Shown: piece by piece, positions 1-64,000 of the stretch
How positions within the stretch are numbered: the stretch's first letter is position 1
Layout of the letters: the number at the start of each line of letters is the position of its first letter
DNA from: Psammoneis japonica
Lineage: Eukaryota
Assembly (NCBI GenBank): GCA_008632985.1
Contig: QPGO01000122.1
Coordinates: 124,001-188,000 of the forward strand
Direction: 5' to 3'
DNA length: 64,000 nucleotides
The notes under the pieces: generated by a model
Database searches by the model: none
The model's input: the letters and a program-made list of their open reading frames with translations, nothing else
Told to the model about the DNA's origin: nothing
Program-made: the position numbers and the translations under genes

Positions 1-239
1 CATGCATCCGAGATGAAAATCAGACGTGGTGCAAGTAGCTAGTGTGGTGAATCATCGGCCGCGATGCTAAAAAGAAGACACTGTTGCACCACATCATCAA
101 AAGAACATAGAGACAAGAGATCACCATCATTAAGATCTACGTTGACAATCTAAAGCACTGGTTTTTAAACACACAATTGCGCTGAAACCCCCAAGCAATC
201 TCTCCACGAGTCTTCACCGGCAATCTCAAGATCCCGCCG

Positions 240-1470
240 CCGACGGTTGGTGTGTTACATGGGCTCCAACCACTGCCAGTGCTAGCAGCACACAGGCTCC
301 CACTGCCACCAGCACCTGCAGCAAAAGGCTCCAACTGCCTCCAGCGCCACTGGCACACAGGCGCCCACCGTCACCACTGGCTCCCACCGCCACCACTGCC
401 AGCAGTGCACAGGCTCCCACTGCCACCACTGCCAGCAGCAAAACACCTCCAATCACCACCACTGCCAGCAGCGTGCAGGGGCACCATCAACACCAGATGA
501 AAAGAATCCAACCGCCTCGAATGCCAGTGGCACCCACCGCCACCAGACAAAAAGGACAGTGGTGCACAGGCTCCAACCGCCGCAAGCGCTGGCAGCTGTG
601 CAGGGTGCAGCCTCCCACTGCCACCAGTGCCAGCATCATGCAGGGGCACCCACCGCCACCAGATAGAAATGACAGCAGTGCACAGGCTCCAACCGCTGCC
701 AGTGCCAGCAGCTGTGCAGGATGCAGCCTCCCACTGCCGCCAGTGCCAGCATCACACGGGGGTGCCAACCGCCACCAGATAAAAAAGATGGTTGTGCACA
801 GGCTCCAACATTTGCCAACGCCAGCAAATGTGCAGGATGCAGGCTCACACCGCCACCAGTGCTGCAGCAGCAGCACACAGGCTGCTGCTGCCGCCAGCGG
901 TTGTGGCAAAAGGCTCCAACCGCCTCCAGTGCCAGCGGCACACAGGATCACACCACCACCAGTGCTGGCCTTGACACACAGGCTCCCACTGCAACCACTG
1001 GCCAGTGGCAAAAAAGCTCCAACCACCACCAGTCCCAACAGCACACAGGGGCACCCACCGACATCACATGGCGAGGCTCCAAACGCCTCGATGGTCACCA
1101 GCACACAGGCTCCAACCGCCGGATGCAGGCTCACACCGCCACCAGTGCTGCAGCAGCAGGACACAGGCTGCCACTGCCACCAGTTCTAGCAGCAAAAGGC
1201 TCCAACCACCTCCAGTGCCAGCAGCACACAGGATCACACCGCCACCAGTGCTGGCCTTGATGTGCAGGCTCCCACTGCAACCACTGGCTAGCAGCAAAAA
1301 AGCTCCAACCACCACCAGCACCAGCATCATGCAGGGGCACCAACCGCCACCAGATGAAAAGGACAGCAGTGCACAGGCTCCAGCCACCCCCAGTGCAAAA
1401 GCAGCAAAAGGCTCCTGCCGCCGCCAGTGCTGCCACATTCAGCCCTGCCACAACACACAGTCCAGTCCAT
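240..1470. repeat. Degenerate hierarchical tandem repeat (core about gcacacaggctccaaccgccaccagtgccagc; higher-order units of about 120 and 290 bp), TpA-depleted
   Basis: caggctccaacc / ccaccagtgc motifs recur throughout; 833-1030 is duplicated at 1119-1320; + frames read as TQAPTAASAS-like repeats. Confidence 0.75.
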
Positions 1471-2224
1471 GAATTTATGTTGAAAACAACACCGTCAGAG
1501 ATGCCACCAACGAGACAGATCTCTTTCAAACTTTCCAACACATTGTCACATCTAGAAGCACACACTGTGGCATGGCTGCGGGAACGCACTGAAGACGCCG
1601 CCGCCGCATCATCATCATCGTGAAAGCGCCGTTTGCGTTGGCCTCACGCAAATTTGAATGAGGCCTGATTGGTGCAACTGCCATTTCAGCATCACCCCAC
1701 GTAACATTGCGCACGTAGAATCCTGCACAAGTTTTGTGAACGCATGGAAGGACAGGCCGAGTGCGACCATTTTTTCAAATCTCCACAGTCCATTGTGGAA
1801 CACTTTTGACATGCTAAACACGACCTGATTTGGACCGTTGGTATTTTAATGCATTCTACAGACATGTGGGCGTGCATTAAAATAGGTCTGGGGGTCAAAA
1901 ACTCCAAATCGCGACCCCCAAGTGTTCCACAGTTTCAAAGTCATCGAAAATGTCCAAAAACGCCTTCTGACTGCACTTTGGCTGTGAACATCACGGCAAG
2001 ACGACACGAGCACAGAAGATACGATAGATGGGTACGAGTTTGCTCCGCCGCCCCCGTGGGGGCCCGCAATGCGCGAAAGTGTGCGTGTTTGGGTAGGGAG
2101 ATTCTACGTGGCACGATCACGGGAAAAATTAAGTCCCCCCCCTTGCCCCCGAAGCCGCCCACTCTCAACGCTTCACATGTAATAAGCATGCTGCTTCCAA
2201 TGGCAACGAGGAAAGAGCAATACT

Positions 2225-3703
2225 ATGCAGCATCGGACGCCAACGGCACCAACGGCTACCGCCGACAAGGATGACAGACTGAAAGTAGGAGAAAAATCAG
2301 AAGTAGAACCATCAACAGGCATGCAGCCGTTGGTAGTAGAATCGTTATCCAGCGTGATGATGGAGCACAGCGCCGAAGAGGAAGACGACGACGACGACGT
2401 GATGATGGAGCATTCAATCTCACACGAAGCGCCACCACCACCCTCTCCTGCAAAAGTCAATGCTGCCTTGATCTTGGGTCAATCATTTTTTGGACTTGGA
2501 AGTGTGATTGCAGCCTTGGGCTTACCGGCTTGCAATCCGTTTGCCTTTGCGTTGTATCGAGAAGTCACAGCGGGTGTCTTACTGCTTGCCGCCGCTACGG
2601 CGGCTACAACTCTGAGAACGCGTCGTCCATATCAACATCATCCTCTGATTCCACTGTTTCAAAATCCGTTGCGTTTCTTATTGCTGGGTCTGGCCATTTT
2701 TGCCAATCAAGCTGGAGGTACGTACGTGCTTGCTGGTTCTGTGCGGTTGTGTGTGATGCTATTTCGCGGTCAGGAAACCATTCAGAAATACGTTTCTTCT
2801 TGCTATTTTTCTGTCAATACAGGCATTGTCGGGATCAAATTAGCAGGACCGATTGCCGCTGCGGTTTGGCAGCCCTCTCAACCCATCATGACAGTTGCTA
2901 TATGTATGGCCTTGAAGCAGGAACCCTTTATCAGGTTGCGACTCGTGGGAGTGGGTGTTGCGTTTGGAGCATGCGTGTTGATGGTACTACTCTCGTCACA
3001 GGAACGAGACGAGACGACAAGCGACAACAACAATGATGGTGAAGCAACTGCAAACACTAGCTATGCGGCCTATGCTGTGGGTAATCTCTTGTTCTTTGTC
3101 AACTGCTTGGGCACATCTCTTTACGTCATTCTCTCCAAGAAAGTTTTGCAACTGTATCCGCCTCTCACGGTGACAGCATTGTCGTACAATGTGGCTGCCG
3201 CATTCATGGCTCTGGCTGCATTCCTCTTCTCCACGTCGGCACCTTTGATGGAATTTATATGTCCGGAATGCACTTCGACTTGGAACATTCCATCCGGAGC
3301 CTTCTTTGCTCTTGCATACTTCATTTTGTTTAATTCGTGTGCCGCCTATGCCATTATGACTTGGGCCAATCAGCATGCCACGGGCACACTTGTTATGGGA
3401 TTCACGGTCCTCCAACCCGTCACGGCGGCCTTGTTCACTGTAACCTTGCTGGCGATTGGCCTTTACTCTACCTGCGACAAGGGAGTGACGCCGTGTCTCG
3501 ATCCTCCTACTTTGAGTTCCGGCTTGGGTATGTTGGGAGTCTTTGCAGGACTTTATTTGGTCATTGTTACAGAGCCAGCCAGTGAACAGGCTCATCGTCA
3601 TCAAGCTATAGTAGAAACCGACGACGAAGAGGAGGTGGTGTTGGAGGAAGAATTTGAAGATGACGAGGATAACTTTGAGATTGAACCTGTTGCAATAACT
3701 TGA
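2225..3703 (+). CDS. EamA/DMT-superfamily (WAT1-like) membrane transporter, with a probable in-frame intron at about 2718-2822
   Basis: Roughly 10 hydrophobic segments; motifs FALYRE, NQ..GIKLAGP..AAVWQPSQPI, NCLGTSLY..LSK, LQPV; GT..AG-bounded 105-bp segment; start codon uncertain (2225 or 2321). Confidence 0.85.
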   Translation: MQHRTPTAPTATADKDDRLKVGEKSEVEPSTGMQPLVVESLSSVMMEHSAEEEDDDDDVMMEHSISHEAPPPPSPAKVNAALILGQSFFGLGSVIAALGLPACNPFAFALYREVTAGVLLLAAATAATTLRTRRPYQHHPLIPLFQNPLRFLLLGLAIFANQAGGTYVLAGSVRLCVMLFRGQETIQKYVSSCYFSVNTGIVGIKLAGPIAAAVWQPSQPIMTVAICMALKQEPFIRLRLVGVGVAFGACVLMVLLSSQERDETTSDNNNDGEATANTSYAAYAVGNLLFFVNCLGTSLYVILSKKVLQLYPPLTVTALSYNVAAAFMALAAFLFSTSAPLMEFICPECTSTWNIPSGAFFALAYFILFNSCAAYAIMTWANQHATGTLVMGFTVLQPVTAALFTVTLLAIGLYSTCDKGVTPCLDPPTLSSGLGMLGVFAGLYLVIVTEPASEQAHRHQAIVETDDEEEVVLEEEFEDDEDNFEIEPVAIT

Positions 3704-4002
3704 GGCCGTTCCAAGCAAAACTGGAACAGGATTCACACAAGAGTCTTGCAGTCAAGCGGTTCTCCCGCCGATTAAGAGATTCGCAAATGAATGCACCTGA
3801 TGGTCGAGCGAAGCACAGCGACTACAGAGTGTAAGCAGAGGACCGGTTGGGCATCCAGGCACAAGGTTGAACGGACCCCATCCCACTTGAGACAGAGAGG
3901 AGAGGATGTGTCTCCCACTCCTCCTCCGACTCTCCCAACTTTCCGAAGACACGCATGCAAGGTCGTGGAAGCGAACCCTTCCATGTCTTCCCTCGCCCTC
4001 TG

Positions 4003-4248
4003 TACAGTGGATTCCACATACACTGGGCTCCGCATATGTAGCGGACTCCGCATATACAGTGGACTCCGCATATGCAGCGGACTTCGCTTATACAGTGGAC
4101 TCCGTATACACCGTAGACTCCTCCGCTTGTTACTCCGCATATACATTGGACTTAGCATATCAGTAGACTTTGCATATGAAGTGAAAACCGGTTATACAGT
4201 AAACTCCGCTTATACAGTGGACTCCGCATAGCGGACTCCGGAACTCCG
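4003..4248. repeat. 18-bp minisatellite, consensus about TAYAGTGGACTCCGCATA, about 13 imperfect units
   Basis: Adjacent units such as tacagtggactccgcata / tgcagcggacttcgctta / tacagtggactccgtata. Confidence 0.85.
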
Positions 4249-4539
4249 ACCCTCGCCTCACGGATGTACTCTTACAGACCGGAGTGGGATCTACTTGCGA
4301 GTAGGGCACTTCGTACCGCACCGGTAAGTGCGTTCGTTAGTTCCTATCGCTAAATTCTTCAGTTCATCGGCCTAATGCCGATTCACCACACGGTAAATTC
4401 TTCAGCACCGTCTGCGAAAGCCCCGTTTGCATGTTTCAGCAAATGGCGGCGTTTTGACGCGTTCTTGTGTGTGAAACGACCGACAAACGTAGAAAGCTGC
4501 CGTTGCAACGTCAACGGCTGCACGGCGCTCTCAACAAGC

Positions 4540-7150
4540 ACCACGACAATCATCCCAAATGCAAGTCCAATTGCACAATCACATTGCGCATGTTCAAATT
4601 GATGTGTTGGTGCATTCTTGCATCTGAAACGGGCGCTGTAAGATGACACTGGCAACAAAGTTTTTCATCACTGAGATTGGTGTTTGGTGCACACATCACA
4701 TCCTGGAGGCATGCAGAATCCTGCCCTGCAGGTGAAGCGGTTGATGGCCCCGTCATTTTTCTGAAAAGTCTTGACAGCTGTGAGCTGCATTTTTCTGTGC
4801 CTGTTTCAATTCCACAGCTGCAGAAGCAGCCCACATCAATTGGCACAAAATGGCACAGCATTGGAACAAAAGATTCCAGTAAAATGAGGTGCAAAAGACC
4901 CCGAAAAAGAGGAAAAACACTTTGCAACAGCAATTCTCCACCATGCCAAGACAATGTTGACTGTGCAGTGATCAAAGTGCATCATCACAGCACAGCATTG
5001 ATGCAGCAGACTAACCAAAACATGGGCTGCTCAAACACTTTACTTTTGCAGCAATTCATTTGCTTCAAGCCTCGCCAAAGCATGCTCAAAGGTGCTGACT
5101 GCAATGGCAAGTTTGTGTTTCAATGCACTGTGTGTTTGCAAGCAGAGTTGGTGCCAGTGGCACAGGTGGTGTTTTTTTGTTCCAAAACCGAGTCACATGT
5201 CAACACATGATTTTGCCTGTTGCACATTTCAGCAATTGCCAAAACATGGATCTGATCAAGATTTTGGCTGTTGTCATCATTGGGGAGACTCTCCAGAAGC
5301 TGGTGCATGCACATGCTGAGGAGTTTGCTTGCAACGTCATCTGGCGGCAGGTTGACGGGGGGGAACACCAGATGCAGAGCAGGGGTGGAACTGAATCATG
5401 TGGGCAGGGCAAGGGATGGAAGTGGGGTCGGGGTGCGTTGGTGAGCTGGGACTGCAGTTTGGTGCAGTGGTGGGTGAGTTGGTCAGCAAGTGATTTGGTT
5501 GTTGCAAAGCCAAGGCTTTGAAGGTCCCATTGTGAAAGAGTTGAGGTGTGGTGGGTTGAGCCCAAGCGTGCAGCAGATGTGTTTTTCCAAGTGGCGGTGG
5601 CAATGGGGAGGATGAAGGATGAAGGATGGCAACAGTTGTGTGCAGGTGATGCGGCATGGGTGGCAGGATGTTGGAAGAAGGATTTGGCATTCCAAGGAGG
5701 TGCTGGTGGGGCAGGGACAGGGTGTTGTTGATCGGCTCCAAAAAGAGGAGGTTGTGTGCAAAGCAGCCGGGGGCTCCAAAGTGATCGATGGTGAAGGGGA
5801 TGAGGCATTTGCCGGCATTGTTGAGGGTGGATGCAAGGGCAGTTTTGAGTTGAGTTTCATGTGTTCAAACTGCGATGTCTTGCTGGCAGACAAAGATGAT
5901 GCACTGGCAAACACTGAAAACATGTGACACATGTTCACACAACAAATGGAGTTTGATTTTTGAAAGGTGTGAGTTGAGTGCAAAAAGTGGAAAACAGAAA
6001 ATTGCAACCAGCTTCCACATGCCACAAGCTGCTGCAAGAATTGAAAATTCCCATCACGGTTTATGATTTGCCCAACAAGCACCCAATTTGGCAGTGCAGC
6101 TTGTGGTCCATTCCAGAAAACTGTTGGTCACAAGTCAGAGAGGAGAAGCGAAGTTGGGTGATGATGGGAAAACAGTCAACCACACTCCAGGTTTGTGCAT
6201 TGCATGGGAAATCCCTGCCTTGATGAAGACCACCACATGCCCATTGTGAATTTTGGCATCCCGACTTGTGACTTGTGTGAGACCCAGGAGCCAGTTTTGA
6301 ATTTGTCTGTGATGGACAGCACAAAACAAGGGTGACAGCACTTCTGGTTGGCAGAACAACACAACAGATCATGTCAAAATGGAATTTTTAAATTTGCTTT
6401 TGTTCCAGCAGCCCCCCGCTGGAAATCCAAATGACATCCCTTCAGGGGTGCACCCCAGGTGGTTTGTTTTGGGCAACTGCCCATGCATCCAACTCCATCA
6501 CTTCTTTCATGTGTGCTTTGGTGACTTGGTCTTCCTCTTTGAGAAGGACCCAACCTTGCTTTGCATGAGGGAAGAGTTTTTTGTTGGCAGCATCCACCGG
6601 AAACGTGTTGTGGCGCAAGTGCAATCCAGCATGACCAAAGCATTCACATGACTCTGCCTCCTCCATAAATCCATGGATGTGAAGCAGATCTTGCTGCCAT
6701 TCCACACCCTTGTGAACAGCCTTGCTGATCATCTTGTGCCTCTTGGTCATCACAAACATCAAGGGGGACACATCCACTTCATTGGATGCTGACAAAGTTG
6801 AGCCGTTGTTCATGGTCAAGGCAGCAAAAGATTCCGACTCCAAACCCAGCAGGACTGCTGATGTCATTGCAACCCTCTTTGTTTGAGATGCCTGCCAACA
6901 AATGTGCGCACAGTTTGGCAAGGGCTGGCATTGTTGCGGAGGTGGTCAAGGCCAAGATCACATTGGAGGATGAGTTTGGCATTTTGAGGCCATGGTGTTA
7001 CAAACTTGCCGGCATGAGGTTCAAGTTACAAAGCCAGGGTTGATTGTGCTTCTGTGACACTGCGTGATGGAAGTGTCTCACAACCCATTTCTCCAGACAA
7101 AAGAAACTCAAACTGCCCCCGACCCCCCCCCCCCCTCATCCCCCCACAGC
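4540..7150. mobile_element. Heavily decayed repeat or transposon relic of unassigned class
   Basis: Near absence of TpA and CpG, excess TpG/CpA, only broken Cys/His/Gln-rich ORFs; ends in a C-rich tract at 7115-7145. Confidence 0.5.
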
Positions 7151-7192
7151 ACTCTGGAGCAGGGATCTCTGCTCTCTCCACTCTAGAGGAGA

Positions 7193-9222
7193 GAGCAGAG
7201 CCAGTGGAGAGGGGGCTGACAGCTGACCCAGATGACCAATTGTTGTGCACATTTTTTGCACGACAAACAGTGATTGCGGAAAAACCTGAAACCAACACAA
7301 CACCACTCTCTCTGCCACAGCACTGGCTGCAGCCAGCTGCTGCTCCAGCGGAGCTCTGCTCTAGAGCAGCCAGTGGCAGAGAGGGCCCAACAGCATGGCA
7401 GCAACAACAATGACATGATGTTTTGCGGGTGTTGATGATTTGCAATTCCACAATGAGTTGACCATCCTCCACTGCCAATGTGAGTTCAGCTGTTCATCAG
7501 AGCAGCCTCCCAGTTGTAAGTGGATTTCAATTCCAGAGGTCATGGAGGAGAGAGTGAGGCATGAAAACAATGACGATTTCTTTTTTTGTCAAACGGACAC
7601 ATCCACAGTGAAAGTCTTGAATGTTGGAGTGAGTGTCGGCAGCGATGCAGCCAAGGATCTTTACACACACTCATTGCAACAAGCACACTTGCAACATAAA
7701 AGGACATTCGTGGGTGTTGAAATTGCATGTCGCATGATGATTGGAGATGCTCTGTCATTTTCATTGCTCTTTCTGCAGTTGAAACCAAGGTGCAGTGCAG
7801 CTCACTCAGATTTCATGCATGCAGAATGAACAACAGATTGCACCATCGGCTGTTTGACCCTCGCTTTCAAATCTGTTGTCATTTTCAAAAATCTCTGCAA
7901 ATCATTGTCGACAGCCACCTCTGCCTCTGTCAACTGATGACTTGCTTGCTGTTTCATCCATCATCATGCAGGACAATTGTTGCCAAAGTGAGAGCGAGTG
8001 TTGCTGGGCTCAAAAAACAATGCGCCAGCCAGCCCACATTGGCTCCATGCTCAACCGTGGTTTCTTTTTTTTTTGCAATTGCAACTTTGCCAGGAGAAGA
8101 ATGCGCAGCGCTTCTTGATGGCTTGGTGGAAAGCTTTGATGAAAATGCTTCAAAGCACAATGCATTCCTGACATTTCCACTTCACTGCAGCAGGGAAGAT
8201 GTGATCATTGATTCGCTTTGTTCCCTGCACCATGCCCATCCATTGAACCTGCCAATGATGCCATTTTGGAGCACTTCATTCAACTTCTTCAAGCCCAATG
8301 GGGAGACATGATGTCTCTCATCAACGGCCGTCTTCGTTCTTTGATCCCCATCAGCATTGGTTGCACTGGCAACAGCACCTCGATTCCTTCGGAGTTGACA
8401 ACGGATTGGTCCCAGGATGATGGAAACAATGATGGTGGAAGCACTGGAGGTGATGGGGCAAGTGATGGTGCTGTCATTGCAGCTGGCAGCACCAGTGCAT
8501 CCACGGCAGCTGGCAGCACCGGTGCACCCACGGCGATGACTGTGAACTCAACTGCTGACTCTGAGGAATGAAGAACTCATGGCTTTGGCTGGCTCTGCTT
8601 TTGAAGTGCAAATTTTGGTTTGTCAGATTTGCAGTGTGTCACTGACTTTCAGCTGGTTTTAAGATGTGCCACATGCAGCATTCTTTCCCAACCCATTGAG
8701 ATGGGCTTTGCAAAGAGCAACTGTTGGTCTTGACGGGAAAGCAGTCTTCACCCAAAGTTTCAGCCATTCCATGTGCCACTGCTTTTCCATGGAACCCAGA
8801 CACTGTGAGGTTTTGAGTGGTCTTTTGTCGCTGGTTGACGTCGGCACAAACAGCACATTGACTCCGTTGGAGGTGACTCATTGCACAGTGGGGACCGCTT
8901 CGGAGATCATGGAAACAATGCCTGGGGGGGGACCCGACGACATGGCTCAACACTGGAACAATGATCATTTCCTTTGACCTTGGCAACTCCACTGCCACTG
9001 CAGCAACGAATGGTGCGAATTCTGTTTCTTGGCAAAGCAGGACAAAGTGGGCGAGACGGCAAACTGCGAAACCCAGCGTTGTTGCGTGTTAAAACGCTGC
9101 AAGTAGAGACACTGGTACGACAGCTTCTCCGAAAGTAACAGTTGGCAAAATCGCTTGTCTAATCTGGGCCACTTTAGCGCGCGAGGTAAGCTTATAGTGA
9201 GCCAGCTATTCACATGATTTGC
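7193..9222 (+). repeat. Tandem duplication copy A (hypermutated; pseudogenised version of the 9917-10534 ORF)
   Basis: Colinear with 9229-11208 over about 2 kb; most differences are TpA or CpG in copy B replaced by TpG/CpA here. Confidence 0.9.
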
Positions 9223-9228
9223 GGTCTA

Positions 9229-11208
9229 CAGCAGAGCACCGGTAGAGAGGGGGCTGACGGCTGACCCGCCAGACGACCAATTATCGCGCACATTTTTCGC
9301 GCGACGAACAGCGGTCACGGCAAAACCTGAAACCAACGCCAACGCAACAACACGATAGCAACAACGACACGATGTTTTGCGGGTGTTGATGCTTTATAAT
9401 TCCGTCACGAGTTGACCATCCTCCACTACCAATATGAGTTCAGCTGTTCAGCAGAGTAGCCTCCCGGTTGCAAGTGGATTTCAATTCCAGAGGTCATGGA
9501 GGAGAGTGAGGCATGAAAACGATGACGATTCCTTTTCGTGTCGAACGGACGCTTCCACGGTGAAAGTCTCGAATGTTGGAGTAAGTGTCGGCGGCGATAC
9601 AGCCAAGGATCTTTACACGCGCTCGTTACAACAAGCATGGTTGCAACGTAGAAGGACGTGTGTGGGTGTTGAAATTGCATGTCGCATGATGATTGGAGAC
9701 GCTCTATCGTTTTCATTGTTCTTTCCGCAGTCAAACCAAGGTGTAGTACAGCTTACGCAGATTTCACGTATGTAGAATGAACGATGGATTGTACCATCGG
9801 CCGTTTGACCCTCGCTTTCAAATCTGTTGTCATTTTCAAAAATCTCTACGAATCGTTGTCGATAGCCGTCACTGCCTCTATCAACTGATAACTTACTTGT
9901 TATTTCATCCATCATCATGCAGGACAATCGCCAGAGTGAGAGTAAGTGCTGCTGTGCTCAAAAAACAATGCGCCAGCCACAGTCCACGTTGCTTCCGTGC
10001 TCAACCGTGGTTTCTTTGTTTTTTGCCGTTGCGATTTTACCAGGAGAAGAAAGCGAAGCGCTTCTCGATGGCTTGGTGGAAAGCTTTGGTCAAAATGCTT
10101 CGGAACGTAATGCATTTCTGGGAGCGCTAGCCTTTGTCGCCGGTATGGTGCACACCGGCTGGGAAGGAGTGACCATGGATTACCTTCGTACTATGTACCG
10201 TAGCGTTTCCGTGGAACCAGCCGATGATGTCGTTTTGGAGCGCCTCATTCAACTTCCTCTAGCCCAATGGGAAGACATGAGGTCTCTCATCAACGAGCGT
10301 CTTCGTTCTTTGATCCCCATCAGCATTGGTTACGCTGGCGATAGCACCTCGATTCCTTCGGAGTTGACTACGGACCGGTCCCGGGACGATGGAAACAATG
10401 CTAGTGGAAGCACCGGAGACGATGGGGCAAGTGATGGTGCTGTCATTGCAGCTGGTAGCACCAGTGCATCCACGGCGGCTGGAAGCTCATCCACGGCGAC
10501 GACTGCGGACTCAACTGCCTTCACGGAAGAATGAAGAACCCGTGGCTTTGGCTGGTTCCGCTTTTGAAGTACAAATTTTGGTTTGTCGAATGTGTAGTAT
10601 ATCACTAAGTTTTAGCTAGTTACAAGATGTGCCACATGCAGCATCCTTTCCCAACCTGTTGAGATCGGCTTATCGAAGAGTAACTGTTAGTCTTGACGGG
10701 AAAGCAGTCTTTACCTAAAGTTTCAGCCGTTCCATGTGCCGCTGCTTTTCCATGGAACCCAGACACAATGAGGTTCTGAGCGGTCTTTTGTCACTGGTTG
10801 ACGCCGGCAATGTTTGCAACAGCACATTGACTCCGTGTTGACTCATTGCGCGGTGGGGACCGCTTCGGAGACCATGGAAACAATGCCTGGCTGGGGGGGG
10901 GACCCGACGATATGGCTCAACACTGGAACAAAATGACTATTTCCTTTGACCTTGGCAACTCCACTACCACTACGGTAACGAATGGTACGAATTCTATTAT
11001 TTCTTGGTAAAGCAGGATAAAATGGGCGAGGCGGCAAACTACGAAACGCAGCGTTGTTGCGTGTTGAAACGCTGCAAGTAGAGACACTGGTACGACAGCT
11101 TCTCCGAAAGTAATAGTTGGCAAAATCGCTCGTCTAATCTATCTGGGCCATTAGCGCGCGAGCTAAGCTTGTATGAATAGTGAGCCAGCTGCTTCACATG
11201 ATTTTGCG
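9229..11208 (+). repeat. Tandem duplication copy B (largely unmutated)
   Basis: Colinear with 7193-9222; both copies end in ...ctgggccca..tagcgcgcgag..gtgagccagct..ttcacatgattt. Confidence 0.9.
9917..10534 (+). CDS. Hypothetical protein (possibly the last exon of a longer gene) inside duplication copy B
   Basis: 205-aa ORF of natural-looking composition with a Ser/Thr/Ala/Gly tail; its homologue in copy A is broken. Confidence 0.35.
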   Translation: MQDNRQSESKCCCAQKTMRQPQSTLLPCSTVVSLFFAVAILPGEESEALLDGLVESFGQNASERNAFLGALAFVAGMVHTGWEGVTMDYLRTMYRSVSVEPADDVVLERLIQLPLAQWEDMRSLINERLRSLIPISIGYAGDSTSIPSELTTDRSRDDGNNASGSTGDDGASDGAVIAAGSTSASTAAGSSSTATTADSTAFTEE

Positions 11209-11390
11209 TCTTGCTGGAAAGGTTATTCTTGTGGAGGAAAAAGACAACAACTTAACGTGGCAGCTAGAAACACAAAGTGAGTTGCGCCATTATCTCAGCG
11301 TCACAAAAGCAGGAACCTAATTAATAACGAGTCTGTATGGCTAAACGAAAAGCAACCATCTCGTAATTTTCCACGATGCAATCAACCGTT

Positions 11391-12711
11391 TTATAAGAGC
11401 GCATCACGCTTGGTGGAAAGCTTCTTTCGAAGATACCAAACGTAAAAGGCAAAGGCGCAAAAGTCGTTGCAAACAAAACGATAAAAAACGTAGCCCAAGC
11501 GCTCCGTTTGGGCTTGTAGATGAATCCATCCTTGCGAGTAATCTTGATACCATCAATAAAGTTGCAGGCATTGTTATTGGGAATTCCAACCACTTGCGAC
11601 TTGAGCTTCTTTTCGCACTTGCCTGCTGGCTGGTAGACACGCTCACAAGCTTCCGACAGCTCGATTTGATTGTACCCATTGTAATTATTGTCCTCGTCTT
11701 GTCTGTTGGGATCTTGTGGAGCCAGACATGAAATACAGTCGGTACTGACAACGGACTTTGTAGCATATGGTAATTCCTGTCCTCGAGTCAGGTTCTTGTA
11801 TGTGCTCCGTCCCTTGGAGTCGTCCGCAAAGTTCGTACACGTGTCGTCGGTAAACATGCCAATATAAATGTCACCACCTTGCTTGCTACAGTAGGGTCCA
11901 ACGTAATATTGGATGCCATCATCACCATCTTGATTAAGCTGACGTTGATAATTGTAGCCATCATCATAATCATCAAACTCTGGCGCCTCAAATTCGTTAC
12001 ACTCCATGTAACGACCAACATCAAACTCTTCTTCCCTCTCTGCCTCATCATCCTCGTAAGGATCGCGGTCAATGCAGTACGATTTACGTCCCTTTACAAA
12101 GCAGTTATATTCGCAATATTCGGGGTTGAATCCATCATCACGGTAGTCATTGTCCTCGCAATCGCCTATAGAACAAGTCAAAAAAGGTATTGAAATTGTG
12201 AGTGTCGAATTGATTGCCGAAAGCAATCAACAGCAAGACACACATCATTCGCATCATGTTGTACTTACACTTTTCATACAAGTACGTTTGACACTCGATT
12301 TCTTGATCACGTCGCTTCGATTCGACATAGGCTTGTACAAAGGTGGCAAGATCCACGATATAATCACCGTGTCCACCGACGCAAAAGAACGAACAGGTTC
12401 GTTTCGGACAAAGACGAAACCGAACCAATCCACGAGAATAGATAAATACCTCATTATTGTTGTTGTTGTTTTCGTCAGCATTATCATTCCACTGTTTGAT
12501 GGAATAACATCCTTGAAAAACAAGCGAGTAATCAAGCATCCACATGTTTTCATTCTCATCCTCGTTACTGCCGTCCACACGACGAGCCACGCTCAAGAGA
12601 TTCGTCCCAAATTCGAGTTTGCTGGAATGCTGCTGCTGGCAGGAATATCGTCTCTGCAGCAGCCGCAGCAGCGAGAGTAACAAGCAACAAGAGCAGCGCT
12701 ATCATTGACAT
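11391..12711 (-). CDS. Silicanin-family (Sin1-like) membrane protein; intron at about 12166-12268; apparent 1-bp frameshifts near both ends
   Basis: Signal peptide, LLSVARRV (RXL-like), SLVFQGC..QWN, LVRFRLCP..C..C..G.GDYIVD, YCIDRDPY, YYVGPYC, GMFTDDTC, C-terminal TM segment then YVWYLRKKL (in a shifted frame); family recognised from memory of Sin1. Confidence 0.8.
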
Positions 12712-12976
12712 GGTTCAATCCAAGGTTCCATCAATACTATGTTCACACGGCAACGTTGACCGAAAGACGTGAGCGTGTTGTCGTGTCTCGTCTAGACTAG
12801 AGTAGCAACGGCCAAAATAATGTGAGCCGAGTTTGAAACGGTTGGAAACATCATATTCAGATCGGAATACTTGTATACATAGTTTGAGCATCCGCGCGCA
12901 TCACGTCGCACGCGTCAGCACGATGACCGATAGCCGACACAAACACCCTCGCTCGCTCAAAAACAACGCAGCCACC

Positions 12977-15294
12977 ATGGCGTCCCAGGACGAGGACGCC
13001 GCCATGGAGGAGGCCGCAGCAGACGACACTGTCAATCCATCGACTCCTACTCGAAAGGCGTCACCACCCGGAATGAAACTCCGATCGGGGCGAAAGAAGC
13101 GTCGACGAAGCCGAGAAACAACCGGTCTGACTCCCCCAGACGAGAAGCAGGCACGAGCCAAGCGCAAAAAGACGCGAGACGAAGAAAGCGAGGATGAATC
13201 CATGCATGACGCGGATGACGATGATGAATCTATCGAACAAGACGTGGTACAAGCTGCGTCTAACGCTGCTGCGGCAGCTATTTCGGATTCCAAGAAACCT
13301 GCAGCAGCAGCAGCAGCAGCAGCACCAGAAAGCCTGCTGCAAAGAAAACGTTGGAACCGATTCATAAGCTCCGCATGCCGTCGCAACACACTCCGGGTCA
13401 AAAGACGACGAAAAAGACAAGGACAACCATTTCCATATCGGAATCAACATCACCTCTTGTCGCGGATGCAGCAGGGACCGCTACAATTGGAACACCACCA
13501 CCGGCTGTTGGAACGCAGAAATTGCTCTTTGGAAACAACAATAACGCTTCTTCGACGACTCCAGCATCTCAAGAATTGGAAAGCATTCTGGCTCATCCAC
13601 CGCCACCACCCCCTCGACCATCTCCGGATACTCCCGAGGGTCGTCATGATGCTCTTCCACGCAATTTGATTCGAAGAACGTCCGATATGCTTATGGAATT
13701 TACGTCCAACGTTCAAGAAGTCACTACCAATCTCGTGGTGCCTCAAGCGGAACGAATGCAAATGCAGCAAAATAACAAGAGGGGGCATTAGCCAATCGAT
13801 TCCACCCTTGGATCGTACCATGACGTGGCTTGGTTTTTTCTTGTTGCTGCATGTGGTTGTGGCGTTTGCGTATCCGTTGGGATTCAATCCAATCGGCGGA
13901 GCGGTGGTGGCTTTCCCATGTTGGCATGAGTGTGTATGGAGGCGGATCTCCTCCAGAGGTTGCTCTTGCGGTAGACCCGCTGTAGTTGCAGAAAAGGCAA
14001 TGCCACCGGTCAAGGTAACCACGGACGTTGAGTACGAGAATCCCCTGGAACCGTTTATGGAGTTGCTGGACGATTCCATTCAAGCTGTCAACGAAAATGC
14101 CACGTTCTTGAACTCCCACATGGACAAGGTGCAGAAAACGCTAGAGGAGCGCAAAACGCAATTTGCCTCCCTCCAAGGCATCATTGCCAAGACGGAAAAA
14201 TCGCTATCCAATCTCCTCATGGCTCTGCAAACCAACGACGGCGATGACGACGCCAGCAAGGGCATTCGTGGCCCCAATCTCATGGTGACCAAGTTGGGAA
14301 CCAAACTGCAAGCTTCCAAAGTAATGGGTTCCAAATTGTCACAAAGTCCCTTTCCGCCTCTCATTGATGTATCAGCCGTGTCGTTATGGCAAGATGCTCC
14401 GCCGTGTCTGACGTCGTCTCCCACGTCGCAAGATGCCGTCTTGACGCAAGAGAATTGGAAATGCACGACAAGGATTTGCGACAACGAGCTCAAGATGCGG
14501 CACGGCTGCTTCAGACCGATCCCGAATTGTCGGCGTCCATCAAGAGTTGGGTACGCGACCAAGTCAAGGCGGTCTTGGCGGCGCAGCAAATCGACCAAGG
14601 CGATACTTTGAGTAATAAGGCATCGTCGGAGCGCAAATACGGCCTTGCTCAAGAGGACGTCCAACATGTCATTGATAAACGACTCGAAATGGAGTTGGCC
14701 GATCACTTGGGTCGTGTCGATTATGCATCTCTTGGCCGAGGAGCATCCATCGTGACGACGGGTCCAAGGGCCACGTCTCGGTCGCTTGTAGACAATTTGC
14801 CTCTTGTGAATCGTCTCGCGGCTCAATGGAGGTTGCGCTTTTATGGACACGGACCCGAGGCTGCTCTGACACCGACCCAACCAGTGGATGCTCTCGGACA
14901 GTGTTGGTCGTTTGAAGCGCCCAAAAAAGTTAATCAAGACAATGAGAGAGGTGATTTTGGTACGCTGACGGTCAAATTGCCAAGAGCCATCTCGGTAACG
15001 AGCGTTGTGTTGGAGCATGTACCCAAGGAGTTGACCAACCAAGTCAAGAGTGCCTTGAAAGAATTCCGCGTCATTGGCTACGAGGACCCCAACGCCATGG
15101 GCAAACCGTGGTTGTTGGGAAGTTACGAGTACAATGTCAATCATGAACGCGTGTTGCAAGTATTTGAAACGGAAACAGAAACACAAGAGGGTGTGCCGAT
15201 TCCCAAACTACAGTCTGTGACGCTTGCCATTGACACCAATCATGGATTTGATTACACGTGTCTGTATCGTTTCCGTGTACATGGCGATCCTTAG
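12977..15294 (+). CDS. SUN-domain (Sad1/UNC-84) inner nuclear membrane protein; reading frame broken by several apparent 1-bp indels
   Basis: Basic low-complexity N-terminus, TM segment (about 13820-13880), coiled coil, C-terminal SUN motifs DYAS..RGASIV, GQCWSF, SVVLEH, LAIDTNHG.DYTCLYRFRVHG. Confidence 0.9.
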
Positions 15295-15866
15295 AGAACC
15301 AATACCGTGTTTGACTATTAATTGGGGTTAATCGCATTCTTAAGTTGGTCAGTTTGCCATCTCGTAATTTGTCAAAGCTATTTTTCTCGTGTTTTGCTCC
15401 AAGAACCTCTCACAGCAAGTTGAAATGTAGAGGGGGCGCGTCATCGTCTTCAAGCACTAACAGTTCTCCAAATAAGTAATCAAAATCTTGCCCAATCACA
15501 TTCAACACGCCATCGGGCGACATACATCTCCTAGCCCCCTGTTGTTTCAAGATGTTAGCCTCGTTCTTCTCGTCCACGCTATCCGACAACAGTCGACACA
15601 GCTCGCTCGATTCTTCCCGGTTGGCAGGTCAGAACCGTTTACCAAGAACAAGGAACATCATTTTGAGGATAGTTCCCACCTACAATCAATCAAGGCTATG
15701 TCCGACTCATTGCCTTCACAGCCTTGTATTTGGGTCTGCAGTAATCCCTTCCTGAGGGAGTTTTTCATCCCGGGAGTGGTCGGAAATGCGTGCTCACCAG
15801 CCCGATCGCTTGCTATGTAGCTAGCAACGCGCAGCCGCTTAATACTATGAGGAAAGCATGCATTTA

Positions 15867-16972
15867 TTATGCCAAACCCTTGATTAGCAAATGGCCCAGC
15901 TCGTTGTCACTGTGACTGGGTGTTGACACTGGCCGCATCCGTCGCCGCAAATCCGAAGCCACTTGCATTCCATCCACATCCATCAAGACGAGTGCGACAT
16001 CGTCATAAACATTTTTGGCCTCATCGGCAATTGGCAAATCAGATGCATCATCTCCAAAAGGATCATCCAGTTCTAGCGAAACAAACTCAATCCCTAGAAA
16101 ACCGTATGTGACGATAAATACCAAGACAACCGTCTGAACCGGAGGACACCCGGTACTCAACAAGGCAAAGGGAAGTGTGTATACGTAAAAGAATAGAAAC
16201 GTTCTTGCCATGTTGGCCAGTGGGAACGGAAAGGGCGTCGTCAAGTACTTGCGTACTCCCGAATAACCCGTCATGAAGTTATTGACGCATTCTTGCAATT
16301 GTCGTTGTTGGATGGTGTCCAGGTCTGTGTTGTTGCTCTCGCAAATGATGCGCCTCAATTTCTGCGCCATGCGGACCGGGACACGCAAATTCAGATCCGA
16401 CAAGGCGTTTTTGCCGTAAACCCAATCACGACTATGAATCGATTGCATTTCTGTCGAATCAAAGATACCCAAATCTTCAATGGGAGCCATGGCCAGTCGT
16501 TCTTGATCTTCTTTGGGTAGCTGTGGTACCTCCCACGCTCGTTCTCCCTCGAGCACTGCCACAGTTGTTCTCAAGAGAAGCATACTGTACAGCGCAACAT
16601 CGTTTCTCCATTTCTGTGACTTCTCCGAGGAGGAAGAAGCCGTCATGGCACATGCGAGTGATGGTAATTCTCGCGTCGCTTGAAACATGCTTGCCGTGTA
16701 CCCACGAAATTCATAATAGAGCGAAAAGGAAATTGTGCAGCGTGACACAACCAGAAACGCCACAATGACAGACATGAACTCGTGTCCAAACTCGGATATA
16801 GTCAAATCAATGTCGTTTTGTAACAGTACGAGAAGTCCAATCGTACAAACGTATTCACAAGACAGTGGGGCAACACCCGAGGCCACACGGATCCGTAAAT
16901 TTGAGCGATCACTTCGACATGACTGGCACTGTTGTACTGAACAGTTCTGGAGTATTGGCAATGTTCTTCCAT
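15867..16972 (-). CDS. Bestrophin-like (UPF0187/VCCN-type) anion channel; apparent frameshift near 16850
   Basis: GSVWPRVLP, FLVVSR, TTPFPFPL..MAR.FLF.YVYTLPF, YGFLGIE.VSLELDDPFGDD.SDLP. Confidence 0.85.
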
Positions 16973-17388
16973 TCTATAAAAACGTTGCGGTAAAACGAGG
17001 GTACGTTGTTGGTATAACACGTGTGATGTGCTGACATTGACTTGCCTGTTGATGTTCGATGATGCATGGACAATCACATTTTTTTTTGAACATGGGACCC
17101 GCAGCGCGCAGCGCGCAGAGGGGTGAGATTTTTGTCGGCAAACGCCCAACAAAAACAACGCAATGGCGCCCGGATTTCCTGCAACAGCAACACATTGTGA
17201 CAGGCCCACTGCATCACGCATCCTATAACGTACACTCACACACAGTAAGTTCAAAATGTCATGCACCCATTTGCTGCAAGAGCACTGGCTTATGATGCGA
17301 CAACAAATCGATGGCTTATGATTTTGCATCCATGCAGATCTCACCCCTCTTTGACTTTTGACTTTTCGATTTGACTGAAGTTTTTCGT

Positions 17389-17995
17389 GATGACTGACAA
17401 AAAGGAACACCCCATGAAAATCGTTAGGGACATCTCATTCAAAGAATCAGTTTCCCGGGAAGCACATTATGTCGACAAATGGCGCACGTACCTTCAGCAC
17501 GCAGCGTCTTTGGAATGTTGCATGGGATGGGCAGCCAGAGCCGTCACACCAAGAAACTGCCGTTGTATGCATGATGCTTTTTCTTCTCCCGACGGAACGC
17601 CAAACGAGAAGGTGACAGCTTGTGCTACATGGCTTGTATCAAAGTATGGGCGGATGACGGTGAAAGAAAAAGAAGATCAGCTAGTTGACATGATTAAAAC
17701 GGCATTGAAGATGAAAGAAAGCTACGACCCATTGTGCATTGCGGCGAGTTTGACAAAAGATAGTCGCACCCTCGCTAATAGTTTGTTTATCGTGGTTCCC
17801 GGAACAACTGATACGGTGATTTGCCAAAATGCTTTTTGCTACATCATGAACATTCGACAAGGAAAATGGACCAAACTAAAACGTCGGGCAGACAAAAATT
17901 TACCATATTCACATGGGCTCCAAGGCAAAACATCCAACAACAGGAAGGAGCAAAACCAAGGTGGTACGTGGGCTGTAGCTGCATTTGTCGATTGA
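17389..17995 (+). CDS. Hypothetical protein resembling the Cys/His N-terminal part of DNA-transposon proteins; no catalytic domain present
   Basis: CC..CRC, ICQNAFCYIMNI..GKW, HGLQGKTSN pattern; resemblance judged by eye only. Confidence 0.35.
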
Positions 17996-18159
17996 TCGGC
18001 GAGATCTCACATTTTTGTTTTATCGTGATCTACCCGACGCTCTCAAGAGGGTGGCGGAGTCCCCACTGTGTCACCCATCCCTCCCCACACGGCTCAAGAA
18101 CAAAGGGATTTAGAGATAGAACCAGCTAAACTGCCTTCTTCTCCCAAAAACAACGGAGA

Positions 18160-19363
18160 GGTCGCCATAGCGTCTGACAGGGACGAGGACACCGCAATGG
18201 AGGAAGCAGAAGCATCAGGCGATCCGTCAACTCGTGAAAAACGCAAAGCAAGCAGAGAAAGTGCGTGTGTTACTCCACAAGAGGATGAGGGACAAACCAA
18301 GCGTAGGAAAATAGGACAAGACAAAAGAGAATACATTGGATCCATGCATGATGCGGACGGCGGCGAATCCATCGAACAAAACCATGTCTTGCAAGCCGCA
18401 TCCAACCCTGCAGCAGCTGCTCCACCCAAAGAGCCTGCGGCGCAAGAACTAGAACCTAATAATGCCTTGCAAGCCGCATCCATCCCCTCAGTAGCTGCTC
18501 CATACAAAGAGCCTGCGGCGAAAAACCAAGAACCGAGTCCAAAGCTCCTCATTGACTCGCAACAGACCCCGGGCCAAACCACAGAGAAGACAGCGCAAGC
18601 GAAGACTGCCGTTTCCGCATCGAGATCACCCCTAGTCGCGGATGCGGCAGCGACTGACACAATTGGAGCTCCACCGTCTCCGGCTGCCGGAACGCCAAAT
18701 CTCCTATTTCGAAACGCCACTCCAGCCTCGCAAGAATTGGAAAGCGTTGTGGCACATCCATCACCGCCATCACCTGTAACGTCTCCCGAGGGTCGTCACG
18801 AAGCTCTTTCGGGCAACTTGATTCAGCAAACGTCCGATGTGCTCACGGACTTTTCCTCCGGCATTCAAGAAACGCAAAAAAGCAACAAAATTATCCAATC
18901 TATTCCACCCTTGTATCAAACCATGACGGTGATGGGTATTTTCTTGTTGCTGCACGTAGCGCTTGTGGCGTTCTTTGCACATCCGCTGGGAGTCAGTCCC
19001 ATTAGTAGCGCCGCTGCGGGCATGCACAATGTTGGATTAAGTCTGCAGGGTGGCGGATCGCCTCCACAAGTGGCTGTTGTACCATCCGTTGCAGTTACGG
19101 AGAAGGCGACGGCCAACGATGTCACAAATGACGAGTACCAGAGTCCCCTGGACCCATTGATGGATTTGCTGACTGATTCCGTACAGGCTGCAAACGAAAA
19201 TCCCCACTTGGACATGGTGCAAGAAATGCTTGCGGATCTCAAAACACAATTTGTCTTGCTCCAAGGCGCTCTTGCCAAGACGGAAAAGAACTTGTCGGAC
19301 CTCCTCATGGCTCTGCAAGCCAACGACGATGATACCAAGGTTCTGAAAACAAATTTAGAATGA
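18160..19363 (+). pseudogene. Truncated paralogue of the SUN gene (N-terminus, TM and coiled coil only)
   Basis: Shares DED.AMEEA, SMHDAD..ESIEQ, SPLVADAA, TPASQELES, PEGRH, FLLLHV, EY..PL.P.M.LL.DS.QA.NEN, AKTEK.LS.LLMALQ.ND with 12977-14250; stops before the SUN domain. Confidence 0.8.
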
Positions 19364-20232
19364 CTACAGCGCACATGATGACTTTTGTCGTTGATGTCGA
19401 TGAAAACGTCGAAAAAATTACCAAAAGCTCACAGTAGCCCACGGGAAATCTGGAAGCCAAGTCGAGAGACCCTCGTCAGGTTCTAGCACATATTATATTC
19501 TCCTACATGTTTGCAATAAGCATTTTGTAGCCATGAGCAGTCCATCGAAATCTAGTGGTCGGGAATCCCCTCTCTCTTGCCATACTTACGTCCTTGACTC
19601 CTCTGGTGCCAGCAATGTTGGCTTGTGCACCGTGCTTCTAAACCATGCGGTTGGGCTGATTCGATTTTCGATCTCTTGCCATTTCCCTCCGAAGTTGTCA
19701 AAGTTGCTCTTTCTTTGATAGCATTGCAAGAATCCAGCAGAGTGTGCTAGTTGGTTTGCATTCACAAGGTCGAACTTCAGCAGAGCCCCTTACTTTTATT
19801 CTCTAAGGAATTGTTAGCAAAAGGTAGAGATAGTACGGAGCTTAGTTTGCCTGAAGCGACGCTGCTTGCTCCTCGCTGATTCCCTGCAGCTAGGGCCTTA
19901 CTCCTTCTGCAAGTAGTGTGCTCTTCAACTCATCCGAACTTGCGCTGTTCCCCGAAACCTTTTCTTGCAAAGCTGAGCTCGCAAAATGGGAATCGAGGAC
20001 CATTGGAACAAAACGTTGGAAACAAGTACCGGTATATAGAATACACTATTAAAAAAGACACCACGTGTCAAACTAAAACACGAACCTAATATGTTTTACA
20101 CTTTCACACAGAAGCTACAGCCGTTTCGTCACATCACGACAAGAAGGCATTGACTGCACGTTCCGAAAGTGCAACATGCATACACGGTATCCTTAAAGGG
20201 TAACACAAAATCTCCAGCAGTCTCAACTGCAT

Positions 20233-21480
20233 CTAATAGTAAGGCTTCTTTGGGCACGTGTTTGGTTTGCAATAACCGCCCTTGAACTTTCCTCCCTTCT
20301 TCCAGCACTTGGACTTGGTTAGCATCTTGCACTTGCCAAACTTGAAGCAGCAGGCTCCAACTTTCTCGAGGGGGCAGGTGTTCGGTTTACAGAGAGTGCC
20401 AAGACCGGCGAAGTCTCCTCCAATTCTCTTGCAATACCTCTTCTTGGAATCGATACAAGTATCATTCGATGTGCAGCAAGCTCCAAATGCAGCTGGGCAA
20501 GTCTCCTTGCTACAAAGGTTGCCTTTACCACCAAAGTGACCTCCTTTGCGGAAGCAGGGTCCTTGTTTTAGATTAAGGCACTCGCCCTTGTCTTCGAAGC
20601 AACAAGATCCGCGAACTTCTTTCGGCTTCGGGGTAGGATAGTACGGCTTGTAAGGCTTTGGGGTAGGAGGATAGTACGGCTTGTGAGGCTTGTAAGGCTT
20701 TGGGGTAGGGTAAGGAGTGGGCTTCGGGGTGGGATAAGGCGTCGGCTTCGGGGTGGGATAAGGCGTCGGCTTCGGGGTAGGATAGGGCGTCGGCTTTGGG
20801 GTTGGGTAGGGCGTCGGCTTCGGCGTAGGGTAGGGCGTCGGCTTCGGGGTAGGGTAGGGCGTCGGCTTCGGGGTAGGGTACGGCGTAGGGTAGGGTGTCG
20901 GCTTCGGCGTAGGGTAGGGCGTCGGCTTCGGCGTAGGGTAGGGCGTCGGCTTTGGCGTAGGGTAAGGCGTCGGCTTCGGCGTCGGCTTCGGCTTATAATA
21001 CGGGGTGTGAGGCTTGTGAGGCTTCGGCGTCGGCTTATAAGGCTTGTGAGGCTTCGGCGTCGGCTTATAAGGCTTGTGAGGCTTCGGCGTCGGCTTATAA
21101 TACGGGGTGGGAGGCTTGTGAGGCTTCGGCGTGGGCTTATAATAAGGAGTGTGAGGCTTCGGCGTAGGCTTTGGGGGGTAATACGGAGTGTGAGGTTTCG
21201 GCTTATGCTTTGGCTTAGAATGGTCCTTTGGTGGGCACTGGTCGTAGGGCAAACATTCTGAGCCATTTCCCCTGTAGTAGCCACCCTTCCTCGCGCAGTT
21301 TCCAGGCTTGAGGTTTAGACACTCTTTAGGTCCATAAGTGAAGCAGCACGCTCCACGATATCCCAACAACTGCCTGTCGACGACAGATTCCTGCGAATCG
21401 TTGTACTTTGGGCTGTCCTCATGACCGTTGACAGACACCAAGTACCAAAGACTAACGATGGAGACAAAGGAGAACTTCAT
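20233..21480 (-). CDS. Secreted Pro/Thr/Lys/Tyr-rich extensin-like protein with four Cys-rich GACC modules
   Basis: Signal peptide [22 protein letters not shown] motif, one G(A/S)CC..C..C..GG.(F/Y).G.G..C..CP module, (PTPYPTPK)n and KPHKPY repeats, then three more modules. Confidence 0.85.
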
Positions 21481-21949
21481 CTTTTTCTTGCACCCGTTTG
21501 CCGAATGGCTCTGTGCAAAAAAAGTGAGACGCTTTTCATGTGTTGAACAGCGTTGCTCGACAGTCTGGTCCCATTCTCGAGGGTCTTTTTCTGGTACAAA
21601 TTGTACACCAGGATCCACGTGAAAAAGACAATTGCTTGTGAGCTAGATTGATAGTGACAAAATTTGTTCGCCTCGCCGAACTCAAAACAAGTGATATTAA
21701 TTTTCACTATAAAAAGAAATTCCATGCCACATTAATTGTGGTTACGTGACTTTCCCATATAATTATTTACTATACCAGCGTAACTGTACGAGAGACAATT
21801 AAGAATATTTTGACGACATAAGCCCGGCTTTAGAAACATTTAGTTGCGAAAGGTCACTTAAGAAGCTTTTCGTTCAAGTGCTGCTCTCATTACTGCCCAC
21901 AGATAATCCAATAATTCCTTCATTTGCTAAATAACTTTCGACATTGAAT

Positions 21950-24700
21950 TTCTCACACCCGATTTGTCTTAAATGGCATCGTGTGGCCAGCCAAATGCAC
22001 AATGGACAATGCACAAGATCGATCTCATCTGTGCCCCGTGTGAAAAACCATTTCCTCTCTGCTCTCGAGATGACTCTCCCGAGTCAGGCTTTGACATCAC
22101 ACATGTGTCACATTCGTGCTTGCAGGTGCAAATGAGTTGTTTTGCGAGGAGGGAGTGTGGCACAACTGTCGTGGAGCCTGGCGGCCAGAAGCGTCACTTG
22201 GAGCACGAGCCTCGCAGCAGCCAGGTGTGGTGCAACAAGGACCATCGGCATGCTTGACAGCTGCTGTGGGTGCCCACAAATTTGGCACTGGCAACTGGCA
22301 ATTTTGCTTTGAAATCTGCATTCAGAGTGTGCTGCTGCCCAACACCAAGAACAGTGCTCGAGAGGGAGGGCACCAGTGCCACGCAGTGATGCTCCAGAAA
22401 GTGCACAGCTTGCCATGTGTGATGCAAACAATTGCTGAGCAACTTTTGCTTTAAGCATGAGCAACTGCACCCACTCCTGCCTAAAAACAACAACCAACAG
22501 AGATTGGCCCCATCTGAGGAACACTTCAAAAGTGCCAGACAAAGAAGATGGGAGAAAGAAAGAGCTCTCAGGATGGCAGAGCTTGTTTCTAGTTTCTTGT
22601 TGCTTTTTCTCTTGCAAGCCACAAGCAGTCAATCAAAGTCAGCAGAAGGCAGTGCAAAAAAACATTGTGTTGATGACCCACATCATCAACTCTCAGCTTG
22701 CTGCTGGCAGGCAGGCCAAGGCCAAAATGTGGGCAGGCTGAAAAGGTGACAGGAGAGAAGGGCATCAAAATGTCAAAATCTTCCTCAGCTTTGAAAAAAT
22801 GATTTTAAAAAGCATTGAAATTGTGCTGGCATGCAGAGGTGACCAGGTTGCTCAGCTGTTAGAGGAGAGCCAAAACACAAGATGTCTGAAGTCCATGCAA
22901 TGCAACAAGAATGGCGTTGCACACAATGACGCGAAAAAAGAAAAAAAGTCTCCATTTGCCAAGCAACCCTGAGCTGTGAGGAGGAATGTTTTTTGCAATT
23001 TTGTGTCAGAGTGCACCAGTGATCCCAACAAAAGTGGTCAAGTCAGTGCCAGATGGCAAGTTGTCTGACCACAACACAAAGACAAAAAATGCCAGTGGAA
23101 GGTGCCATTTGGCGTGGGTGCTGGCCACACAAAAAGCATCAAGGACAGCCCAGAGTTGCTGCAAAAGACATCAATTTGGTTGCAAAAATTTTGGGACCAG
23201 ATGCTGGTGGCCTCAAAGGGAAAAGCACAGAGTGCAGATCAGAAGCCAGCTCCCAGCAATCAACAATGGCGCAGAGACCCTCTGAAGGAACCCATGACTG
23301 CCAAGCAAGTGTGCCATCTTGCCAAAATGAGCAGCATGCCAAAAGGCCTCAAGATTAAGAGTCAAGCTGGCAAAATGCTTTTTGACAACACTTGGCATGC
23401 AGGAGCAGACAAGACAAAGAAAAATTGGGCAAGGAACGCTTCAAAGAGAAAAAAAGAAAATGAGAAGATTGACTGCTCTGCAAGAAAATTGTTGTGCAGC
23501 ATGGCTGACAGAGACAAAATTGAAGATCTTGAATGTGAGAAAAGATCATGCAGACAACACTCAAGATGCAAAAAGTCCTCTGCCAGAAGAGAGCACTCAA
23601 GGGTCTGAAAAAGATCTTGCTTCTCTTCCCAACAAAAACTAAAAATTGGAGTGTTTGACTGACAAGTCCAAAGAGGCACTTCTTTCATTCAGAAGCCAAG
23701 TTCAGAAAATGAAACTCAAAATGATCAGAAAAAAGATGTGCTGGATGCCATCATGAACAAGGTGATGGCTGTTCAAGCAACAAAAACTCAAGATTTCTTT
23801 GGACAAGATCTGCCAGACCACACCACCAAAACCTTCAATGTGCAGCAATGCCAATGTCATCATCTGCAAGCTCAAGCTGCCAACAAAGTTGAGAAGCACT
23901 TGTTGTTGGCAGCAACAGCAAGAGCAGTCATGGCCACAGTGTGTGTGTTTTTGTGCCAGGTGTTCATGCCTCCCTGTCTGTGTGACTGCATTGAAAACAA
24001 TGAGTGTGAAAGATTGCATCAAAAATGAGGCAAGTGAAAGACATGATGCCGTTCAAGATTCAAGGGGTGCTGGCATGCTGTGGGAGAAAGCAGTCTCATG
24101 TTTCCAACAACAAAAAAGATGGGGTGGCAAAGTCAAGGTGCACACATTCTCTCTGCACAAGGAAGCATGACAAAGTGCCACACACAGGAAAGATGAAGAC
24201 TCATCTGTGTGAAATGTTGAACTCTTCTCACCACTCAATTGCAAGATGCTCCAACACAACATTGAATCAATCAAATTTGGTGCAATGAATTTGCTTTCTT
24301 GCAGCTGTAAGCAGAAAGCAGCACACTTTTTTTGGCATGCTGCAGATGATTGAGAGCATCAACTCACAGCATGGACAGCAACACCAATGGTGACAAGCTT
24401 CTCAAGCAGCTTGTGAAAAAAAGCATGTCATGTCTGGGTGTGATTCTGGGTTTTGTTCAACTCCAGAAGCGTTGCAAGTTGATCAAGTTGCATGTGTGCT
24501 GCACTCCATGTTTGAGGAGTTAAAGGAACTGTCAGGGGGGAAGATGGGCTGCCCATGCAGTGCAAATCTGTGCAAGGTTGGAATGACCTACAAAATGTCA
24601 GAGCCCAAGGAGCAAGCTCAGCTCTTTTGTTTTTTGCTGTGAAAGGCATCATGTTTGTCTGCAAGAGAGGCAAACAGAGTGGTTGACCTGCCTTGCCTCC
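21950..24700 (+). mobile_element. Highly decayed Ty1/copia (CoDi-like) retrotransposon relic
   Basis: Residual peptides ILGPDAGGLKGKS (about 23190), MPKGLKIK..G..LFD.TW.AG.D (about 23340) and KKDG..K.R (about 24115) recall diatom copia pol; TpA and CpG nearly absent. Confidence 0.6.
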
Positions 24701-27224
24701 CTCTCTTTCTGCTCATGTTGCCAAAGTGCCATCAAGCTGGATTTAAAAAAAAAAAACTTGCAACACTTTTGAGCATTCTTGACAGAACTTGCTGCAATGT
24801 TTGCCTCTTCACTCAAGGCAAGCAATGATCAGAACATTGGTGCACAGCACATTGGTGCTGTTTCTTGAGCTCCCACTCACACATTGACTTAAAAAAAGGC
24901 CTTGCTGCTGGTGGCATCACAATGCTGGTCAATGGCGCCATTTTGCCTGTGCAAGGTGCACAAAACAAAGGGCTGATTTGGCCAGCTCTGTCAATGCAAA
25001 GGCCATCACTGGAGACACTGTTGGGGTGGCCAAAGGTTTTTTGGACCAAACCCTCCATTCAAGCTCAAGGATGCACAATGTTGTCAAAATGGAAACAACC
25101 CAAGTGCCATGAAGTCTGGAACAGAATGGCAGGGCAAGCTCTGAAAAAGGTGTGTGGGACTTTGACATTGGGCATTTTTACATTGTGTCACTGGCCTCAC
25201 CAAGCAAGGGCAAAGTTGAGGTTGTGTCATCACCTGTGCAACAGTCAAAATGAAAGCTGTCCTCATGACAAAGCCAGAAGCTGGACCAGATTTGTTTGTG
25301 ATTGTGAGGACACTGTGAACTTTCAACGCTGGGTTGCCAGATCATTGGACCAAAGAATTGGGCTGCAAGAAGAAAGTTTTGGCTGGTCATGTTCTTGATC
25401 TGTTGGCAAACAGTTGCCTGGAGCACATGAAGTTTGAGTTTCAGCTGTGTTGTCAGTTGATCAAGGGCATTTGAAAACTCACATTGTCACCAGTTCAAGC
25501 AGCAAATCTCAGAGCCACAGGGCAAGAAAACACAACAAGTGTCAGGACAACATAAAAAAATTTGCAAAAATGTTCAAATCTGACAAAAAAACAAACCAAG
25601 AAGCCTGAAGCCTTGGCTTCTGTTTGAGCACAGGTGGCAAAGGACAGCACATGTGGATCAGCTCACTCGTGGGGTTTTTTGCTCTTTTGTTGGGTTTTTT
25701 GCTCTGTTGTTGACATTTCTGTGTGGTGCAAGATTGTCCTTTTCTTTGGATGTCTGCACTGACACTTCAGTTCTCTCTAAAAAGCAACAAGACCTAAAAG
25801 GAAAATCTCAGCAGCACAGCATGGTGTGAGTTTGAGAATGTGACATGTTTGCTCACACTTTCTCTGTGCATCTGCAGCCGTTTGGTGTGAACAAACGTGC
25901 TGTCTTGCACAACCTTTTTGTTTCACCCAGCACATGAAAATGTGACAATTCTTGTTGGTCATTTTTGTTGATGTTGCAGAAAAAAGAGCAAGTCATTTGG
26001 GGCAGCAATGACAGAAAAGCAGTTTGCCTGGTGTGGCCGCCGGCTGCAATCAATGCATCAATTGCCCTCTGTTGCTCTCCAAATCTGCTTCTTCCAGTGG
26101 CTGGTGCACTCATGAATGAGCTCTCTGATTGGTTTTGGTGCAAGCCACAAGAACCAGATCTTGAGCTTGAGGTCCAGATCTGAGGCACCTGGATTTGGAT
26201 CTCTGCTGACCAGAGAGCTGCAAATGGTGCTGGGTGATGTCGGCTGCAAGCTGCAAGCAAAAACTCACTCTCAACTGCCAACAACATGCAGTGCAATGTT
26301 GATGAGAGAAAAGAGTGAGCTTGCCAAAGCTCAAACGGTGCTTGCAAACTTGTGTGCTGCATCAGCATCATGAAAAGCAGTGCAGATCATGAAAACAACC
26401 CCACACTCATGCAGAGGGGGGGGGGCATGCAGGGGGCAGGTGCAGACCACTGTCTCTCAGCCATTGGTCTCCAATCTGCACTGAAGCATTTTTGAGAGTG
26501 CAAAAAACATGGCCAGCAGATTGTTTGTTGCTGCAGGAGGTTCAGTCAGAAGATTGGCTCCCAGCCTTTTTTTGCACTTTGGTTGATCTCGCTTCTCATT
26601 GATGCAGTCACAACAATGATTTCTGTGCTTGTGTCTCTGTCAAGGGGCCTGCAGGACCAAATCAACTCTGCCACATTGCACAGAAGCACTGCTGGGGCAA
26701 ACTGGAGGTGGCTCACACATGAGTTTGCAGGTTGGATGCCCTCAAAGGTGATTTTGCTCATGCTTTGTGTGTGCTCTGATGATGCACACACAGCTTCAAC
26801 CCAAGGAAAACCCTGCTTGGCAGCATTTTTTTGTTTGTTTTGCAAATCAAATGATTCATCAAGAAAACATTAATCTTCTGAACCTGCAAGTCAACTTGCA
26901 GAAGAGCCCGGGCTTCCAGACTTGTGTGTGTGGCCTCTGGCACACACCACACACATTTTTGTAACTTTTTTTTGTTCAGAGCAAGCAACATTCATCGAGG
27001 ACCAGTGTCTGGTCTGTGTGGTTCTTCAGACAAAATTGAAAATGGCACAGGGTTGATCAGCTGCCCTGCTGTGCATCAGCCAGCCATGCAACCCCCACTC
27101 TTGCTCTTGTTTGTGGCTCGCAGCTGTGTGAGCCTTCACCTCCTCCTGGGTGCCAATGGAGTCAGCGGTTTTCAAGTTTTGCTGGGGTTTGTGTTTTGTT
27201 TCTGATCAGAAGATGTTTCTGTTT
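24700..27224. repeat. Decayed repeat-derived DNA of unassigned class; target of the copia insertion
   Basis: Same TpA/CpG-depleted composition; no recognisable intact ORF. Confidence 0.45.
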
Positions 27225-27457
27225 GGTCACGACTCAACGTCATTCTGGTCGCATCTCACGACTGCAACCCAGACTCAGATTTTCTCTTCGAAACAATTGG
27301 CTCATCACAAAATCGATTCAAACAGAAGCAACGACATTCGTCATAATTTTTAGACAACGACTTTGAACAAGCGTCTGTTTGCCTCTGTGCTGCTCACATT
27401 GCTGCCAACCTCCGAGGTCTTGTCCATCCTACCCAGCTGCAGGACTGCATCTCGACT
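27225..27457 (+). repeat. 5' LTR (hypermutated)
   Basis: Ungapped match to 34234-34466 with 12 substitutions. Confidence 0.95.
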
Positions 27458-27619
27458 GGTCACAGAACCCAAGTTTACGCGTTGACGAGAGCTCCTGACC
27501 GAGTCATCGTCACGGATGCTTTCGGTTTTGATTTTGAAGCAAACCCGGGAAATGGCTGAGTCTCTCTCGCTTCTCTCGTCTTCATTCTAACAAGAACCTC
27601 CCATGCCACACTCTCTGTC

Positions 27620-29050
27620 ATGGCTGCCATCTCGATCCGGCTGTTCTGGCGAAGGCGTTTGCCGACGCAATGGCCGCCAACGCCGCAGCGACCGCTCCTC
27701 TGCCTCCAACCAAGCCGTTGTGTGGTGGAATTCACCCAACCCACGGGGCCCACATTGGTGGTTCCAAACTCAACGACAGGTGTGAACAATCCAACGACAG
27801 AACCTGCTGACTCGCCTCTCAGCGCCGTCATCCCAAGGCTCTTGACTCAACAGAACGATCTCTCCGCGATCAACAAGCTTCCGCAATGACTTCCAAGTTC
27901 AACGGTCGACTTGAGATTTTGGACGGTCCCATCAACGAACTTGACAAGGACCATTTCGTCAAGACCATTCGAGATCTAGCAGAAGCCCACGGTCAGCAGA
28001 CGTTCTGCCATGTCAAGAACAGCGACGACACGGTTCAACGCATCTTCGATCATCTTCACGAGCCCACTGTGACCGATCTCGTGAACGAGCACACGGTTTG
28101 GAAAGCAGCCACCGATGATGCCAAGTATGACGAGATCAAGCTCGACGACATCGGGCTCTCTCAACTTCTCGTTCACTCAAGAATCACCAACGCCTTTCGC
28201 GAGAAAATCGAGACCAAGTTCAACCATCTCCAAGACTGCCAAGACTGCCCTGGATCTGTTCTGTTCATGATGGCTCTCGACACTTGCAATGCCAGCGCTC
28301 TAACGGACATTGAGACGGCCAAGAAGCAGCCAGAAGACCTTGGTTTGGTCAACCATCCCGGCAAGGATTGCACGGACTTTGCCACCGAAGCTCTTCGCAT
28401 CGTGAAAATTGTGCAGACCGACTGCGCGCTTCCAGCGAACACAAGCTCCAAGCTGCTCCACAAGATCTCCTCTACGTCCTCTGAACACTTCAATCGGCGA
28501 GTCCGCAACAAGCTCGACGACGTCAAGGCTATGGAACGCAAGTGCCGCCTCAAGAATCCTGCTGACATCGTGTCCGACAGCGATTGCAACACGCTCGGAC
28601 CGGTCGGCATCATTGTGTGGATTCAGGAGCAACACAACGAACTCGTGAAGGACGGGGAGTGGCCTGCATTGGTCGCCAAGCTACCCGAGAGCAATCTTTC
28701 GACTGCGGATGACCCTGGGAAGACGAAGCACTGCTTTGGTTGCGGTCTCGAGGGGTGCACCAAGAAGACGTGCCCGAAGTGCAACGCCAAACCGCCGCGC
28801 AACGATCCTCCTCCCAATCCGCCGCCTGCAGCCGACCCTTCTAAGAAGAAGAGGTGACCCATCGCTGCCTGGCGTGCTAAATTTGACAGGGAAACGAAGA
28901 AGGATGAGAATGGCAAGGAATGGAAATGGTGTGCCACGTGCACGGCGAAGGGTGCCGACAAACCTGGAATTTGCCAGAAGCACTCTACCGCGGAACACAC
29001 GAAGACCACCACAAGCGCCCTCCCAAGGAGACCCCAGCCGGGAATTTGTC
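27620..29050 (+). pseudogene. gag region of the copia element with a degenerate zinc knuckle
   Basis: ORF pieces 27620-27889 and 27886-28857; CFGCG.EG.TK..CP knuckle; WKWCATC-type motif at about 28920; interrupted by stops or frameshifts. Confidence 0.7.
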
Positions 29051-30439
29051 TTCTGTTGCTGATCCGGATGGTGGCGTGCCCATGGGTCCGCCAGCTCAGA
29101 CTGCCATGGAACCAGAGGGAGACGACTCCGACCCCAACGAGTTGGTTTTCTCAGGAATGTGGTGCGCGGCTACGGATGCCGTTGCCGACCCAGATTTCTG
29201 TTCCGCCCCTGTTGCTGCTGCAATTGTTGTCACTCCGGCTTCTTCGGCCGAGAGGGAGAGCGATGCAGTCGTCAGCACTGAGGTGGTTTGCAACGAAACG
29301 AGCCCACCTGCACTCACCTCAGTCGTGGATCCAGTCGTGTCTCCCATCGTGGTTGAGACTGTCACTCCCGAAGATGCCGATGACTTCTGCGAATGCTCCG
29401 ACGCTTTCTCTACATTTGAAAACGAACCACCAGCTATTGAGTTGTTTCCGGCCTCGAAGCTGCACTCCATCAAGCATTCAGATGAGTTCTTTGACGCTCC
29501 CGCACATTTGATGGACATGCTGTCAGACGACACAAAGTTGGATCTCATCCTTGAACACGACGTACACTTTGAAGACGCACACCACGACTCACCTCCGTGT
29601 GTCACATGTCGTGGCTTTGATTTCTACGATCCAGAGGTCCTGGATGCGGATGATTGTCACGAGGACGTCGAAGACGAGCCCACTTTGCGTCGATCAATCT
29701 TGGGACGGGTCAAACTGTTCATGTTCTGGCTCGCCGCCATGTTTTGGGAAACGGCACTACATCTTTGCTTTGCTCCGATCCCATGCATCCCTCGAGCTCT
29801 ATGCCGCCAGCGCAAACTCCCAACCTTGCACGGGTTTCCAGCCTCCTGGATGGTCCCATCCGTTGCAGTGATGGCATGGTCAGCAGTTTGCGCCGGTCAA
29901 CAGCCCGAGTGTCCATTCTCGAACGTTCCAAGCCGTTTTTCGACCGCTGGCTCTCAAGTCTACCATGTTGTGGAAGAGCTAGATGACCGGACAGTGTTGG
30001 ATGCGGGGTCACTGTTCGAACATCACAGGATCAAAGGCACGCAAGTGCTCACCGAGTTTGTCGCGCGCCATCCATCACACGCACTGAGCACTCGTCTCAA
30101 GGCCCACTGGGAGAGCCTGGGAGCAGCTGAACGGTCTGATGCGATGGACGAATCAGCCTTCTTTGACACCTGTGAGGAACTGGAACCTCTCGACGACCAG
30201 AAGTATTTCTTCGACGCTCTTGAGGACTTCAGCCCGGATTTCTTCCGGTTTGACGAGCTCTGTCTGCCGAATCACATCGTGGACACTGCCCATTTTCAAG
30301 ATCCTGTGGAACTGTTGGAGGAAGCAAGTGTCAGACCCGTCGTCTACAACACCTCCACCATCCAACTGCTCACTGGACAATCTCAAGCCGACCTCCTTGC
30401 ATCCGATCCGCAGGCACTCATCGGCCTGTCGGACGAGGC

Positions 30440-33400
30440 TCTCGGTCGTCATGGATGCTGGTGCCACGCTGGCTGTTGCCCCCGACAAAGATGATTTTAC
30501 GGGGCCTGTGACTGTTCCCAAGAAACCCTCACAGATCAATGGGATTGCCAATGGTCCAACCATCCAGGGTGCAGGTCCGGTTGCGTGGGTGTTCACAACG
30601 CCGAGTGGCGCAGCCATCCAACTGAACACCATGGCATGCTACGTCCCTGGAGCCCGTCAACGCCTGCCATCGCCTCAATGCCTCTTCAACGAAGAGAAGG
30701 GGGCACGTGGGAAGCATGAGGGTGATGAAACCACTTTCCGTTTACACATTGACGGGATGGGCAAGTTGGTCGTGCCATGTCATCAACCAAGCCACTTGCC
30801 CATTGCGTCGATGACCAAGGGCGCATCTGCCGCTCCACAAGTGAATCTACAGATCCTTGACGAGGAGAATCAAAACCTCACGGCAGGCCAGAAGCTTCTT
30901 GTCGAAATGCACGCCCGTTTCGGCCATTTGAACTTTGGTCGCGTCCAAGCACTTCTCCGCGCAGTTCCATTCCTTTCGAACCGTTTCAAGTCCGCAGCGA
31001 AGTGTGACCACCCAAGATGCGAGGCATGCGAGTGTGCTAAAGGTCACAGACGCTCCCTTGGATCTACTCACAAGTCGACAGTCCCTGAATGCGACGGGGC
31101 CCTTCGAGCTGACCATCTTCGACCGGGTCAGGCTGTCAGCGTTGATCATTTTGAGTCGCGCCTTTTAGGCCGAACCTTCGACTCACATGGCAAAGCCACG
31201 TCCAAGCAATTCAAGGGCGGTTGCATCTTTGTCGACCATGCCTCTGGATGTGTCCAGGTTGAGCACCAACTTGGTTTCTCCACTGTTGAGACGATTCGAG
31301 CAAAGCAAGCGTTTGAGAAACATGCTTTGGACCACGGTGTCATCGTCCAAGAATTTCTTGCCGATGGTGGCGCTTTCAAGGCCAACGCTTTTGTGCAACA
31401 CATGCGAGACCATGAACAACGTCTCCGTTTTTGTGGAACCAACGCCCATCATCAGAACGGCGTCGCAGAGCGGGGTGTCCGAAGCATCTCCAACATGGCG
31501 AGAGCGATGTTGCTTCATGCATCAATCCACTGGAAAGGGGGAATTGACAGCTCCCTGTGGCCCATGGCTGTTTCTCATGCCACGCACATCTACAATGTCA
31601 CCCCAAATTCCAAGGGACATTGCCCAGTGGACATTTTCACCGGTTCGACAGTGCCAAGACATCGATTGCGAGACATTCACACATGGGGATGTCCAGCGTG
31701 CGCACTTGATCCAACCCTTGCTTCCGGAAAGAAACTCCCGCGTTGGGAACCTCGCACTCGTCGCGCTTTGTTCGTGGGACTCAGTGCCATCCATTCCAGT
31801 GAGGTTCCTTTGGTCCTCAATCTACAAACTGGCAGTGTCACTCCTCAGCATCATGTGGTCTTTGACGATCTCTTCACAACCGCGCCATCAATCGAGAGGG
31901 AGACGGATCCACCTGATCACTGGGAACACTTGTGCCTCAACCAATCGACATGCATCCCTCTGGAGAAGGATCAAGCAGTTCATTTGCACGATGAGTGGCT
32001 TGCCCCTCCAGAGCGTCAACGTAAAGAGCGAGAACTGGCCAGAGCAACACGTGTTCGCGGCCATTTTGAGCCTGCTCCATCAATTGCTGTGCCGGATTCA
32101 CCCACTTCTCGTGACGACGTCACCGATCGAGTCGCACCTGCGACTCAGCAGCCAACGCCACCAGTCCCACCTGCGACTCAAACTCCTGCAGACTCCACGG
32201 ACTCTACGCCAATTCAGCCACCTGAACCTCAAGATGGCAACGAACTTCCGCCACCCAAAGTGCCGGCGGAACCAACAGCTCCTCCCCCAGTCGAGACACC
32301 TCCTGTGACGAATCCAGAGGGAGCACCAGGGCTGCGATGGTCTTCACGGTCAACCAAGGGACAGCTCAACTCTGCCAAGTTTGCAGATGAGGTCCACCTC
32401 AGCTCCGTCGAGGAAATGCCACCACCGATCGGACACGAGGCTCAACTGGCATGTCTGGCAACTCTCGAGATGGATTTGGACAGTGGCGCCATCAATGTCG
32501 GCGATCCATGAGCCTACGCAGCTAGCAAGAAAACCAAGGACCCTGACATGCCTTCGTCACACAATGCTCTGAAAGGTCCAGACACCGACGAATGGACCAA
32601 GGCGACGAAAATTGAAGTCAACGCACTCACACATCGTCGAGCCTGGAAAGCAGTCGAGCGTCAGCCGCACATGAATGCACTTCCAGGTGCATGGGCACTC
32701 AAGCTCAAGAGACTCCCAGATGGAACCCCTCTCAAGTGTGAGGCCCGATGCTGCGTCCGCGGTGATTTACAGAAAGAAGGAGTCAACTGCTTCAAAACCT
32801 GCGCGCCGGTTGTGCAATGGTCCAGCGTCCGACTCATGCTCACTGCGGCATTAAAGGAGGGATGGACCACATGTCAGGTGGACTGTGCCACAGCCTTTTG
32901 CCAAGCTGATGTCACCGAGGAAGTTCACACAACACCGCCGAAGGGATTTGCGCTGAGGTCGGGACTCAGTGTGGTTCTCAAACTTTTGAAAGGACCACAC
33001 GGCCTAAAACAGTCTCCCAAGGGCTTCTGCGAGAAGTTACGAGCTGGTTTAACCGAGCGCGGATGGGTGCCTTCAGCCACAGATCCCTGTTTGTATTTCA
33101 AAGAGGGTGTGATGTGTGTGGTGCACGTCGACGACACCGCATTTGCTGGAGCTTCAGCTGAAGCTCTAGAAGCAGAAATTTGCAAGTCAGGAGTCTCCGA
33201 CGACGAACATCGCCACGTGTTTGAACTAAGAGACGAAGGAGAAGTCGGCAACTTTCTCGGTGTCAAGATCAAAAAGCTCTCCGAGGGTCGATTTCTACCC
33301 ACTCAACCCGGTCTAATTGACAAGGTCCTGCGTGCCGCACAGATGCAGGATTGCAATGGAGCATCCACTCCAGCTCTGCCCACGGCTGTTGGTGCCGACA

Positions 33401-34212
33401 CGGATGGCCCACCTTTTGATGAACCCTGCAATTGTCGCTCAGTTGTTGGAATGTTGATGCACTTGGCAGCGAACAGCCGGCCAGACATTGCATGTGCCAC
33501 ACATCAAGTGGCTCGATTCTCGTTTGCACCCCGAGCGTCCCACGCTGCTGCAGTGAAGCGGATGCTCCGACACCTCAAAGCAACTGCTGCTGAAGGTCTC
33601 ATTCTCAAGCCTGCGCAAGATCATCGAGTTGATTGTCACGTCGATTCTGACTTCGAGGGGTCATTTGGTGTGGAAGATGGTCAAGACCCAGTTTCTGTCA
33701 AGTCCAGGACTGGACACCTCATCTGCTGCGCCGGCTGCCCGCTCATCTGGGTGTCCAAGCTGCAGACTCTTGTGGCATTGTCGACTGTGGAAGCGGAGTG
33801 TGTCGCACTTTCTCAAGCCATGTGCGATCTCATCCCCATTCGTGAGGTTCTCAAGGAACTCAACCACCACGCACTCGGAAAGTCTGACCGCCAAAATCCC
33901 ATCACGACTCACTCCAAGGCTTTTGAGCTCGCAAACCAAGGCACCGATGACTCACCTGTAGAGCAGAATGTCCTGCCTGCGTCCATTGTGTACGAAGATA
34001 ACTCCGCGTGCCTCAAGTTCGCACGTGTGCCCAAGTTGTCTCCGCGAACCAAACACATCGGCATCCCGCACCACTGGTTTGGGACTAAAGTCGAACAATT
34101 GGAGATCGATGTCCAACCTATCAGCACTCTAGAGCAACTAGCCGATCAGTTCACGAAGGGACTACGGACCGATGCGTTCCGTACGGCTAGAAAGGCTCTT
34201 ATGGGCTGGTAA
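30440..34212 (+). pseudogene. pol (protease, integrase, reverse transcriptase, RNase H) of the copia element
   Basis: VVMDAGA (PR), HARFGH..CEAC (HHCC), VSVDHF / FLADGG / QNGVAER (DDE), HGLKQSP, HVDD, HVDSDF, LSTVEAE, EDNSA, RTKHI, QLADQFTK; in-frame TGA at 32509-32511. Confidence 0.95.
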
Positions 34213-34233
34213 GCTCTCTCGGTTGAGAGGGAG

Positions 34234-34466
34234 AGTCACGACTCAACGTCATTCTGGTCGCATCTCACGACTACAACCCAGACTCAGATTTTCTCTTCGA
34301 AATAATTAGCTCATCACAAAATCGATTCAAACAGAAGCAACGACATTCGTCATAATTTTTAGACAACGACTTTGAACAAGCGTCTGTTTACCTCTGTGCT
34401 ATTCATATTGCTACCAACCTCCGAGGTCTTATCCATCCTACCCAGCTGTAGGACTGTATCTCGACT
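34234..34466 (+). repeat. 3' LTR (close to the ancestral state)
   Basis: Follows the polypurine tract; begins AGTC and ends GACT; followed by TSD tgttt. Confidence 0.95.
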
Positions 34467-35020
34467 TGTTTGAGACAAAAGTTGACTTTTGGAACTTTGT
34501 GTCCTCTCACAGTGCCAAGCAAACTCTGATGGTCTCCAGCTCGCCACACCAGGTCACCACGACACGGTGTGTCAAGCAGCTGTTCTTGGAGTGTCGTCAC
34601 AATCATTTTGCAGCTTTCAATGGACCATATTTGTTGTTCTTTACCCTTTTGCTACTATTTGACTTTTAGATTCCAATCATGCGGACACAACTCAACCTTT
34701 GTCTGATTTTCGCGTCAATTCGTCGCCCCTCCTAGTTTCGAAAACGAGGATTGGTGGAGAGCTCTCCTATGCTCGACGACACTTCTGAAAACAAAAGCTG
34801 ATATTCGCAACGTAACCGATCAACCATATATACACTTGCCTTTTCCCTATCATCGGGTATGCGCACTATCAAATCGCTTAACTTGGTATCCTCGGTGAAA
34901 TCTCTTTAGAAAGTGCGATACGTTGTTTGACACAGAATTACTTGTGCTGATTGACTTTCAAAACATGCCCGAGAGATTTGGCGCTCATAAACTTACTTAA
35001 TCTGATGCTCTGTCGCATAA

Positions 35021-35270
35021 GGGGCAAGCCATGAGCCGTGCTTGTTGGGAAGTTTTGAGCACAATGTCATTTACGAACGTTTGATGCAAAACTTTGATAT
35101 GGAATCCCAAACAGCTCTGATTCCAAAACTGGTGTCTGCGACTCTAGCCATTGACACCAATCATGTATTTCACCACACCTTTCCATATCGCTTCTGCAGA
35201 CATACTCGGCTATCCTTAAAGCCACACTACAGCATTTGACGACTATGGAGTCAACGGTATTCCTAATTAT
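35021..35270 (+). pseudogene. Orphan 3' fragment of a SUN-domain gene
   Basis: LLGSFEHNVIYERLMQNF..IPKLVSATLAIDTNH..YRF aligns with LLGSYEYNVNHERVLQVF..IPKLQSVTLAIDTNH..YRF at 15110-15290. Confidence 0.8.
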
Positions 35271-36983
35271 TTATGCACTGAGCTTTGTTGTTAGCTTCCC
35301 ATCTCGTTGTCTGTCAAAGCTTCCATTCTCATAGATTGTTCCGACCTCCCACAATATCTTGAAATCCATCTCGCGGTGATTTTCCTTGTTACGTCTCATT
35401 CGAAAGGTCCCACGCATCACTTGGTCGGATTGTAGCGTTGGTACTCCATCCGCCAGGGGATCAAACCAAAGTGTCGTTTGCTTCCAATGGGTTGCTCTCG
35501 ATTGGCAGCCTGTACTAAACGTAACGAGATGAAGCTGGGAATCGAATGCAATGTCAAAGGAAACAACCAACTTGTCTATTGCAATGACAGCCTTGTTGCC
35601 ATCATTTTTTGGTTTCAATTCAAATTCAGCACAAAAGTCCAAGTCCTCGTCTCGACAAGTGTTTAAATCAAAGGTAATCAGTTTACAACGATTCGTCACA
35701 ATGGCTTCCGGAGGAACAATTTCGACACTTGCTTCTTCCGTCAATTCTCTCGCAACGCGTGTTTTCATGGGCGTCATGTCTATATCGTACACATTGTTCC
35801 AATAGTTCATTGCCAGATCCGAGGCTCCCTCCAAGAATATTGTAGAACCATTGGGAAACATTGTACCTGTCCTCGTCATGAGTGCATCACGTGCCACCAT
35901 GACACTGGGAAGCATGGTTTCAAACAAGAGCGCATATCCCATCCACTCGCTCACAATAACGTCCACTTGTTCATTCTCGTCCAATGGTAATTTTTGATTC
36001 GCAATCAAGTCTTCCACCTTGCCTCGTACACAGTAAATGACTTGTTCGTACCCATTGAGTGCCACAATGTCTCGTGCCTCTTTCAAAATATCCGACCCAT
36101 CAATGGCAACCACTTTGCGAGCACCCGCCCTGGCGGCAAACACAGACAAGACCCCCGTTCCACAACCAATATCCAAAACAACCTTGTCTTGAAAGAGTTG
36201 AGGATTTTTCAAAATGGCATCTTGATAGGCCTTGGTTCGTACGTCATCTTGAAGCATGGTTTGGTGAATGGAATGGTGCGAATACGAGGAAAAGTAGTAC
36301 GTGTCCACGTCGAGCTTTGTTTTTCGTGATGATGGTTTCTTGGAGGAGTCTTCGCTCGATGATTCTTCGAGTAGAGTCAAGGACTTGATGCAAGCCTTGG
36401 CACGTTCAAGTTGTTCTCGCATGGCTTCTACTTGTAATTTCAGAGCTTGTACAGTTTCCCCATCCGAGTGGATTTCCGTTGTTGGTGCAACAACTTGTGC
36501 ATTTTCCAACAATTGCTTCTTTTCGTCGTGTTGTTGTTTCAGAATTTGAAGATCATCCATCGACATGAGAATAGCATCATCCGCCATTACCGGACGAAAG
36601 AACCGTTCATTGTCGTACTGTTCGTCCGTCGTGTTTTGTTCTGCCTCGAGAAAAGCCGACAGTTCCGAGCCAATGGTGTCTTGTGCCGACGTTTTTTTGT
36701 CGTCAATCACAAACGAGCGACACTTGTTGACAAGAACAATAGACTCTTCCAAAAAATCCTGGTGCGTCGCTTTCGGTAAGTAATCGAGCAATTGAAATCC
36801 GTGCGTCTCAACATCGTGCTGTAAAGCGTCCGCTAGGGATGGAAACGAAAGCAATCCACAGGTTTCTGGTTTGCAACAGATTGGATAATACAATTCGTCG
36901 TTGTCATTCTCCTCGATTTCTTCTTCATCCTCATCATCATCATCGGCATTATCCGAAGATACCCAAGAATCCTCTTCCGACAT
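35271..36983 (-). CDS. PRMT3: Type I protein arginine N-methyltransferase, PRMT3-like
   Basis: YYFSSY, MLQD.VRT, VLDIGCGTG, SEWMGY..FE double-E loop, THW loop; N-terminal degenerate C2H2-like region. Confidence 0.9.
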   Translation of the reverse strand: MSEEDSWVSSDNADDDDEDEEEIEENDNDELYYPICCKPETCGLLSFPSLADALQHDVETHGFQLLDYLPKATHQDFLEESIVLVNKCRSFVIDDKKTSAQDTIGSELSAFLEAEQNTTDEQYDNERFFRPVMADDAILMSMDDLQILKQQHDEKKQLLENAQVVAPTTEIHSDGETVQALKLQVEAMREQLERAKACIKSLTLLEESSSEDSSKKPSSRKTKLDVDTYYFSSYSHHSIHQTMLQDDVRTKAYQDAILKNPQLFQDKVVLDIGCGTGVLSVFAARAGARKVVAIDGSDILKEARDIVALNGYEQVIYCVRGKVEDLIANQKLPLDENEQVDVIVSEWMGYALLFETMLPSVMVARDALMTRTGTMFPNGSTIFLEGASDLAMNYWNNVYDIDMTPMKTRVARELTEEASVEIVPPEAIVTNRCKLITFDLNTCRDEDLDFCAEFELKPKNDGNKAVIAIDKLVVSFDIAFDSQLHLVTFSTGCQSRATHWKQTTLWFDPLADGVPTLQSDQVMRGTFRMRRNKENHREMDFKILWEVGTIYENGSFDRQRDGKLTTKLSA

Positions 36984-37083
36984 GGTCTTGATGCTTTCGT
37001 TGTGTCGTTCTTGTTGTCGCTCTTCTTCTTTGCCTCTTTTTGGTTGGGAGAAAAGTGAGCAATGATAAACCTCAAGGATTTTT

Positions 37084-37905
37084 TGAGTGGCTGGAGTTGA
37101 TCCAATGAATCACTTTTGAGTCGTGTTTTGGGCGCGACCGACCTCGTTGAAGGGATTGATTCACGCTTTCCGATCTTTCGACAAAACACATTTGTCTCAA
37201 TCGAGGTGGTTCTCCCTGACCACTTTTTTGCACAATGCTGTAGCCATGCATTCGACGTTTTCATTATCGTCTCATTGCCATTGTTGCCGACCTGCTTTTA
37301 TCACAGCATCATCATCAGGCATTGTCAAAATTCGACTTGAGTGAGGAGGAACAATCCCCAGCACCTTCCCACTTGAAGACTTGAAGAACCCTTTTTGTCG
37401 TGCATGCTGCGGAAGCTGCCATGACATGGACAAGAAGTGAGCCATGACCACTGTTCTCATTTGTTTGTGCTGATCATGAGTGCAGCCTGAAGTGTCAAAA
37501 ATGACAAAAAAGAAGAAACCACAGCACATGCCTGAGTCATGCTTTTCGTCACGGCTGCTCTGAGCTCGTCGATGCGCCTCCTTCTGTTTTTCAATTGCAG
37601 ACGTCACAAAAGACAACAAGGGCATGTTGGCAAAGCTCGAGGCATTGACACATGCCATTGGAGGCTGTGGAGGCCAGCACGAGCGAAACCTCTCCACATC
37701 ACATGTGTGCCATCCCAACAAACGACGATGTGATGGAACACGCACACTCTTGCATGTTGTTCTTCGACTGCCAGCTGGTGTCTGTGCTGGAGGAGGCAAT
37801 GGTCCTTGAGGTGCAATCAAGTTTTGACTTGGGATGGCTGCTTGATGCACTGGCATTGGAAGGGCACAATCTTGATGAGAGATTTTTGGCTTTGGCTTCC
37901 AACCA
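37084..37905 (+). repeat. Hypermutated copy of the segment also present at 45586-47150
   Basis: 37084-37450 matches 45586-45950; 37440-37905 matches 46549-46995 and, more loosely, 45950-46395. Confidence 0.85.
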
Positions 37906-39754
37906 CATCATCCCAGATTGCCTTGATGTGCCGGCACTGGCTGTTGCTGTCCAGGCAAGCAACCTCTGTCAAGTTGAACCTCCCAATTCTTTTCTCAAAG
38001 CATTGCCACCAATGGGACTCATGACCAACTTGCAGCCAAAATGCATCATCACACAACAAGCAACTCAGCTGTTGCAGTTCAGCAGAGAGGCGCACAAAAA
38101 GCCAGCCTGCCAATCATCTCTGTCGTTCTCCACCCTTGGATCACAACCTGGATCACAGTCACAATTGCCGTGCAGCTCTGTCACACCACAATCTTCCAGA
38201 AAATGCACGTCACCTGCGACAGTGACAAATTTGCAAAAGGATGTGAGGCATGGCTCCCTGGCCCCACCTGAGTGACAGCTGTCTTTTGCTCGGCAAGCAA
38301 TTCCCGGACTTGCTCCTCACTGAAACTGATTGACTTTTCTGCAAGCCAGCTGGAGCTCCAGTCTTGGAAGATGATTGAATCATTCTCATTGTTTTGCAAC
38401 TGATGTCACCAAGCGTGTCATCCTTGGAGTTGCGCGGGGACGAATCCTCCTCTTCATCCTCTGGTGAGAACAAATCCTCCTTGCAGTCCTCCGGCAAGAA
38501 CAAATCTTTGTCAGATGACTCATGTGAGAACAAACTGCCATGGTCATTTTTGCTTGAAACTGAAACGTCGATGCGATTTTGACCAGAGTGTGGCTCTTCA
38601 TTGCCCAACAAAGCCTCGCGACACAGAGTGTTTCAACTGTCTGATGGACCGTGACTGGCTGCTTGAAACCCAGAGACAACAACAAAAAAGCGACGATGGA
38701 ATTGAAAATTTTGCAGAAATGGACAAAGGAGGCAAGTTGACAATCCAATGCGAACAACAACTCAACTCACCATGATGATGAAAGAGAGCTTCCGTGGATC
38801 CACACACAGCACCAACAGGGGCTTCTGCAGAGTGGCGGAACATTTTGTCTGAAATGGAAAGACTCAACTCTGTGGTGGAGACAATTGTGCAAGATGTTTG
38901 TTCTGCACTCAGCACTTTTGTCTGAGCTGTTGATGCGCAGCTGCTCTTTGTCGAAGTGGGGATGCTTTGAGGTCAGTGTCCTCCTTCCGTCACTTGATGT
39001 GCATCGGCGGAATTGCATTGTTGCAATTGGCAAAGACGTTTTCCATGCAGAGTGACAAACAAGAGATGTGGCTGTTGTGGGGAGACCAGTGCAAGACTCT
39101 GGTTGCAGCAGCAGTGTCGATTCGAGTGCAACAACAATGTCATGAAATCGGGCGGTTCACGAAATGACAAGAAGCAATCTCTTCCTTGGTGGCACACCCA
39201 AGGATTTGTGAGTCTGACAGACTTAAAAATCCTTGGGCGCACCTGCATGCTTGCAGCATCCACTGTCGAGCCAGTGCGCAGAATCAACAGTGAAAATCAT
39301 CGCAGAAAAAAATTGAATTGATGCACACATTAAAAAAAAACGCGCGCCAAAGCGCTGGAGCAATCGAATGATTCGTGATGATGATTCATTCGATTGCTGT
39401 TCATGTCATTTGAATTCCGACTGCCGGCAGCTTCCATTGATGCTAGAGAAAGAGGTGGAGGGAAGCGCATCAATGAGTCATCCATTTGCTCTAGAAATTG
39501 CACCCAGGCAATGCAATCACTGCACTCTAAGACTTGCCGTACGCACCTTGTCTAACTGGGGTGCGTCCGGTTTTGGGGCGGGGACCACCAGCAGCTGTAG
39601 AGCTCACCCAGATTCTAACTCAATCTGCATTTTTTGTCTCGTCTGCGCGAAAAGCGTTATCCAAGACAAACTGTGTGAGAGAAAGCTGATGACAGGAATG
39701 CTGGAAATGAAAATTCGACATGTCAATGACTCACCAACTGCTGCATTAATCTCA

Positions 39755-41708
39755 CTAAGCCCGTTTGGCTCTCTTGTCACTTTTTCCAACAGCATGCAAA
39801 CCGCTCTTGCGCTTAGATCCAGTCTTCCCATTTGAACTACCTGCCGTGCCCCATGCAAACACCGTGCCCTTTTTAGAACCATAATAGACAAATCCATCTT
39901 TAACTACAAAACCACTTGTGGCATGGTGTCGGATGTTACCAGAGGCCAATTGTAAGGTCATGTGATCGGTGATTCTGACAGCCTTGCCCAACTCAGGGAA
40001 TGGCAAGTGCAATTGGACATGCTCTGCATTGGTTCCACCAATGTCACCAACGAACTCATACATGCAGGTAGTGGGGACACTTATCTGTCCAAATACATCC
40101 AACCATGCCAACAGATGCCGTTTCTCTTGCTTGCTCAACTTTTCATCTTTTGCCATTTGGACAATCTTCTCCCTTGTTACCTCCTTCGATTCATCATTTG
40201 AGTCTGTATGATCCGAGCTGAAGAAACTGATACTGTCATCAGTTCCCATGGTTAATATACCCCTGAGACAGATTTCCGTTGGTTCACAGTCCATAACCTT
40301 AGCTAAAGCGTTGACCAAGTATTTATCAAATACCACTGCTTTGCCGGTTGCCAAATTTGTCAATTCAGCTTGGAGAGTTGCTACAGCTGGGACTAACACA
40401 TCTTGATAGTGTTGGCGATAGTGTTGGAACTTCGCTTTGTCACCGGGACCAGCGAGGAGGTTACTTTCCGCCTGACAAGTGAAACCATCAATCTCCAAAG
40501 AATACTTGCCCATTTGTCCACTGAAAAGGACTGTCCCACCATTCTCACACACCTTGAGTGATCCATAACCAAGCCCAATTGCATCTCTTATTGTCCAAAT
40601 GTGATTCATGTCCAAGTTGAAAGACTAAAACAGACACCAAGTATTGAGTGAGGTGGAAATACAATTAGGAATAGAACGACATGAATTGAATGAAACTCAC
40701 GTTTTCGGTTTTTCCAACCTTTACTAGTTTCAAATCTTCCTTTCCGTGTTTGAGTGTTAAAGCCACTCCTTCTTCATAATCACGGTGATCAATGATTTCA
40801 TATCGAACATTATAATCCGAGTATTCTCGCAACACTTCATTGTGCTCTGAGACAGTTCTAAAGCCTTGTTTGACGAAACGAGAGTGCTGTTCTTTTTCCA
40901 TATATCCTACCAATACCGTATCACTTTCTTCATCCTCGAGATATGGTATTCCAATCTTCCCTTTTAGTTTAGCGTTTCTCTCCGGTGACGGCTTGTAGTC
41001 TACCTGCACCAATTCCTTCTTGTCTTTCACCGGCTTCTTATTCACTGACTTGTTCGTATCCTTGCGTGAACGGATGAAGTGATCTCTTTGGTTAATAGTA
41101 AACTGTAAATCATCGACAAAATCTGGTCCTTCATAAGAGGATTGGAGCAAACCATCCTTGCTATCGTGGATTATAGAATTGGGATAGCACAGTTTCACAC
41201 CAGAAGGAGCGTGAACAATGTTGAGGAACTCAATGTTGCTGAAGTCTCGATAATCAACATTTTCTTCCTTTTCAAAACACTTGCTAATGGCCTCCCAGCC
41301 TTTCCTCCAGTCCTTTAGAAAGTCTGGAGTGCCCTTCTCGTTCGTCTCTCCTTTCCAAAAATGTACCACAAGCCTATCCTCCGTCTTGGAAAAGGGGGAA
41401 TTGTTCTTGATAATACAAAGTTCGTGAATACCATCCATAGTCAAAATGGCTAGTTGGCCACAACAGTTTCTCTTGGTAGTGTGAAAGACATGATTAGGGA
41501 ATAGAACGGTGTATGGGCAATCGCTCTTGATGGAGATACGACTGTTGTCGATGTAGTATTGTCCTACTACACCATTTCCGTTGATGTAGTACATATGCTG
41601 TTGATGTTTTACATCTGACAGCCTCTTTGCTATCACTTGTGATCTGAAAGATTCAGAGAACCTCATGTTGCAGTCTTCAGTTGCTGAAACTCGTTGTGGC
41701 TTCTTCAA
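39755..41708 (-). CDS. Hypothetical protein of about 600 aa with a C-terminal 2OG-Fe(II) dioxygenase-like (TET/JBP-like) motif set; intron 40625-40700
   Basis: A GTGAGT..TTTTAG 76-bp intron joins the 347-aa and 286-aa ORFs in frame; FFSSDHTDSND (HxD), then PFPELGKAVRI..IRHHATS; 5' end uncertain. Confidence 0.55.
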
Positions 41709-42879
41709 CAGAAAGTATGGTCTTCAGACGACAAACCTAGATTGTTACTGTAAGGTACAAGTCGTTCCCGACAACGACCCGAATTTATTCAGGACGAGTC
41801 TCAAACCACCTTTACCGATTAGAAGGCAACAAGAAGCAAAAACTAAACAGCACTCAGTGGTATCTCTTGAGGTATTGTATGTCTCGAGGTACTGTGTGAC
41901 TTGAGGAGGTACTGCACTGGATGCTGGATAGGAGCGACTCTGAACTCAGAAGCAACTGAATTGAAACTGTGAGTACTTATCAGGATAGAGCTAATGCACA
42001 TGCATCATGTGTATAAATAGAGACAATCTTATCAGCGTCTTACCTTGTATGAGGAATCGACCGGATGATACAGCGTGTCAAAGTTTCATTGTCACTTCGT
42101 GAAAAAATGTGTGTGTTGTTTTGCAGCGCGTGAGAAAATGAGCAACCCCGCTACTGTACTCGTAAGGTTGGACAGACCGCAACTCGTCGTGTGGACCGAC
42201 CGGACCGACTACTGTAGCTAACGTGGTACCTACTTCTAACTACCGGTATCGACTACCGGTAACTTCTGCGCACGTCTGTGTTTGCAACATCTGCGCGGTG
42301 ACCGTACATACAATCAAAATCTTATAAAGCCTCACACACACAGTCTCAAGTCTCGTGTTGTTCTGCACGATGCGCAATAACGTCGTTGCTCTCACACACA
42401 TCATTGAACATGACGGCTGTGACAGCAAAAAGCCAATGGCACGTCTCTCTCTACTCGGAAATGGGTTGCCGCCGCACTAGATTCGTCAACAGAACAAACA
42501 GTGCCAGCACAATTCGTTCGCAGCACACACAGCTTGCGCCAAACAACCATGACACAGTGCAGCAACTCTTGTGATTTTCCTGCTTGTTGATGTTGCAACT
42601 CATGACACTTGCACTGCTGGTAAATTTGGGTGGGCATAAAACTTGTATGATGCTGCTCAGCAGTGCAATTTGGTCATAGTGTAAAACTTACACTGAACAA
42701 CAACGCCGCTGCAGTGCCCAATTCTTGCCACTTTCCCGCTCCTTGCAACTCACAAGACTTGCACTGGTAAAATTCGGCGAGGATCCTAATTCTTTGGTGA
42801 AGCCTTGGTTGGCTGCTCATTGTTTTTGGAGCAATTTTCTGTTCTCAAAACAGCAGATGTAACCAAGGCTCGTTGGCAT

Positions 42880-45600
42880 TGAGATGTGGCCAAGGCTCGT
42901 TGGCATTGCATTTGGTTTGGCTCATCGTGTCCACAAAATTTCTGTCGATTGTAAAAATGGTGTTGATGGTCTGGTGGAAAGTGCTGCCAACAATGTTCTT
43001 CATCATGCTGAGGATGGAAAACTGACAGTTTCACAGGTGATGGGGTTGGCGGGGTTTTCGGATGCAGACTGACTCTCGCGAAGTCTGCAAAATTGCAGGC
43101 CGAGTCCGAAAAAGAAAGCTGAGCTCGAGGAGAAGACCATCAAAACTTACAGTGTGCCCAAAATGGCACCAATTCCTGTGAGCAAACCCAGTGATTCAGG
43201 TGTGTTGGTTGCTCTGGCTGGCCTCATGGGGGACAACAAGAACAGAGCCTCAAAGAAAATGTGGATGACCAGCAAGCAAGCGGCAGAATCAAGAAAACGA
43301 AAGGCAGAGCTGAAGGAACACAGGACAGCAGTGCACAAGGAAGCAACAATGATGTGCAGTGAGAAGTTGAAAATGGATGAGAGTCAGCAATGCTCAGCAG
43401 AGACAATGGCAAAAGAAACAAATGGGTGAGCCGGGATGAAAATTGGCATCGCGGGTCACACAACACGAAACGAAGTCTGTGACGGGACAGTTGGACTCAC
43501 CCCAGAGAAACCTGGTGTCAAAGGGAAGATCCCCATTTGTGCTTTTAAAGCCCTGTGTGGAGCATTTGAGTCATGCATGAAACTTGCAGTGCAGGAAGGG
43601 AGAAAGGGTTTGACCTCAAAGAATTTGTCCTCCATGATCAATGCTTGCACATGAATTGTCACCCTGACAAGCAACGGACCAGCCGGAAACTGTTTGAGCA
43701 AGTTCAGGATGAAGTTGCCACAATGCTCAACCTCAGGAAAGTAAACAAAATTGAGGAGCAAAGGGCAAAACAGACCACATTCACTGGTGTGAACATCTGG
43801 CTCAACTCGCTTTGAGAGTTTCTTGTGGCCGAAGGTTTTGCCATGCTCAAGAGTGATGCTGATGCTGTCAAAGAATCAAATCAGCTGTGTCATCAGATGC
43901 AGAAGATGACAAAGTGTCAGAGATTGCTTTTCCACCAGGACAACTTGATGGGATTTACAGCATTGACAAAAGCGCCATTGTTTTGGACAATGCCAGCTCC
44001 GAGTCGGGTGGGCATCCAGCATTTAAGTTTTATGACCCATGCCTGCCTGCAAGAGAGGGACCAAGTCAAGTGGCGCACAAGAACTCCCACCGAGCATCAG
44101 GAATGTATGGAGTTGCTGTGTCCGGCAGGGCTTTGCCACCGCACTTTGTCCCACCAATGGATGCCGCATCAGAGAGCCAGAGAATTGATGGCACGGCATT
44201 TGTCAAACACATGAAGTGAGTTGTGTGTTCCATCTTGCACACTCAAACCTGGCAAGTTGCCAGACAACATGGCCAAAATTGCGAATGTCACCAGCTTTCT
44301 GTGCAGCTGGGGCATGAACGAGAAGGGATCAACAACTGAAGAGGAGCTGAACAACTGTTTCCTGAGTGGTTTTGCCAAGCTCTGTCCTGACAAAGCTGAC
44401 ATCCCAGCAGGAAAGAGAGCATTGCCTCTGATTGATGGTGGGCCAGGACAAACCAACCTTCCAATGCTTGCCCACCTGCAGCTGCTGGGAATGCTGCTGT
44501 TCCCCGCTGGCCCGCCAAACACTGCTGCCCTTCTTCAGATCATGAACCAACTGTTTGGTCTCTTCAAGCAGACATTTGGCACAAATTTTGACAAGCTTTG
44601 GGAATGCAGCTTGAACCTGCCACACAACCACCCGGGCCAAGGAAGGCAAAATCAACAAGAATGACATTGGAGAGTCATGATGTTTGGAGGGACACTTGCC
44701 TGTGGCTCCATACACTGTGACCTTGCCAGTGCCTTTGACGAAGCATTTGCACCTGAAAAGATTGCAGCAGAATGGAAGAAAGCTGGGGTCAACCCCTTCA
44801 TGAGAGCCGCTCTCAAGAGCAAGAAGATCAGGCATGAGATTGCAACGAATGGCGAGCAAGGCAATCCAATGTCAGCTTGCCTGTGCAACATTTGCAAGAA
44901 TTGAATGATGTTTCTTGCAACATTCTTGATTTGTTTGGATGCAATGGCTCCAAGTTCCATGTCAAGCTCTTGGTTTGTGACACTCAAGCCCAAAAGAATG
45001 AGATCACGACACCCCACACTGGGGAACGGCAAGATGTGATTGCAAGCGCCAAAAGTCAAGGGGGGCTCTTTGGCGGGTCAACCAAAACAATGGTGATGAC
45101 GTTTTCATTTCAGTCAAGCACATGAAACTTGACAAAGAACTGAAGGCCATGCAAGGCTGGAAAGCAAACAAGGGAGAGTTGGCAAAGAGAGAGCAACAAA
45201 AGCTCAGGAAATGATGGCAGCCAGACCCCCAGTGGTGGTGACCACACAGGTGAGGAGCTCAGGGCTCAGGCATGTGACATCTTGGAAGTCGGGCAAGCCT
45301 TGTCCATCAAAGGTTAAAACCAAGTTAGGCTGCCTCGACCTTTGGGGAACAAGGTTCGAAACAATGAACCTCCGTCATCCACGTGGATGCGCCGGATCAT
45401 GAAGAAAGGCTCTTGGCGATTAAAGCAAAGACAGAAAACTCACCTGTTGAGGACACTGAGTTGGGGCGGCAAGAAGAGCAATCGAGAGATGTGATGTTCG
45501 CCCTGCTTCCTGCATTGACAGGAGATGACAGGGAACGCGCACTGAGGGATCTGGGTCTTCCCGAGCACCAGGTTGGCAAGGATTTTGTGTGGCTGGAGTT
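42880..45600 (+). mobile_element. Decayed pogo/Tc1-like (DDE_1-type) DNA transposase pseudogene
   Basis: LIDGGPG..LPML..L...G.LLFP.GPPNTAALLQIMNQLFGLFKQ and I..EWKKAGVNPF match the DDE_1 PxNTTxxLQxxDxxFGxxK and AWxxxGxxP pattern; many stops; TpA-depleted. Confidence 0.65.
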
Positions 45601-47150
45601 GATCCAATGAATCAGTTTTGAGTCGTGTTTTGGGCGCGACCTACCTCATTGTAAAATAATTGACACTGTATGGTACTGTATAATAGGATTGATTGATGGA
45701 CGCTTTCCGATCTTTGGACAAAACATAAATGTCTCAATCGAGGTGGTTCTCCCTGACCACTTTTTTGCACAATCCATTCGACGTTTTCATTAGACTGTCG
45801 TCTCATTGCCACTGTTGTCGACCTGCTTTACGCATTGTTATAATTTGGTTTTGTCAAAGTTCGACTTGATTGAGGAGTTCCCAGCACCTTCCCTCTTGAA
45901 GAATGCCGCACTTTTCGGAAGCTGCCATAATGGACAACTGGACCATCACCTTTTGTGCTGATCATCGGCGCAGCTCACAAGCCTGCTAAATTGTCGACAA
46001 AGCAAACGAAGAAATGGCGACAAAACACCTGAGTTGCCGTTTGTTGCGGCTGCTCCCAGCTCGACGCGTTGCCTTGTGGTCGGTTGCACATTCGAATGCA
46101 GACGCCGCCAAAGACAAGAACGTTTTGATGAAGCTCGAGCTATTGATAAATGGCATTGGCGTCGGTGGAGGCCGGCACGATCAAAGTTCTTTATCCTATA
46201 TGTGTGTTATCCCAACAAATGGCAATGTGATTGAATATACATTCTCACATATTCTTCTATCCAGTACTGTCGTCTGGTATTGGAGGCGGCAACGGTCCTT
46301 GAGGTGCAATCACGTTTTGTTTCGGGATGGCTGCTCGACGCACTGGCATTGGAAGGGCAATCTTGATGAGAGATTTCTAGTTTTCATTTCCAACTATATA
46401 GCCTTTCCAATTGACACGGGAATGATGGAGCAACCTGGAGTTTGACAGAACGTAGATCTTTTCTATATGGCAAATGCCGTCACGTCACGAGTAGTACGGT
46501 TCCCCACAATCTCTCGATATGCCGCTTCACGTTGTTTGTATTGGCTTTCCATGACCACCGTTCGTTTGTGCTGATCATGAGCGCAGCCTGAAGTATCAAA
46601 AACGACTAAAAAAGAAGAAACCACAGCACACACCTGAGTTATCTTTCGTCACGGCTGCTCTAAGCTCGTCGACGCGTCTCCTTGTACGTTTCGATTGCAG
46701 ACGTCACAAAAGACAATAAGGACTTGTTGATGAAGCTCGAGGCATTGACACATGCCATTGGAGTTGGTGGAGGGCGGCACGAGCGAAACCTCTCCATATT
46801 ATATGTGTACTATCCCAACAAACGACGATGTTATTGAATGTGCATTCTTACATGTTCTTCGACTGCTGGCATCTGTACTGGAGGCGGCAACGGTCCTTGA
46901 GGTGCAACCAAGTTTTGACTCGGGATGGCTGCTCGACGCACTGGCATTGGAAGGGCAATCTTGATGAGAGATTTTTAGTTTTCGTTTCCAACTATATAGT
47001 CTTTCCAATTGACACGGGAATGATGGAGCAACCTGGAGTTTGACAGAACGTAGATCTTTTCTATACTGGCAAATGCCGTCACGTCACGAGTAGTACCGTT
47101 CCCCACAATCTCTCGATATGCCTGCTCTTCAGGTTGGTTGCATTGGCTTT
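45586..47150 (+). repeat. Segmental repeat containing an internal tandem pair of about 600 bp (45950-46550 and 46550-47150), TpA retained
   Basis: 46290-46525 is near-identical to 46880-47125; homologous to 37084-37905. Confidence 0.85.
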
Positions 47151-48659
47151 CATTAAACCTTTCTCTCATAAACATGTCGGCTACTTTCAATTTTTGCATT
47201 CTACGGTACCGTACCGTGTCTACGAACGGAAGTAGCAAGAGTATCCTTGAGAAGATGAGTGTGACCTACTTCATCTCTACATGAGGCCAGACGAGCAAAC
47301 GGACTAACAGTATTTTGTATGCGTTCGTTCTATGAGTTATAGCATTACCGTACAGGCGGGGACGCCACACCAATGGAACCTTCTCCTATTTCCACGCATA
47401 CAACTACTTCTCGAGAGAGAATACAAACCAAGACACTGAACACGTGTGTGCGTGTGTTTTTGAATCTCGACAATTCATCATCAACAACACGCGCTCTTAC
47501 ATGCCGCCATTGAAGATTGGATCCCAATCCATGTGTTTCTTGGTGCGCATGTGAGAACGCCACTTGTTGGCGCCTTGAGCGGTACCGCAAATACCCGTCA
47601 CACCTCCACACTCGCATCTCTTGGTAGCCCGAGCGGCATGCCAGCGTCCGGATGAGGAACGCCCGGAGGCATCTTGGTGGAACGACCACGAGTCGTGGCG
47701 GGCGGAGCGAAGTAAAAGGCATAGTTGGAGTTCATGGTTCTGTGGAAGAAGACGTGGAAAACAACGTTGGTAAGAAGGACGTAGAACAATCTAATCGTTC
47801 AAAGGAGTGAGAGCAAAGGCTTTTGTGGTTGGAACGACTGGGGAGAAGACTGTGGACGTGTAGGCGTCTTGCCGCGGGAAAAACTATCCGGGTGTGATGA
47901 TTCTCTACATTTCCATGCTTGTTTCATGAAGCATCTGTCGGAACTCACTTGCAACCACTTTCACAGCACGCAAGCGCCTGGTTCCTCGAATCGCAGGGTG
48001 TTCACCGTTTGATACCCATACAAACGATGGAAATGCGAATGCAAACACCGCGCGGAAAGAACAAATTCGCTTGTTGCGTCTTGCCGCCGCTTTGAAGAAG
48101 CGCGCACACGAGGCGGATCGCTGCTGCGTCGCTCGTTGCGTACAGACTAGAAGGGTGCTTGTTATGAATACATTGTGGCCTTTACATACCTTGAGATCAG
48201 TGATCGAAGAGACAGATGTTGTGTGTTTTTGCGACGACAGCAAAAATTGTGATGCGAATTGTTGGAGAAAAAGGCGTCGAAAATTGGCGCGTTTTTGAAG
48301 TGCGCGATAGACGTCGTACGGACGGACGGTGACACCCGGAAGTCTAATCCAATCTGGTTCGCGTTTATGCGAACTCCAATTTTCGAGGTGTCACAGCGGC
48401 GACCCCAACTCGACAACAGTTATTCGTTGCTGACCTATTTCTTTTTGCATGTTCTTTGCTGTTACAGCTCCTTTTGTATTGATTACAAGCAAACTCGCCA
48501 CCGCTTTCATAATGTTCGAACGAGCAATCGAAAACGATAACCGCAAAGACGATGTCGTGGAGAAACGAGAACACGATGCCGTCGATAGTCACAAGGATGA
48601 TATTATCCTTGCAAACACATCGGCAAGAATGACATTATCCCAGAATTATCTCCCTTTCC

Positions 48660-49733
48660 TTGGCTTTCGGATTTTCATGGAGCGCACTCACACAAGACGA
48701 ACGTGTTGAATTGATGGATTATGTCATTCGAGGTCTCTCGTCCTCAGACAACAGTTGCTACTACCCAAACAGCGATTTGTTTCAAGGATGTTTTGTCCGG
48801 TTTGGACAGGGAGGATTCAATCGAATTGTTTTGGGACATGGTGATCGACGTGTATTGGTAACTGTTGGAATACACGGAAACGAATTTTGTGGCGTCGAGG
48901 CTGTCCGAATGATTTTGCAGAGGCATCGATTGTTTGTTACCGACTCGGACAGTTGCTGTCAGCAGGAATTGTTGAAGGACTGCAACTGGTCGGTGTCACT
49001 TGACGATTTATTTGAAAAGTTAACTATTGAATTCATGGTAGGCAATCCAAGAGCCCTCGACAAGGACAAGCGATTTCTCTCAAAGAATCTTAATCGTTTG
49101 TTGGATGTTCACATTCTTGATCGTTCCGAAAAGGAATGTCTAGCCAATGACGTAGACACGGCATACGAATTGCAAAGGGCACGTATTCTCATGGAAGCTA
49201 TTCGAGACTCTCATGTAATGTTGGACATTCACTCTTGTTCCGCAAATGTCAAGCCATTTGCCTTGCCCTCGTCGATGCAAGTCAGCGAAGAAATCGCGGC
49301 AAAGTTACCTGTTGGGTATGTTGTTGAGTCGCTTGCACATTGTACTGCCGAGGGAGGTACGACTATGGATTGGGCAGTGGAACAGAATGTTCCCGGAGTC
49401 TGTGTCGAGTGTGGCTTTCATCGACACCCGGACGTTGTTGCACGAGCCGCAAATGTAATCTCGTCGTTTCTCGTTTCACAACACCCGGAGCTTGAATTCA
49501 AGCGGTCCTTCCCGACCAAGATGAGGTGCGAAGGAATCGAGATTGTCCAAACTGGTTTTGAATTTATAAATAAGATCAAGGAGTTTGAATTCATTCCGTA
49601 CGGTGTACCAGTCTTTCGAGACGACGTCCAAGGCGAAGTCACCTGTCCGATCAAACCAGGAGCGTTTATTGTCATGCCTACAGAAATGCCAATTGTTGGA
49701 GAAGAAGCTCTGTTTTGGGCTTCATCTGTGTAG
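48660..49733 (+). CDS. Succinylglutamate desuccinylase/aspartoacylase family (M14-like Zn hydrolase); true start possibly at 48512 across a frameshift
   Basis: GIHGNE..G, GNPRA..RF..NLNR, LDIHS, VECG.H motifs. Confidence 0.85.
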   Translation: MAFGFSWSALTQDERVELMDYVIRGLSSSDNSCYYPNSDLFQGCFVRFGQGGFNRIVLGHGDRRVLVTVGIHGNEFCGVEAVRMILQRHRLFVTDSDSCCQQELLKDCNWSVSLDDLFEKLTIEFMVGNPRALDKDKRFLSKNLNRLLDVHILDRSEKECLANDVDTAYELQRARILMEAIRDSHVMLDIHSCSANVKPFALPSSMQVSEEIAAKLPVGYVVESLAHCTAEGGTTMDWAVEQNVPGVCVECGFHRHPDVVARAANVISSFLVSQHPELEFKRSFPTKMRCEGIEIVQTGFEFINKIKEFEFIPYGVPVFRDDVQGEVTCPIKPGAFIVMPTEMPIVGEEALFWASSV

Positions 49734-50561
49734 AATACGTCTTTTTGGGACCTTGCCTTGGCCGTGGACGCGCCAAACGAATGCGCCCCCTCCCAAGATG
49801 GAACGAGATTCGAGAATGCAACAGAGCAACTCATAGCACCGAAGTAGTCCTATCATACGTACGTCATTGTTTGTGTCGTCGAGCACATGTCGACTACTCG
49901 TAGCTCGTCTCAATCATTATCCCGAGAAATGCTGCCACCCGAACAGGAGTGTTTTCCACAAGGCGCCTTTAGCACTATTCTGTTGATTTGTTTCCATATC
50001 TACTAGAAAGGCTTCAAATGACAGCAGCTGTTGTCGTCGCTGCTTCCCTTTACACTGCCGATTGATTCCCTTGGATCATCTTGGATCTTTAGAAACGAAA
50101 CAACCCATGGTGCTCTTGGATCCTCGCTGTGAACAAAAACAAACGAGAACATAGCTCGGGACCCATGGCGGAACAGGATCAATGCAAAAGGGTATTGTCA
50201 GCTCGGCCATCAAGGAAACTAACGCCACACTATCAACCAGGGTAATGTTGATGAAATCATCTCGTAGAGCTGAGAAGGCTCATGCTGTTCACTTCCCCTT
50301 GTACTCAGGGAACAAAGACAGAAGAAATACCAAAAGGTTTGAGTGGGTCACACGCTACGAAGAGAAGCTCGTCGCCCCGGAGCACGATAATTGCTCCATC
50401 AAAAAGCATAATGTGCTCTAACTTATAACTCTTCTTATAGAATAGTCTGCCACCCGGGTTCAAATCAATGGAGGCTTCTCATATTAAGTTGTTGTGAATT
50501 CAGTAAAACAAAAGAGGCACCTAGAATGCAACTTGTGCACAGCATTGAAATACGGGTTCGC

Positions 50562-51332
50562 TTACGCAACAGCTGCTCCACTTTGATTTGATCCATCATG
50601 AGCCCCATTGTCTAGTAGCAGTTGTAGTACATCTTGCTCTTCCGTCATTCTAGCAATCGCAAGAGGAGTCGTCCCATCCAGGGTGGCTTGATTGACATCT
50701 GCGCCGTGTTCAATCAAAAGCCTCAAGATTTCAATATGCCCATGCTCGGTAGCAATCGCGAGAGGAGTCCGTCCATGACGAGTAGCCTGATTCACATCTG
50801 CACCACCTCGAAGCAAACGACGCACCACTTCCGTGTGGCCATTCTGCGCTGCAACAAACAACGGAGTTCGTCCGAGATTTGTAGCCATGCTTGTCTTTGC
50901 CCCATGCTCGAGTAAGAGGTCGACAACGTCCGCGTGCCCGTTCTCCGCTGCGACGAAGAGCAAGAAACAACTTTTTGAGAGAGGAGCAACACAACGACGC
51001 CAAAAAGAATAAGACGAAGAACTCTGCATTGAGAAATCACAAAGAATGACGCCCGTACCCGCCGCGAATAAGGGTGTCATTCCTCTCTCATTGAGACTTC
51101 CGCCGGTGCTAGAAGTGCCAAAAAGATTTTCCTGCGCCATGGCCTTGGGTGTTGTGTTGCTTTCTCTTTGCAGTGTGCAATACCGGTAGCAGTAGAAGTA
51201 GTTTGAAGTTTGATGGTGTTGTGTTGTGATGATGCCGCCGCCATCACAAGCGGCGTCATGGTACAAACTCACGTATGTTTCTACGTGCATGATGGATTTT
51301 GCGACGTTTTTGGGCAAGTCGTCGTCTGTCAT
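50562..51332 (-). CDS. Ankyrin-repeat protein (5' structure uncertain)
   Basis: Four repeats of G.TPL..A...GH..VV.LLL..GA.VN in 50580-50960. Confidence 0.8.
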   Translation of the reverse strand: MTDDDLPKNVAKSIMHVETYVSLYHDAACDGGGIITTQHHQTSNYFYCYRYCTLQRESNTTPKAMAQENLFGTSSTGGSLNERGMTPLFAAGTGVILCDFSMQSSSSYSFWRRCVAPLSKSCFLLFVAAENGHADVVDLLLEHGAKTSMATNLGRTPLFVAAQNGHTEVVRRLLRGGADVNQATRHGRTPLAIATEHGHIEILRLLIEHGADVNQATLDGTTPLAIARMTEEQDVLQLLLDNGAHDGSNQSGAAVA

Positions 51333-51766
51333 CCGCTACGCTTGAGGAATGAATCGACTGACTCACGACTAACTAAAACTGCTTCTACTCTCTACTACTA
51401 GAGAGTAGGGCCCTACTCTAATGTAGAGAGAGCTCTAGAGAGTAGCTACTCTAGTTAGCCTGAAGTAGAGAAGGATTGATATGTGTGTGAAGCAATCGAG
51501 CTGGAAGCACCGACGTCTCAAGAAGCTTCTGCTATCGTAGCTATTTGACTTCACAAAACAAATTGTTAAAGTGAACGACCCATAATGTGGACGTGGCATT
51601 CTCTACTAGAGTAGAGGAGCGTTTTAGGAGCCCTTCCAACCGTACAAGACTGCGCCTTGTATTCTCACAAAGGTATCCGAAGCAAATCCGTATGCAAATG
51701 AGGAAGCCACCTAATCACACAGCCATTCAAGCAAAACATCAGAAAGAGATAGAATTCAACACATGG

Positions 51767-52989
51767 TCAATAAAGATAAAACCACTTTTGCAATAACATC
51801 AGCTTGTCGACTCGACAAACACTCCGACGCACCTTGCAATCAAGACCAACTCGACCGAGTGTTCCCTTTTGAATAAAGTGTCGCGTGATTTGATTGATTT
51901 TGGTTTGGGAAATGGCGGGTTCTCCATGACCGGTCCACACCACAATGTTGGCAAAGGGCAGTCGTTCCATGAGGTAGTCAATGGGTTCAAAATTCTTCAA
52001 CAAGAGTCGTGCATTTGGTGCGTAGTCAATTCCTGAAAAAGAAACATTTGCATAGGATTGTGAAGTTCCAGTAAAATTCAAGTATATAAGTAACACAATC
52101 GAAATGGAAAATGCAAGCGTACCCATGGATTGATTCGTCACATTGCACTTTTGTAACAAGTCCAATAGATCCACCATGTCCCTGTTGTTGTAGCCTTCCA
52201 GGGCACGATTATCCACAATGTGTCCAATCGAAAAGGCAAATTTTAACTTGTTGTCTGTCGAATCCTTGTAATGCTTTTCGTGCAACCCTTCAATGCCAGT
52301 CAGACAGGTATGAAAGAAATCCTTGACATCAAAAGGCACCGTGGTACCACGGTGTCCCGGTCCCGGCAAAATGTCCTTGTTGAGGTAAATCGTCTTGCCG
52401 TTTGGATCAATCGGACCAAGGTCGTGTAATATTTCAAATATAAAAGGAACAACTTGTACGTCCTTGATGTCAAGCTTGATATTTTTCAACAGAACAGGAG
52501 GAGAACCGTCTTTTGTTGGATGCGTGTCTCCCCCAGTCACAAGTGTCAAGAATTGTTGGAGCGTCAAGTCACTGGTTCGAACCGGAGGATGCGACATGAT
52601 GACAATGGGTGGTGTTTGCAAATCGTCTTGGTCAACATAGTGGCCCATGAGGAGATCTGCTTCTATTGAAGTAACGTCATTGTCGCTGTTTGTCATTTGT
52701 AACGCTGTCACGAGTTGCTCCATGGAATTTGTCGCGTGGGACCAACTTCGCTGGATGCGGCCGGAAGAAGCTTACGACCGTCCCGTTGAAACATGTCACG
52801 ACATGCACAAGTGCCGTCTTGAAGCAAATTTTCGGTCAAGGAATGTGTGAGGTGTTGAATCTCGCGTTGCTGAGAGTGCCCTGTCGTAGCACAATAACAG
52901 GCACAATCGCGACAATTACGACGAGAAAAGCAACAGCCAAACCCCGATTTCTCAAATTGTTCCTCCTCCTCCTCTAGCCTGCTTGTCAT
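51767..52989 (-). CDS. FAM151/Menorin-like (DUF2181) protein with introns and an N-terminal TM segment; ends approximate
   Basis: WSHATNS immediately upstream of the ORF ATG, IEAD, MSHPP..SDLTL..FL, IKLD.K, LN.DILPGPG, VWTG.GEP. Confidence 0.75.
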
Positions 52990-53297
52990 TATGTTGTATT
53001 GTCGCCTCCATCTTGTCGCTGAAACTAGATGAATTCTGCATTGGGCTTTGACCGGCGACCCGTTTTTTTTGTCATCGTCACTTGCTATCTCATCGCCCAC
53101 ATTGATGGATCGATCGCGCCCCGCGCGACCTCATTTTTTCCTGCTGACGTCACCAAAATTTCGAAAAAAGATTTCTCCCTCCAGAACAAAACGCACGCTA
53201 TGGTACAAACGGCCCGAAGCACGATCTTTGCCGTTGTCACGTTGCTGCGTCGCCATGCCGAAGGTTGTCTCGAAGAGTAAAGCAAAAAAAAAAGAGA

Positions 53298-54148
53298 ATG
53301 TCCACAACTATCTTATCGAAAACCCGTGTCGGCGGCCCCAACGGTGGTTATTATCACCGCGTAAAACACGCGTCCTCCTCTACCAAACAGACATGATTTT
53401 CGGTCTGTACCTTCCCATGAAACCCGTCAAAAAGCCAACCCCTGTCCTTTTTTGGTTGAGTGGATTGACGTGCGATGATACCAACTTTGCCAACAAGGCT
53501 GGAAGTCGTGCCTTTAATGCGGCCGAACGCGAGGGCATTGCCGTGGTCATGCCAGACACGTCGCCACGAAATGATGAGAGTGTACCGAACGTTGATTCGT
53601 ATGATTTGGGTATTGGTGCTGGATTTTATGTCAATGCGACACAAGCTCCGTATGATACACACTATCACATGTATGACTATGTGACAAAGGAACTACCAGC
53701 GTTGCTGCAAAAGGAGTTTGAAATGGACATGTCCAACAAATCGATTTGTGGTCACAGCATGGGAGGTCATGGGGCACTCACCATTGCGCTCAAGGACCCC
53801 TCCTCGTGGAAGACTGTGAGTGCCTTTGCTCCCATTTGCAATCCAACCGCGGTTCCCTGGGGAGAAAAGGCATTCAAGGCCTATTTGGGGTCGGTTGAAG
53901 CGGGGCAAGAGCATGATACCACGTGCCTGTTGAAAGCCAAGGTCTATGACGATATTTTGATTGATCAGGGAACGGAGGATGAGTTTTTGGAAAATCAATT
54001 GAAACCTGAAGCTCTCGTGGAGGTAGCTAACAAGTGTGGACAAAACATTACTCTCAATATGCGTGACGGATTCGATCATTCATACCATTTTATTGCGGCC
54101 TTTATCGAAAATCATGTGGAGTTTCATGGAAGAGACTCAAATGAATAG
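53298..54148 (+). CDS. ESD: S-formylglutathione hydrolase (esterase D); apparent 1-bp deletion in an A-run at about 53385
   Basis: LSGLTC, PDTSPR, GAGFYVNAT, GHSMGGHGAL, SAFAPICNP, DQG..D.FL, FDHSY.F. Confidence 0.95.
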
Positions 54149-54442
54149 TCATGTTTAAAAGTAAAGCAAAGGAGCCTACGTTGCGCTATGCATGGTGGAA
54201 TCGCATTTCTTCATTGTAGAACACGTAGTAGAAGTAGCAACAGAGACCTAATAGTACTCACAACTGCGTACTTATATTCCGTCTCCGGTTCCATTTTTTT
54301 CGCCTCCGTGATTAAACTATTCTATTTTTCTAATAATCTTTTTCTAACAGCAGGGAATCTAACACAGAATAGATTTCGCGACTGAAAAGCAACCGTTTTC
54401 AAATAGAATCTTAGCAACTGACAGAGTAAACAGCCAGTAATC

Positions 54443-54898
54443 TTACAAGGCATCGAGTATAAAGTTCACGTCTCCTTGCAACACACGAGCGGTACATTCC
54501 TTTGCATCCGAAACTCCAGCTTTATCTCGCACACTTGCTTCTCGACAAGCTGACATGGCTCGTCTCTTTTTGGAGGCATCCGACTCGGGTCCCTCCTTCA
54601 AATCGACATTGCCAGCTCCTCGTGCTGCGTTGAAAATTTCGTCCGTGCTCATGGATTTGGCCTTGTCGAATCGACCCTTCCAAGCTGTCTGCCAGTCCCC
54701 TTCCTCGATTTCTTCGTATTCACCCTCTTCGTTTAAAATGTATTTTGCAGTGGCAGGAGCAGCCACAGTCACAACAACGGACGCTGTGGATGACGCCAAA
54801 AACGCCCTTCGTGAAAACGGTTGTTGTGCCCAAGCATCGGTGCCTTTGAGGAGCTGCAACAGCAGCAATGTCAAGCCGAAAAGCACCAGTGTCGTCAT
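54443..54898 (-). CDS. Small protein with a predicted diatom plastid/thylakoid-lumen targeting presequence; function unknown
   Basis: Hydrophobic signal peptide ending TDA-W, twin-arginine SRRAF, hydrophobic stretch and ATA cleavage site; Cys pair near the C-terminus. Confidence 0.65.
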   Translation of the reverse strand: MTTLVLFGLTLLLLQLLKGTDAWAQQPFSRRAFLASSTASVVVTVAAPATAKYILNEEGEYEEIEEGDWQTAWKGRFDKAKSMSTDEIFNAARGAGNVDLKEGPESDASKKRRAMSACREASVRDKAGVSDAKECTARVLQGDVNFILDAL

Positions 54899-55287
54899 GA
54901 TACGATTCTCTCTATTTCCCATCTTTGTCACAGATGGTAGATGCGAAAGAGTGTGATCGATGCACTCACGCACATCGGACTTGTTCTTAGGTCTACTCTA
55001 TCAACAGTAGTTCTCGCGTGCGTGTTCAGGACAATTTTGAAAATTTGTGCGGCTGGCAGGCGCGCATCGACGTTTTTGCTTCAAGCGTATTATATCTTCG
55101 ACTCACAGGACCAAAAAATTCAGATGATCACGCACGCAGAATGATTTTTGGGATTTGAATGTCGTGTGTCGTGTGTCACGAATGATTTTGAGAAGCACGA
55201 ATCGGAACTCTCAAGTCCTTTCATCTGATAGTCAGCTCAAAAACGAACGCGATAACATATACCAATAAGTATACCAACACATCCATC

Positions 55288-56402
55288 ATGGCGTCTACTG
55301 ACATGAACAGCAAGAAGTTTGTTTTGATTGGCGACATTGGCGGGACCAATGCGCGACTGCAGCTAATCAGCCTATCCGGGCCGACATTAGAAACGAAGGA
55401 AATCGTAACGGAAAAAAAGGCTGATGCTCAAAAGGGAACGTCGCTCATGAGCTGCATCGACGATTTTATGTCGGACGTTCCAGAGACGCCTGACATGTGC
55501 GTTCTCGGTGTGGCAGGCCCCGTCGTGGACAACGCAGTCGAGGGAACCAATCTAGGGCACTGGGGTGAGACAAATGGTAATGAGATTGGCAAGAAATTCA
55601 AGTCGTGCTTCTTGATCAATGACTTTGAGGCGGCCGGCTATGGTGTCACACGGCTGCAAGAGGAGGATTGCGATGCTCTAGGCGACACCGCAAAGATCCC
55701 GCTAGAGGAAGGCGAAAACTCTGTAAAGGCCGTGATTGGACCTGGAACAGGCCTGGGTCAAGGCATTCTCATCAGGAAGGAAGAGGGTGGAATGTACGAA
55801 CCTTTGCCGTCCGAGGGAGGCCACGTTGACTTTGCCGTCATCACGGAGGAGGACTGGGACCTTGCAAAGTTTGCGCGCAAGTACATTGAGAAAAAGAAAG
55901 GAGAAAAGATAGGCCGCTTGTCGGTGGAGCGTCTTTGTGCCGGCCCGGCCGTGCCGCTCCTTTACTCCTTTATGAAGGAGAAGTATCCAGAAGACAGGGC
56001 CGTCCTGGAGATGGAAACGCCCGAATACGGACCCGCCAAGGAGTTTGATGACATTACGGCGGAAGATATTACCAAGATGGGTATGGAACACGAGGATCCC
56101 CTGTGCATGAAAGTGATTGAGAAATTTTCAGAGATTTTTGGAACGGAGACTGGCAATCTCGCCTTGAAGACCCTCCCTTACGGTGGCATCTACATTGTTG
56201 GTGGCGTGGCAAACGGTATTCGAGAATATCTTCTCGACGAGAAAACCGAAAACACCTTTATGAACGCCTTCTACAACAAGGTAGACAAGAGAAAAAAATT
56301 ATGAGAAAGAAATTTAGGGTGATGATTGTGAAAGAGGGCATTGAGGTTGGCCTCCTGGGTGCCGAAGAGAAAGCCAGGAGAGAGCTGTTGTCTATGATGT
56401 AA
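55288..56402 (+). CDS. glk: Glucokinase (bacterial-type Glk family); apparent frameshift near 56280
   Basis: GDIGGTNAR, VAGPV, INDFEA.GYG, GPGTGLG, SEGGH, SVER, GGIY..GG; the VGLLGA C-terminus continues in another frame to TAA at 56400-56402. Confidence 0.92.
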
Positions 56403-56812
56403 GAAAAGTCACCTTCGAAACGAGTGAAAATGTGACGGAGATATGTTTGAAGATAGAAGTACATATTGGTAGGACTACAGCTTGTGCAGAGTGGAGAAGA
56501 AAGAAAAACAAGTTTGTATGACGCATGGACTTTAGTGTGACTTGTACAAACTATAAGTATAAATTATGTTAGAAGATGTAGGACTAAAGCTTGTGCTTAG
56601 AAGTACATATCGTTAGGACTACAGCTTGGGCTTGTACAAGACGTCACGACGACTGCATGTTATGTTGTGAAAATCCCATAGAAAGACCAATACAACGATC
56701 ATGTATACAATCACATAATGGAGAAGAGAACAACTTCGTGCGTCAACTGATTCTACAGTATGACTTGTACAAACTATCGCTAAAGCACCTTCCACGATTT
56801 CCTCTGTTGTTA

Positions 56813-57949
56813 CTATCCGACCCTCACCATTTTCGGTGCTCTCATCAATGCGTAGATGAAATAGACTGCTGCAATCAACAGCATCACCTTTACGTAGAAA
56901 GAGTACGGGCGGGTTCTTCGATATTTCAGCGGTTTCCTGATCAAGCTTTTCCCTCCGACCAACATTCCTCGCTTTTGCAAGTCACTAGGCTTTACGACGG
57001 ACGCAACAGGGAGCAGGGCCTGATTCTCTTCATCCGCCTCTGCCTCAATCTTGTCACCTTGCTGTTTCGTCAAAATTTCTGAATTCCTGCTGAGCTCCAT
57101 CTGGCTTGTAGCGCTCGATTTCTTTCTACCATTCCGACGGGCGTCTCGCATGCGTTTCATACCAACTACAATCTCCTCCCTTGATGCTCCCCGTTTGCGC
57201 AGTTCTTGCAATTGCACCAGGGCATCACAAAGCTCCTTTCCAGCAGCATCGTTCCTAACCGGATGGTACTTTTCGGCACAAGCCCGAAACAACTCCTGAG
57301 CGTTTGGAAGCGGCCACACCTTGTGATTGGGAAATGAATCCACCAACACGCCGCGAATCTCCTTCATGACTTTGTTCAATATCGGCGCCGCCAAGTCATC
57401 TTTCTTCCCCGTGATCAAAACCAATGGAAGCTCAAACAGCACAGTCCCGCTGTCATCTATGACTTCAATATTTAGCCAGCGGTCAGAGAAATGATTCATG
57501 AGCTTCTCTGCAATTCCGAATTTCAATTCCTTAATCGGTTCGTTATTTTTGTCATCATTTTCTTTCGTCTTTGTTTTGTTCAGTATTTCAACAAATTCTG
57601 TTGCTCGCAGGATCCAGTCGTCCGATAGAATTGCGGGTGATATGCCAACCGCGAGCAACGCCCCATTGTGGTTGGCACGCAAAATCACATCGCGAACCGC
57701 CTCCACCAAGGTTTCGGTTGCCGTGTGATCGACGTTTTGCTTGCGATAGGCCGAAAAATCAGCCAGAGTCATGGCTTCTGCAGCGACAGTCGTGGCATCC
57801 ACCACGCGAGGGCCAGTCACGAACCGACCACCATGATTGTAGAGGTAGCAGCTCGCGTCGGGAACGACTGGTACTGTGGCTTGTTCGGTTTCGTCACTGC
57901 TACGGCCACCCGTGAGCCTTGCACTTTCGCTATTGCCATTGAGCTCCAT
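56813..57949 (-). CDS. Hypothetical tail-anchored membrane protein
   Basis: 378-aa open frame from ATG 57949 with a single C-terminal hydrophobic helix preceded by basic residues. Confidence 0.6.
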   Translation of the reverse strand: MELNGNSESARLTGGRSSDETEQATVPVVPDASCYLYNHGGRFVTGPRVVDATTVAAEAMTLADFSAYRKQNVDHTATETLVEAVRDVILRANHNGALLAVGISPAILSDDWILRATEFVEILNKTKTKENDDKNNEPIKELKFGIAEKLMNHFSDRWLNIEVIDDSGTVLFELPLVLITGKKDDLAAPILNKVMKEIRGVLVDSFPNHKVWPLPNAQELFRACAEKYHPVRNDAAGKELCDALVQLQELRKRGASREEIVVGMKRMRDARRNGRKKSSATSQMELSRNSEILTKQQGDKIEAEADEENQALLPVASVVKPSDLQKRGMLVGGKSLIRKPLKYRRTRPYSFYVKVMLLIAAVYFIYALMRAPKMVRVG

Positions 57950-58399
57950 GTTGAGTCTTTTGTTTTTAGCTTCTGTGCATTGAATGCTTGTTGTGCCGCC
58001 CCGTTGTTCCTCTCCCTCTGATGATGAACCCCGACCCCGACCCCCGACTCGACGTTCGCGTTTGCCGTTTGCGTTGTTGGACAACTGAGAAACGCAAAAA
58101 CGACCTTTTCCTGCCTTTTTCCCACTTTTGGTTACTTTTTGAGGAGGTTTGGGATGGACGGACCTGCTCTCTCTTGGCCAGATAGCTAGAGTGGCCAGAG
58201 TAGAGAGAGTCGTCTTCAACACGGTCGACGCACAGGCAGGAACCGAGAATCGAAAAAAGCCAGGAAACGGAATGTGAAAATGGCGGGCATGACGAAAAAA
58301 TGAGCTTCATGCTCTGTCACATGTTCCTGCGTGATCCCAATCCCAAACTCCTTTTCAATGACGGATCCTGCATGTTCCGCCACCTCATTCTGAGAGCAC

Positions 58400-59830
58400 C
58401 TCATTCCGAGAGCTGAAAGAGGCCATTTGTTGTTTCAGGTCCCTTCGCCGCTCCTTTCTTTGCCATGCTCTGGTTGCACCCAGTTGCACATTCTTCAGTG
58501 CCTCCAAAAGACAAATGGAGTGCAATGGTGTCACACTCTGTCGGAATGTGGTGTGCCATCTAGAGCATTCAAAATGGAGCACATTCTTGTGGAACAAGCA
58601 AAAATCTAAAAGGGATTTGTTGTGCTGCACAATTCATTCTTGCACACACCAGCTCTTCCACCCCACACTGGGGTGCAAAAGCTTCGCTGCACTTTTGATG
58701 GATCTTGGGTGGCCAATGCTGGAGAACAAGAGGCACTTCTGCCTTTCCTGCTGGCAAATGTGGGCAGCTGAGGCACAAAATGATGTGACCAAACAGAAAG
58801 TGAGAAACGCACTCAACATGACAGAAAAAGCAAAAAAAAAAGCTGGCACCTGCCTTGCGGGCTTTTGATGGATGTGACTTTTGTCACATCTTTGCAGCCA
58901 GATGACAGAGTGTTTTGTGACTTGGCATCATAAAAATTGAGTGTGATCATTGGATGTTTTCTGCATTGCTTTCAACATCAATGCGCCGCTCTTGGGGTTT
59001 GAACAATTGACCCATCTCTTCTTGTGGGTGTGCACAAGAGTGCCTGGCACACAACAAAAAGTGGGGCAAGTGTGGGTCTCAGGATTTTTGCACCAACATT
59101 TTTTTGGGCTTCTCCAGCTGGCACCCCTGCATTGTCTTCTCAACTGCATGACCAAACCAAAAGCAGAGAAGCAGAGAGGATGAAAATGATGCTTTCCATG
59201 ATGGAATGTGGGACAACCCAAGTGGCCTGTTGGCAAAGGCCTTTGAGCCTTCTTGTGCATGCAGTGAATGCTCAGCCAATCTTGCTTTCACCCTGGGAAG
59301 CTTGAGCCAACCCAACAGTCCCTCAGGCGATGCTGCCAACCTCAACAAGTCGAAGGATGGAGATCATGTAGATGTCCTGGCTTGCAAACATTGTGGAGCA
59401 GACAGGCAGACATGGTGGTTGACACTCATGTTCTTGACATGGATGTCAGGTCATGCCAGCCCAAAACACCTGAGCATTTTCTGGCAGATCACAACGGAGA
59501 GAAAAAATGCAAGCATCAAGTCATGCCTTGAGCAGGGTTGCTTTTTCACTCCCTTTGCACTGTCATGCAATGGGCTGCGTGGCAAGGAAGCCAAAACAAT
59601 GCTCCATCTGTTGGCAGCAGCACAGCCAGCTGACAAATGGCAGAAGCCTCACTTGGAAGTTGGTGGCTGGAAAGTTGTCAGCTGCATCAATGCCACAATG
59701 AGCATGACTGCGGTGAGAGCAACCCACCATGTCTCACACCCCCTCTTTCCAGATTGGCTCAAGACACTCCCGTGGGAGGACATGGCTTGTCTGTCCCTGT
59801 GCTTGCACTGGACAGCACCAATGTGATCAA
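58400..59830 (+). mobile_element. Decayed 3' part of a CRE-like non-LTR retrotransposon (restriction-like endonuclease region)
   Basis: LH.L.C, FHD....L..KAF.PS, CLEQ..FTPF.LS..GL.G.EA...L..LA....KWQKP, INA.MS..AVRATH match the CRE-type C-terminus; the TpA/CpG-depleted block extends about 58300-60600. Confidence 0.7.
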
Positions 59831-60549
59831 CCTCCACCTGCAGCAATGGAGTGCCAACTCAATCTTCCAAGATGCCATCAATGCCACCCTCCCAAGTTGG
59901 TCAACACCATCTCACAAGCACAGTTCTGGCAGCAGGCTCCACTCAAATGGTGTGCACAAGTTGGCACATTTGTGCAAGAGATCACCACCCCTCACTTGCA
60001 TGATGCATTTGCTGCATGATGCCCATTTTCCCTTTTTTCCATGACAGAAGACAACACCAAAAAAATCTCAATTCAATTGTGACAAGAACATCCTTGCCAT
60101 CAACCATGACATTGTCGTTTTCTTTGAATGGCCACAGTGCTCAAGAGATGAGTGGAGAGCAATGGACAGCAGCAGCACAAGCAACACAGATGCTTGTCAG
60201 TTGTGTGTTCTCAGCATGTGCTGTGTGCAGAACTGCACAAAGTGTGTTGGACCGCCATCAACAGAGACAGCATCAATGCATTTGTCTTTGTCAAGTGCAC
60301 GGAACACTGCCGGTTGGAGGTCGCTCCAGCTTCAAGCTCACATCACCACTCAGTCAAAACGGGACGTAAAGGCCTCAACACATTCCGCAAGCTTGCAGAA
60401 AACGGAATGGGTGTGTCTTGGCCGTCAGCAACGAAGATGAAATTGCGCTCCGTTTGATGAAACGAAATGCGGAACATGAGGGCACATTCCTTGGACAAGC
60501 CCAAAACAGAACTCAGAGAAAGGCCACAGTTTTTACGGAATGAACAGTC

Positions 60550-60779
60550 GATTCTCGTTCCCTGTGTTGGTCATTGCGACACATGCATTCGACTTGTGCT
60601 CAAGCAACGAGTGCTCTCTCTACTCTAGAGAGTAGAAGCACTGTTCGTCTGTCTCCAAGTTGGACGCCGCTACTGCTGAATTCTCGATTGAACAAACGAA
60701 CAACATCTACGATTACAAAGCAAGCTCGTATTCAGTAACTCGGTTCCAGCAAGTGACGTTGACTTTCGGGAAGCTTGGC
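60550..60779 (-). repeat. Local duplicate of the RdRP 3' end and 3' UTR (source copy at 60860-61075)
   Basis: Both copies run gattctcgttccctgtg ... ttcagtaactcggttccagcaagtgacgttga.tttcgggaagcttggc. Confidence 0.9.
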
Positions 60780-61027
60780 CCAAAAGACGGAGTGCGGAAT
60801 AACAAACGGAATCTGGCGAAAAACCCTCATTCCGTTCAATTCCGTCGATTCCCTCTAGATTCTCGTTCCCTGTGCGGTCATTGTGATACATACATTCGAC
60901 TTGTACTCAAGCAACGAATGCTTTCTCTACACTCTAGAGAGATTAGACTATCCCCAAGTTGTACGCTACTACTACTGAATTCTCGATTGAACAAACGAAC
61001 ATCTACGATTACAAAACAAGCCCATAT

Positions 61028-64000
61028 TCAGTAACTCGGTTCCAGCAAGTGACGTTGATTTTCGGGAAGCTTGGCAATCAAACGAGCAGGAAGTCGAATT
61101 GGCCGACCATGTTTCTTGTATTCCAGAGCCTGGTTGAACGCCTCAAAGTAAGCGTTGGCATCGGGGTTTTTCAAACAGTCGGGTGAATTATTGGCACATT
61201 TCTCTCCCAATCGATACAACTTGCCCAACAAATTGCCAACTTCATTAATCCGACCGACATCAACAATAATATCTTGGGCCGCCTTTAACCAATTCGGATT
61301 GGAAGGGAAGGTACTTAATTTGCCGTCATCATCCGCTTTCTCGTCTTTCAGCGGCACCGAAATCATGTGGCTGACAATTTCCTTGTCCCAGCACACAAGG
61401 TAGAGATCACCATCCAGATCACCATTAGCAATCCGTTCTGGAATGGATTTCATTCCTTCCCGAGGATTCGAGAAGATCAATGCTCCAAACGGCAAATTAT
61501 TGATAAATTCCCAATCTTCCACCGACATGGAATCTGGCTTCGTTCTCAACACTTTGAACTTTCGTCCGTGTTCATTGGCATAGCAAGGAGATCGTGTGAC
61601 AAAGAATTCTTTCGCATTTGGATCCTTGTTCATTCCCGTCAAGAACACCGTATCGGGCGGAAGCGCATTCGTCATGTCGGGTACGCCCACCACCCACGCA
61701 TGATTCCGACGCTCTGGTTTCAAGCTCTCCTTTCCATACTTTTTGTACACTTTCTCGGGCACTCCCATGGTACGCCACAGTTGAAAGACCATGGGGGACA
61801 TTTGCTTGGTGATTTTCTGTTGGAAGCCCTTTTCAGGTGGCGGATTGAGACTTGGATCGAGCTTTCTCCCAATGTACTCATTAGCGGAACCAGAAGAAGG
61901 GTGCAGTTTATATTTGCAAATGACAAGAGCCACCCCTTTGATGGGATTTGGATGCGTCGATTTAGGGACTTTCTTCATCGACCATGGCAGCTCAATCGGC
62001 GGGGCGTCCGTGGAACGCTTCTTGACCAGCATTCCCTTGAAAACCCCCTTTGATGGAATAAAGAGTCGAACCTGAATGGCGATGACGCGTTGTGCCGCGG
62101 CTTTATTCGTCATGCCAGCTGTCTCGAGAACCGAAAGTAATTTGTCTTCCTGGATGAACCCACCTCCAACGTAACCCCTGTCTGGGATCTCTTTAATCTC
62201 GGACTCGTCGAGGAAGACAATGTCCAGTTCAGACGGTGACTGAAGTAGCTCCAGTCGTGAGACGCATTTCCTAGGATTCAGTCTAGAGAAATCACCAATC
62301 CGTTCAAGATATTCCTTCACAGAAAAATCGTCGTCGTCATCGCTCTTGGTTCTAGCGTACACCAACTTGGCTTCTTTGGCCTTGGAAAACGAATGCCCTG
62401 ATGCATTATCCTCATCAATCTTGGATGAGACAATCTCGTAAGTTTCATTTGATTCTCTTAGAGTCCTCAAAAGTGGTTTTTGATTCTTCTTGCCGTTCAT
62501 TTTTACCCGGACAGACCTCTTTCTATCGCTCAGAATATGATCAAACATGGATATTTCAGTCTTCGTCACGTCGTCCGGGTCTTGGAGGACAATTTCCACT
62601 ACCCTTTGGCCGCCAAAAGAAGTAGCTTCCTTAGAATCACTTGGAGCTCGAAAAGCTGCACCTTTCTTTGAATTTTTTTCTTTTAGAATTGATGATTTCG
62701 CCTTTCGCGCTGTGCTCCGTCTCGCTCTCGGTGATGCAATGGACCTTGCCACAGATCGTGTAGCTCTACCAATGTTGCGAATCACCTTCCTTCTTCCCGG
62801 CGATCTGTTTGAATTCTTTGGAGCTACATTCCTTGCCCGAGGTGATGGGTTGGAGGTCTTAGGAGAAGAAGTTGTTTCTACCACCGTGTTTTCCGCAGTG
62901 ACCGCCCCACCCAATAGAAATTCAAGGCTGTCGAGTCTCACCCCAAACTTTTTGCCGTCATCGCACTGGATCATCACTGTGTTTTTCGTTTTCCATTCCA
63001 AAACAACTCCTTTGGCACCTCTTTTTTTTCGATCCGTCAACGAATCTTTGACTTTGACTCTTTTGCCTATGATGGATTCGCACTTTGCGGTTACTTCGCT
63101 GGGAAACTTGTATAAGGGGGGCGTGCCATCGCTGATGATACTGTCCGAGACAGTAATCGGGATTTCCGCGGTATCATGGGCGCTATGGACATCCCTGTTC
63201 ACCTCGGTAGATGCTTCAACATGGGTGGAATATTGAATGGGCTGGACGGATGATGGTCCAGGGTTTGCTGTACTAGTAGGGGATTGTCCGGTACTCTCGG
63301 CCGGTTCTCCGAGTGTAGTCTCACTTCCAGCGTCTCGCTCAACATGAATGCTGTTCACTAGATACAAATTTTGGTTTCGTCGTTCCTCCGTTTCCACAAC
63401 CAGAGACTCTTCGGAATTGGCGGAAACGCTACTGTGCTTGCCTGGTGCTTTCCCAAGGTCTGGCAAGTCAGGCGGCTGTTCAGCACGCTCACCTGCAGGT
63501 GCAGTCTGTGCGACAGGCCCTGGCTGCTTGGTGGCACTGGTTATGACCGAATTACCCGTATCTACAAACTCGATGTTCGCAAGTCGGACTCCAAACTCTT
63601 TACTGTTCTCACATTGGAGCTCAACGGTACTCTTGGTCTTCCAGTGTAGAACAGTACCTATCTGATTTCTTTTCTTGGCATCTTTCAAAGATGACTTCAC
63701 CTTCACGCGCTTTCCCAGCAGCCAATCGGACTTGGCAGGGACCTCAGAAGGAGAAGCGTAAGGAAAGGCCTTCAGAATAGCCGTTCCATTCTCTGCGTTG
63801 GGTTCATTCGTATGGGTAGCGCTGATAGTGCTGTATGGAGAACCCGGCTCGACCTGTTGACGTTCTTCCGTTGCGTCCTCGCGAAAAGGATGAAGGAGAG
63901 GGCGTTGTTCTGGATGTTCCAACACGATTTTCTCAAGTGGTTTTCGTGTTTCCTGAGATTCGACAGAGCGTTTCAAGGCATCGTCGTTCTCCTTATTACT
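61028..64000 (-). CDS. Eukaryotic RNA-dependent RNA polymerase (RNAi-type); 5' end lies outside the window
   Basis: SRLELLQSP, G.GFI, AIQVR..G.FKGML, GVPD.T..L, VTRSPC, IFS, NGDLDGDLY.VCWD (catalytic DLDGD at 61406-61420); frame open to the window edge. Confidence 0.92.
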   Translation of the reverse strand, partial: SNKENDDALKRSVESQETRKPLEKIVLEHPEQRPLLHPFREDATEERQQVEPGSPYSTISATHTNEPNAENGTAILKAFPYASPSEVPAKSDWLLGKRVKVKSSLKDAKKRNQIGTVLHWKTKSTVELQCENSKEFGVRLANIEFVDTGNSVITSATKQPGPVAQTAPAGERAEQPPDLPDLGKAPGKHSSVSANSEESLVVETEERRNQNLYLVNSIHVERDAGSETTLGEPAESTGQSPTSTANPGPSSVQPIQYSTHVEASTEVNRDVHSAHDTAEIPITVSDSIISDGTPPLYKFPSEVTAKCESIIGKRVKVKDSLTDRKKRGAKGVVLEWKTKNTVMIQCDDGKKFGVRLDSLEFLLGGAVTAENTVVETTSSPKTSNPSPRARNVAPKNSNRSPGRRKVIRNIGRATRSVARSIASPRARRSTARKAKSSILKEKNSKKGAAFRAPSDSKEATSFGGQRVVEIVLQDPDDVTKTEISMFDHILSDRKRSVRVKMNGKKNQKPLLRTLRESNETYEIVSSKIDEDNASGHSFSKAKEAKLVYARTKSDDDDDFSVKEYLERIGDFSRLNPRKCVSRLELLQSPSELDIVFLDESEIKEIPDRGYVGGGFIQEDKLLSVLETAGMTNKAAAQRVIAIQVRLFIPSKGVFKGMLVKKRSTDAPPIELPWSMKKVPKSTHPNPIKGVALVICKYKLHPSSGSANEYIGRKLDPSLNPPPEKGFQQKITKQMSPMVFQLWRTMGVPEKVYKKYGKESLKPERRNHAWVVGVPDMTNALPPDTVFLTGMNKDPNAKEFFVTRSPCYANEHGRKFKVLRTKPDSMSVEDWEFINNLPFGALIFSNPREGMKSIPERIANGDLDGDLYLVCWDKEIVSHMISVPLKDEKADDDGKLSTFPSNPNWLKAAQDIIVDVGRINEVGNLLGKLYRLGEKCANNSPDCLKNPDANAYFEAFNQALEYKKHGRPIRLPARLIAKLPENQRHLLEPSY

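Follow-up and report, generated by a model that had tools for sequence, protein, structure and literature searches.

What has removed nearly all TpA dinucleotides from discrete stretches of a diatom genome, and does the responsible process act on the DNA in place? The question was raised by a 64,000-nt window of Psammoneis japonica (assembly GCA_008632985.1, contig QPGO01000122.1, positions 124,001–188,000, forward strand), for which the original prediction had proposed a transposon-targeted defence that converts TpA to TpG or CpA. The TpA-depleted blocks were confirmed, and we consider it highly probable that an in-place, TpA-specific process is real. The only earlier report of the signature is a preprint from 2026 that concerns a different alga; here it occurs in a diatom, at saturation.

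Composition and extent of the depleted blocks

Over the whole window the observed/expected ratios (O/E) were 0.38 for TA, 0.77 for CG, 1.37 for TG and 1.37 for CA. TpA-erased blocks were called by a two-state hidden Markov model (HMM) on T followed by A, which gave five blocks (blocks 2 to 6 in Table 1) totaling 24,677 bp, or 38.6% of the window. Inside them O/E was 0.036–0.092 for TA, 0.34–0.61 for CG, 1.59–1.75 for TG and 1.48–1.85 for CA, and outside them 0.557, 0.955, 1.20 and 1.23, respectively. The five blocks contain 112 TpA against 859 expected from the baseline O/E of the rest of the window (log10 Poisson p approximately −227). The predicted block coordinates agreed with these calls to within a few hundred bases, except for a sixth block at 240–1600 that was not called. 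Low TA was indeed found there (O/E 0.13–0.43), but the region is a tandem-repeat array and we regard it as ambiguous: the composition of 262–1500 may be repeat-coded rather than a product of hypermutation.

Table 1. Features of the window (positions are those of the 64,000-nt window)
Feature	Coordinates	Strand	Remarks
Ambiguous array	262–1500		T-poor, 32–116-bp tandem repeats; low TA and CG, high TG and CA; no HMM call
Block 2	4398–9089		HMM; TpA 16 vs 169 expected; CpG O/E 0.34
Copy A of tandem duplication	right 1.9 kb of block 2
Block 2, right edge	9065–9104		inside copy A
Copy B of ~2-kb tandem duplication	9226–11210		normal composition, 80 TpA, 131 CpG
Block 3	21974–33957		HMM
Block 3a	21974–27225		TpA- and CpG-erased; CpG O/E 0.0–0.56 per 500-bp window; single copy
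Putative target-site duplication TGTTTG	27220–27225 and 34467–34472		flanks both Copia ends
Ty1/Copia LTR retrotransposon	27226–34466	+	LTRs 27226–27457 and 34235–34466
Hypermutated Copia part	27226–33957	+	over 27501–34000, TA O/E 0.07–0.29; CpG near normal, 0.67–1.09
Copia gag_pre-integrs and SH3_retrovirus	ORF 30088–32508		Pfam, both below cut-off
Copia RVT_2 domain	32512–34209	+	Pfam, E=8e-30
Edge zone within Copia	33959–34086		TpA density back to normal; 3' LTR untouched
Polypurine tract	34225–34234		directly before Copia 3' LTR
Block 4	36970–39441		HMM; TpA 6 vs 93 expected; strict depletion ~37300–39224
Block 4, left end	37073–37903		mutated paralogue of 45577–47151
Block 5	42790–45631		HMM; TpA 13 vs 101 expected; outside polarity tests
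Tandem units	45577–47151		normal composition; paralogous to 37073–37903
Block 6	57933–60619		HMM; TpA 11 vs 97 expected
Block 6, right edge	60597–60621		inside sequence with normal paralogue 60858–61075

Direction, sequence context and edges

The duplicate pairs named by the original prediction are all real, and in each of the four duplicate sets one copy is mutated and the other normal; copy B of the tandem duplication, for example, served as a stand-in for the unmutated state. In non-overlapping alignments of these pairs, 120 TA sites of the normal copy appear in the block copy as TG (46), CA (38), TA (18) or something else (18). Changes from TA to TG or CA thus number 84, against 3 in reverse (block copy TA, normal copy TG or CA), and with one overlapping pair added the counts are 96 and 3 (binomial p=5e-25). 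With that pair included the products are 50 TG and 46 CA, and both strands are therefore altered, and equally so, as had been proposed for the two strands; the reverse transcriptase (RT) of the Copia element likewise has both Tyr-to-His (7) and Tyr-to-Cys (4) changes. The direction agrees across the paralogues, the Copia LTRs and 35 outgroup RTs. Transitions elsewhere than at TpA are near symmetric (85 vs 66), which bears out the claim of a TpA-specific change as opposed to A:T→G:C drift over all contexts. Adjacent sites were altered independently (runs test p=0.92), and the process has reached 85–95% saturation.

The altered T:A pair is shown to be one whose A precedes a pyrimidine (5'-TAY, equivalently 5'-RTA). 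RTAR sites gave 19 CA and 4 TG, and YTAY sites 22 TG and 7 CA (p=6e-5). Surviving TpA are rich in YTAR and poor in RTAY (chi-square p=1e-14), ATAT for example numbering 0 against 91 in normal regions and GTAC 1 against 133. The residual TAY/TAR ratio is 0.16–0.62 across all six blocks, compared with 1.30 in normal DNA.

Block edges are 25–130 bp wide and do not lie at repeat or element ends. The predicted confinement to discrete, silent-looking intergenic domains is seen as HMM blocks with sharp boundaries. Up to position 9065, 53 of 64 TA sites of copy A were converted and 2 kept; beyond it, 7 of 9 were kept (Fisher p=2e-6). This edge (9065/9104), like those at 60597/60621 and 33959–34086, falls within continuous homology, and the process therefore acts in place on the domain. 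Duplication is not its trigger, because only one copy per duplicate is mutated and the two blocks that were compared with reads, at 21.5–27.2 kb and 37.6–39.4 kb, are single copy. RIP, the repeat-induced process of Neurospora and other ascomycetes, is triggered by duplication, mutates both copies and turns CpA into TpA. It is similar to the present case in its irreversible, dinucleotide-specific transitions made in place on both strands of DNA, with missense and nonsense changes in transposons. Fungal RIP was nevertheless rejected here, since TpA is destroyed rather than made from CpA, one copy per duplicate is altered, and single-copy blocks are altered too.

The Copia element

The element in block 3 was assigned to Ty1/Copia by its direct LTRs, target-site duplication, polypurine tract and an integrase that precedes RVT_2. 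Its LTRs are 94.9% identical over 235 bp. Ten of the 14 TpA in the 3' LTR are TG (6) or CA (4) in the 5' LTR, with no change in the opposite direction; because the two LTRs differ at these 10 TpA, the changes arose after integration. None of the 13 LTR CpG has changed (p=1.5e-4), which shows that TpA loss is faster than CpG decay. The TpA rate comes to about 80 times background, a rough, historical figure from one LTR pair that rests on 3 non-TpA LTR differences. The Copia family has a depth of 2,981–6,364 compared with 65–80, which corresponds to roughly 45–95 copies, and at least 146 variable places are listed over 20 kb in contigs from a public run. The internal TpA loss could have arisen wholly in this copy or have been inherited in part.

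The polyprotein frame has 6 in-frame stops and only 9 Tyr in 2,133 codons. In the RT, Tyr has been replaced in 12 of the 13 columns where it is conserved (7 His, 4 Cys, 1 Trp), and the same columns show 0–4 changes among 12–14 columns in 35 outgroup RTs, in keeping with the earlier claim that conserved Tyr of transposon proteins read as Cys or His. The catalytic motif is HVDD where the consensus of the 35 relatives is YVDD, and 22 of 55 replacements at conserved columns are of the TA type (one TG/CA→TA step reverts them) compared with 3 of the CpG type. The inactivation of a transposon, also predicted, is thus supported for this element. The term transposon-targeted applies to this one of the six blocks, but among 143 ORFs from blocks other than Copia none had a transposon domain, and the ORFs of block 3a contain no recognizable coding domain. 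Since five of six blocks are without a recognizable transposon, defence against transposons would rest on one element.

Known systems and possible mechanisms

The original prediction knew of no described system with this signature. That statement no longer holds, as TpA→TpG/CpA hypermutation has been described in Bigelowiella natans (Mettrop et al., bioRxiv 10.64898/2026.01.13.699255). In the mutation-accumulation lines of that preprint, 230 of 230 A:T→G:C changes in two viral regions were on TpA, on both strands, at about 1000 times background. The targets were integrated giant-virus and virophage DNA; 1-kb clusters poor in TpA and rich in CpA/TpG were enriched there, as were transposon Pfam families. 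The two cases, as far as the preprint describes the other, have in common A:T→G:C changes almost exclusively at TpA, both TpG and CpA products, and discrete regions; the blocks of the window easily pass the reported cut-offs (Rho TpA ≤0.43, Rho CpA+TpG ≥1.52). As to confinement, discrete domains are present here, with a foreign or transposon origin for one of six blocks. There are also differences. B. natans is a chlorarachniophyte (rhizarian) and the present host a diatom (stramenopile); viral inserts were reported there, and here the hits are on an LTR retrotransposon and on intergenic blocks without annotation. The depletion is near saturation (O/E 0.04–0.09, compared with 0.45 in the B. 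natans NCLDV region as reported), and in the older blocks TpA loss goes together with CpG decay, unlike in the preprint's description. Episodic de novo mutations were observed in the B. natans lines, whereas the present process is known from its historical footprint. The 5'-TAY rule and the 25–130-bp edges are not mentioned in the preprint's main text; new here are this rule, edges within homology, the independence from duplication, and TpA loss outrunning CpG decay.

The main question then is what makes the change. We give about even chances to a dedicated editor as the cause of in-place TpA hypermutation in intergenic domains. Discrete, probably heterochromatic domains were most likely hypermutated after integration, T:A of TpA becoming C:G. 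An enzyme recruited to silent chromatin would flip and alter one base of TpA in duplex DNA, the likeliest chemistry being conversion of adenine to hypoxanthine (read as G), carried out by a protein of the deaminase fold such as a TadA/ADAT-like one. Transposons would be irreversibly inactivated, and in this respect the process would resemble a mirror image of RIP; it may be of the same kind as that of B. natans. We infer both the defence function and the chemistry from sequence, in which deamination of A and modification of T would look alike because the same base pair changes. The chemistry of TadA/ADAT and of TadA-derived adenine base editors would give A→G, and the natural TadA/ADAT substrate, a U-A-C loop, resembles the 5'-TAY rule. 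Natural members of this family act on tRNA and the base editors require single-stranded DNA, and we know of no natural enzyme that deaminates adenine in duplex DNA or in chromatin. For ADAT2, DNA editing has been reported in amphioxus (cited in bioRxiv 10.64898/2026.01.13.699255). Neither a deaminase (HxE...PCxxC zinc site) nor a TET/JBP domain was found in the window ORFs scanned.

A possible, though clearly less probable, explanation is that the footprint is the mutagenic by-product of a heritable, symmetric TpA base mark, with no dedicated mutator required. A TET/JBP enzyme could produce such a mark by oxidizing thymine (5hmU or 5fU being candidates) or by forming an adduct that resembles base J. 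The mark would label silent chromatin, and since 5fU mispairs with G, occasional mispairing would erode TpA as 5mC erodes CpG. TpA being palindromic, a two-strand modification could be passed on at replication in the way that CpG methylation is. Decay of 5-methylcytosine offers a parallel: in both, a palindromic YpR step becomes TpG/CpA in silent domains, and the two occur together in five of six blocks, the CpG-decay edge lying about 200 bp inward of the TpA edge. Yet 5mC deamination cannot remove TpA, and in the young Copia LTR 10/14 TpA changed against 0/13 CpG. The strand-symmetric, site-independent changes, limited to domains at approximately the nucleosome scale, also fit a base mark, and in the long term the footprint of a steady by-product would not differ from that of a dedicated editor. 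A dinoflagellate TET/JBP homologue makes transposon-silencing 5hmU (PMC11572971), a thymine-directed modification enriched on repeats in an alveolate (SAR) alga and a route to T→C if oxidized further; a mutational footprint is not mentioned in that account. In one dinoflagellate, older work found 5hmU with a preference for TA and TC contexts (cited in PMC11071213), but base-resolution mapping in Breviolum is reported to show 5hmU without sequence preference, TpA included (PMC11071213). The B. natans mutations, moreover, came in bursts (11 of 15 lines, 2–45 per line, according to the preprint), which a regulated editor fits better.

It is very unlikely that the changes arose through A-to-I editing of retrotransposon RNA, by an ADAR-like or a fungal TAD-like enzyme, that reverse transcription then fixed, or through an APOBEC3-like deamination of pre-integration cDNA. 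The target that stands out most clearly is an LTR retrotransposon of a high-copy family, and part of its TpA loss could therefore be inherited. Like ADAR and APOBEC, the process makes clustered transitions that disable selfish elements. Those enzymes, however, act on RNA or single-stranded cDNA and leave strand-biased runs inherited via the element's copy, whereas here the changes are strand-symmetric (6 TG and 4 CA in the LTR, 7 His and 4 Cys in the RT), post-integration and domain-bounded. ADARs prefer a 3' G, which is disfavored here, although their reported preference for a 5' U (bioRxiv 10.64898/2026.01.13.699255) agrees. Single-copy blocks without a retroelement share the signature, and edges interrupt continuous homology. 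ADAR-like editing fixed by retrotransposition was rejected: it needs one-strand changes identical in both LTRs, and the 5' LTR changes are absent from the 3' LTR.

Equally improbable is a native composition, in which foreign or transposon DNA would have avoided TpA from the outset (for example, to escape an RNase that cuts UpA), or a rise in G+C by GC-biased gene conversion; TpA is low even outside the blocks, but polarity against paralogues, sister LTR and outgroup proteins indicates loss and contradicts this for four of six blocks, non-TpA transitions are symmetric, selection was not preserving function since catalytic and conserved Tyr were destroyed, and Copia-clade relatives have normal Tyr content (minimum 2.23% among 120).

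We also regard as very unlikely a base-calling artefact, in which modified bases of silent chromatin would be misread as TG and CA. Public run X1 contains 0.92 of the words from 2000–11500; one of its contigs (5,748 bp, word depth 68) covers 21506–27253 with 4 differences, and there were 0 differences in 2,540 bp of block sequence at about 68x word depth. Clean contigs at this depth that reproduce a 5.7-kb block make misreading unlikely, and a strand-specific lesion would yield mixed calls, not a single fixed state. X1 is one sample, with no library type recorded and probably the one used for the assembly, so that this check is not fully independent. The B. natans signature, however, was obtained from Illumina reads of mutation-accumulation lines, according to the preprint, and the same signature recurs in other public records. 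Record L039 has a TA O/E of 0.04 and the motif CVDD. P0343 has 1 Tyr among 2,061 residues and differs from its cluster-mate P0388 at 27 sites, 13 of which are Cys↔His, and P0354 and P0295 carry the signature as well. These Tyr-less Copia proteins suggest that the process is widespread.

Extent and reality of the TpA-erased blocks

In windows of 500 bp, the observed/expected ratio (O/E) of TpA is 0.00-0.13 across several long stretches and 0.3-0.9 in the rest; in the TpA-poor stretches TpG and CpA reach 1.5-2.5 and CpG is mostly low. Blocks almost devoid of TpA were the starting point of the original prediction, and a two-state HMM recovers five of them (24,677 bp in total, 38.6% of the window), which hold 112 TpA against 859 expected at the O/E of 0.557 found in the remainder of the window. 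The stretch 240-1600, also proposed as a block, is T-poor, being an array of 32-116-bp tandem repeats; it was not called by the HMM and was left out of every count as low-complexity. A second array, G-rich and with tandem repeats of 24-108 bp (20696-21202, within a 469-codon ORF at 20236-21642 on the minus strand), lies immediately to the left of the largest TpA-erased block and has the highest TpA O/E of the window, 1.9.

Features discussed in the text (feature, position in the window, basis)
TpA-erased block	4398-9089	two-state HMM
TpA-erased block	21974-33957	two-state HMM
TpA-erased block	36970-39441	two-state HMM
TpA-erased block	42790-45631	two-state HMM
TpA-erased block	57933-60619	two-state HMM
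Ty1/Copia retrotransposon	27226-34466	LTRs, target-site duplication, purine tract, Pfam domains
Edge duplicate	9065-9225 / 9226	
Edge duplicate	37073-37903 vs 45577-47151	
Edge duplicate	60550-60779 vs 60858-61075	

The bases of the blocks were compared with contigs of a public sequencing run, X1, for which no library type is recorded and which is probably from the same sample as the assembly, so that its support is not independent. X1 contains 0.92 of the sampled 31-letter words from 2000-11500, a region that is half block. When its contigs were compared with 21001-41000, where single-copy DNA has a word depth of ~65-80, a 5,748-bp contig across 21506-27253 differed at 4 letters and a 2,540-bp contig across 37634-40173 at none. 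Error-prone or modification-confused reads do not yield clean contigs at such depth, so an artefact is disfavoured, and the fixed single state argues against a one-strand lesion, since this would produce mixed calls. Another public run, X2, resembles an RNA run (its contig omits three short CT..AC intervals within 39443-40700); it has no cover on the blocks and is evidence neither for nor against. The TpA depletion is genuine, and the process behind it works on the DNA in place.

Polarity, sequence context and borders

Of each of four duplicated sequences, one copy lies in a block and one outside, the latter serving as proxy for the unmutated state. Where the alignments do not overlap, the outside copies have 120 TpA, which the block copies read as TG (46), CA (38), TA (18) or other (18), and the reverse case, with TA in the block copy and TG or CA outside, occurs 3 times. 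With one block segment counted against two paralogues, changes from TA to TG or CA number 96 against 3 in reverse (binomial p=5e-25), and outgroup reverse transcriptases (RTs) give the same polarity; the direction originally proposed is thus borne out. The loss of CpG in the same pairs is also polarized, 93 vs 11. An even spread of A:T to G:C changes, which the original prediction had named as the contrary outcome, was not seen: the remaining, non-TpA transitions are near symmetric (G/C in the block copy 85, A/T 66), and the A:T to G:C pressure is therefore specific to TpA.

Both strands are affected, as had been claimed. The TG and CA outcomes are equal in number (50 vs 46) and intermingled along the sequence (runs test p=0.92, 55 sites), and no strand-coordinated runs of TG or CA were found in the four pairs (p=0.92, 0.69, 0.61 and 0.07), so that each site is struck independently and on either strand. 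The outcome depends on the flanking bases: RTAR gives CA in 19 cases and TG in 4, and YTAY gives TG in 22 and CA in 7 (p=6e-5). Among the 112 surviving TpA, RTAY is nearly absent (ATAT 0 vs 91 in normal DNA, GTAC 1 vs 133) and YTAR is enriched, TTAA 4.6-fold and CTAG and CTAA 2-fold (chi-square p=1e-14). Among the TpA that remain, TAY/TAR is 0.16-0.62 in every one of six sub-blocks, compared with 1.30 in normal DNA. The flank effect and the surviving contexts together identify the target as the A of 5'-TAY or, equivalently, the T of 5'-RTA.

The hypermutated domain stops inside the Copia element, TpA being absent from 33314-33959 and dense from 34086. A second edge falls within copy A of a tandem duplication (copy A, 7190-9225; copy B, 9226-11210): as far as 9065, conversion has reached 53 of 64 sites with 2 kept, and beyond it 7 of 9 are kept (p=2e-6), with homology between the copies continuous across the edge. 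The third edge lies between 60597 and 60621. Such sharp edges, crossed by uninterrupted homology, mark the borders of a domain rather than the junctions of an insertion. Conversion of CpG to TpG/CpA ends near 8890, ~200 bp inside the TpA edge at 9065, and the two footprints differ in edge position. As a separate observation, CpG decay in copy A is strand-skewed (CG to CA 45, CG to TG 25) and TpA decay there is unskewed (30 vs 25).

Three block edges each have a local duplicate just outside the block, of normal composition. Only one copy of each duplicate is mutated, and both blocks compared with reads are single copy; in contrast to RIP, which is triggered by duplication, the process in the window does not have duplication as its trigger. 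No tRNA genes or Rfam families that might act as barrier elements were found in the window. When 143 ORFs of the five non-Copia blocks were searched against Pfam, no transposon domain was found, the sole match being a sub-threshold one to DUF7741 (E=0.0078), and ORF 9866-10531 of the unmutated duplicate had no usable match in the protein atlas. The non-Copia blocks may be very old relics or merely silent spacers.

The Copia element and its relatives

The Copia element has an LTR pair of 94.9% identity, the target-site duplication TGTTTG at both ends, a purine tract upstream of the 3' LTR, an RVT_2 reverse transcriptase domain (E=8e-30) and, upstream of it, weak integrase-associated Pfam matches. 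LTRs of one element are identical when it integrates. Of the 14 TpA in the 3' LTR, 10 are TG or CA in the 5' LTR and the reverse occurs at 0, so the TpA change arose in this chromosomal copy after insertion. None of 13 CpG differ between the LTRs (Fisher p=1.5e-4 against TpA); TpA change is much faster than CpG decay. Its rate is roughly 80x background, the background estimate consisting of 3 differences only.

The RT was aligned with 35 relatives of 53-59% identity. Conserved Tyr columns are changed at 12 of 13 positions (7 His, 4 Cys, 1 Trp), while any single relative is changed at 0-4 of 12-14. This agrees with the Cys or His at conserved Tyr codons noted in the original prediction. The catalytic motif is HVDD, compared with YVDD in the consensus of the relatives. 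Of 55 residues changed at 294 conserved columns, 22 revert to the consensus through one TG or CA to TA change, 3 through a CpG-type change, 13 need another single change and 17 need at least 2 changes. Across its 2,133 codons, the polyprotein frame contains only 9 Tyr and is interrupted by six stops; the Tyr content of host genes in the window is 2.0-3.5%. A TGA at 32509-32511, where relatives have the Arg of a 'DPR' motif, splits the integrase and RT frames and would fit a CpG-type change of CGA to TGA.

By depth (2,981-6,364 vs 65-80), the Copia family has ~45-95 copies. Only 146 places over 20 kb were reported to vary at a share of at least 10%. Among the 40 of these 146 places that were listed, a few have TA in other copies and CA or TG here, 1 has the reverse, and 2 are TG vs CA pairs. 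Contigs of such a tangled repeat break at variants, and for this reason private and inherited internal TpA loss are not separable.

In a set of 80 metagenome loci with related Copia RTs, one is TpA-erased, the remaining 79 having TA O/E of 0.42-0.85. This locus, which is the whole of a short, 1,789-bp contig (JAAUXW010330483.1), has TA O/E 0.04, CG O/E 0.20 and the motif CVDD, and its RT is 40% identical to that of the window. No Tyr-poor proteins were found among the 120 closest RT proteins. In 147 further cluster representatives, three metagenome Copia proteins (P0343, P0354 and P0295) lack Tyr at the conserved columns and have Cys or His instead. P0343 and P0388, ENA metagenome proteins in the same 90% cluster, are Copia polyproteins of 2,061 residues, each with a single Tyr; between them 27 of the 2,061 positions differ, 13 of which are Cys vs His. 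Cys vs His requires two base changes, so this is the pattern expected from independent TA to TG and TA to CA hits on one ancestral Tyr codon. On these sequences, the signature extends to other records and other Copia lineages, the claim being one about records rather than species.

Related systems and possible mechanisms

The original prediction held that no system with such a signature had been described. This is out of date: a 2026 preprint describes it in the chlorarachniophyte Bigelowiella natans (10.64898/2026.01.13.699255), the sole report in any organism that a full-text literature search returned, with none for diatoms. In PMC4504042, TA appears only as a nucleosome-excluding step. According to the preprint, 231 of 302 nuclear mutations in mutation-accumulation lines fell in an integrated giant virus and virophage; 230 of the 231 were A to G or T to C, all at TpA, at ~1000x the background rate and in a subset of lines only. 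Transposon domains were enriched in TpA-poor coding sequences, and an ADAT2-like DNA adenine deaminase was proposed. Its text makes no mention of diatoms, flanking bases or edge sharpness (10.64898/2026.01.13.699255). The process in the window is of the same kind and is new for diatoms; the window contributes another lineage, a retrotransposon with a long-term footprint at saturation, and new mechanistic constraints.

The process acts on duplex chromosomal DNA, through single-site hits on both strands, with a three-base preference and domain limits of about nucleosome scale. We infer that an enzyme recruited to silent chromatin would flip one base of the flexible TpA step, the simplest chemistry being deamination of A to hypoxanthine. 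The TAY rule resembles the U-A-C anticodon loop read by TadA. We know of no natural enzyme that converts A:T to G:C in chromosomal DNA, and to our knowledge all adenine base editors are laboratory-evolved.

The main rival explanation is a heritable palindromic mark on T (5hmU, 5fU or a J-like base, made by a TET/JBP enzyme), whose mispairing would deplete TpA in the way that 5mC depletes CpG. A dinoflagellate TET/JBP enzyme reportedly silences transposons through 5hmU (PMC11572971), and PMC11071213 cites older reports of a TA/TC preference, which that study did not itself confirm. The mutation bursts in B. natans favour a regulated editor. A deaminase and a T mark change the same base pair and are inseparable from sequence alone. 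UV photoproducts or generic alkylation combined with poor heterochromatin repair are rejected, as transitions outside TpA show no increase. RNA editing with later reverse transcription, editing of cDNA, a native composition, GC-biased conversion and UV-type damage each conflict with at least one of four observations: the difference between the two LTRs, the equal effect on both strands, the polarity against the outgroup and the symmetric spectrum of non-TpA changes.

Taken jointly, and as a tentative reading that we regard as possible rather than probable, diatoms and perhaps many SAR protists may have a chromatin-guided system acting on TpA of duplex DNA, with a 5'-TAY preference, nucleosome-sharp edges and permanent erasure of transposons. 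Such a system would amount either to the first adenine deaminase in nature that works on double-stranded chromosomal DNA or to another heritable palindromic mark next to CpG methylation, and the Tyr-less, Cys/His-rich Copia ORFs of marine metagenomes would be its fossils. If so, an A:T to G:C counterpart of RIP is not peculiar to one chlorarachniophyte, and a genome-defence or heterochromatin process exists in diatoms, a group with a major share in marine primary production, and probably elsewhere among eukaryotes of the sea. A search for the enzyme is constrained by the 5'-TAY rule, strand symmetry, sharp edges, independence of duplication and a rate above CpG decay. For annotation, affected transposons lose Tyr codons and TAA/TAG stops, give rise to long spurious ORFs and are missed by homology-based annotation, and the gain of G+C in such domains skews composition and mutation models.

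No candidate enzyme gene for the TpA process was found among the scanned ORFs of the window. Protein relatives place the window in a diatom: for its arginine methyltransferase, the best named ones are from Chaetoceros, Cyclotella, Thalassiosira, Skeletonema and Stephanodiscus (47-51% identity), and for its glucokinase from Amphora (52%). A Pfam search of a further 81 ORFs, all outside the blocks, matched nothing but a Sad1/UNC (SUN) domain (E=2.5e-22) in ORF 14368-15291 (plus strand). This ORF adjoins the segment 13354-14240, which is 66% identical to 18530-19328; both segments are in the gene-rich part. About 400 bases past the right edge of the last block lies a gene for an RNA-dependent RNA polymerase (61031-64000, minus strand; Pfam RdRP, E=1.5e-27), which continues past the end of the window; its position could matter if silencing is guided by small RNAs, or be a coincidence. 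At 39332-40787 (minus strand), the intervals omitted by the X2 contig (39443-39546, 39643-39734 and 40625-40700) have CT..AC ends and look like a set of three short introns of GT..AG type in a gene that is expressed, the transcript of which has a 3' end overlapping the edge of block 4, the one ending at 39441, by ~100 bp.

Follow-up and report, generated by a model that had tools for sequence, protein, structure and literature searches.

The window analysed here is a stretch of 64,000 nucleotides of the diatom Psammoneis japonica (assembly GCA_008632985.1, contig QPGO01000122.1, positions 124,001 to 188,000 of the forward strand). It contains sharply bounded blocks in which the dinucleotide TpA is depleted, with observed/expected (o/e) ratios for TA of 0.04-0.16 compared to 0.5-0.67 elsewhere in the window. 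The features of concern are the following:

167-1814: TA-depleted block of tandem repeats with surviving CTAG sites
4395-9089: TA-depleted block (TA o/e 0.05)
7388-9089, forward strand: one copy of a host duplication, erased of TA; its unmutated partner is at 9345-11070 (84% identity)
21971-27225: the focal block, erased of both TA and CG; 19 surviving TpA sites; no Pfam family in six frames
27226-34469, forward strand: Copia-type LTR retrotransposon, partly TA-erased (RVT_2, E=8e-30)
27226-27460, forward strand: 5' LTR of this element, TA steps converted
34235-34469, forward strand: 3' LTR, largely spared and adjoining undepleted DNA
36961-39443: TA-depleted block (TA o/e 0.04)
37442-37903, forward strand: TA-erased copy of a duplicated segment; its unmutated partner is at 46549-46992
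42788-45641: TA-depleted block, near single-copy (TA o/e 0.07)
57968-60620: TA-depleted block (TA o/e 0.06)

The focal block is regarded as old, decayed DNA. No Pfam family was recognized in any of the 24 reading frames of this and three other depleted blocks, and a DNA search of the genome with the focal block returned only short matches (65-89%), mostly to positions 26040-26490; the block at 42788-45641 had no useful copies in the genome. Positions 21506-27253 are also covered by a contig assembled from short reads (run X1, possibly of the same strain), which shows four differences, one of them TA/CA; the loss of TpA is thus not an assembly error. With a second run, X2, the focal block was outside the coverage.

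The original prediction, made by eye, held that about 19 TpA sites remain in 21950-27220, that about 14 of these are in the context YTAR, and that such a preference suggests an enzyme-like specificity. Exact counting returned the same numbers, 19 and 14, with no RTAY at all: the survivors comprise TTAA (8), CTAA (4), GTAA (2), and one each of CTAG, TTAG, CTAC, TTAC, and ATAA; the first T among those of the focal block is at 21970, and 12 of the 19 lie in TAAA/TTTA. Each TpA that had been cited individually was present within one base of its position, and the CTAG sites at 282, 1186, 1289, and 1552 were all located inside the 167-1814 block, where three of the four fall in tandem repeats and are therefore not independent. 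Survival of the NTAN tetramers was compared with background, as had been proposed. Set against undepleted DNA of the window, in which 228 of 1455 TA (15.7%) are YTAR, the focal excess has p=3e-8, a background that is too lenient; with the stricter one, the dinucleotide make-up of the block itself, 37% is expected and the observed 14/19 still lies above it (p=0.0014, n=19). Across the six depleted blocks other than the Copia element, YTAR accounts for 33/74 survivors (32.7% expected, p=0.02) and RTAY for 2/74 (18.3% expected, p=5e-5). The 74% YTAR of the focal block also exceeds the fitted model presented below (approximately 46% expected at such depth, p=0.014).

Rates for each context were derived from copies of the Copia element, again as had been proposed. 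The element has 41 matches in the genome; within it, gag_pre-integrase and SH3 domains are matched weakly, below their cut-offs. Of 39 copies, one in the window and 38 retrieved from the genome, 30 were used following exclusion of one near-duplicate and eight that were older or diverged. Sites were accepted as TA in origin if at least 90% of states were TA, TG, or CA, a rule that misses sites turned into one product in nearly all copies, and 292 of 327 such sites were retained, the other 35 having impure immediate flanks. Over these 292 sites and 30 copies, the filtered set of 7913 states comprised TG (3475), CA (2513), TA (1864), and others (61), such that 76% now read TG or CA. Outside of TA, the change of A to G amounted to 0.62% per site-copy at AA, 0.40% at GA, and 0.26% at CA. 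Change of C to T was seen at 4.1% of CpG compared to 0.3-0.55% for other C. With 120 related reverse transcriptase proteins, 12 columns contain Tyr in at least 70% of the sequences, and at all 12 the window copy encodes Cys (4) or His (8), which establishes the direction of change as TA to TG or CA; none of the 120 proteins was Tyr-poor, these being open frames among which erased copies would be under-sampled. The two LTRs of the window copy, for which nine of 11 events had been attributed to TAY on one strand or the other, differ at 12 positions, 11 of which are transitions, 10 of these at TA, and nine on the TAY strand. Where both LTRs of a copy were mutated, they carried the same product in 66 of 113 cases, with 68.7 expected for independent events; since the two LTRs mutate independently, the changes arise after insertion. 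Once context is modelled, both strands are equally affected (strand term 0.01-0.04).

The rate of change depends on the bases flanking the TpA of the edited strand. Relative to A at position +1, the rate is 3.25 for C (CI 2.44-4.33), 3.07 for T (CI 2.22-4.29), and 1.19 for G; A at -2 speeds change approximately 1.5-fold, an effect that is gone at Tyr-position sites (1.12, 40 sites), and a base other than A is favoured at +2 (approximately 1.65-fold). At -3, T slows change (0.42), as does the C of a CpG (0.31), compared to 1.23 for any other C. The ratio of CpG-C to other C is 0.25 (CI 0.16-0.36) and that to T is 0.73 (CI 0.47-1.09), and pooling T and CpG-C at this position into one class gives as good a fit to held-out sites as keeping them apart. 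Compared to other C, a CpG-C raises the rate at +2 (1.88-fold) and lowers it at +1 (0.52-fold). These multipliers improve the 10-fold held-out likelihood, to which positions -4 and +3 bring no gain, and they remain stable whether estimated from either half of the element, from copies with fewer or more mutations, or from sequence not in the long frames. The TAY strand wins at 137 and loses at 22 of 165 asymmetric sites in the Copia copies, and it received 75 of the 97 asymmetric events in 24 LTR pairs; the effect is seen whatever the codon position, and also in sequence that belongs to neither of the two long frames. The mean fraction of TA kept is 0.62 at TAAA/TTTA and 0.09 at RTAY. YTAR survives because it presents TAY on neither strand, and its survival is, as originally worded, a preference and not a rule, with TAY exceeding TAR approximately 3-fold per strand. 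The original reading is borne out as regards this rate preference, but it is incomplete insofar as positions -3, -2, and +2 also matter and TAAA/TTTA is as much a refuge as YTAR. The at least 100-fold specificity for a 5' T, coupled with the flank effects, points to a putative enzyme.

The preference for TAY was replicated in sequence independent of the Copia copies. Over two host duplicates and three families of piggyBac, sites favour TAY by 97 to 32; in the old piggyBac family C, TAY accounts for 7/15. The two slowest quintiles predicted by the fitted rates hold all 19 focal survivors (15 and 4), 64 of the 74 survivors of the window, and, at 10 further loci, 115 of 122. Between the host duplicate at 7388-9089 and its partner, both the fates of TA and the loss of CG are seen; for that at 37442-37903, 13 of 14 TA became TG or CA, and the two exceptions previously recorded near 37700 (ttat to tcat and ctat to ccat), which lie inside it, are real events on the TAR strand. 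The CpG effect at -3 replicates only partly: the CGTAY strand wins at 6/22 sites compared to 21/32 decided [AG]GTAY sites (p=0.012), and the CpG term contributes only 0.82 log-likelihood units to the independent data (CI -4.0 to 5.3). The effect of T at -3 was absent from strand choice in these data (45/83, 13/27, and 11/22).

The explanation that we favour, with modest confidence, is that a putative TadA/ADAT-like deaminase edits methylated genomic DNA. After insertion, a host enzyme would act on mobile and duplicated DNA that is silenced and carries CpG methylation, and at TpA on one strand or the other it would replace A by G, site by site across many generations. Chemically, dA would most likely be deaminated to dI, with a zinc deaminase that has the TadA/ADAT fold as the agent. 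Such an enzyme would need a 5' T and prefer C or T at +1 (approximately 3-fold), A at -2 (approximately 1.5-fold), and a base other than A at +2 (approximately 1.65-fold). A 5-methyl pyrimidine at -3 of the edited strand, be it T or the 5mC of CpG, would slow it approximately 2.5-fold, and YTAR and TAAA, slow on both strands, would be left as the last survivors. Methylation of CpG is suggested because the 4.1% change of C to T fits methylated CpG; diatom transposable elements are described as CG-methylated islands (PMC9998398), and TadA is known to contact the +1 base (PMC3239186). The presumed methyl clash at -3 leaves the effects of CpG-C at +2 and +1 without explanation. Further points against the deaminase are that strand-coordinated (processive) editing was not detected in the Copia copies at any distance (|z| at most 1.9) and that hairpin-loop propensity by a crude stem score showed no relation to rate (rho 0.03, p=0.41). 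Profile searches of the genome with PF00383 (9 matches), PF14437 (5 matches), and PF02137 (4 matches in two genes) did not reveal a dedicated enzyme. We take the PF00383 and PF14437 matches to be ordinary deaminases of the dCMP, TadA, ADAT2, RibD, and guanine types. The A_deamin genes may have a DNA-acting role; relatives of the second are named from several diatom genera, which does not discriminate.

Rather less probable is a mutator that reads TpA alone. The flank effects would then reflect the shape of the DNA, its accessibility, or uneven repair of the intermediate, as with stiff A-tracts, CpG steps, or nucleosomes, and not the active site of an enzyme. The strong retention of TAAA/TTTA compared to RTAY would be consistent with this, as would the patchiness of survival within copies, which extends up to approximately 350 nt, the faster than predicted loss of sites in GC-richer surroundings (rho -0.19), and the effect of CpG at +2, which is of the shape or recruitment kind. 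However, access alone would not set the choice of strand at one and the same site, as the flanks do (137 versus 22), and C at -3 matters only before G, where it equals T. A nucleosome-scale periodicity was not supported, one weak bump being seen at 202-221 nt, and local CpG density did not predict site rate (rho 0.02). Within copies, TA and CG tended only weakly to be lost together (r approximately 0.01-0.02, z approximately 2.2).

We consider it improbable that an error-prone Y-family (Pol eta-like) polymerase is recruited to silenced repeats and places G opposite T. Pol eta changes A to G in WA motifs, prominently in ATA (10.1101/783118), and in the diatom A at -2 is favoured and both strands are affected without clustering. 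However, WA includes AA, and the 0.62% at AA compared to 76% at TA departs from the Pol eta signature of TA plus AA, while non-transition states number just 61 of 7913 at TA-origin sites of the filtered set. A lesion on T, produced by a thymine-modifying enzyme (e.g., TET/JBP-type oxidation to a G-pairing base) at 5'-RTA-3', is held to be no more probable than the polymerase. Oxidised T pairs with G, and the lesion strand is indistinguishable from sequence data, given that a TAY reads as RTA on the complementary strand; against this, the methyl pattern at -3 reads simply on the A strand, which suggests a lesion on A, and PF12851 (Tet_JBP) had no match in the genome, a weak point as control genomes gave none either. 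Very improbable is ADAR-like editing of retrotransposon RNA, or reverse transcriptase error, prior to insertion: the genome has two genes with an A_deamin domain and a 5' U preference fits ADAR (discussed in 10.64898/2026.01.13.699255), but TAG is slow here, both strands are equal with context modelled, and the proposal is largely refuted by the independence of the two LTRs and by the finding of DNA transposons and duplicated host DNA among the affected sequences, the opposite of an ADAR signature (pre-insertion, common to both LTRs, one strand, retroelements only). An origin of the YTAR excess in chance combined with base composition, or in codons being kept by purifying selection, is as remote a prospect and, despite the 37% expectation set by the block's own make-up and the sample of only 19, it is refuted by the direct per-site rates, the stability of the effect at all codon positions and outside of frames, and its replication in other families.

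Repeat-induced point mutation (RIP) of ascomycetes is a repeat-directed, dinucleotide-specific process that scars genomes by changing C to T at CpA. The diatom process is likewise a repeat-directed, dinucleotide-specific mutation that scars the genome, but its polarity is opposite; the C:G to T:A signature of RIP at CpA is absent (CA to TA, 0.12% in the Copia copies), the RIP cytosine methyltransferase provides no route from A to G, and near single-copy blocks are also erased in the diatom. PF00145 has 27 matches in the genome, and diatoms carry a RID-related DNMT4 to which no function is assigned (PMC9998398).

A likeness in chemistry would be that of the TadA-derived base editors ABE7.10, ABE8e, and ABE8e-YA, which show YAY>YAR (PMC12528748, PMC10188366), and of such an editor with a TAT off-target motif (PMC11983105). 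These editors, as described there, share with the diatom process the change of A to G in DNA, the order YAY>YAR, a preference for TA, and a disfavoured AAA, and the TadA/ADAT traits of a 5' T/U requirement and +1 readout are seen in the diatom data; another such trait, by which single strands or hairpin loops are favoured, is not (crude hairpin score; no strand clustering). The editors are engineered and Cas9-guided and accept both CA and TA, whereas CA is inert in the diatom (0.26%), and an effect of methyl at -3 is not mentioned in the available text of these reports (PMC12528748, PMC10188366, PMC11983105). Natural ADATs that have moved from tRNA to other substrates are described for fungi, where Tad2-Tad3-Ame1 edits mRNA with a strong 5' U and A or G favoured at +1 (PMC11156358), and for amphioxus, where ADAT2/3 deaminates DNA at GAA and hairpin loops (PMC10354150); the flank rules given for both mismatch that of the diatom.

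Our literature search, with most subscription papers outside its scope, found a description of such a process, in diatoms or under other names, only in a preprint on Bigelowiella natans, which reports hypermutation at TpA in NCLDV and virophage sequences integrated in the genome and proposes an A-deaminase (ADAT2) as the putative enzyme (10.64898/2026.01.13.699255). The genome-wide mutation of repeats from A to G has one published precedent that we found, whose main text is without an enzyme or a flank rule beyond TpA and does not contain the words "context," "CpG," or "diatom"; it concerns two viral inserts in mutation-accumulation lines, with the rate raised approximately 1000-fold per generation (10.64898/2026.01.13.699255). 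Common to both organisms is that TpA, and almost only TpA, is changed in the genome to TpG or CpA, with both strands affected, and that the changes are confined to foreign or mobile regions. In this rhizarian alga, the regions concerned are the two viral inserts; the diatom process, which forms sharp blocks and spares genes, takes in LTR and DNA transposons and also duplicated host segments, and is near completion and accompanied by CpG loss. The rates for each context and the influence of position -3 were measured in the present analysis.

Returning to the deaminase proposal, it is possible, and we advance it tentatively, that diatoms possess a natural adenine deaminase that targets repeats and edits chromosomal DNA in vivo. 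This "base editor" for genome defence would combine strict TA specificity, a TadA-like TAY preference, and steric readout of a 5-methyl group at -3, by which host CpG methylation would tune it locally; its logic, and perhaps the enzyme, may be common with Bigelowiella across SAR. If true, a deaminase that naturally acts on chromosomal adenine would be of interest to base-editor engineers. The signature itself (TA obligatory, Y at +1 approximately 3-fold, and T or CpG-C at -3 approximately 0.4-fold) provides a direct assay for candidate enzymes and can serve to test for machinery shared by diatoms and Bigelowiella and to tell deaminase from polymerase models. The process also distorts the dating and annotation of diatom transposons because Tyr codons become Cys or His.

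The TpA dinucleotides surviving in the TA- and CG-erased stretch at 21971..27225 had been put by eye at about 19, some 14 of them in YTAR context, and an exact count returned the same figures, with 5 survivors of mixed context and none in RTAY. The excess of YTAR is strong against undepleted DNA (p=3e-8) and weaker against the block's own composition, from which 37% would be expected (p=0.0014); the strength of this significance thus depends on the background chosen. Over the six depleted stretches outside Copia sequence, the loss of RTAY (2/74 survivors vs 18% expected, p=5e-5) is a clearer signal than the excess of YTAR (33/74, p=0.02).

The origin of this pattern was traced in the family of the element that adjoins the stretch:

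27226-34469: Copia element, the 5' LTR of which adjoins the focal stretch

Thirty-eight copies were fetched, nine were dropped and 30 young copies, including that of the window, were used. At 292 TA-origin sites these held 1864 TA, 3475 TG and 2513 CA, with 61 other states, a low number that the site filter favours; each copy has lost 60-88% of its TA. The rate of A>G outside TA was 0.26-0.62% per site-copy and that of C>T at CpG 4.1%, so the process favours a 5' T by a factor of 100 or more and greatly outpaces CpG decay. The direction of mutation, from TA, was confirmed at the columns with conserved Tyr among 120 relatives, 12/12 of which have become Cys or His in the element of the window. 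Within copies, the two LTRs carry the same product in 66/113 cases, compared with 68.7 expected under independence, and hence the changes occurred later than insertion.

A competing-risk model, in which both strands race at each TA, was fitted to the Copia copies with site-bootstrap intervals; its multipliers apply to the edited strand, relative to A. The base following the edited A has the largest multipliers (+1: C 3.25, T 3.07, G 1.19), with further effects at +2 (C 1.96, G 1.68, T 1.36), -2 (C 0.66, G 0.57, T 0.60) and -3 (T 0.41, C 0.79, G 0.92). Of 165 sites at which just one strand reads TAY, 137 were won by that strand and 22 lost, and the mean TA kept is 51% at YTAR, 9% at RTAY and 78% at YTAR inside an A-tract. 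Codon selection as the cause of this rule was rejected; the advantage of a +1 pyrimidine is 2.1-3.3 whichever codon position is taken, and 2.5 in sequence beyond the two long frames. The preference for TAY is secure. The original observation that events in the window LTR pair mostly fit TAY->TGY was borne out, the TAY strand being the edited one in 9/10 TA differences. The exceptions noted near 37700 are minority outcomes at sites whose TAR strand benefits from an A at -2. Strand choice at neighbouring sites of one copy is uncorrelated (|z| <=1.9), implying that hits build up one by one, with no bursts confined to a single strand. Surviving TA are patchily distributed on a scale of ~40 nt, and weakly up to ~350 nt, which may reflect chromatin or shared history.

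The Copia-trained model carried over to other DNA. Of the 19 focal survivors, it ranked 15 in the slowest fifth of contexts, with the other 4 in the next; these two fifths together hold 64/74 window survivors and 115/122 TA of ten depleted loci on other contigs. An independent set, drawn from three piggyBac families together with two host segments present in duplicate, comprised 447 events at 251 distinct sites; among those decided, TAY was on the winning strand at 97 and on the losing one at 32; the rule was unsupported in an old family of 73% identity (TAY 7/15). At focal depth the model predicts ~46% YTAR among survivors, in agreement with 45% window-wide; the focal 74% is higher (p=0.014), probably owing to A-tracts and small numbers. 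Three piggyBac loci (L116, L117 and L118, on contigs C114, C345 and C214), 97-99% identical, have some 500-nt bins erased (1-5 TA) and others nearly intact (25-29 TA), and read as early stages of the process.

The effect of a C at -3 proved to depend on CpG. Relative to the fastest upstream pair at -3/-2 in Copia, CG stands at 0.23 and TG, TC and TT at 0.24-0.31, compared with 0.67-0.85 for CA, CC and CT. Among six contrasts, a CpG-C at -3 gave 0.25x the rate of other C (CI 0.16-0.36) and 0.73x that of T (CI 0.47-1.09), and the best held-out likelihood came from a four-term model with a single "T or CpG-C" class; the -3 effect was steady (0.23-0.52) over element halves, copy subsets and codon positions. 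T and 5-methylcytosine both carry a 5-methyl group. Given this likeness, a CpG decay ~10x that of other C in the Copia copies, and the CG methylation of diatom transposable elements described in passages of PMC9998398, hindrance of the enzyme by a methyl group at -3 of the edited strand is a strong lead. Replication in the independent set was partial: the CGTAY strand won 6/22 sites vs 21/32 comparison sites (p=0.012), the CpG term gained only 0.82 log-likelihood units overall, and T at -3 gave no bias in strand choice, which a slow +2 A on the opposite strand would mask. Counting against the methyl reading, in copies L036-L070 a TA with a CpG starting at +2 (TANCG) was edited at 1.88x the rate of one with another C there (CI 1.38-2.63), and TACG at 0.52x that of other TAC.

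The strict requirement for TA, the pure transitions and the readout of the +1 base are best fitted by adenine deamination, in which an enzyme of the TadA/ADAT fold would act on the A of TA. Passages in PMC12528748, PMC10188366 and PMC11983105 describe a YAY>YAR preference and a TAT off-target motif for TadA-derived editors, and one in PMC3239186 a contact of TadA with the +1 base; natural ADATs, as excerpted in PMC11156358 and PMC10354150, differ from the diatom rule in their flanks. No hairpin preference was found at TA sites. Genome searches for deaminases returned only ordinary-looking ones, plus a second gene with an A_deamin domain that is conserved among diatoms. The two A_deamin genes are:

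C79:344558-345390: A_deamin-domain gene (L089/L090)
C40:112674-113392: A_deamin-domain gene (L088)

For the C79 gene, possibly an ADAT1 paralogue, 270 relatives reach E<=0.001, and the 120 listed show no further Pfam domain; those named are from diatoms (Cylindrotheca, Seminavis, Skeletonema, Attheya, Stephanocyclus, Thalassiosira), on which basis the genome was taken to be a diatom's. A lesion on the T instead of the A is compatible with the sequence alone, but seems very improbable. Pol eta as mutator is disfavoured because AA is inert here, though its WA motif, as given in part of 10.1101/783118, includes AA. RNA-level editing is ruled out by the independence of the LTRs and the involvement of DNA transposons.

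The available portion of a preprint on TpA hypermutation in Bigelowiella natans (10.64898/2026.01.13.699255) describes a process that works alike, and its spectrum and targeting features recur here. No description of a TpA process in diatoms was found in the literature searched, and TpA goes unmentioned in the available portion of PMC12344493; any flank data in the supplements of the Bigelowiella preprint might bear on novelty. RIP differs from the diatom process in its chemistry. Unlike RIP, moreover, targeting is not simply by duplication, since one copy of each of two duplicated host pairs is erased for TA and CG (7388-9089 and 37442-37903) and its partner spared (9345-11070 and 46549-46992, respectively). 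An older pair in undepleted DNA (13354-14240 and 18530-19328, 66% identity) has kept TA in both copies. Among 27 genomic matches to the C5-methyltransferase family PF00145, several (L148, L149, L150 and L154, on C301 and C297) lie in TA-erased DNA (TA o/e 0.03-0.11) and are possibly mobile or duplicated genes struck by the process; others appear unaffected (0.39-0.65).

Two-state TA segmentation of the window (C123:124001-188000) gave six blocks with TA o/e of 0.04-0.16 and lowered CG, 26.3 kb in total, separated by DNA of 0.5-0.67; the focal stretch is the initial 5.3 kb of the biggest. Neither a Pfam family (six-frame scan) nor a long copy elsewhere in the 91-Mb genome was found for it. One contig from a short-read run (X1), perhaps of the same strain, spans it with 4 differences, including one TA/CA pair (TTAAA context) and two CG/TG pairs, and the block is thus genuine sequence. 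Over 21506-27253, X1 gives a single contig (depth 68) with a TA-rich loose end at 21755, and over 19016-21654 several contigs with depths summing to ~100-210; perhaps only one haplotype carries the erased block. The open frame at 20233-21642 (minus strand), encoding a long Pro-Thr-Pro-Lys/Tyr repeat flanked by cysteine-rich parts, has many variants across X1 contigs. The erased domain stops short of the Copia element's final 500 nt (33959-34469), which include the 3' LTR and retain most TA; the 3' LTR adjoins undepleted DNA.

Follow-up and report, generated by a model that had tools for sequence, protein, structure and literature searches.

Our analysis of a 64,000-nucleotide stretch of Psammoneis japonica DNA (hereafter the window) makes it highly probable that a Ty1/copia element underwent, after its insertion, a locally targeted hypermutation of TpA to TpG or CpA affecting a whole DNA segment. 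The element would have inserted first, and A:T to G:C changes at TpA steps would then have affected a chromatin-sized stretch that takes in about 6.7 kb of the element as well as its 5' LTR and 5' flank. Hypermutation would have halted roughly 280 to 500 bp short of the element's 3' end, so that the 3' LTR retains the original sequence.

Ungapped comparison of the two LTRs gave 12 differences over 233 bp (94.8% identity). All 12 are transitions, with G or C always on the 5' LTR side and A or T on the 3' LTR side, and at 10 of them a TA of the 3' LTR faces TG (n = 6) or CA (n = 4) in the 5' LTR. The remaining two are at 27393, where C in the 5' LTR faces T in the 3' LTR next to a TA site, and at the first LTR base, which is G in the 5' and A in the 3' copy. 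The latter change affects a junction TpA, because in the 5' copy this base is preceded by the last T of the target-site duplication. The first-pass annotation had claimed that 11 of the 12 differences remove a TpA, all in the 5' LTR, and that 10 of 13 internal TpA of the 3' LTR read TG or CA in the other copy. Our recount agrees on both points, and the binomial test that it proposed for TpA enrichment gave p = 1.6e-8 (10 of 12 differences, on the 26 of 233 bases lying in TpA). Change at 10 of 13 TA compares with 0 of 12 CG (Fisher p = 1.1e-4), and with the junction included TpA loss rises to 11/14. The further claim that CpG is unchanged therefore stands for the LTRs; it does not extend beyond them, since older TpA-poor segments have lost CpG too. 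In a control set of 80 metagenome loci, related copia elements provided 11 LTR pairs, which showed 40 differences, 4 of TA type and 10 of CG type (Fisher p = 3.5e-6 against the window pair). Coordinates are collected in Table 1.

Table 1. Features of the window discussed in the text (o/e, observed/expected).
Feature	Position	Strand	Remarks
TpA-poor segment	301..1700	.	TA o/e 0.12, CG o/e 0.39; 103- to 116-bp tandem repeats
TpA-poor segment	4401..9050	.	TA o/e 0.05, CG o/e 0.33; holds mutated paralogue 7388-9220
Mutated paralogue	7388..9220	+	partner 9345-11204
Unmutated paralogue, normal sequence	9345..11204	+	partner 7388-9220
TpA-poor segment, ~11.9 kb	22001..33950	.	TpA o/e 0.09; weaker at 33001-33350
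5' target-site duplication TGTTT	27220..27224	+	identical to 34467-34471
5' LTR, mutated copy	27225..27457	+	3 TpA, 12 CpG; inside TpA-poor segment 22001-33000/33950
Internal region, Ty1/copia element	27458..34233	+	Pfam RVT_2 E = 7.5e-30; TpA o/e 0.17
RT-RNase H open frame	32512..34212	+	source of Tyr-column test for direction
Transition zone, end of TpA loss inside element	33951..34100	.	TpA retention pattern
Putative polypurine tract, purine run GAGAGGGAG	34225..34233	+	directly 5' of 3' LTR; role from position only
3' LTR, spared copy	34234..34466	+	13 TpA, 12 CpG; TpA o/e 0.67, like normal segments
3' target-site duplication TGTTT	34467..34471	+	identical to 27220-27224
TpA-poor segment	37001..39400	.	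TA o/e 0.04; holds 37442-37903, mutated copy of 46549-46992
TpA-poor segment	42801..45600	.	TA o/e 0.07, CG o/e 0.36
TpA-poor segment	58251..60600	.	TA o/e 0.04, CG o/e 0.30

The element has the features of the Ty1/copia group, namely an RVT_2 domain with the integrase upstream of the reverse transcriptase (RT), direct LTRs and a 5-bp duplication; upstream of RVT_2, the Pfam matches to gag_pre-integrs and SH3_retrovirus fall below their curated cut-offs. Its gag-pol frame (27811-34212) is interrupted by in-frame TGA at 28855, 29509, 29869, 30085 and 32509 and by TAG at 29980. TpA is absent from 33315-33958 and is retained at 33959, 33991 and 33999, with 12 TpA in 33959-34210. In this spared 3' part, a conserved Tyr is kept at 33991; another, at 34069, reads His. 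Open frames of 34213-35270, searched as a cause of the spared zone, reach only 67 and 51 residues. The family is abundant in run X1, where summed depth is 4000-7000 across the element versus about 65-137 in its flanks. A protein search for copies of the same family gave a best match only 58-59% identical, with no close copy on record, and a search of a phage collection with the LTR gave no match.

The direction of change is read from tyrosine codons. At 15 conserved Tyr columns of the RT, this copy has His 8 times, Cys 4 times, and Tyr, Trp and Ile once each, so that 12 of the 15 conserved TAY codons appear as CAY or TGY; the other classes of conserved residue are retained at 56-100%. The consensus VYVDD reads VHVDD, and Tyr content is 0.5% in this protein versus at least 2.2% in all 120 homologues among the matches listed. 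The process removes Tyr codons (to His or Cys) together with TAA and TAG, and has left the element dead, with HVDD for YVDD. No other LTR of the family was readable, and among the 40 of 750 variable places of run X1 that were listed none lies in an LTR; for the 12 LTR sites themselves the direction is thus taken from neighbouring sequence and is probably the same. The earlier proposal that TA became TG or CA after insertion is supported by the Tyr columns, the position of the segment and the paralogue pairs described below.

HMM segmentation found seven TpA-poor segments covering 25.2 of 64 kb, or 39% of the window. Inside them TA observed/expected is 0.00-0.12, versus 0.40-0.66 elsewhere, and CA+TG is in excess. 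Most of the element falls within the segment at 22001..33950, together with its 5' LTR and 5' flank; the 3' LTR is situated just beyond that segment, in normal sequence. In the flank (22001-27000), CpG observed/expected is 0.00-0.41. Pfam matches were found in none of 98 open frames of the TpA-poor segments, so that the description as foreign or silent DNA is established only for the copia element; 17 other frames gave no Pfam match either. No tRNA genes, considered as putative border barriers, were found within the window.

Three paralogue pairs with one copy in a TpA-poor segment repeat the LTR pattern. In the first, 7388-9220 reads TG or CA at 53 of 70 TA and 60 of 112 CG of its partner, with only 4 and 2 cases in reverse. 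Losses outnumber survivors by 51 to 2 among TA up to 9065, and survivors outnumber losses by 7 to 2 from 9104 on. The TpA border is therefore sharp to about 40 bp, and the border of CpG loss lies about 250 bp inside it. In the second, 37442-37903 has lost 12 of 14 TA and 10 of 25 CG relative to 46549-46992, and in the third 14 of 20 TA are lost. For one pair whose two copies both lie in normal sequence, TA differences number 3 versus 8, and the tandem pair 45952-46549 / 46565-47151 is unmutated. Older segments of this kind have undergone a further loss of CpG to TG/CA, as expected for methylated silent DNA. Estimated from divergence, and with a single background change, TpA loss is about 317-fold faster than background change (range 57 to 12,500); it is close to saturation, and far faster than either background change or CpG decay.

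The sites lost show the target to be 5'-TAY, on either strand. Since TA is self-complementary, the side bearing the pyrimidine predicts whether TG or CA results. Of 44 sites with a 3' pyrimidine beside just one of the two adenines, 37 were mutated at that adenine (p = 5e-6), and 3' G is disfavoured (9/47). Survivor density relative to normal sequence differs among contexts (chi-square p = 1.4e-11), falling from 0.26 for YTAR to 0.11 at one-sided sites and 0.018 at RTAY. The 3'-pyrimidine rule was not supported among 12 Tyr codons: with only the sense-strand adenine favoured (n = 5), 3 read Cys and 2 His, and with both adenines favoured (n = 7), 6 read His and 1 Cys. Both strands are changed about equally, with TG:CA counts of 6:4 in the LTR, 28:25 in the first paralogue pair and 6:6 in a further comparison, and runs tests for strand (z = 1.41, 0.14, -0.93) found no single-strand runs. 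Mutation events are thus independent of one another. The earlier suggestion of a double-stranded DNA process acting after integration is supported.

As to the chemical step, the most likely candidate, to which we give about an even chance within this explanation, is a TadA/ADAT-like deaminase that converts adenine in DNA to hypoxanthine. The bacterial TadA site is UAC, and the 3' pyrimidine preference seen here is closer to it than to the 3' G of ADAR. ADAT2 has been proposed as a candidate for a comparable process in Bigelowiella natans (Mettrop et al., bioRxiv 10.64898/2026.01.13.699255). A rather unlikely alternative, concerning the chemical step only and leaving the segmental process and its outcome unchanged, places the lesion on thymine: a JBP/TET-like dioxygenase would oxidise T in 5'-RTA-3' to 5-hydroxymethyl- or 5-formyl-uracil, whose mispairing with G turns T into C. 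A-to-G at TAY is T-to-C at RTA on the opposite strand, so the two are indistinguishable by sequence alone. Among the element's survivors, RTAR counts 2 and YTAY 26, compared with 326 to 644 in relatives (p = 0.002); loss is thus most thorough at the favoured sense-strand T, a pattern consistent with a non-template-strand lesion, provided that transcription of the element runs in sense. This asymmetry comes from small numbers and an assumed direction of transcription. Moreover, A is the main pairing partner of 5-hydroxymethyluracil (5hmU), and the base J of trypanosome telomeres is found at Y-T-A, not R-T-A. In favour of a thymine lesion, 5hmU is tied to transposon silencing in dinoflagellates in a 2024 PNAS report (PMC11572971).

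The remaining alternatives dispute the hypermutation itself. A sequencing artefact, in which modified bases at TpA and CpG were miscalled as TG/CA, is very improbable. Palindromic modified sites are known to cause systematic consensus errors in some assemblies of long reads, and neither for the window nor for run X1 is the sequencing platform recorded. Nevertheless, X1 contigs have 0 differences to the window over 26000-27253 and 34437-36000 at a depth of about 65, though X1 may be the window's source. Two metagenome contigs from other assemblies carry the same signature, and miscalling would need a young element modified at TpA and yet unmodified at CpG. In B. natans, real de novo TpA mutations were seen by Illumina (10.64898/2026.01.13.699255).

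Slightly less probable still, the LTRs could be not sisters but the ends of mutated and unmutated copies, recombined or gene-converted and joined near 33950-34100. Templates for such an exchange do exist, given the abundance of the family in run X1, and the change of state is located inside the element. However, the TGTTT duplication is intact on both sides, indicating that both LTRs come from a single insertion, and each end matches its own flank, the left one being TpA-poor for 5 kb and the right one normal. Recombination would also leave unexplained why the differences are confined to TpA, and why unrelated paralogue pairs show the same pattern. The possibility, raised with the original observation, that the LTRs come from different recombined copies is therefore countered.

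The reverse direction, with the 5' LTR original and the 3' LTR carrying RIP-like changes (C to T at CpA, together with TpG to TpA), was rejected as highly implausible. Fungal RIP yields exactly these changes, and many diatoms encode DNMT4 enzymes related to fungal RID (PMC9998398). But conserved Tyr codons mark TA as the older state, the abnormal composition is on the TG/CA side (TA observed/expected 0.00-0.12) with a 3' LTR like normal sequence, and the same paralogue copy would need to gain both TA and CG from TG/CA; the tandem repeats 45952-47151, finally, are unmutated. ADARs prefer G as 3' neighbour. ADAR-like RNA editing or reverse-transcriptase error copied in at retrotransposition, which the first-pass annotation had already set aside, is barely credible: RNA adenosine deaminases do favour a 5' U (10.64898/2026.01.13.699255, Discussion), but 3' G is disfavoured here, the two strands are hit nearly equally, the LTRs differ though both were made from one cDNA, and flank outside the element and paralogues are affected.

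We favour, then, segmental TpA hypermutation after insertion, which is probably of the same kind as that described in B. natans, here in a diatom-like host. Our literature search found this 2026 preprint as the only matching report; a paper on SPLASH (PMC9258296), considered as a source on diatom hypermutation, was not relevant. Mettrop et al. (10.64898/2026.01.13.699255) report that integrated viral DNA acquires de novo TpA to TpG/CpA mutations at a rate of about 6e-7 per site and generation, and that reverse-transcriptase domains are enriched among TpA-poor genes. In both cases changes are almost exclusively TpA to TpG/CpA, on both strands, in discrete regions and at a rate orders of magnitude above background, and clusters show long-term TpA depletion with an excess of CpA+TpG. 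By the cut-offs given in the preprint, 16 of the 64 1-kb windows qualify, in runs of 2, 4, 5, 2, 2 and 1; owing to its intact CpG, the copia element itself stays below the CA+TG cut-off. There are also differences. The host there is a chlorarachniophyte (Rhizaria), here a diatom-like stramenopile, and the dated target is not viral DNA but an LTR retrotransposon, together with neighbouring DNA that appears low-copy by its depth in X1. TA is almost fully erased here (0.00-0.12, against a TA observed/expected of 0.45 reported for the viral region), older segments have lost CpG too, mutated sites show a preference for a 3' pyrimidine, and borders are sharp to about 40 bp. Events were observed de novo there and are known here from sequence divergence alone. 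The main text of the preprint does not mention LTRs, diatoms or trinucleotides, and treats methylation only in general terms.

Other known systems share some of these traits. Like fungal RIP, the process involves fast, context-specific transitions, disabled transposons and skewed dinucleotide content, but RIP makes TpA from CpA/TpG and the process here destroys it. RIP is triggered by duplication and mutates both copies, whereas here one copy per pair is affected, the tandem repeats have escaped, and mutation extends to the flank, a probably low-copy region judging by X1 depth. Targeting would be by a silent chromatin state and not by sequence repetition. CpG decay by 5-methylcytosine deamination likewise converts a self-complementary dinucleotide to TG/CA in silent DNA, and co-occurs in older segments (the 60 of 112 CpG above), but it acts on C and not on A:T pairs, and is much slower here. 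TadA/ADAT and ADAR enzymes prefer an adenine next to a 5' T/U but have RNA substrates; the changes seen here are in DNA, on both strands, and extend to non-transcribed flank. We know of no case of 5hmU acting as a directed mutator. In dinoflagellates, another SAR lineage, this enzymatic thymine modification tied to transposon silencing is an epigenetic mark (PMC11572971).

The signature was found in 2 of the 80 related metagenome loci and not in the other 78. One of the two (L077) has Tyr at 1, His at 3 and Cys at 6 of 11 Tyr columns, and the other (L036) has a TA observed/expected of 0.04; a metagenome scan with the window's own RT gave 62 pattern matches, none of them a relative. That the signature turns up in two environmental contigs as well as in a diatom-like genome suggests that the process is widespread among marine protists. 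More tentatively, an old DNA base editor may be common to diatoms and chlorarachniophytes, and possibly SAR-wide; it would be recruited to silent chromatin, not to repeats, and would erase 5'-TAY on both strands while neutral divergence is still below 1%.

To our knowledge, directed mutation of A:T pairs in nuclear DNA is almost without precedent. The LTR pair provides a built-in before/after comparison, giving access to its direction, its rate relative to background and CpG decay, the TAY motif and the sharpness of its borders. Such segments lose TAA and TAG, acquire spurious long open frames and have their Tyr codons turned into His or Cys, and dating by LTR divergence would be grossly wrong. 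If a shared SAR editor is indeed at work, it would constitute a genome defence mirroring RIP in its logic and opposite to it in its chemistry, and LTR pairs straddling segment borders would be natural clocks for the rate and spreading of the process.

The two LTRs of the Ty1/copia element (27225-27457 and 34234-34466) aligned without gaps over 233 bp and differed at 12 positions, all of them transitions, with G or C always in the 5' LTR and A or T in the 3' LTR. At ten of these, TA in the 3' LTR faces TG (6) or CA (4) in the 5' LTR; the difference at 27393 adjoins one of the ten TA sites, and the remaining one is the first LTR base, which in the 5' copy is preceded by the T of the target-site duplication and forms a junction TpA with it. 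TpA sites number 3 in the 5' LTR and 13 in the 3' LTR, and the 12 CpG present in each LTR are all unchanged. The concentration of differences on TpA is far above chance (binomial test, p = 1.6e-8), and 10/13 TA sites changed versus 0/12 CG sites (Fisher test, p = 1.1e-4). As the 5-bp target-site duplication TGTTT is identical at both ends of the element, both LTRs derive from a single insertion. On each of these points, namely sister LTRs, TpA lost in the 5' LTR at 10 of 13 sites, enrichment at TpA and no CpG change, the first-pass annotation had been right. As a control, a set of 80 metagenome loci carrying related elements supplied 11 LTR pairs. In total these show 40 differences, 4 of TA type and 10 of CpG type, a distribution unlike that of the window pair (p = 3.5e-6).

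The direction of change was read from the coding sequence. A 566-residue RT-RNase H frame was aligned to 40 homologues (51-59% identity), a Tyr column being one with Tyr in at least 70% of them. At the 15 conserved Tyr columns the window has His (8), Cys (4), Trp (1), Ile (1) and Tyr (1), while 56-100% of residues were retained in the other conserved classes, and a profile-based recount over 19 Tyr columns gave His 8, Cys 6, Tyr 2 and other residues 3. The consensus catalytic motif VYVDD reads VHVDD, and Tyr makes up 0.5% of the window protein versus at least 2.2% of every one of the 120 homologues listed. Columns that now hold His or Cys imply that TAY codons (Y, pyrimidine) have turned into CAY or TGY. 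At 33991, in the spared 3' part of the element, a conserved Tyr has retained its TAC codon. This demonstrates that TA changed to TG or CA following insertion, the direction claimed at first pass, and it rules out the reverse reading that we initially adopted, a RIP-like change of CpA to TpA in the 3' LTR. At the 12 LTR sites themselves TA is thus probably the older state, on the strength of this neighbouring evidence rather than of the LTR copies.

TpA loss is regional and no LTR-specific property. Two-state segmentation of the window delimited seven TpA-poor segments, which cover 25.2 of 64 kb (Table). Their observed/expected (o/e) ratio for TA is 0.00-0.12, versus 0.40-0.66 in the rest of the window (hereafter normal sequence); for CpG it is 0.30-0.71 versus 0.70-1.04, and CA+TG reaches 1.7-2.0 in 500-bp windows. 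All Pfam-matching frames other than the element lie in normal sequence. One TpA-poor segment takes in the 5' LTR and about 6.7 kb of the element body, and TpA is nearly absent (0-4 per 500 bp) from the 5 kb preceding the element. The state switches within the element, at about 33950-34100: the 5' LTR has a TpA o/e of 0.19, the internal region one of 0.17 and the 3' LTR one of 0.67, and the last 280-500 bp, 3' LTR included, are normal sequence that extends to the methyltransferase gene.

TpA-poor segments of the window and the gene that follows the element
Feature	Coordinates	Strand	Remarks
TpA-poor segment	301-1700		two-state segmentation
TpA-poor segment	4401-9050		two-state segmentation
TpA-poor segment	22001-33000		two-state segmentation
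TpA-poor segment	33351-33950		two-state segmentation
Arginine methyltransferase	35271-36983	minus	best named relatives Chaetoceros, Cyclotella, Thalassiosira, Skeletonema (diatoms), 47-51% identity
TpA-poor segment	37001-39400		two-state segmentation
TpA-poor segment	42801-45600		two-state segmentation
TpA-poor segment	58251-60600		two-state segmentation

Comparison of the window to itself yielded paralogous stretches lying inside and outside these segments, the outside copy being taken as the older state. Between 7388-9220 (inside) and 9345-11204 (outside), the 70 TA of the outside copy read TG (28), CA (25) or TA (9) inside, and its 112 CG read CA/TG (60) or CG (44); opposite cases were few (4 TA, 2 CG). 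Between 37442-37903 (inside) and 46549-46992, 12/14 TA and 10/25 CG were lost, and the weaker alignment of 37073-37903 with 45577-46394 (77% identity) showed 14/20 TA lost. A short pair at the margin of the 58251-60600 segment had a TA asymmetry of 5 versus 0. The asymmetry was absent from the tandem pair 45952-46549 and 46565-47151, both outside (3 versus 8), where transitions and transversions were about equal (50 and 48). Along the first pair the TpA border is sharp: through 9065, 51 TA were lost and 2 kept, and from 9104 onward 7 were kept and 2 lost. CpG loss in the same mutated paralogue ends near 8800 (interval 8788-9104), about 250 bp short of the TpA border; this offset is consistent with a quicker TpA process or a recently shifted border. 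TpA loss is near saturation within sharply bounded segments.

For sequence context we pooled the LTRs with two paralogue pairs, which gave 94 TA sites, again with the outside copy as older state. Sorted by 3' base, the adenine was mutated in 33/60 opportunities before C, 23/40 before T, 8/41 before A and 9/47 before G. At one-sided sites, where a single adenine has a 3' pyrimidine, the favoured adenine was the mutated one in 37/44 cases (p = 5e-6). Outcomes followed context (R, purine): RTAR gave CA 18 times and TG 2 times, YTAY gave TG 19 times and CA 5 times. As a check independent of this count, surviving TpA were compared with normal sequence, relative to which their density was 0.26 at YTAR, 0.11 at one-sided and 0.018 at RTAY sites (chi-square, p = 1.4e-11). 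The target is 5'-TAY on both strands. TG and CA outcomes were intermixed, without runs (z = 1.41, 0.14, -0.93), so that hits were independent and not processive along one strand; the effect on both strands asserted at first pass is borne out. The 12 mutated Tyr codons did not clearly obey the 3'-pyrimidine rule. Within the element (27225-33950), survivors were RTAR 2, RTAY 4, YTAR 16 and YTAY 26, versus 326, 562, 424 and 644 in 21 unmutated relatives (RTAR versus YTAY, p = 0.002). This uneven survival hints at a strand bias there; survival appeared to depend chiefly on the sense-strand base preceding T.

TpA loss co-occurs with a slower decay of CpG. In the 5' LTR, 11/14 TpA were lost, with 1 other change in 206 non-TpA bases, i.e. 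a per-base rate about 317-fold higher; since the background comprises a single event, the range is wide (57 to 12,500). CpG loss there was at most 0.25 (95% upper bound). For the older paralogue, pair counts gave log-scale losses of 2.05 for TA and 0.93 for CpG. Taken together, LTR and paralogue losses indicate that the TpA process saturates early and that CpG decay is steady. CpG o/e is 0.88 in the element, near normal, versus 0.00-0.41 in the older flank. Contigs matching the window in a public sequencing run, X1, had CG at 27517-33897 where the window has TG or CA in at least 11 places (among 40 listed of 750), which indicates that this copy or lineage has begun to lose CpG too; yet the element LTRs show no such loss. 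Three adjacent pairs among the places listed read TG versus CA (28875/6, 31476/7, 33381/2). At the likely primer-binding site after the 5' LTR (27458-27473), two X1 contigs, read as loose-end consensus, have TG and TA where the window has CA and CA, as expected if a single older TA diverged differently between copies. The 750 variable places comprised 619 transitions and 131 transversions.

X1 depth, summed over contigs and thus not equal to copy number, was 4000-7000 on the element and about 65-137 on its flanks, which shows the element family to be abundant. Repetition does not trigger the process: repeats in tandem escaped it, and depth on the mutated flank is just 1.3-2 times that of single-copy sequence. 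A tandem-repeat tract at 20696-21202 (periods 24-108 bp), within frame 20233-21480, lies in normal sequence and retains TpA (o/e 1.92 at 60% G+C); the 24-bp unit at 20696-20979 includes GGGTAGGG. CA-rich tandem repeats of 103-116 bp at 525-1353 belong to a segment that is poor in TpA and CpG and whose GC skew is strongly negative.

The genes adjoining the element have long, uninterrupted open frames, and the best named relative of the window glucokinase is from Amphora (52% identity). Together with the methyltransferase matches (Table), this makes a diatom the probable host, one without a near sequenced relative in the collections compared; Bigelowiella is ruled out. Segment 37001-39400 starts about 20 bp or less (36983-37001) from where the arginine methyltransferase frame has its first ATG, so that the upstream region of this gene is mutated sequence. 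An open frame on the minus strand at 61028-62974, about 430 bp from segment 58251-60600, matches the domain of eukaryotic RNA-dependent RNA polymerases (PF05183, E = 4e-28) and may be an RNA-silencing gene.

The 80 metagenome loci encode related reverse transcriptases; in 78 of them TA o/e was at least 0.43. The two exceptions, L036 and L077, distant copia relatives on metagenome contigs, show the signature of TpA loss. L036:1-1789 has o/e values of 0.04 for TA, 0.20 for CG and 1.67 for CA/TG. L077:1-1666 has 7 TpA in 1-1033 (RT frame) and 29 in 1034-1666, and its 11 conserved Tyr columns read Cys 6, His 3, Tyr 1 and other 1. Its TpA-poor part stops where the pol frame ends; the following 630 bp are TpA-normal and resemble the spared 3' end of the window element.

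A literature search returned no report of such a process in diatoms, and the sole matching report found was a preprint on Bigelowiella natans (bioRxiv 10.64898/2026.01.13.699255). According to it, 230/231 mutations in two integrated viral regions of mutation-accumulation lines were A->G or T->C, all of them in TpA; they arose in some lines only, with a rate near 6e-7 per site per generation; 124 clusters were TpA-poor and CpA+TpG-rich, and an ADAT2-like adenine deaminase was put forward. LTRs, diatoms and trinucleotide context go unmentioned in its main text, and methylation appears there only in general terms. DNMT4, related to RID, is reported from many diatoms, its function being unknown according to the authors (PMC9998398). 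We propose that an enzyme would be recruited to silent, methylated chromatin and would change A:T to G:C at TAY, active genes setting the borders of the segments. The chemical step has, in our estimate, an even chance of being adenine deamination in DNA, which we favour; oxidation of the paired thymine is the less likely alternative.

For the element, TpA loss is lethal. Its internal region codes for a Ty1/copia polyprotein (Pfam RVT_2, E = 7.5e-30; gag-pre-integrase and SH3-like matches upstream are weak, under Pfam cut-offs), and the polyprotein frame (27811-34212) is disrupted by six in-frame stops, five of them TGA and one TAG. With TAA and TAG erased, nearly all stops of the element are TGA: on the plus strand of 27225-33950, all frames, we counted TAA 12, TAG 6 and TGA 104. 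Spurious long frames are also present, e.g. one of 524 residues at 28920-30494 in a second frame. From such TGA-dominated stops a variant genetic code could be wrongly inferred.

Follow-up and report, generated by a model that had tools for sequence, protein, structure and literature searches.

Conserved tyrosines lost from a Ty1/copia-type retrotransposon copy point to TpA-directed hypermutation of DNA in Psammoneis japonica

In a copia-type LTR retrotransposon of Psammoneis japonica, most of the tyrosines that are conserved among its relatives have been replaced, predominantly by cysteine or histidine, and the DNA that carries them has been almost emptied of the dinucleotide TpA. With good confidence, we attribute both to a hypermutation of TpA to TpG or CpA that took place at the DNA level after insertion, affected one contiguous domain, was biased toward 5'-TAY and killed the copia element by missense. 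We read this signature as the trace, in coding sequence, of a rare A-to-G DNA mutator, of which there is so far only one report, from an unrelated alga. All positions given here are those of the window, i.e., the whole stretch of 64,000 nucleotides of contig QPGO01000122.1 that was analysed.

The element, a single Ty1/copia-type (diatom CoDi-like) LTR retrotransposon insertion, occupies 27226–34466 (plus strand, like all its parts) and is flanked by the hexamer TGTTTG. The 6-bp target-site duplication is intact on both sides, its left copy being read directly at 27220–27225 and the same hexamer at 34467–34472, and the two LTRs of 232 bp (27226–27457 and 34235–34466) are 95% identical. The domain order gag, protease, integrase, reverse transcriptase (RT) and RNase H is that of copia, with tblastn matches to gag at 27706–28785 (residues 4–388 of relative P0218) and to the protease-to-RNase H part at 30433–34209. 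The gag region (27706–28857) lies in frame 1 and is closed by an in-frame TGA at 28855–28857; a middle region (28908–30494) is readable only in frame 3, in which relatives P0121 and P0122 matched 29484–30365. Next come the protease-integrase part of pol, again in frame 1 (30433–32508; relatives 51–62% identical, including proteins of Fragilaria crotonensis), an in-frame TGA at 32509–32511 that stands opposite Arg in 26 of the 45 relatives spanning it, and the RT-RNase H part (32512–34212), where Pfam recognizes RVT_2 (PF07727; E = 8e-30, 104.7 bits against a cut-off of 31.6); upstream of RVT_2, gag_pre-integrs and SH3_retrovirus gave weak Pfam matches, below the curated cut-offs. A tblastn comparison of 11 relatives with the whole 64-kb window revealed no second copia. 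The copy is a copia-type member by descent, yet dead: where an autonomous member has an intact D-T/S-G, an intact Y-x-D-D and an open gag-pol, we read DAG, HVDD, two TGAs and two frame changes.

Since its codons are TAY, tyrosine is the amino acid most exposed to a change at TA. The translated RT-RNase H piece was aligned with 60 of its 120 listed relatives (427 matches) and the protease-integrase piece with 60 of its own 120 listed relatives (264 matches), a Tyr column being one in which at least 50% of the aligned relatives have Tyr. Of the 34 columns so defined, 4 still read Tyr in the window, 12 read Cys, 11 His, 4 Phe, and one each Ser, Trp and Ile; where at least 90% of the relatives have Tyr (14 columns), it is kept once. 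Both pieces are affected, the protease-integrase part (16 columns: 2 kept, 6 Cys, 3 His) as well as the RT-RNase H part (18 columns: 2 kept, 6 Cys, 8 His). The preliminary description of this DNA had suggested counting Tyr to Cys/His changes against other substitutions, and the count is in its favor: 23 of 34 Tyr columns are now Cys or His, while at the 805 columns with a different majority residue the window retains that residue 622 times (Fisher p = 4.7e-15). Relatives that depart from Tyr have Cys in 3.3% of cases, versus 12 of the 30 replaced columns in the window (p = 8e-11), and Tyr content is down to 0.3–0.5% in the window pieces versus a median of 3.2% in the relatives, among which only 1 of the 120 aligned has at least three Cys/His at Tyr columns. 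In the proposed mechanism, Tyr would become Cys when the coding strand is hit and His when the opposite strand is hit, the catalytic Tyr of the RT motif YVDD included.

Most of the motifs in which that description had read Cys or His in place of Tyr stand as described. The RT catalytic motif (33124–33135) does read HVDD for YVDD, with the codon CAC after a G (gtg cac gtc gac gac at 33121–33135), and Tyr is found there in 60 of 60 relatives; so it is for HGLKQ and CRSV (both 60 of 60), RHLK (59 of 60), TCAPV (58 of 59), MLMHL (44 of 60) and IACA (Y 36, F 21). The protease triplet at 30454–30462 (gat gct ggt) reads DAG as stated, where the relatives have D in 27 of 27, T (18) or S (9) of 27 in the middle and G in 27 of 27, gat-Gct being one TA to TG step from gat-Act. 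In PHHWF, the first His replaces a Tyr (57 of 60 relatives) and the second is a conserved His; in CHVDSDF, the His replaces a Tyr (49 of 60) and the leading Cys is conserved in 59 of 60 and reflects no change. Finally, the columns of KCEAR (F 34, Y 12, H 9) and of NCF, next to the well-supported TCAPV in NCFKTCAPV, are ambiguous (F 30, Y 28 for the latter). Steps at a TA that straddles two codons would have given Thr to Ala (the DTG to DAG of the protease), Ile to Val and Met to Val.

These conserved residues had also been said to polarize the change independently of the LTRs, and they do: among 213 differences from the family majority, a single TA to TG/CA step explains 62 and CpG loss 14, and none fits the reverse. 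At columns conserved in at least 90% of the relatives, one TA-loss step explains 23 of 56 differences. First-position A to G replacements (I>V, T>A, M>V, K>E, S>G, R>G) are preceded by T in 26 of 33 cases, where T makes up 25% of third codon positions (p = 2e-10). The direction is AT to GC, the opposite of the usual bias, and changes of TpA to TpG or CpA account for 10 of the 11 differences between the LTRs, 73 of the 96 ancestral TA sites in repeat pairs and 23 of the 30 replaced Tyr columns. We take them to be A:T to G:C transitions that would hit adenine on either strand.

The LTR pair places the event in time. The two LTRs of a retroelement are made from one template and are identical at integration; since those of this copy differ at TA sites, the change occurred in DNA after insertion. 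Of their 11 differences, 10 have TA in the 3' LTR and TG (6) or CA (4) in the 5' LTR, and the eleventh is an adjacent T/C. The 5' LTR has thus lost 10 of 13 TAs (3 are left) and the 3' LTR none (13), while CG is counted 12 times in both and none of the 12 CpGs has changed. TA loss in the 5' LTR amounts to 1.47 per site versus 1 difference at 206 non-TA positions, an excess in rate of a few hundred-fold, as read indirectly from the LTR pair. Dating by LTR divergence fails for such a copy: the apparent divergence is 4.7%, but a single kind of change, confined to the 5' LTR, makes up 10 of the 11 differences.

The mutated DNA extends beyond the element on its left and ends inside it on its right. 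The observed/expected ratio (o/e) of TA is 0.07–0.29 over 27001–34000 and then 0.6; for the element, it is 0.14–0.19, and 48 TAs remain in the mutated part versus 344 expected from base composition. There is no TA between 33315 and 33958, and there are 24 over 33959–34466, an unmutated right end made of the last 276 bp of the interior (the last 254 bp of pol, then a polypurine run) and the 3' LTR. We observe, therefore, one contiguous mutated domain, which extends from an old block across the 5' LTR and then ~6.7 kb of the element, as far as about 33959, and leaves the last 508 bp untouched; the process would have converted about 77–85% of its TpA to TpG/CpA. The older block, directly left of the element (22001–27225), is almost without TA and CG (500-bp bins; TA o/e 0.00–0.13; CG o/e 0.00–0.56, and 0.00–0.14 between 22501 and 27000). 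On the other side, the right copy of the target-site duplication opens a flank of ~160 bp without TA (34467–34627, the first TA after the LTR being at 34628), which is probably the remainder of that block. The insertion point would, in that case, lie within an older block that was already free of TA and CG, ~160 bp short of its right end.

Block edges are sharp, and the genes around them have a TA o/e of ~0.3–0.9 and a CG o/e of about 1; genes with Pfam domains sit in TA-normal DNA. No Pfam match was obtained for the 11 ORFs of block 22001–27225, and Pfam recognized nothing either in 60 ORFs (110 aa or longer) taken from TA-poor blocks and from three neighboring stretches of normal DNA. The other TA-poor blocks would be transposon relics, the copia being the only one for which foreign origin is demonstrated. 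As for CG, a slower and separate decay in the same domains has probably emptied the old blocks. Methylation-driven CpG decay likewise yields TG and CA, and CG depletion does accompany TpA loss in the older blocks (CG o/e 0.00–0.56); it differs in being slower here, with 0 of 12 CpGs changed in the LTRs versus 10 of 13 TpAs, and it cannot explain Tyr to Cys/His.

Both strands are hit equally, and the nucleotide on the 3' side of the adenine matters. Four repeat pairs in the window, with 96 ancestral TA sites, gave 37 TG and 36 CA; a tandem duplicate of non-retroelement DNA has lost 51 TAs in the copy at 7388–9220 and 4 in its twin at 9345–11204. Among 49 informative sites, the strand that was hit has a pyrimidine after the A in 38 cases and the opposite strand has it in 11 (p = 1.4e-4), i.e., a preference for 5'-TAY; surviving TAs are enriched for TTAA, CTAA and CTAG, with 0 ATAT and 1 GTAC left (p = 7e-13). 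The rule is imperfect at the Tyr columns, where 3 of the 7 mutated Tyr codons that have TAR on the opposite strand were hit on that strand. An ADAR-like 3' preference was considered and rejected, as TAG belongs to the contexts that were hit least. Counted by eye, the succession of Cys and His along the protein forms 12 runs versus ~12.5 expected, with no strand-coordinated clusters.

It had further been proposed that the process inactivates an otherwise nearly open ORF, and this proposal is supported, with two caveats on the openness. The catalytic changes (YVDD to HVDD and D-T/S-G to DAG) are as described, and we can soundly infer that missense at such residues would inactivate pol. The reading frame, for its part, is also broken by in-frame TGAs at 28855 and 32509 and is shifted twice, near 29000 and at 30438; some related contigs have an additional C behind 28999, lack two letters at 29002 and have an additional CT behind 30438. 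What openness there is comes partly as a by-product of the process, since TA to TG/CA makes no stop codon and erases TAA and TAG, which together number 8.6 per kb over all frames in the mutated part versus 34.1 per kb in normal DNA. The two TGAs and two frameshifts have causes other than the TpA process; the TGA at 32509, to judge by the Arg opposite it, is consistent with CGA to TGA by CpG decay and not with a TpA change. The process itself would kill by missense and leave the frames open.

We also examined contigs built from exact 31-letter words of a public sequencing run, keeping in mind that the run may come from the window's own source sample and so is not independent support. The older block occurs in this run as unique sequence: a contig at depth 68 matches the TA-free flank 26500–27253. 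Another at depth 65 matches 34437–35500, both with 0 differences. Over the element, 2405 short variant contigs were obtained, with a summed word depth of 2500–6400 versus 65–68 on the flanks, a figure that should not be taken for a number of copies. Other contigs of the family differ from the window at three dinucleotides in which derivative of one TA they show (TG versus CA); at 33188, where 60 of 60 relatives have Leu, the window has CA, and TA stands in the other contigs, with 97% of the depth. Only 2 of the 62 inferred TA-loss sites fall among the 40 variable places listed, of 118. The Cys/His codons may, thus, be private to this copy or inherited from a mutated progenitor, and either fits the run data. 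Among metagenome loci (80 kept of 269 confirmed), a scan with the RT alignment found the signature in one only, L039, where TA is almost absent, the frame is nearly open and 4 of 11 Tyr are left; mutated metagenome copies are under-sampled there because one of the two search patterns contains Tyr.

What could have produced such a pattern? The sequence alone cannot separate A to G from T to C on the other strand, because TA is palindromic. We find it quite possible, without leaning on it, that a hypothetical deaminase, recruited to silenced or foreign chromatin, turns adenine in DNA into hypoxanthine. The palindrome lets every counted event be read equally as a thymine-directed chemistry at 5'-R-T-A-3' (e.g., hydroxylation to 5-hydroxymethyluracil) with T to C fixed by replication or repair: a Y on the 3' side of the A equals a purine on the 5' side of the T, and modified thymines in some protists do cluster at TpA. 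Clean T to C is, however, not expected from 5-hydroxymethyluracil or its repair, and adenine deamination gives exactly A to G, so we regard the thymine-directed chemistry as improbable. Editing could also have acted on the RNA or dsRNA of the element, an ADAR- or ADAT-like enzyme changing UA before reverse transcription and insertion. Hyperedited retroelement copies are known in animals. A 5' U preference is given as typical of ADAR and ADAT/TadA substrates in the accessible part of a recent preprint (bioRxiv 10.64898/2026.01.13.699255). An RNA origin is nonetheless very unlikely, as LTRs made from one template must match at insertion and these differ at 10 TA sites, as non-retroelement DNA was hit too in the tandem duplicate, and as the old flank is TA-free and both strands are equally affected.

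Two further explanations deserve hardly any credit in our opinion. One is an artefact of assembly or base calling, in which TA with a modified base in silenced DNA would be systematically called TG, whichever strand is read; since the site is palindromic, such strand-dependent miscalls would indeed give a mix of TG and CA. Yet the exact-word contigs at depth 65–68 reproduce the flank 26500–27253 without any difference, the old blocks have lost CG and recognizable coding capacity as well, and the same changes were called from Illumina data in Bigelowiella natans, according to the part of the preprint available to us (bioRxiv 10.64898/2026.01.13.699255). The other is selection, either against UpA in the RNA of this family or for Cys/His at these positions in a functional lineage. 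UpA avoidance in expressed RNA is reported to be widespread (PMC3829696), and L039, almost TA-free and nearly open with part of its Tyr kept, could be taken as a case in point; but residues invariant in 60 of 60 relatives were removed, the catalytic Tyr among them, the changes extend to a non-coding LTR and to only one of the two, the element has stops and frameshifts, and the signature ends inside it at about 33959. Hypermutation of DNA after insertion, thus, remains our preferred explanation. Going further, it is conceivable, although doubtful, that diatoms and chlorarachniophytes share an old chromatin-guided defence, in which an adenine deaminase acting on double-stranded nuclear DNA at 5'-TAY would kill by missense and never by nonsense, as a mirror image of repeat-induced point mutation (RIP); the edge and the spared 3' LTR would then mark the limit of a silenced domain, and targeting would follow position rather than homology.

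We know of no natural DNA adenine editor that has been characterized in eukaryotes. Should the signature reflect an enzyme, that enzyme would be one, with a defined three-base motif, and diatoms would have a route of transposon defence beside cytosine methylation and small RNAs. For annotation, TA-erased DNA is deceptive: stop codons are scarce in it, spurious ORFs are long, and the domain-based detection of transposons misses it. The locus is a compact test object, with a single dated insertion, one mutated and one untouched LTR and a mapped domain edge.

Several known systems resemble parts of this picture. Diatom Ty1/copia-like CoDi elements have in common with it the copia domain order and an RVT_2 reverse transcriptase, and the nearest named relatives found here are from the diatom Fragilaria crotonensis; the copy described here is dead and is CoDi-like by domain order and relatives, rather than by placement in a CoDi group. 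A term search of the accessible part of the diatom CoDi paper of Maumus et al. 2009 (PMC2806351) for hypermutation, for dinucleotide bias and for point mutation turned up nothing. Animal deaminases are similar in that editing-type transitions with a neighbor bias inactivate retroelement copies. APOBEC3 (G to A) and ADAR (A to G) act on cDNA or RNA before integration, so that both LTRs carry the changes, and the 3' preference of ADAR is G, which mismatches the TAY seen here; in our copy, by contrast, the changes came after integration, affect both strands, reach into non-element DNA and leave the LTRs with 10 TA-type differences. RIP, in Neurospora and other ascomycetes, changes C to T mostly at CpA, creates TpA and stop codons, and mutates both copies of a duplication. 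It is alike as a DNA-level, dinucleotide-specific and transition-only hypermutation that disables transposons or duplicated DNA in situ, and unlike in most other respects: here, TpA is destroyed, no stops are made, 0 of 213 differences run in the RIP direction, and one LTR, or one member of each repeat pair, is hit while the other is spared.

The closest parallel is the chlorarachniophyte-type case of B. natans, the only TpA hypermutation that we found in the literature; nothing of the kind came up for diatoms, including in a term search of the available part of PMC9998398. In a mutation accumulation experiment, two regions of integrated viral DNA acquired 231 de novo changes, of which 230 were A>G or T>C, the GC-biased changes all fell on TpA, and the rate was about 1000 times that of the genome (Mettrop et al., bioRxiv 10.64898/2026.01.13.699255; as given, like what follows, in the accessible part of the preprint, where diatoms are mentioned 0 times, RIP serves as a comparison and an ADAT2 candidate is the only enzyme offered). 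Both cases consist only of A:T to G:C changes at TpA that give TpG or CpA depending on the strand, are confined to regions of foreign origin and proceed orders of magnitude above background; moreover, TpA-poor clusters rich in CpA and TpG in the B. natans genome are enriched for reverse-transcriptase and DDE domains. B. natans is a rhizarian alga with mostly viral inserts (giant virus and virophage), its events were seen directly, and depletion is modest (Rho TpA 0.45 in a viral region). In the present case, an LTR retrotransposon was hit in a diatom-like host, and the erasure, read from sequence only, is near saturation (TA o/e 0.14–0.19 in the element and 0.00–0.13 in the old blocks); it comes, in addition, with a 3' pyrimidine preference, a sharp edge inside the element and CpG loss alongside in the old blocks.

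The altered pol belongs to an LTR retrotransposon of the Ty1/copia type (27226-34466), bounded by two direct repeats (LTRs) of 232 bp each, with the hexamer TGTTTG on both flanks (27220-27225 and 34467-34472) and a purine run just before the 3' LTR. Mapping with relatives places gag at 27706-28785 (frame 1), a middle region at 29484-30365 (frame 3) and protease-integrase-RT-RNase H at 30433-34209 (frame 1). The pol matches Pfam RVT_2 (E=8e-30); the matches to gag_pre-integrs and SH3_retrovirus are weak and under cut-offs. Its closest listed relatives are 51-62% identical and mostly metagenomic, the two named ones being from the diatom Fragilaria crotonensis. The window around the element is gene-dense, with long ORFs without introns (EamA, bestrophin, PRMT, glucokinase, esterase, RdRP). 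Together these features suggest a diatom-like host.

Each half of pol was translated from the window and aligned with 60 relatives, taken from the 120 listed for that half. Tyr is the majority residue at 34 columns. The window retains it at 4 of them; the others show 12 Cys, 11 His, 4 Phe and a single Ser, Trp and Ile, so that 23 of the 34 are now Cys or His. At columns with a different majority residue, the window agrees with the majority in 622 of 805 (Fisher p=4.7e-15 for retention of Tyr against the rest). Cys makes up 3.3% of replacements at Tyr columns naturally but 12 of 30 in the window (p=8e-11), and only 1 of 120 relatives has at least three Cys/His at such columns. Tyr accounts for 0.3-0.5% of the residues in the window's pol; the median among the relatives is 3.2%. 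The preliminary description had listed motifs with Cys or His where copia pol normally has Tyr, and most of them hold by column: in HVDD (33124), HGLKQ and CRSV the altered column is Tyr in 60/60 relatives. The middle column of the protease DAG (codon at 30457), which had been read as an altered DTG, is T in 18 relatives and S in 9 (n=27), in agreement with that reading. Two cases are ambiguous, since both F and Y occur in the columns concerned: KCEAR and the first C in NCFKTCAPV. The C that opens CHVDSDF and the second H in PHHWF are conserved in the family and thus unchanged.

The same alignment gives the direction of the change. A single step from TA to TG or CA (an A:T to G:C transition on either strand, hereafter TA loss) accounts for 62 of the 213 departures from the majority residue, and for 23 of the 56 at columns at least 90% conserved; the reverse step accounts for none of the 213, and CpG loss for 14. 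Of 33 replacements that require A to G at the first codon position, 26 are preceded by a T, a base that makes up 25% of third positions (p=2e-10). The central proposal, that family conservation polarises the change as TA loss, is therefore upheld.

The two LTRs of a single insertion are identical at the outset. In this element 11 of the 232 positions differ between them; in 10 of these the 3' LTR has TA and the 5' LTR has TG (6) or CA (4), and the eleventh is a T/C difference adjacent to one of the ten. TA counts are 13 in the 3' LTR and 3 in the 5' LTR, against 12 CG in each. The changes thus took place in DNA, after insertion and in one LTR only, which excludes editing of RNA or cDNA for the LTR sites. 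TA loss in the 5' LTR amounts to 1.47 per TA site, with one difference across 206 non-TA positions, an excess at TA sites of a few hundred-fold.

Polarised events were also taken from repeat pairs within the window. A sequence of about 1.85 kb is duplicated in tandem (7388-9220 and 9345-11204; 84% identity), and its left copy lies in TA-poor DNA: relative to its twin, this copy has lost 51 TA and 60 CG, the right copy 4 TA and 2 CG, and observed/expected (o/e) TA is 0.11 in the left copy against 0.61 in the right one, which has normal composition. No Pfam match was found in either copy. Separately, 37073-37903 (TA o/e 0.05) recurs in normal DNA (0.47-0.49) as tandem copies at 45577-46394 and 46549-46992; compared with these, it shows 13 TA losses and 0 in the reverse direction. 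Four non-overlapping repeat pairs together provide 96 ancestral TA sites, of which 37 turned into TG and 36 into CA; 12 are still TA and 11 underwent other changes. At the 49 mutated sites where the A is followed by a pyrimidine (TAY) on one strand only, the event fell on that strand in 38 (p=1.4e-4). Surviving TAs are enriched in TTAA, CTAA and CTAG, with ATAT and GTAC nearly absent. Among background TAs, 29% read TAY on both strands; among the 48 survivors in the element, 4 do. Tyrosine is the hardest-hit residue because its codons are TAY, the preferred context; the rule is quantitative rather than absolute, three Tyr codons having been mutated on the strand that reads TAR (purine 3' of the A).

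TA-poor blocks with sharp borders lie at about 500-1500, 4501-9000, 22001 to about 33958, 37001-39400, 42600-45500 and 58100-60400. Inside them TA o/e is mostly 0.00-0.15, CG being lost too in the older ones; in the DNA that holds the genes, TA o/e is about 0.3-0.9 and CG o/e about 1. The element abuts the 22001-27225 block on its right side, and since TA is also missing from the 160 bp beyond the 3' LTR (34467-34627), it probably inserted just within the right edge of this old block. The TA-free flank is unlikely to be an artefact of base calling: contigs from a public DNA run, which contains 48% of sampled words and is possibly the assembly's own sample, match 26500-27253 and 34437-35500 exactly at a depth of 65-68. 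The mutated part of the element keeps 48 TAs, against an expectation of 344 from base composition; there is none at 33315-33958, and from 33959 through the 3' LTR the density is normal. The edge of the mutated domain thus falls within the element, sparing one of two originally identical LTRs, which suggests targeting by position, as by a spreading domain, and not by sequence homology as in repeat-induced point mutation (RIP).

The blocks at 22001-27225, 4501-9000, 37001-39400, 42600-45500 and 58100-60400 are rich in ORFs of 110-220 aa, spread over several frames, because TAA and TAG are missing there; no ORF tested from these five blocks had a Pfam match. A protein arginine methyltransferase gene (35271-37109, minus strand) is flanked by TA-poor blocks on both sides, TA o/e falling to 0.11 at its start codon region, and an RNA-dependent RNA polymerase gene (61028-64000, minus strand; Pfam RdRP, E=1.5e-27) adjoins another and continues past the window end. 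A TA-rich stretch (20501-21000, TA o/e 1.92), with internal tandem repeats at 20622-21220, lies in a long minus-strand ORF, and a separate diverged tandem repeat array, low in TA and CG, occupies the left end (262-1433).

Changes of TA to TG or CA cannot create in-frame TAA, TAG or TGA, and they erase TAA and TAG in all frames; indeed, TAA plus TAG over six frames number 8.6 per kb in the mutated part, 5.9 in the old block and 34.1 in normal DNA. The ORF, previously taken as otherwise nearly open, therefore owes its openness in part to the process itself, and it carries two TGAs and two frame changes. Judged from the sequence, inactivation of the element would be by missense. Its actual breaks have other causes: where the element has the TGA at 32509, 26 of 45 relatives carry Arg, which fits CGA to TGA; a second TGA lies at 28855, and the frame changes fall near 29000 and at 30438. 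Small indels (+C, -2 or +CT) occur at 28999-29002 and 30438 in some of the related contigs of the public run, so some copies of the family may have one continuous gag-pol frame.

This family is large and diverse, as 2405 short variant contigs of the run align over the element (their summed depth does not measure copy number). Among the 40 of 118 variable places listed, the window has TG or CA where other contigs have CG in 16 and TA in 6; 6 of these 22 places form three dinucleotides that are TG versus CA between the window and other contigs, alternative derivatives of a single TA. Only 2 of the 62 inferred TA-loss sites are among the 40. At 33188, the window has CA and the other contigs TA (97% of depth), in a codon for a residue that is Leu in 60/60 relatives.

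Overall, the preliminary observation is confirmed and its interpretation supported, subject to the caveats above. One of 80 copia loci compared, from a metagenome (L039:1-1789, RT 40% identical to the window's), has the same signature (o/e of TA 0.04, CG 0.20, TG 1.64, CA 1.69), with 2 stops in 596 codons of its RT frame and 4 of 11 Tyr columns still Tyr. The locus may represent either a mutated copy or an element purged of dispensable TAs.

Compared with known systems, the direction is opposite to that of RIP, and neither the TpA rise nor the mutation of both copies is found here. The signature matches that of Bigelowiella natans, in which A>G/T>C mutations are reported to arise de novo at TpA in an integrated giant virus and a virophage, at about 1000 times the genome rate, with an ADAT2-like deaminase as the proposed candidate (bioRxiv 10.64898/2026.01.13.699255); the excess in our LTR pair is comparable in order of magnitude to the thousand-fold one measured there. 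The preprint makes no mention of diatoms, and full-text searches of the literature gave no description of TpA hypermutation apart from this 2026 preprint; by term, no such hypermutation was found in a diatom DNMT paper (PMC9998398) or in the founding paper on CoDi, the diatom Ty1/copia-like retrotransposons (PMC2806351). The copia case adds a second lineage to TpA hypermutation, a process with a single earlier description, in that preprint; here the target is a transposon and the loss is near saturation.
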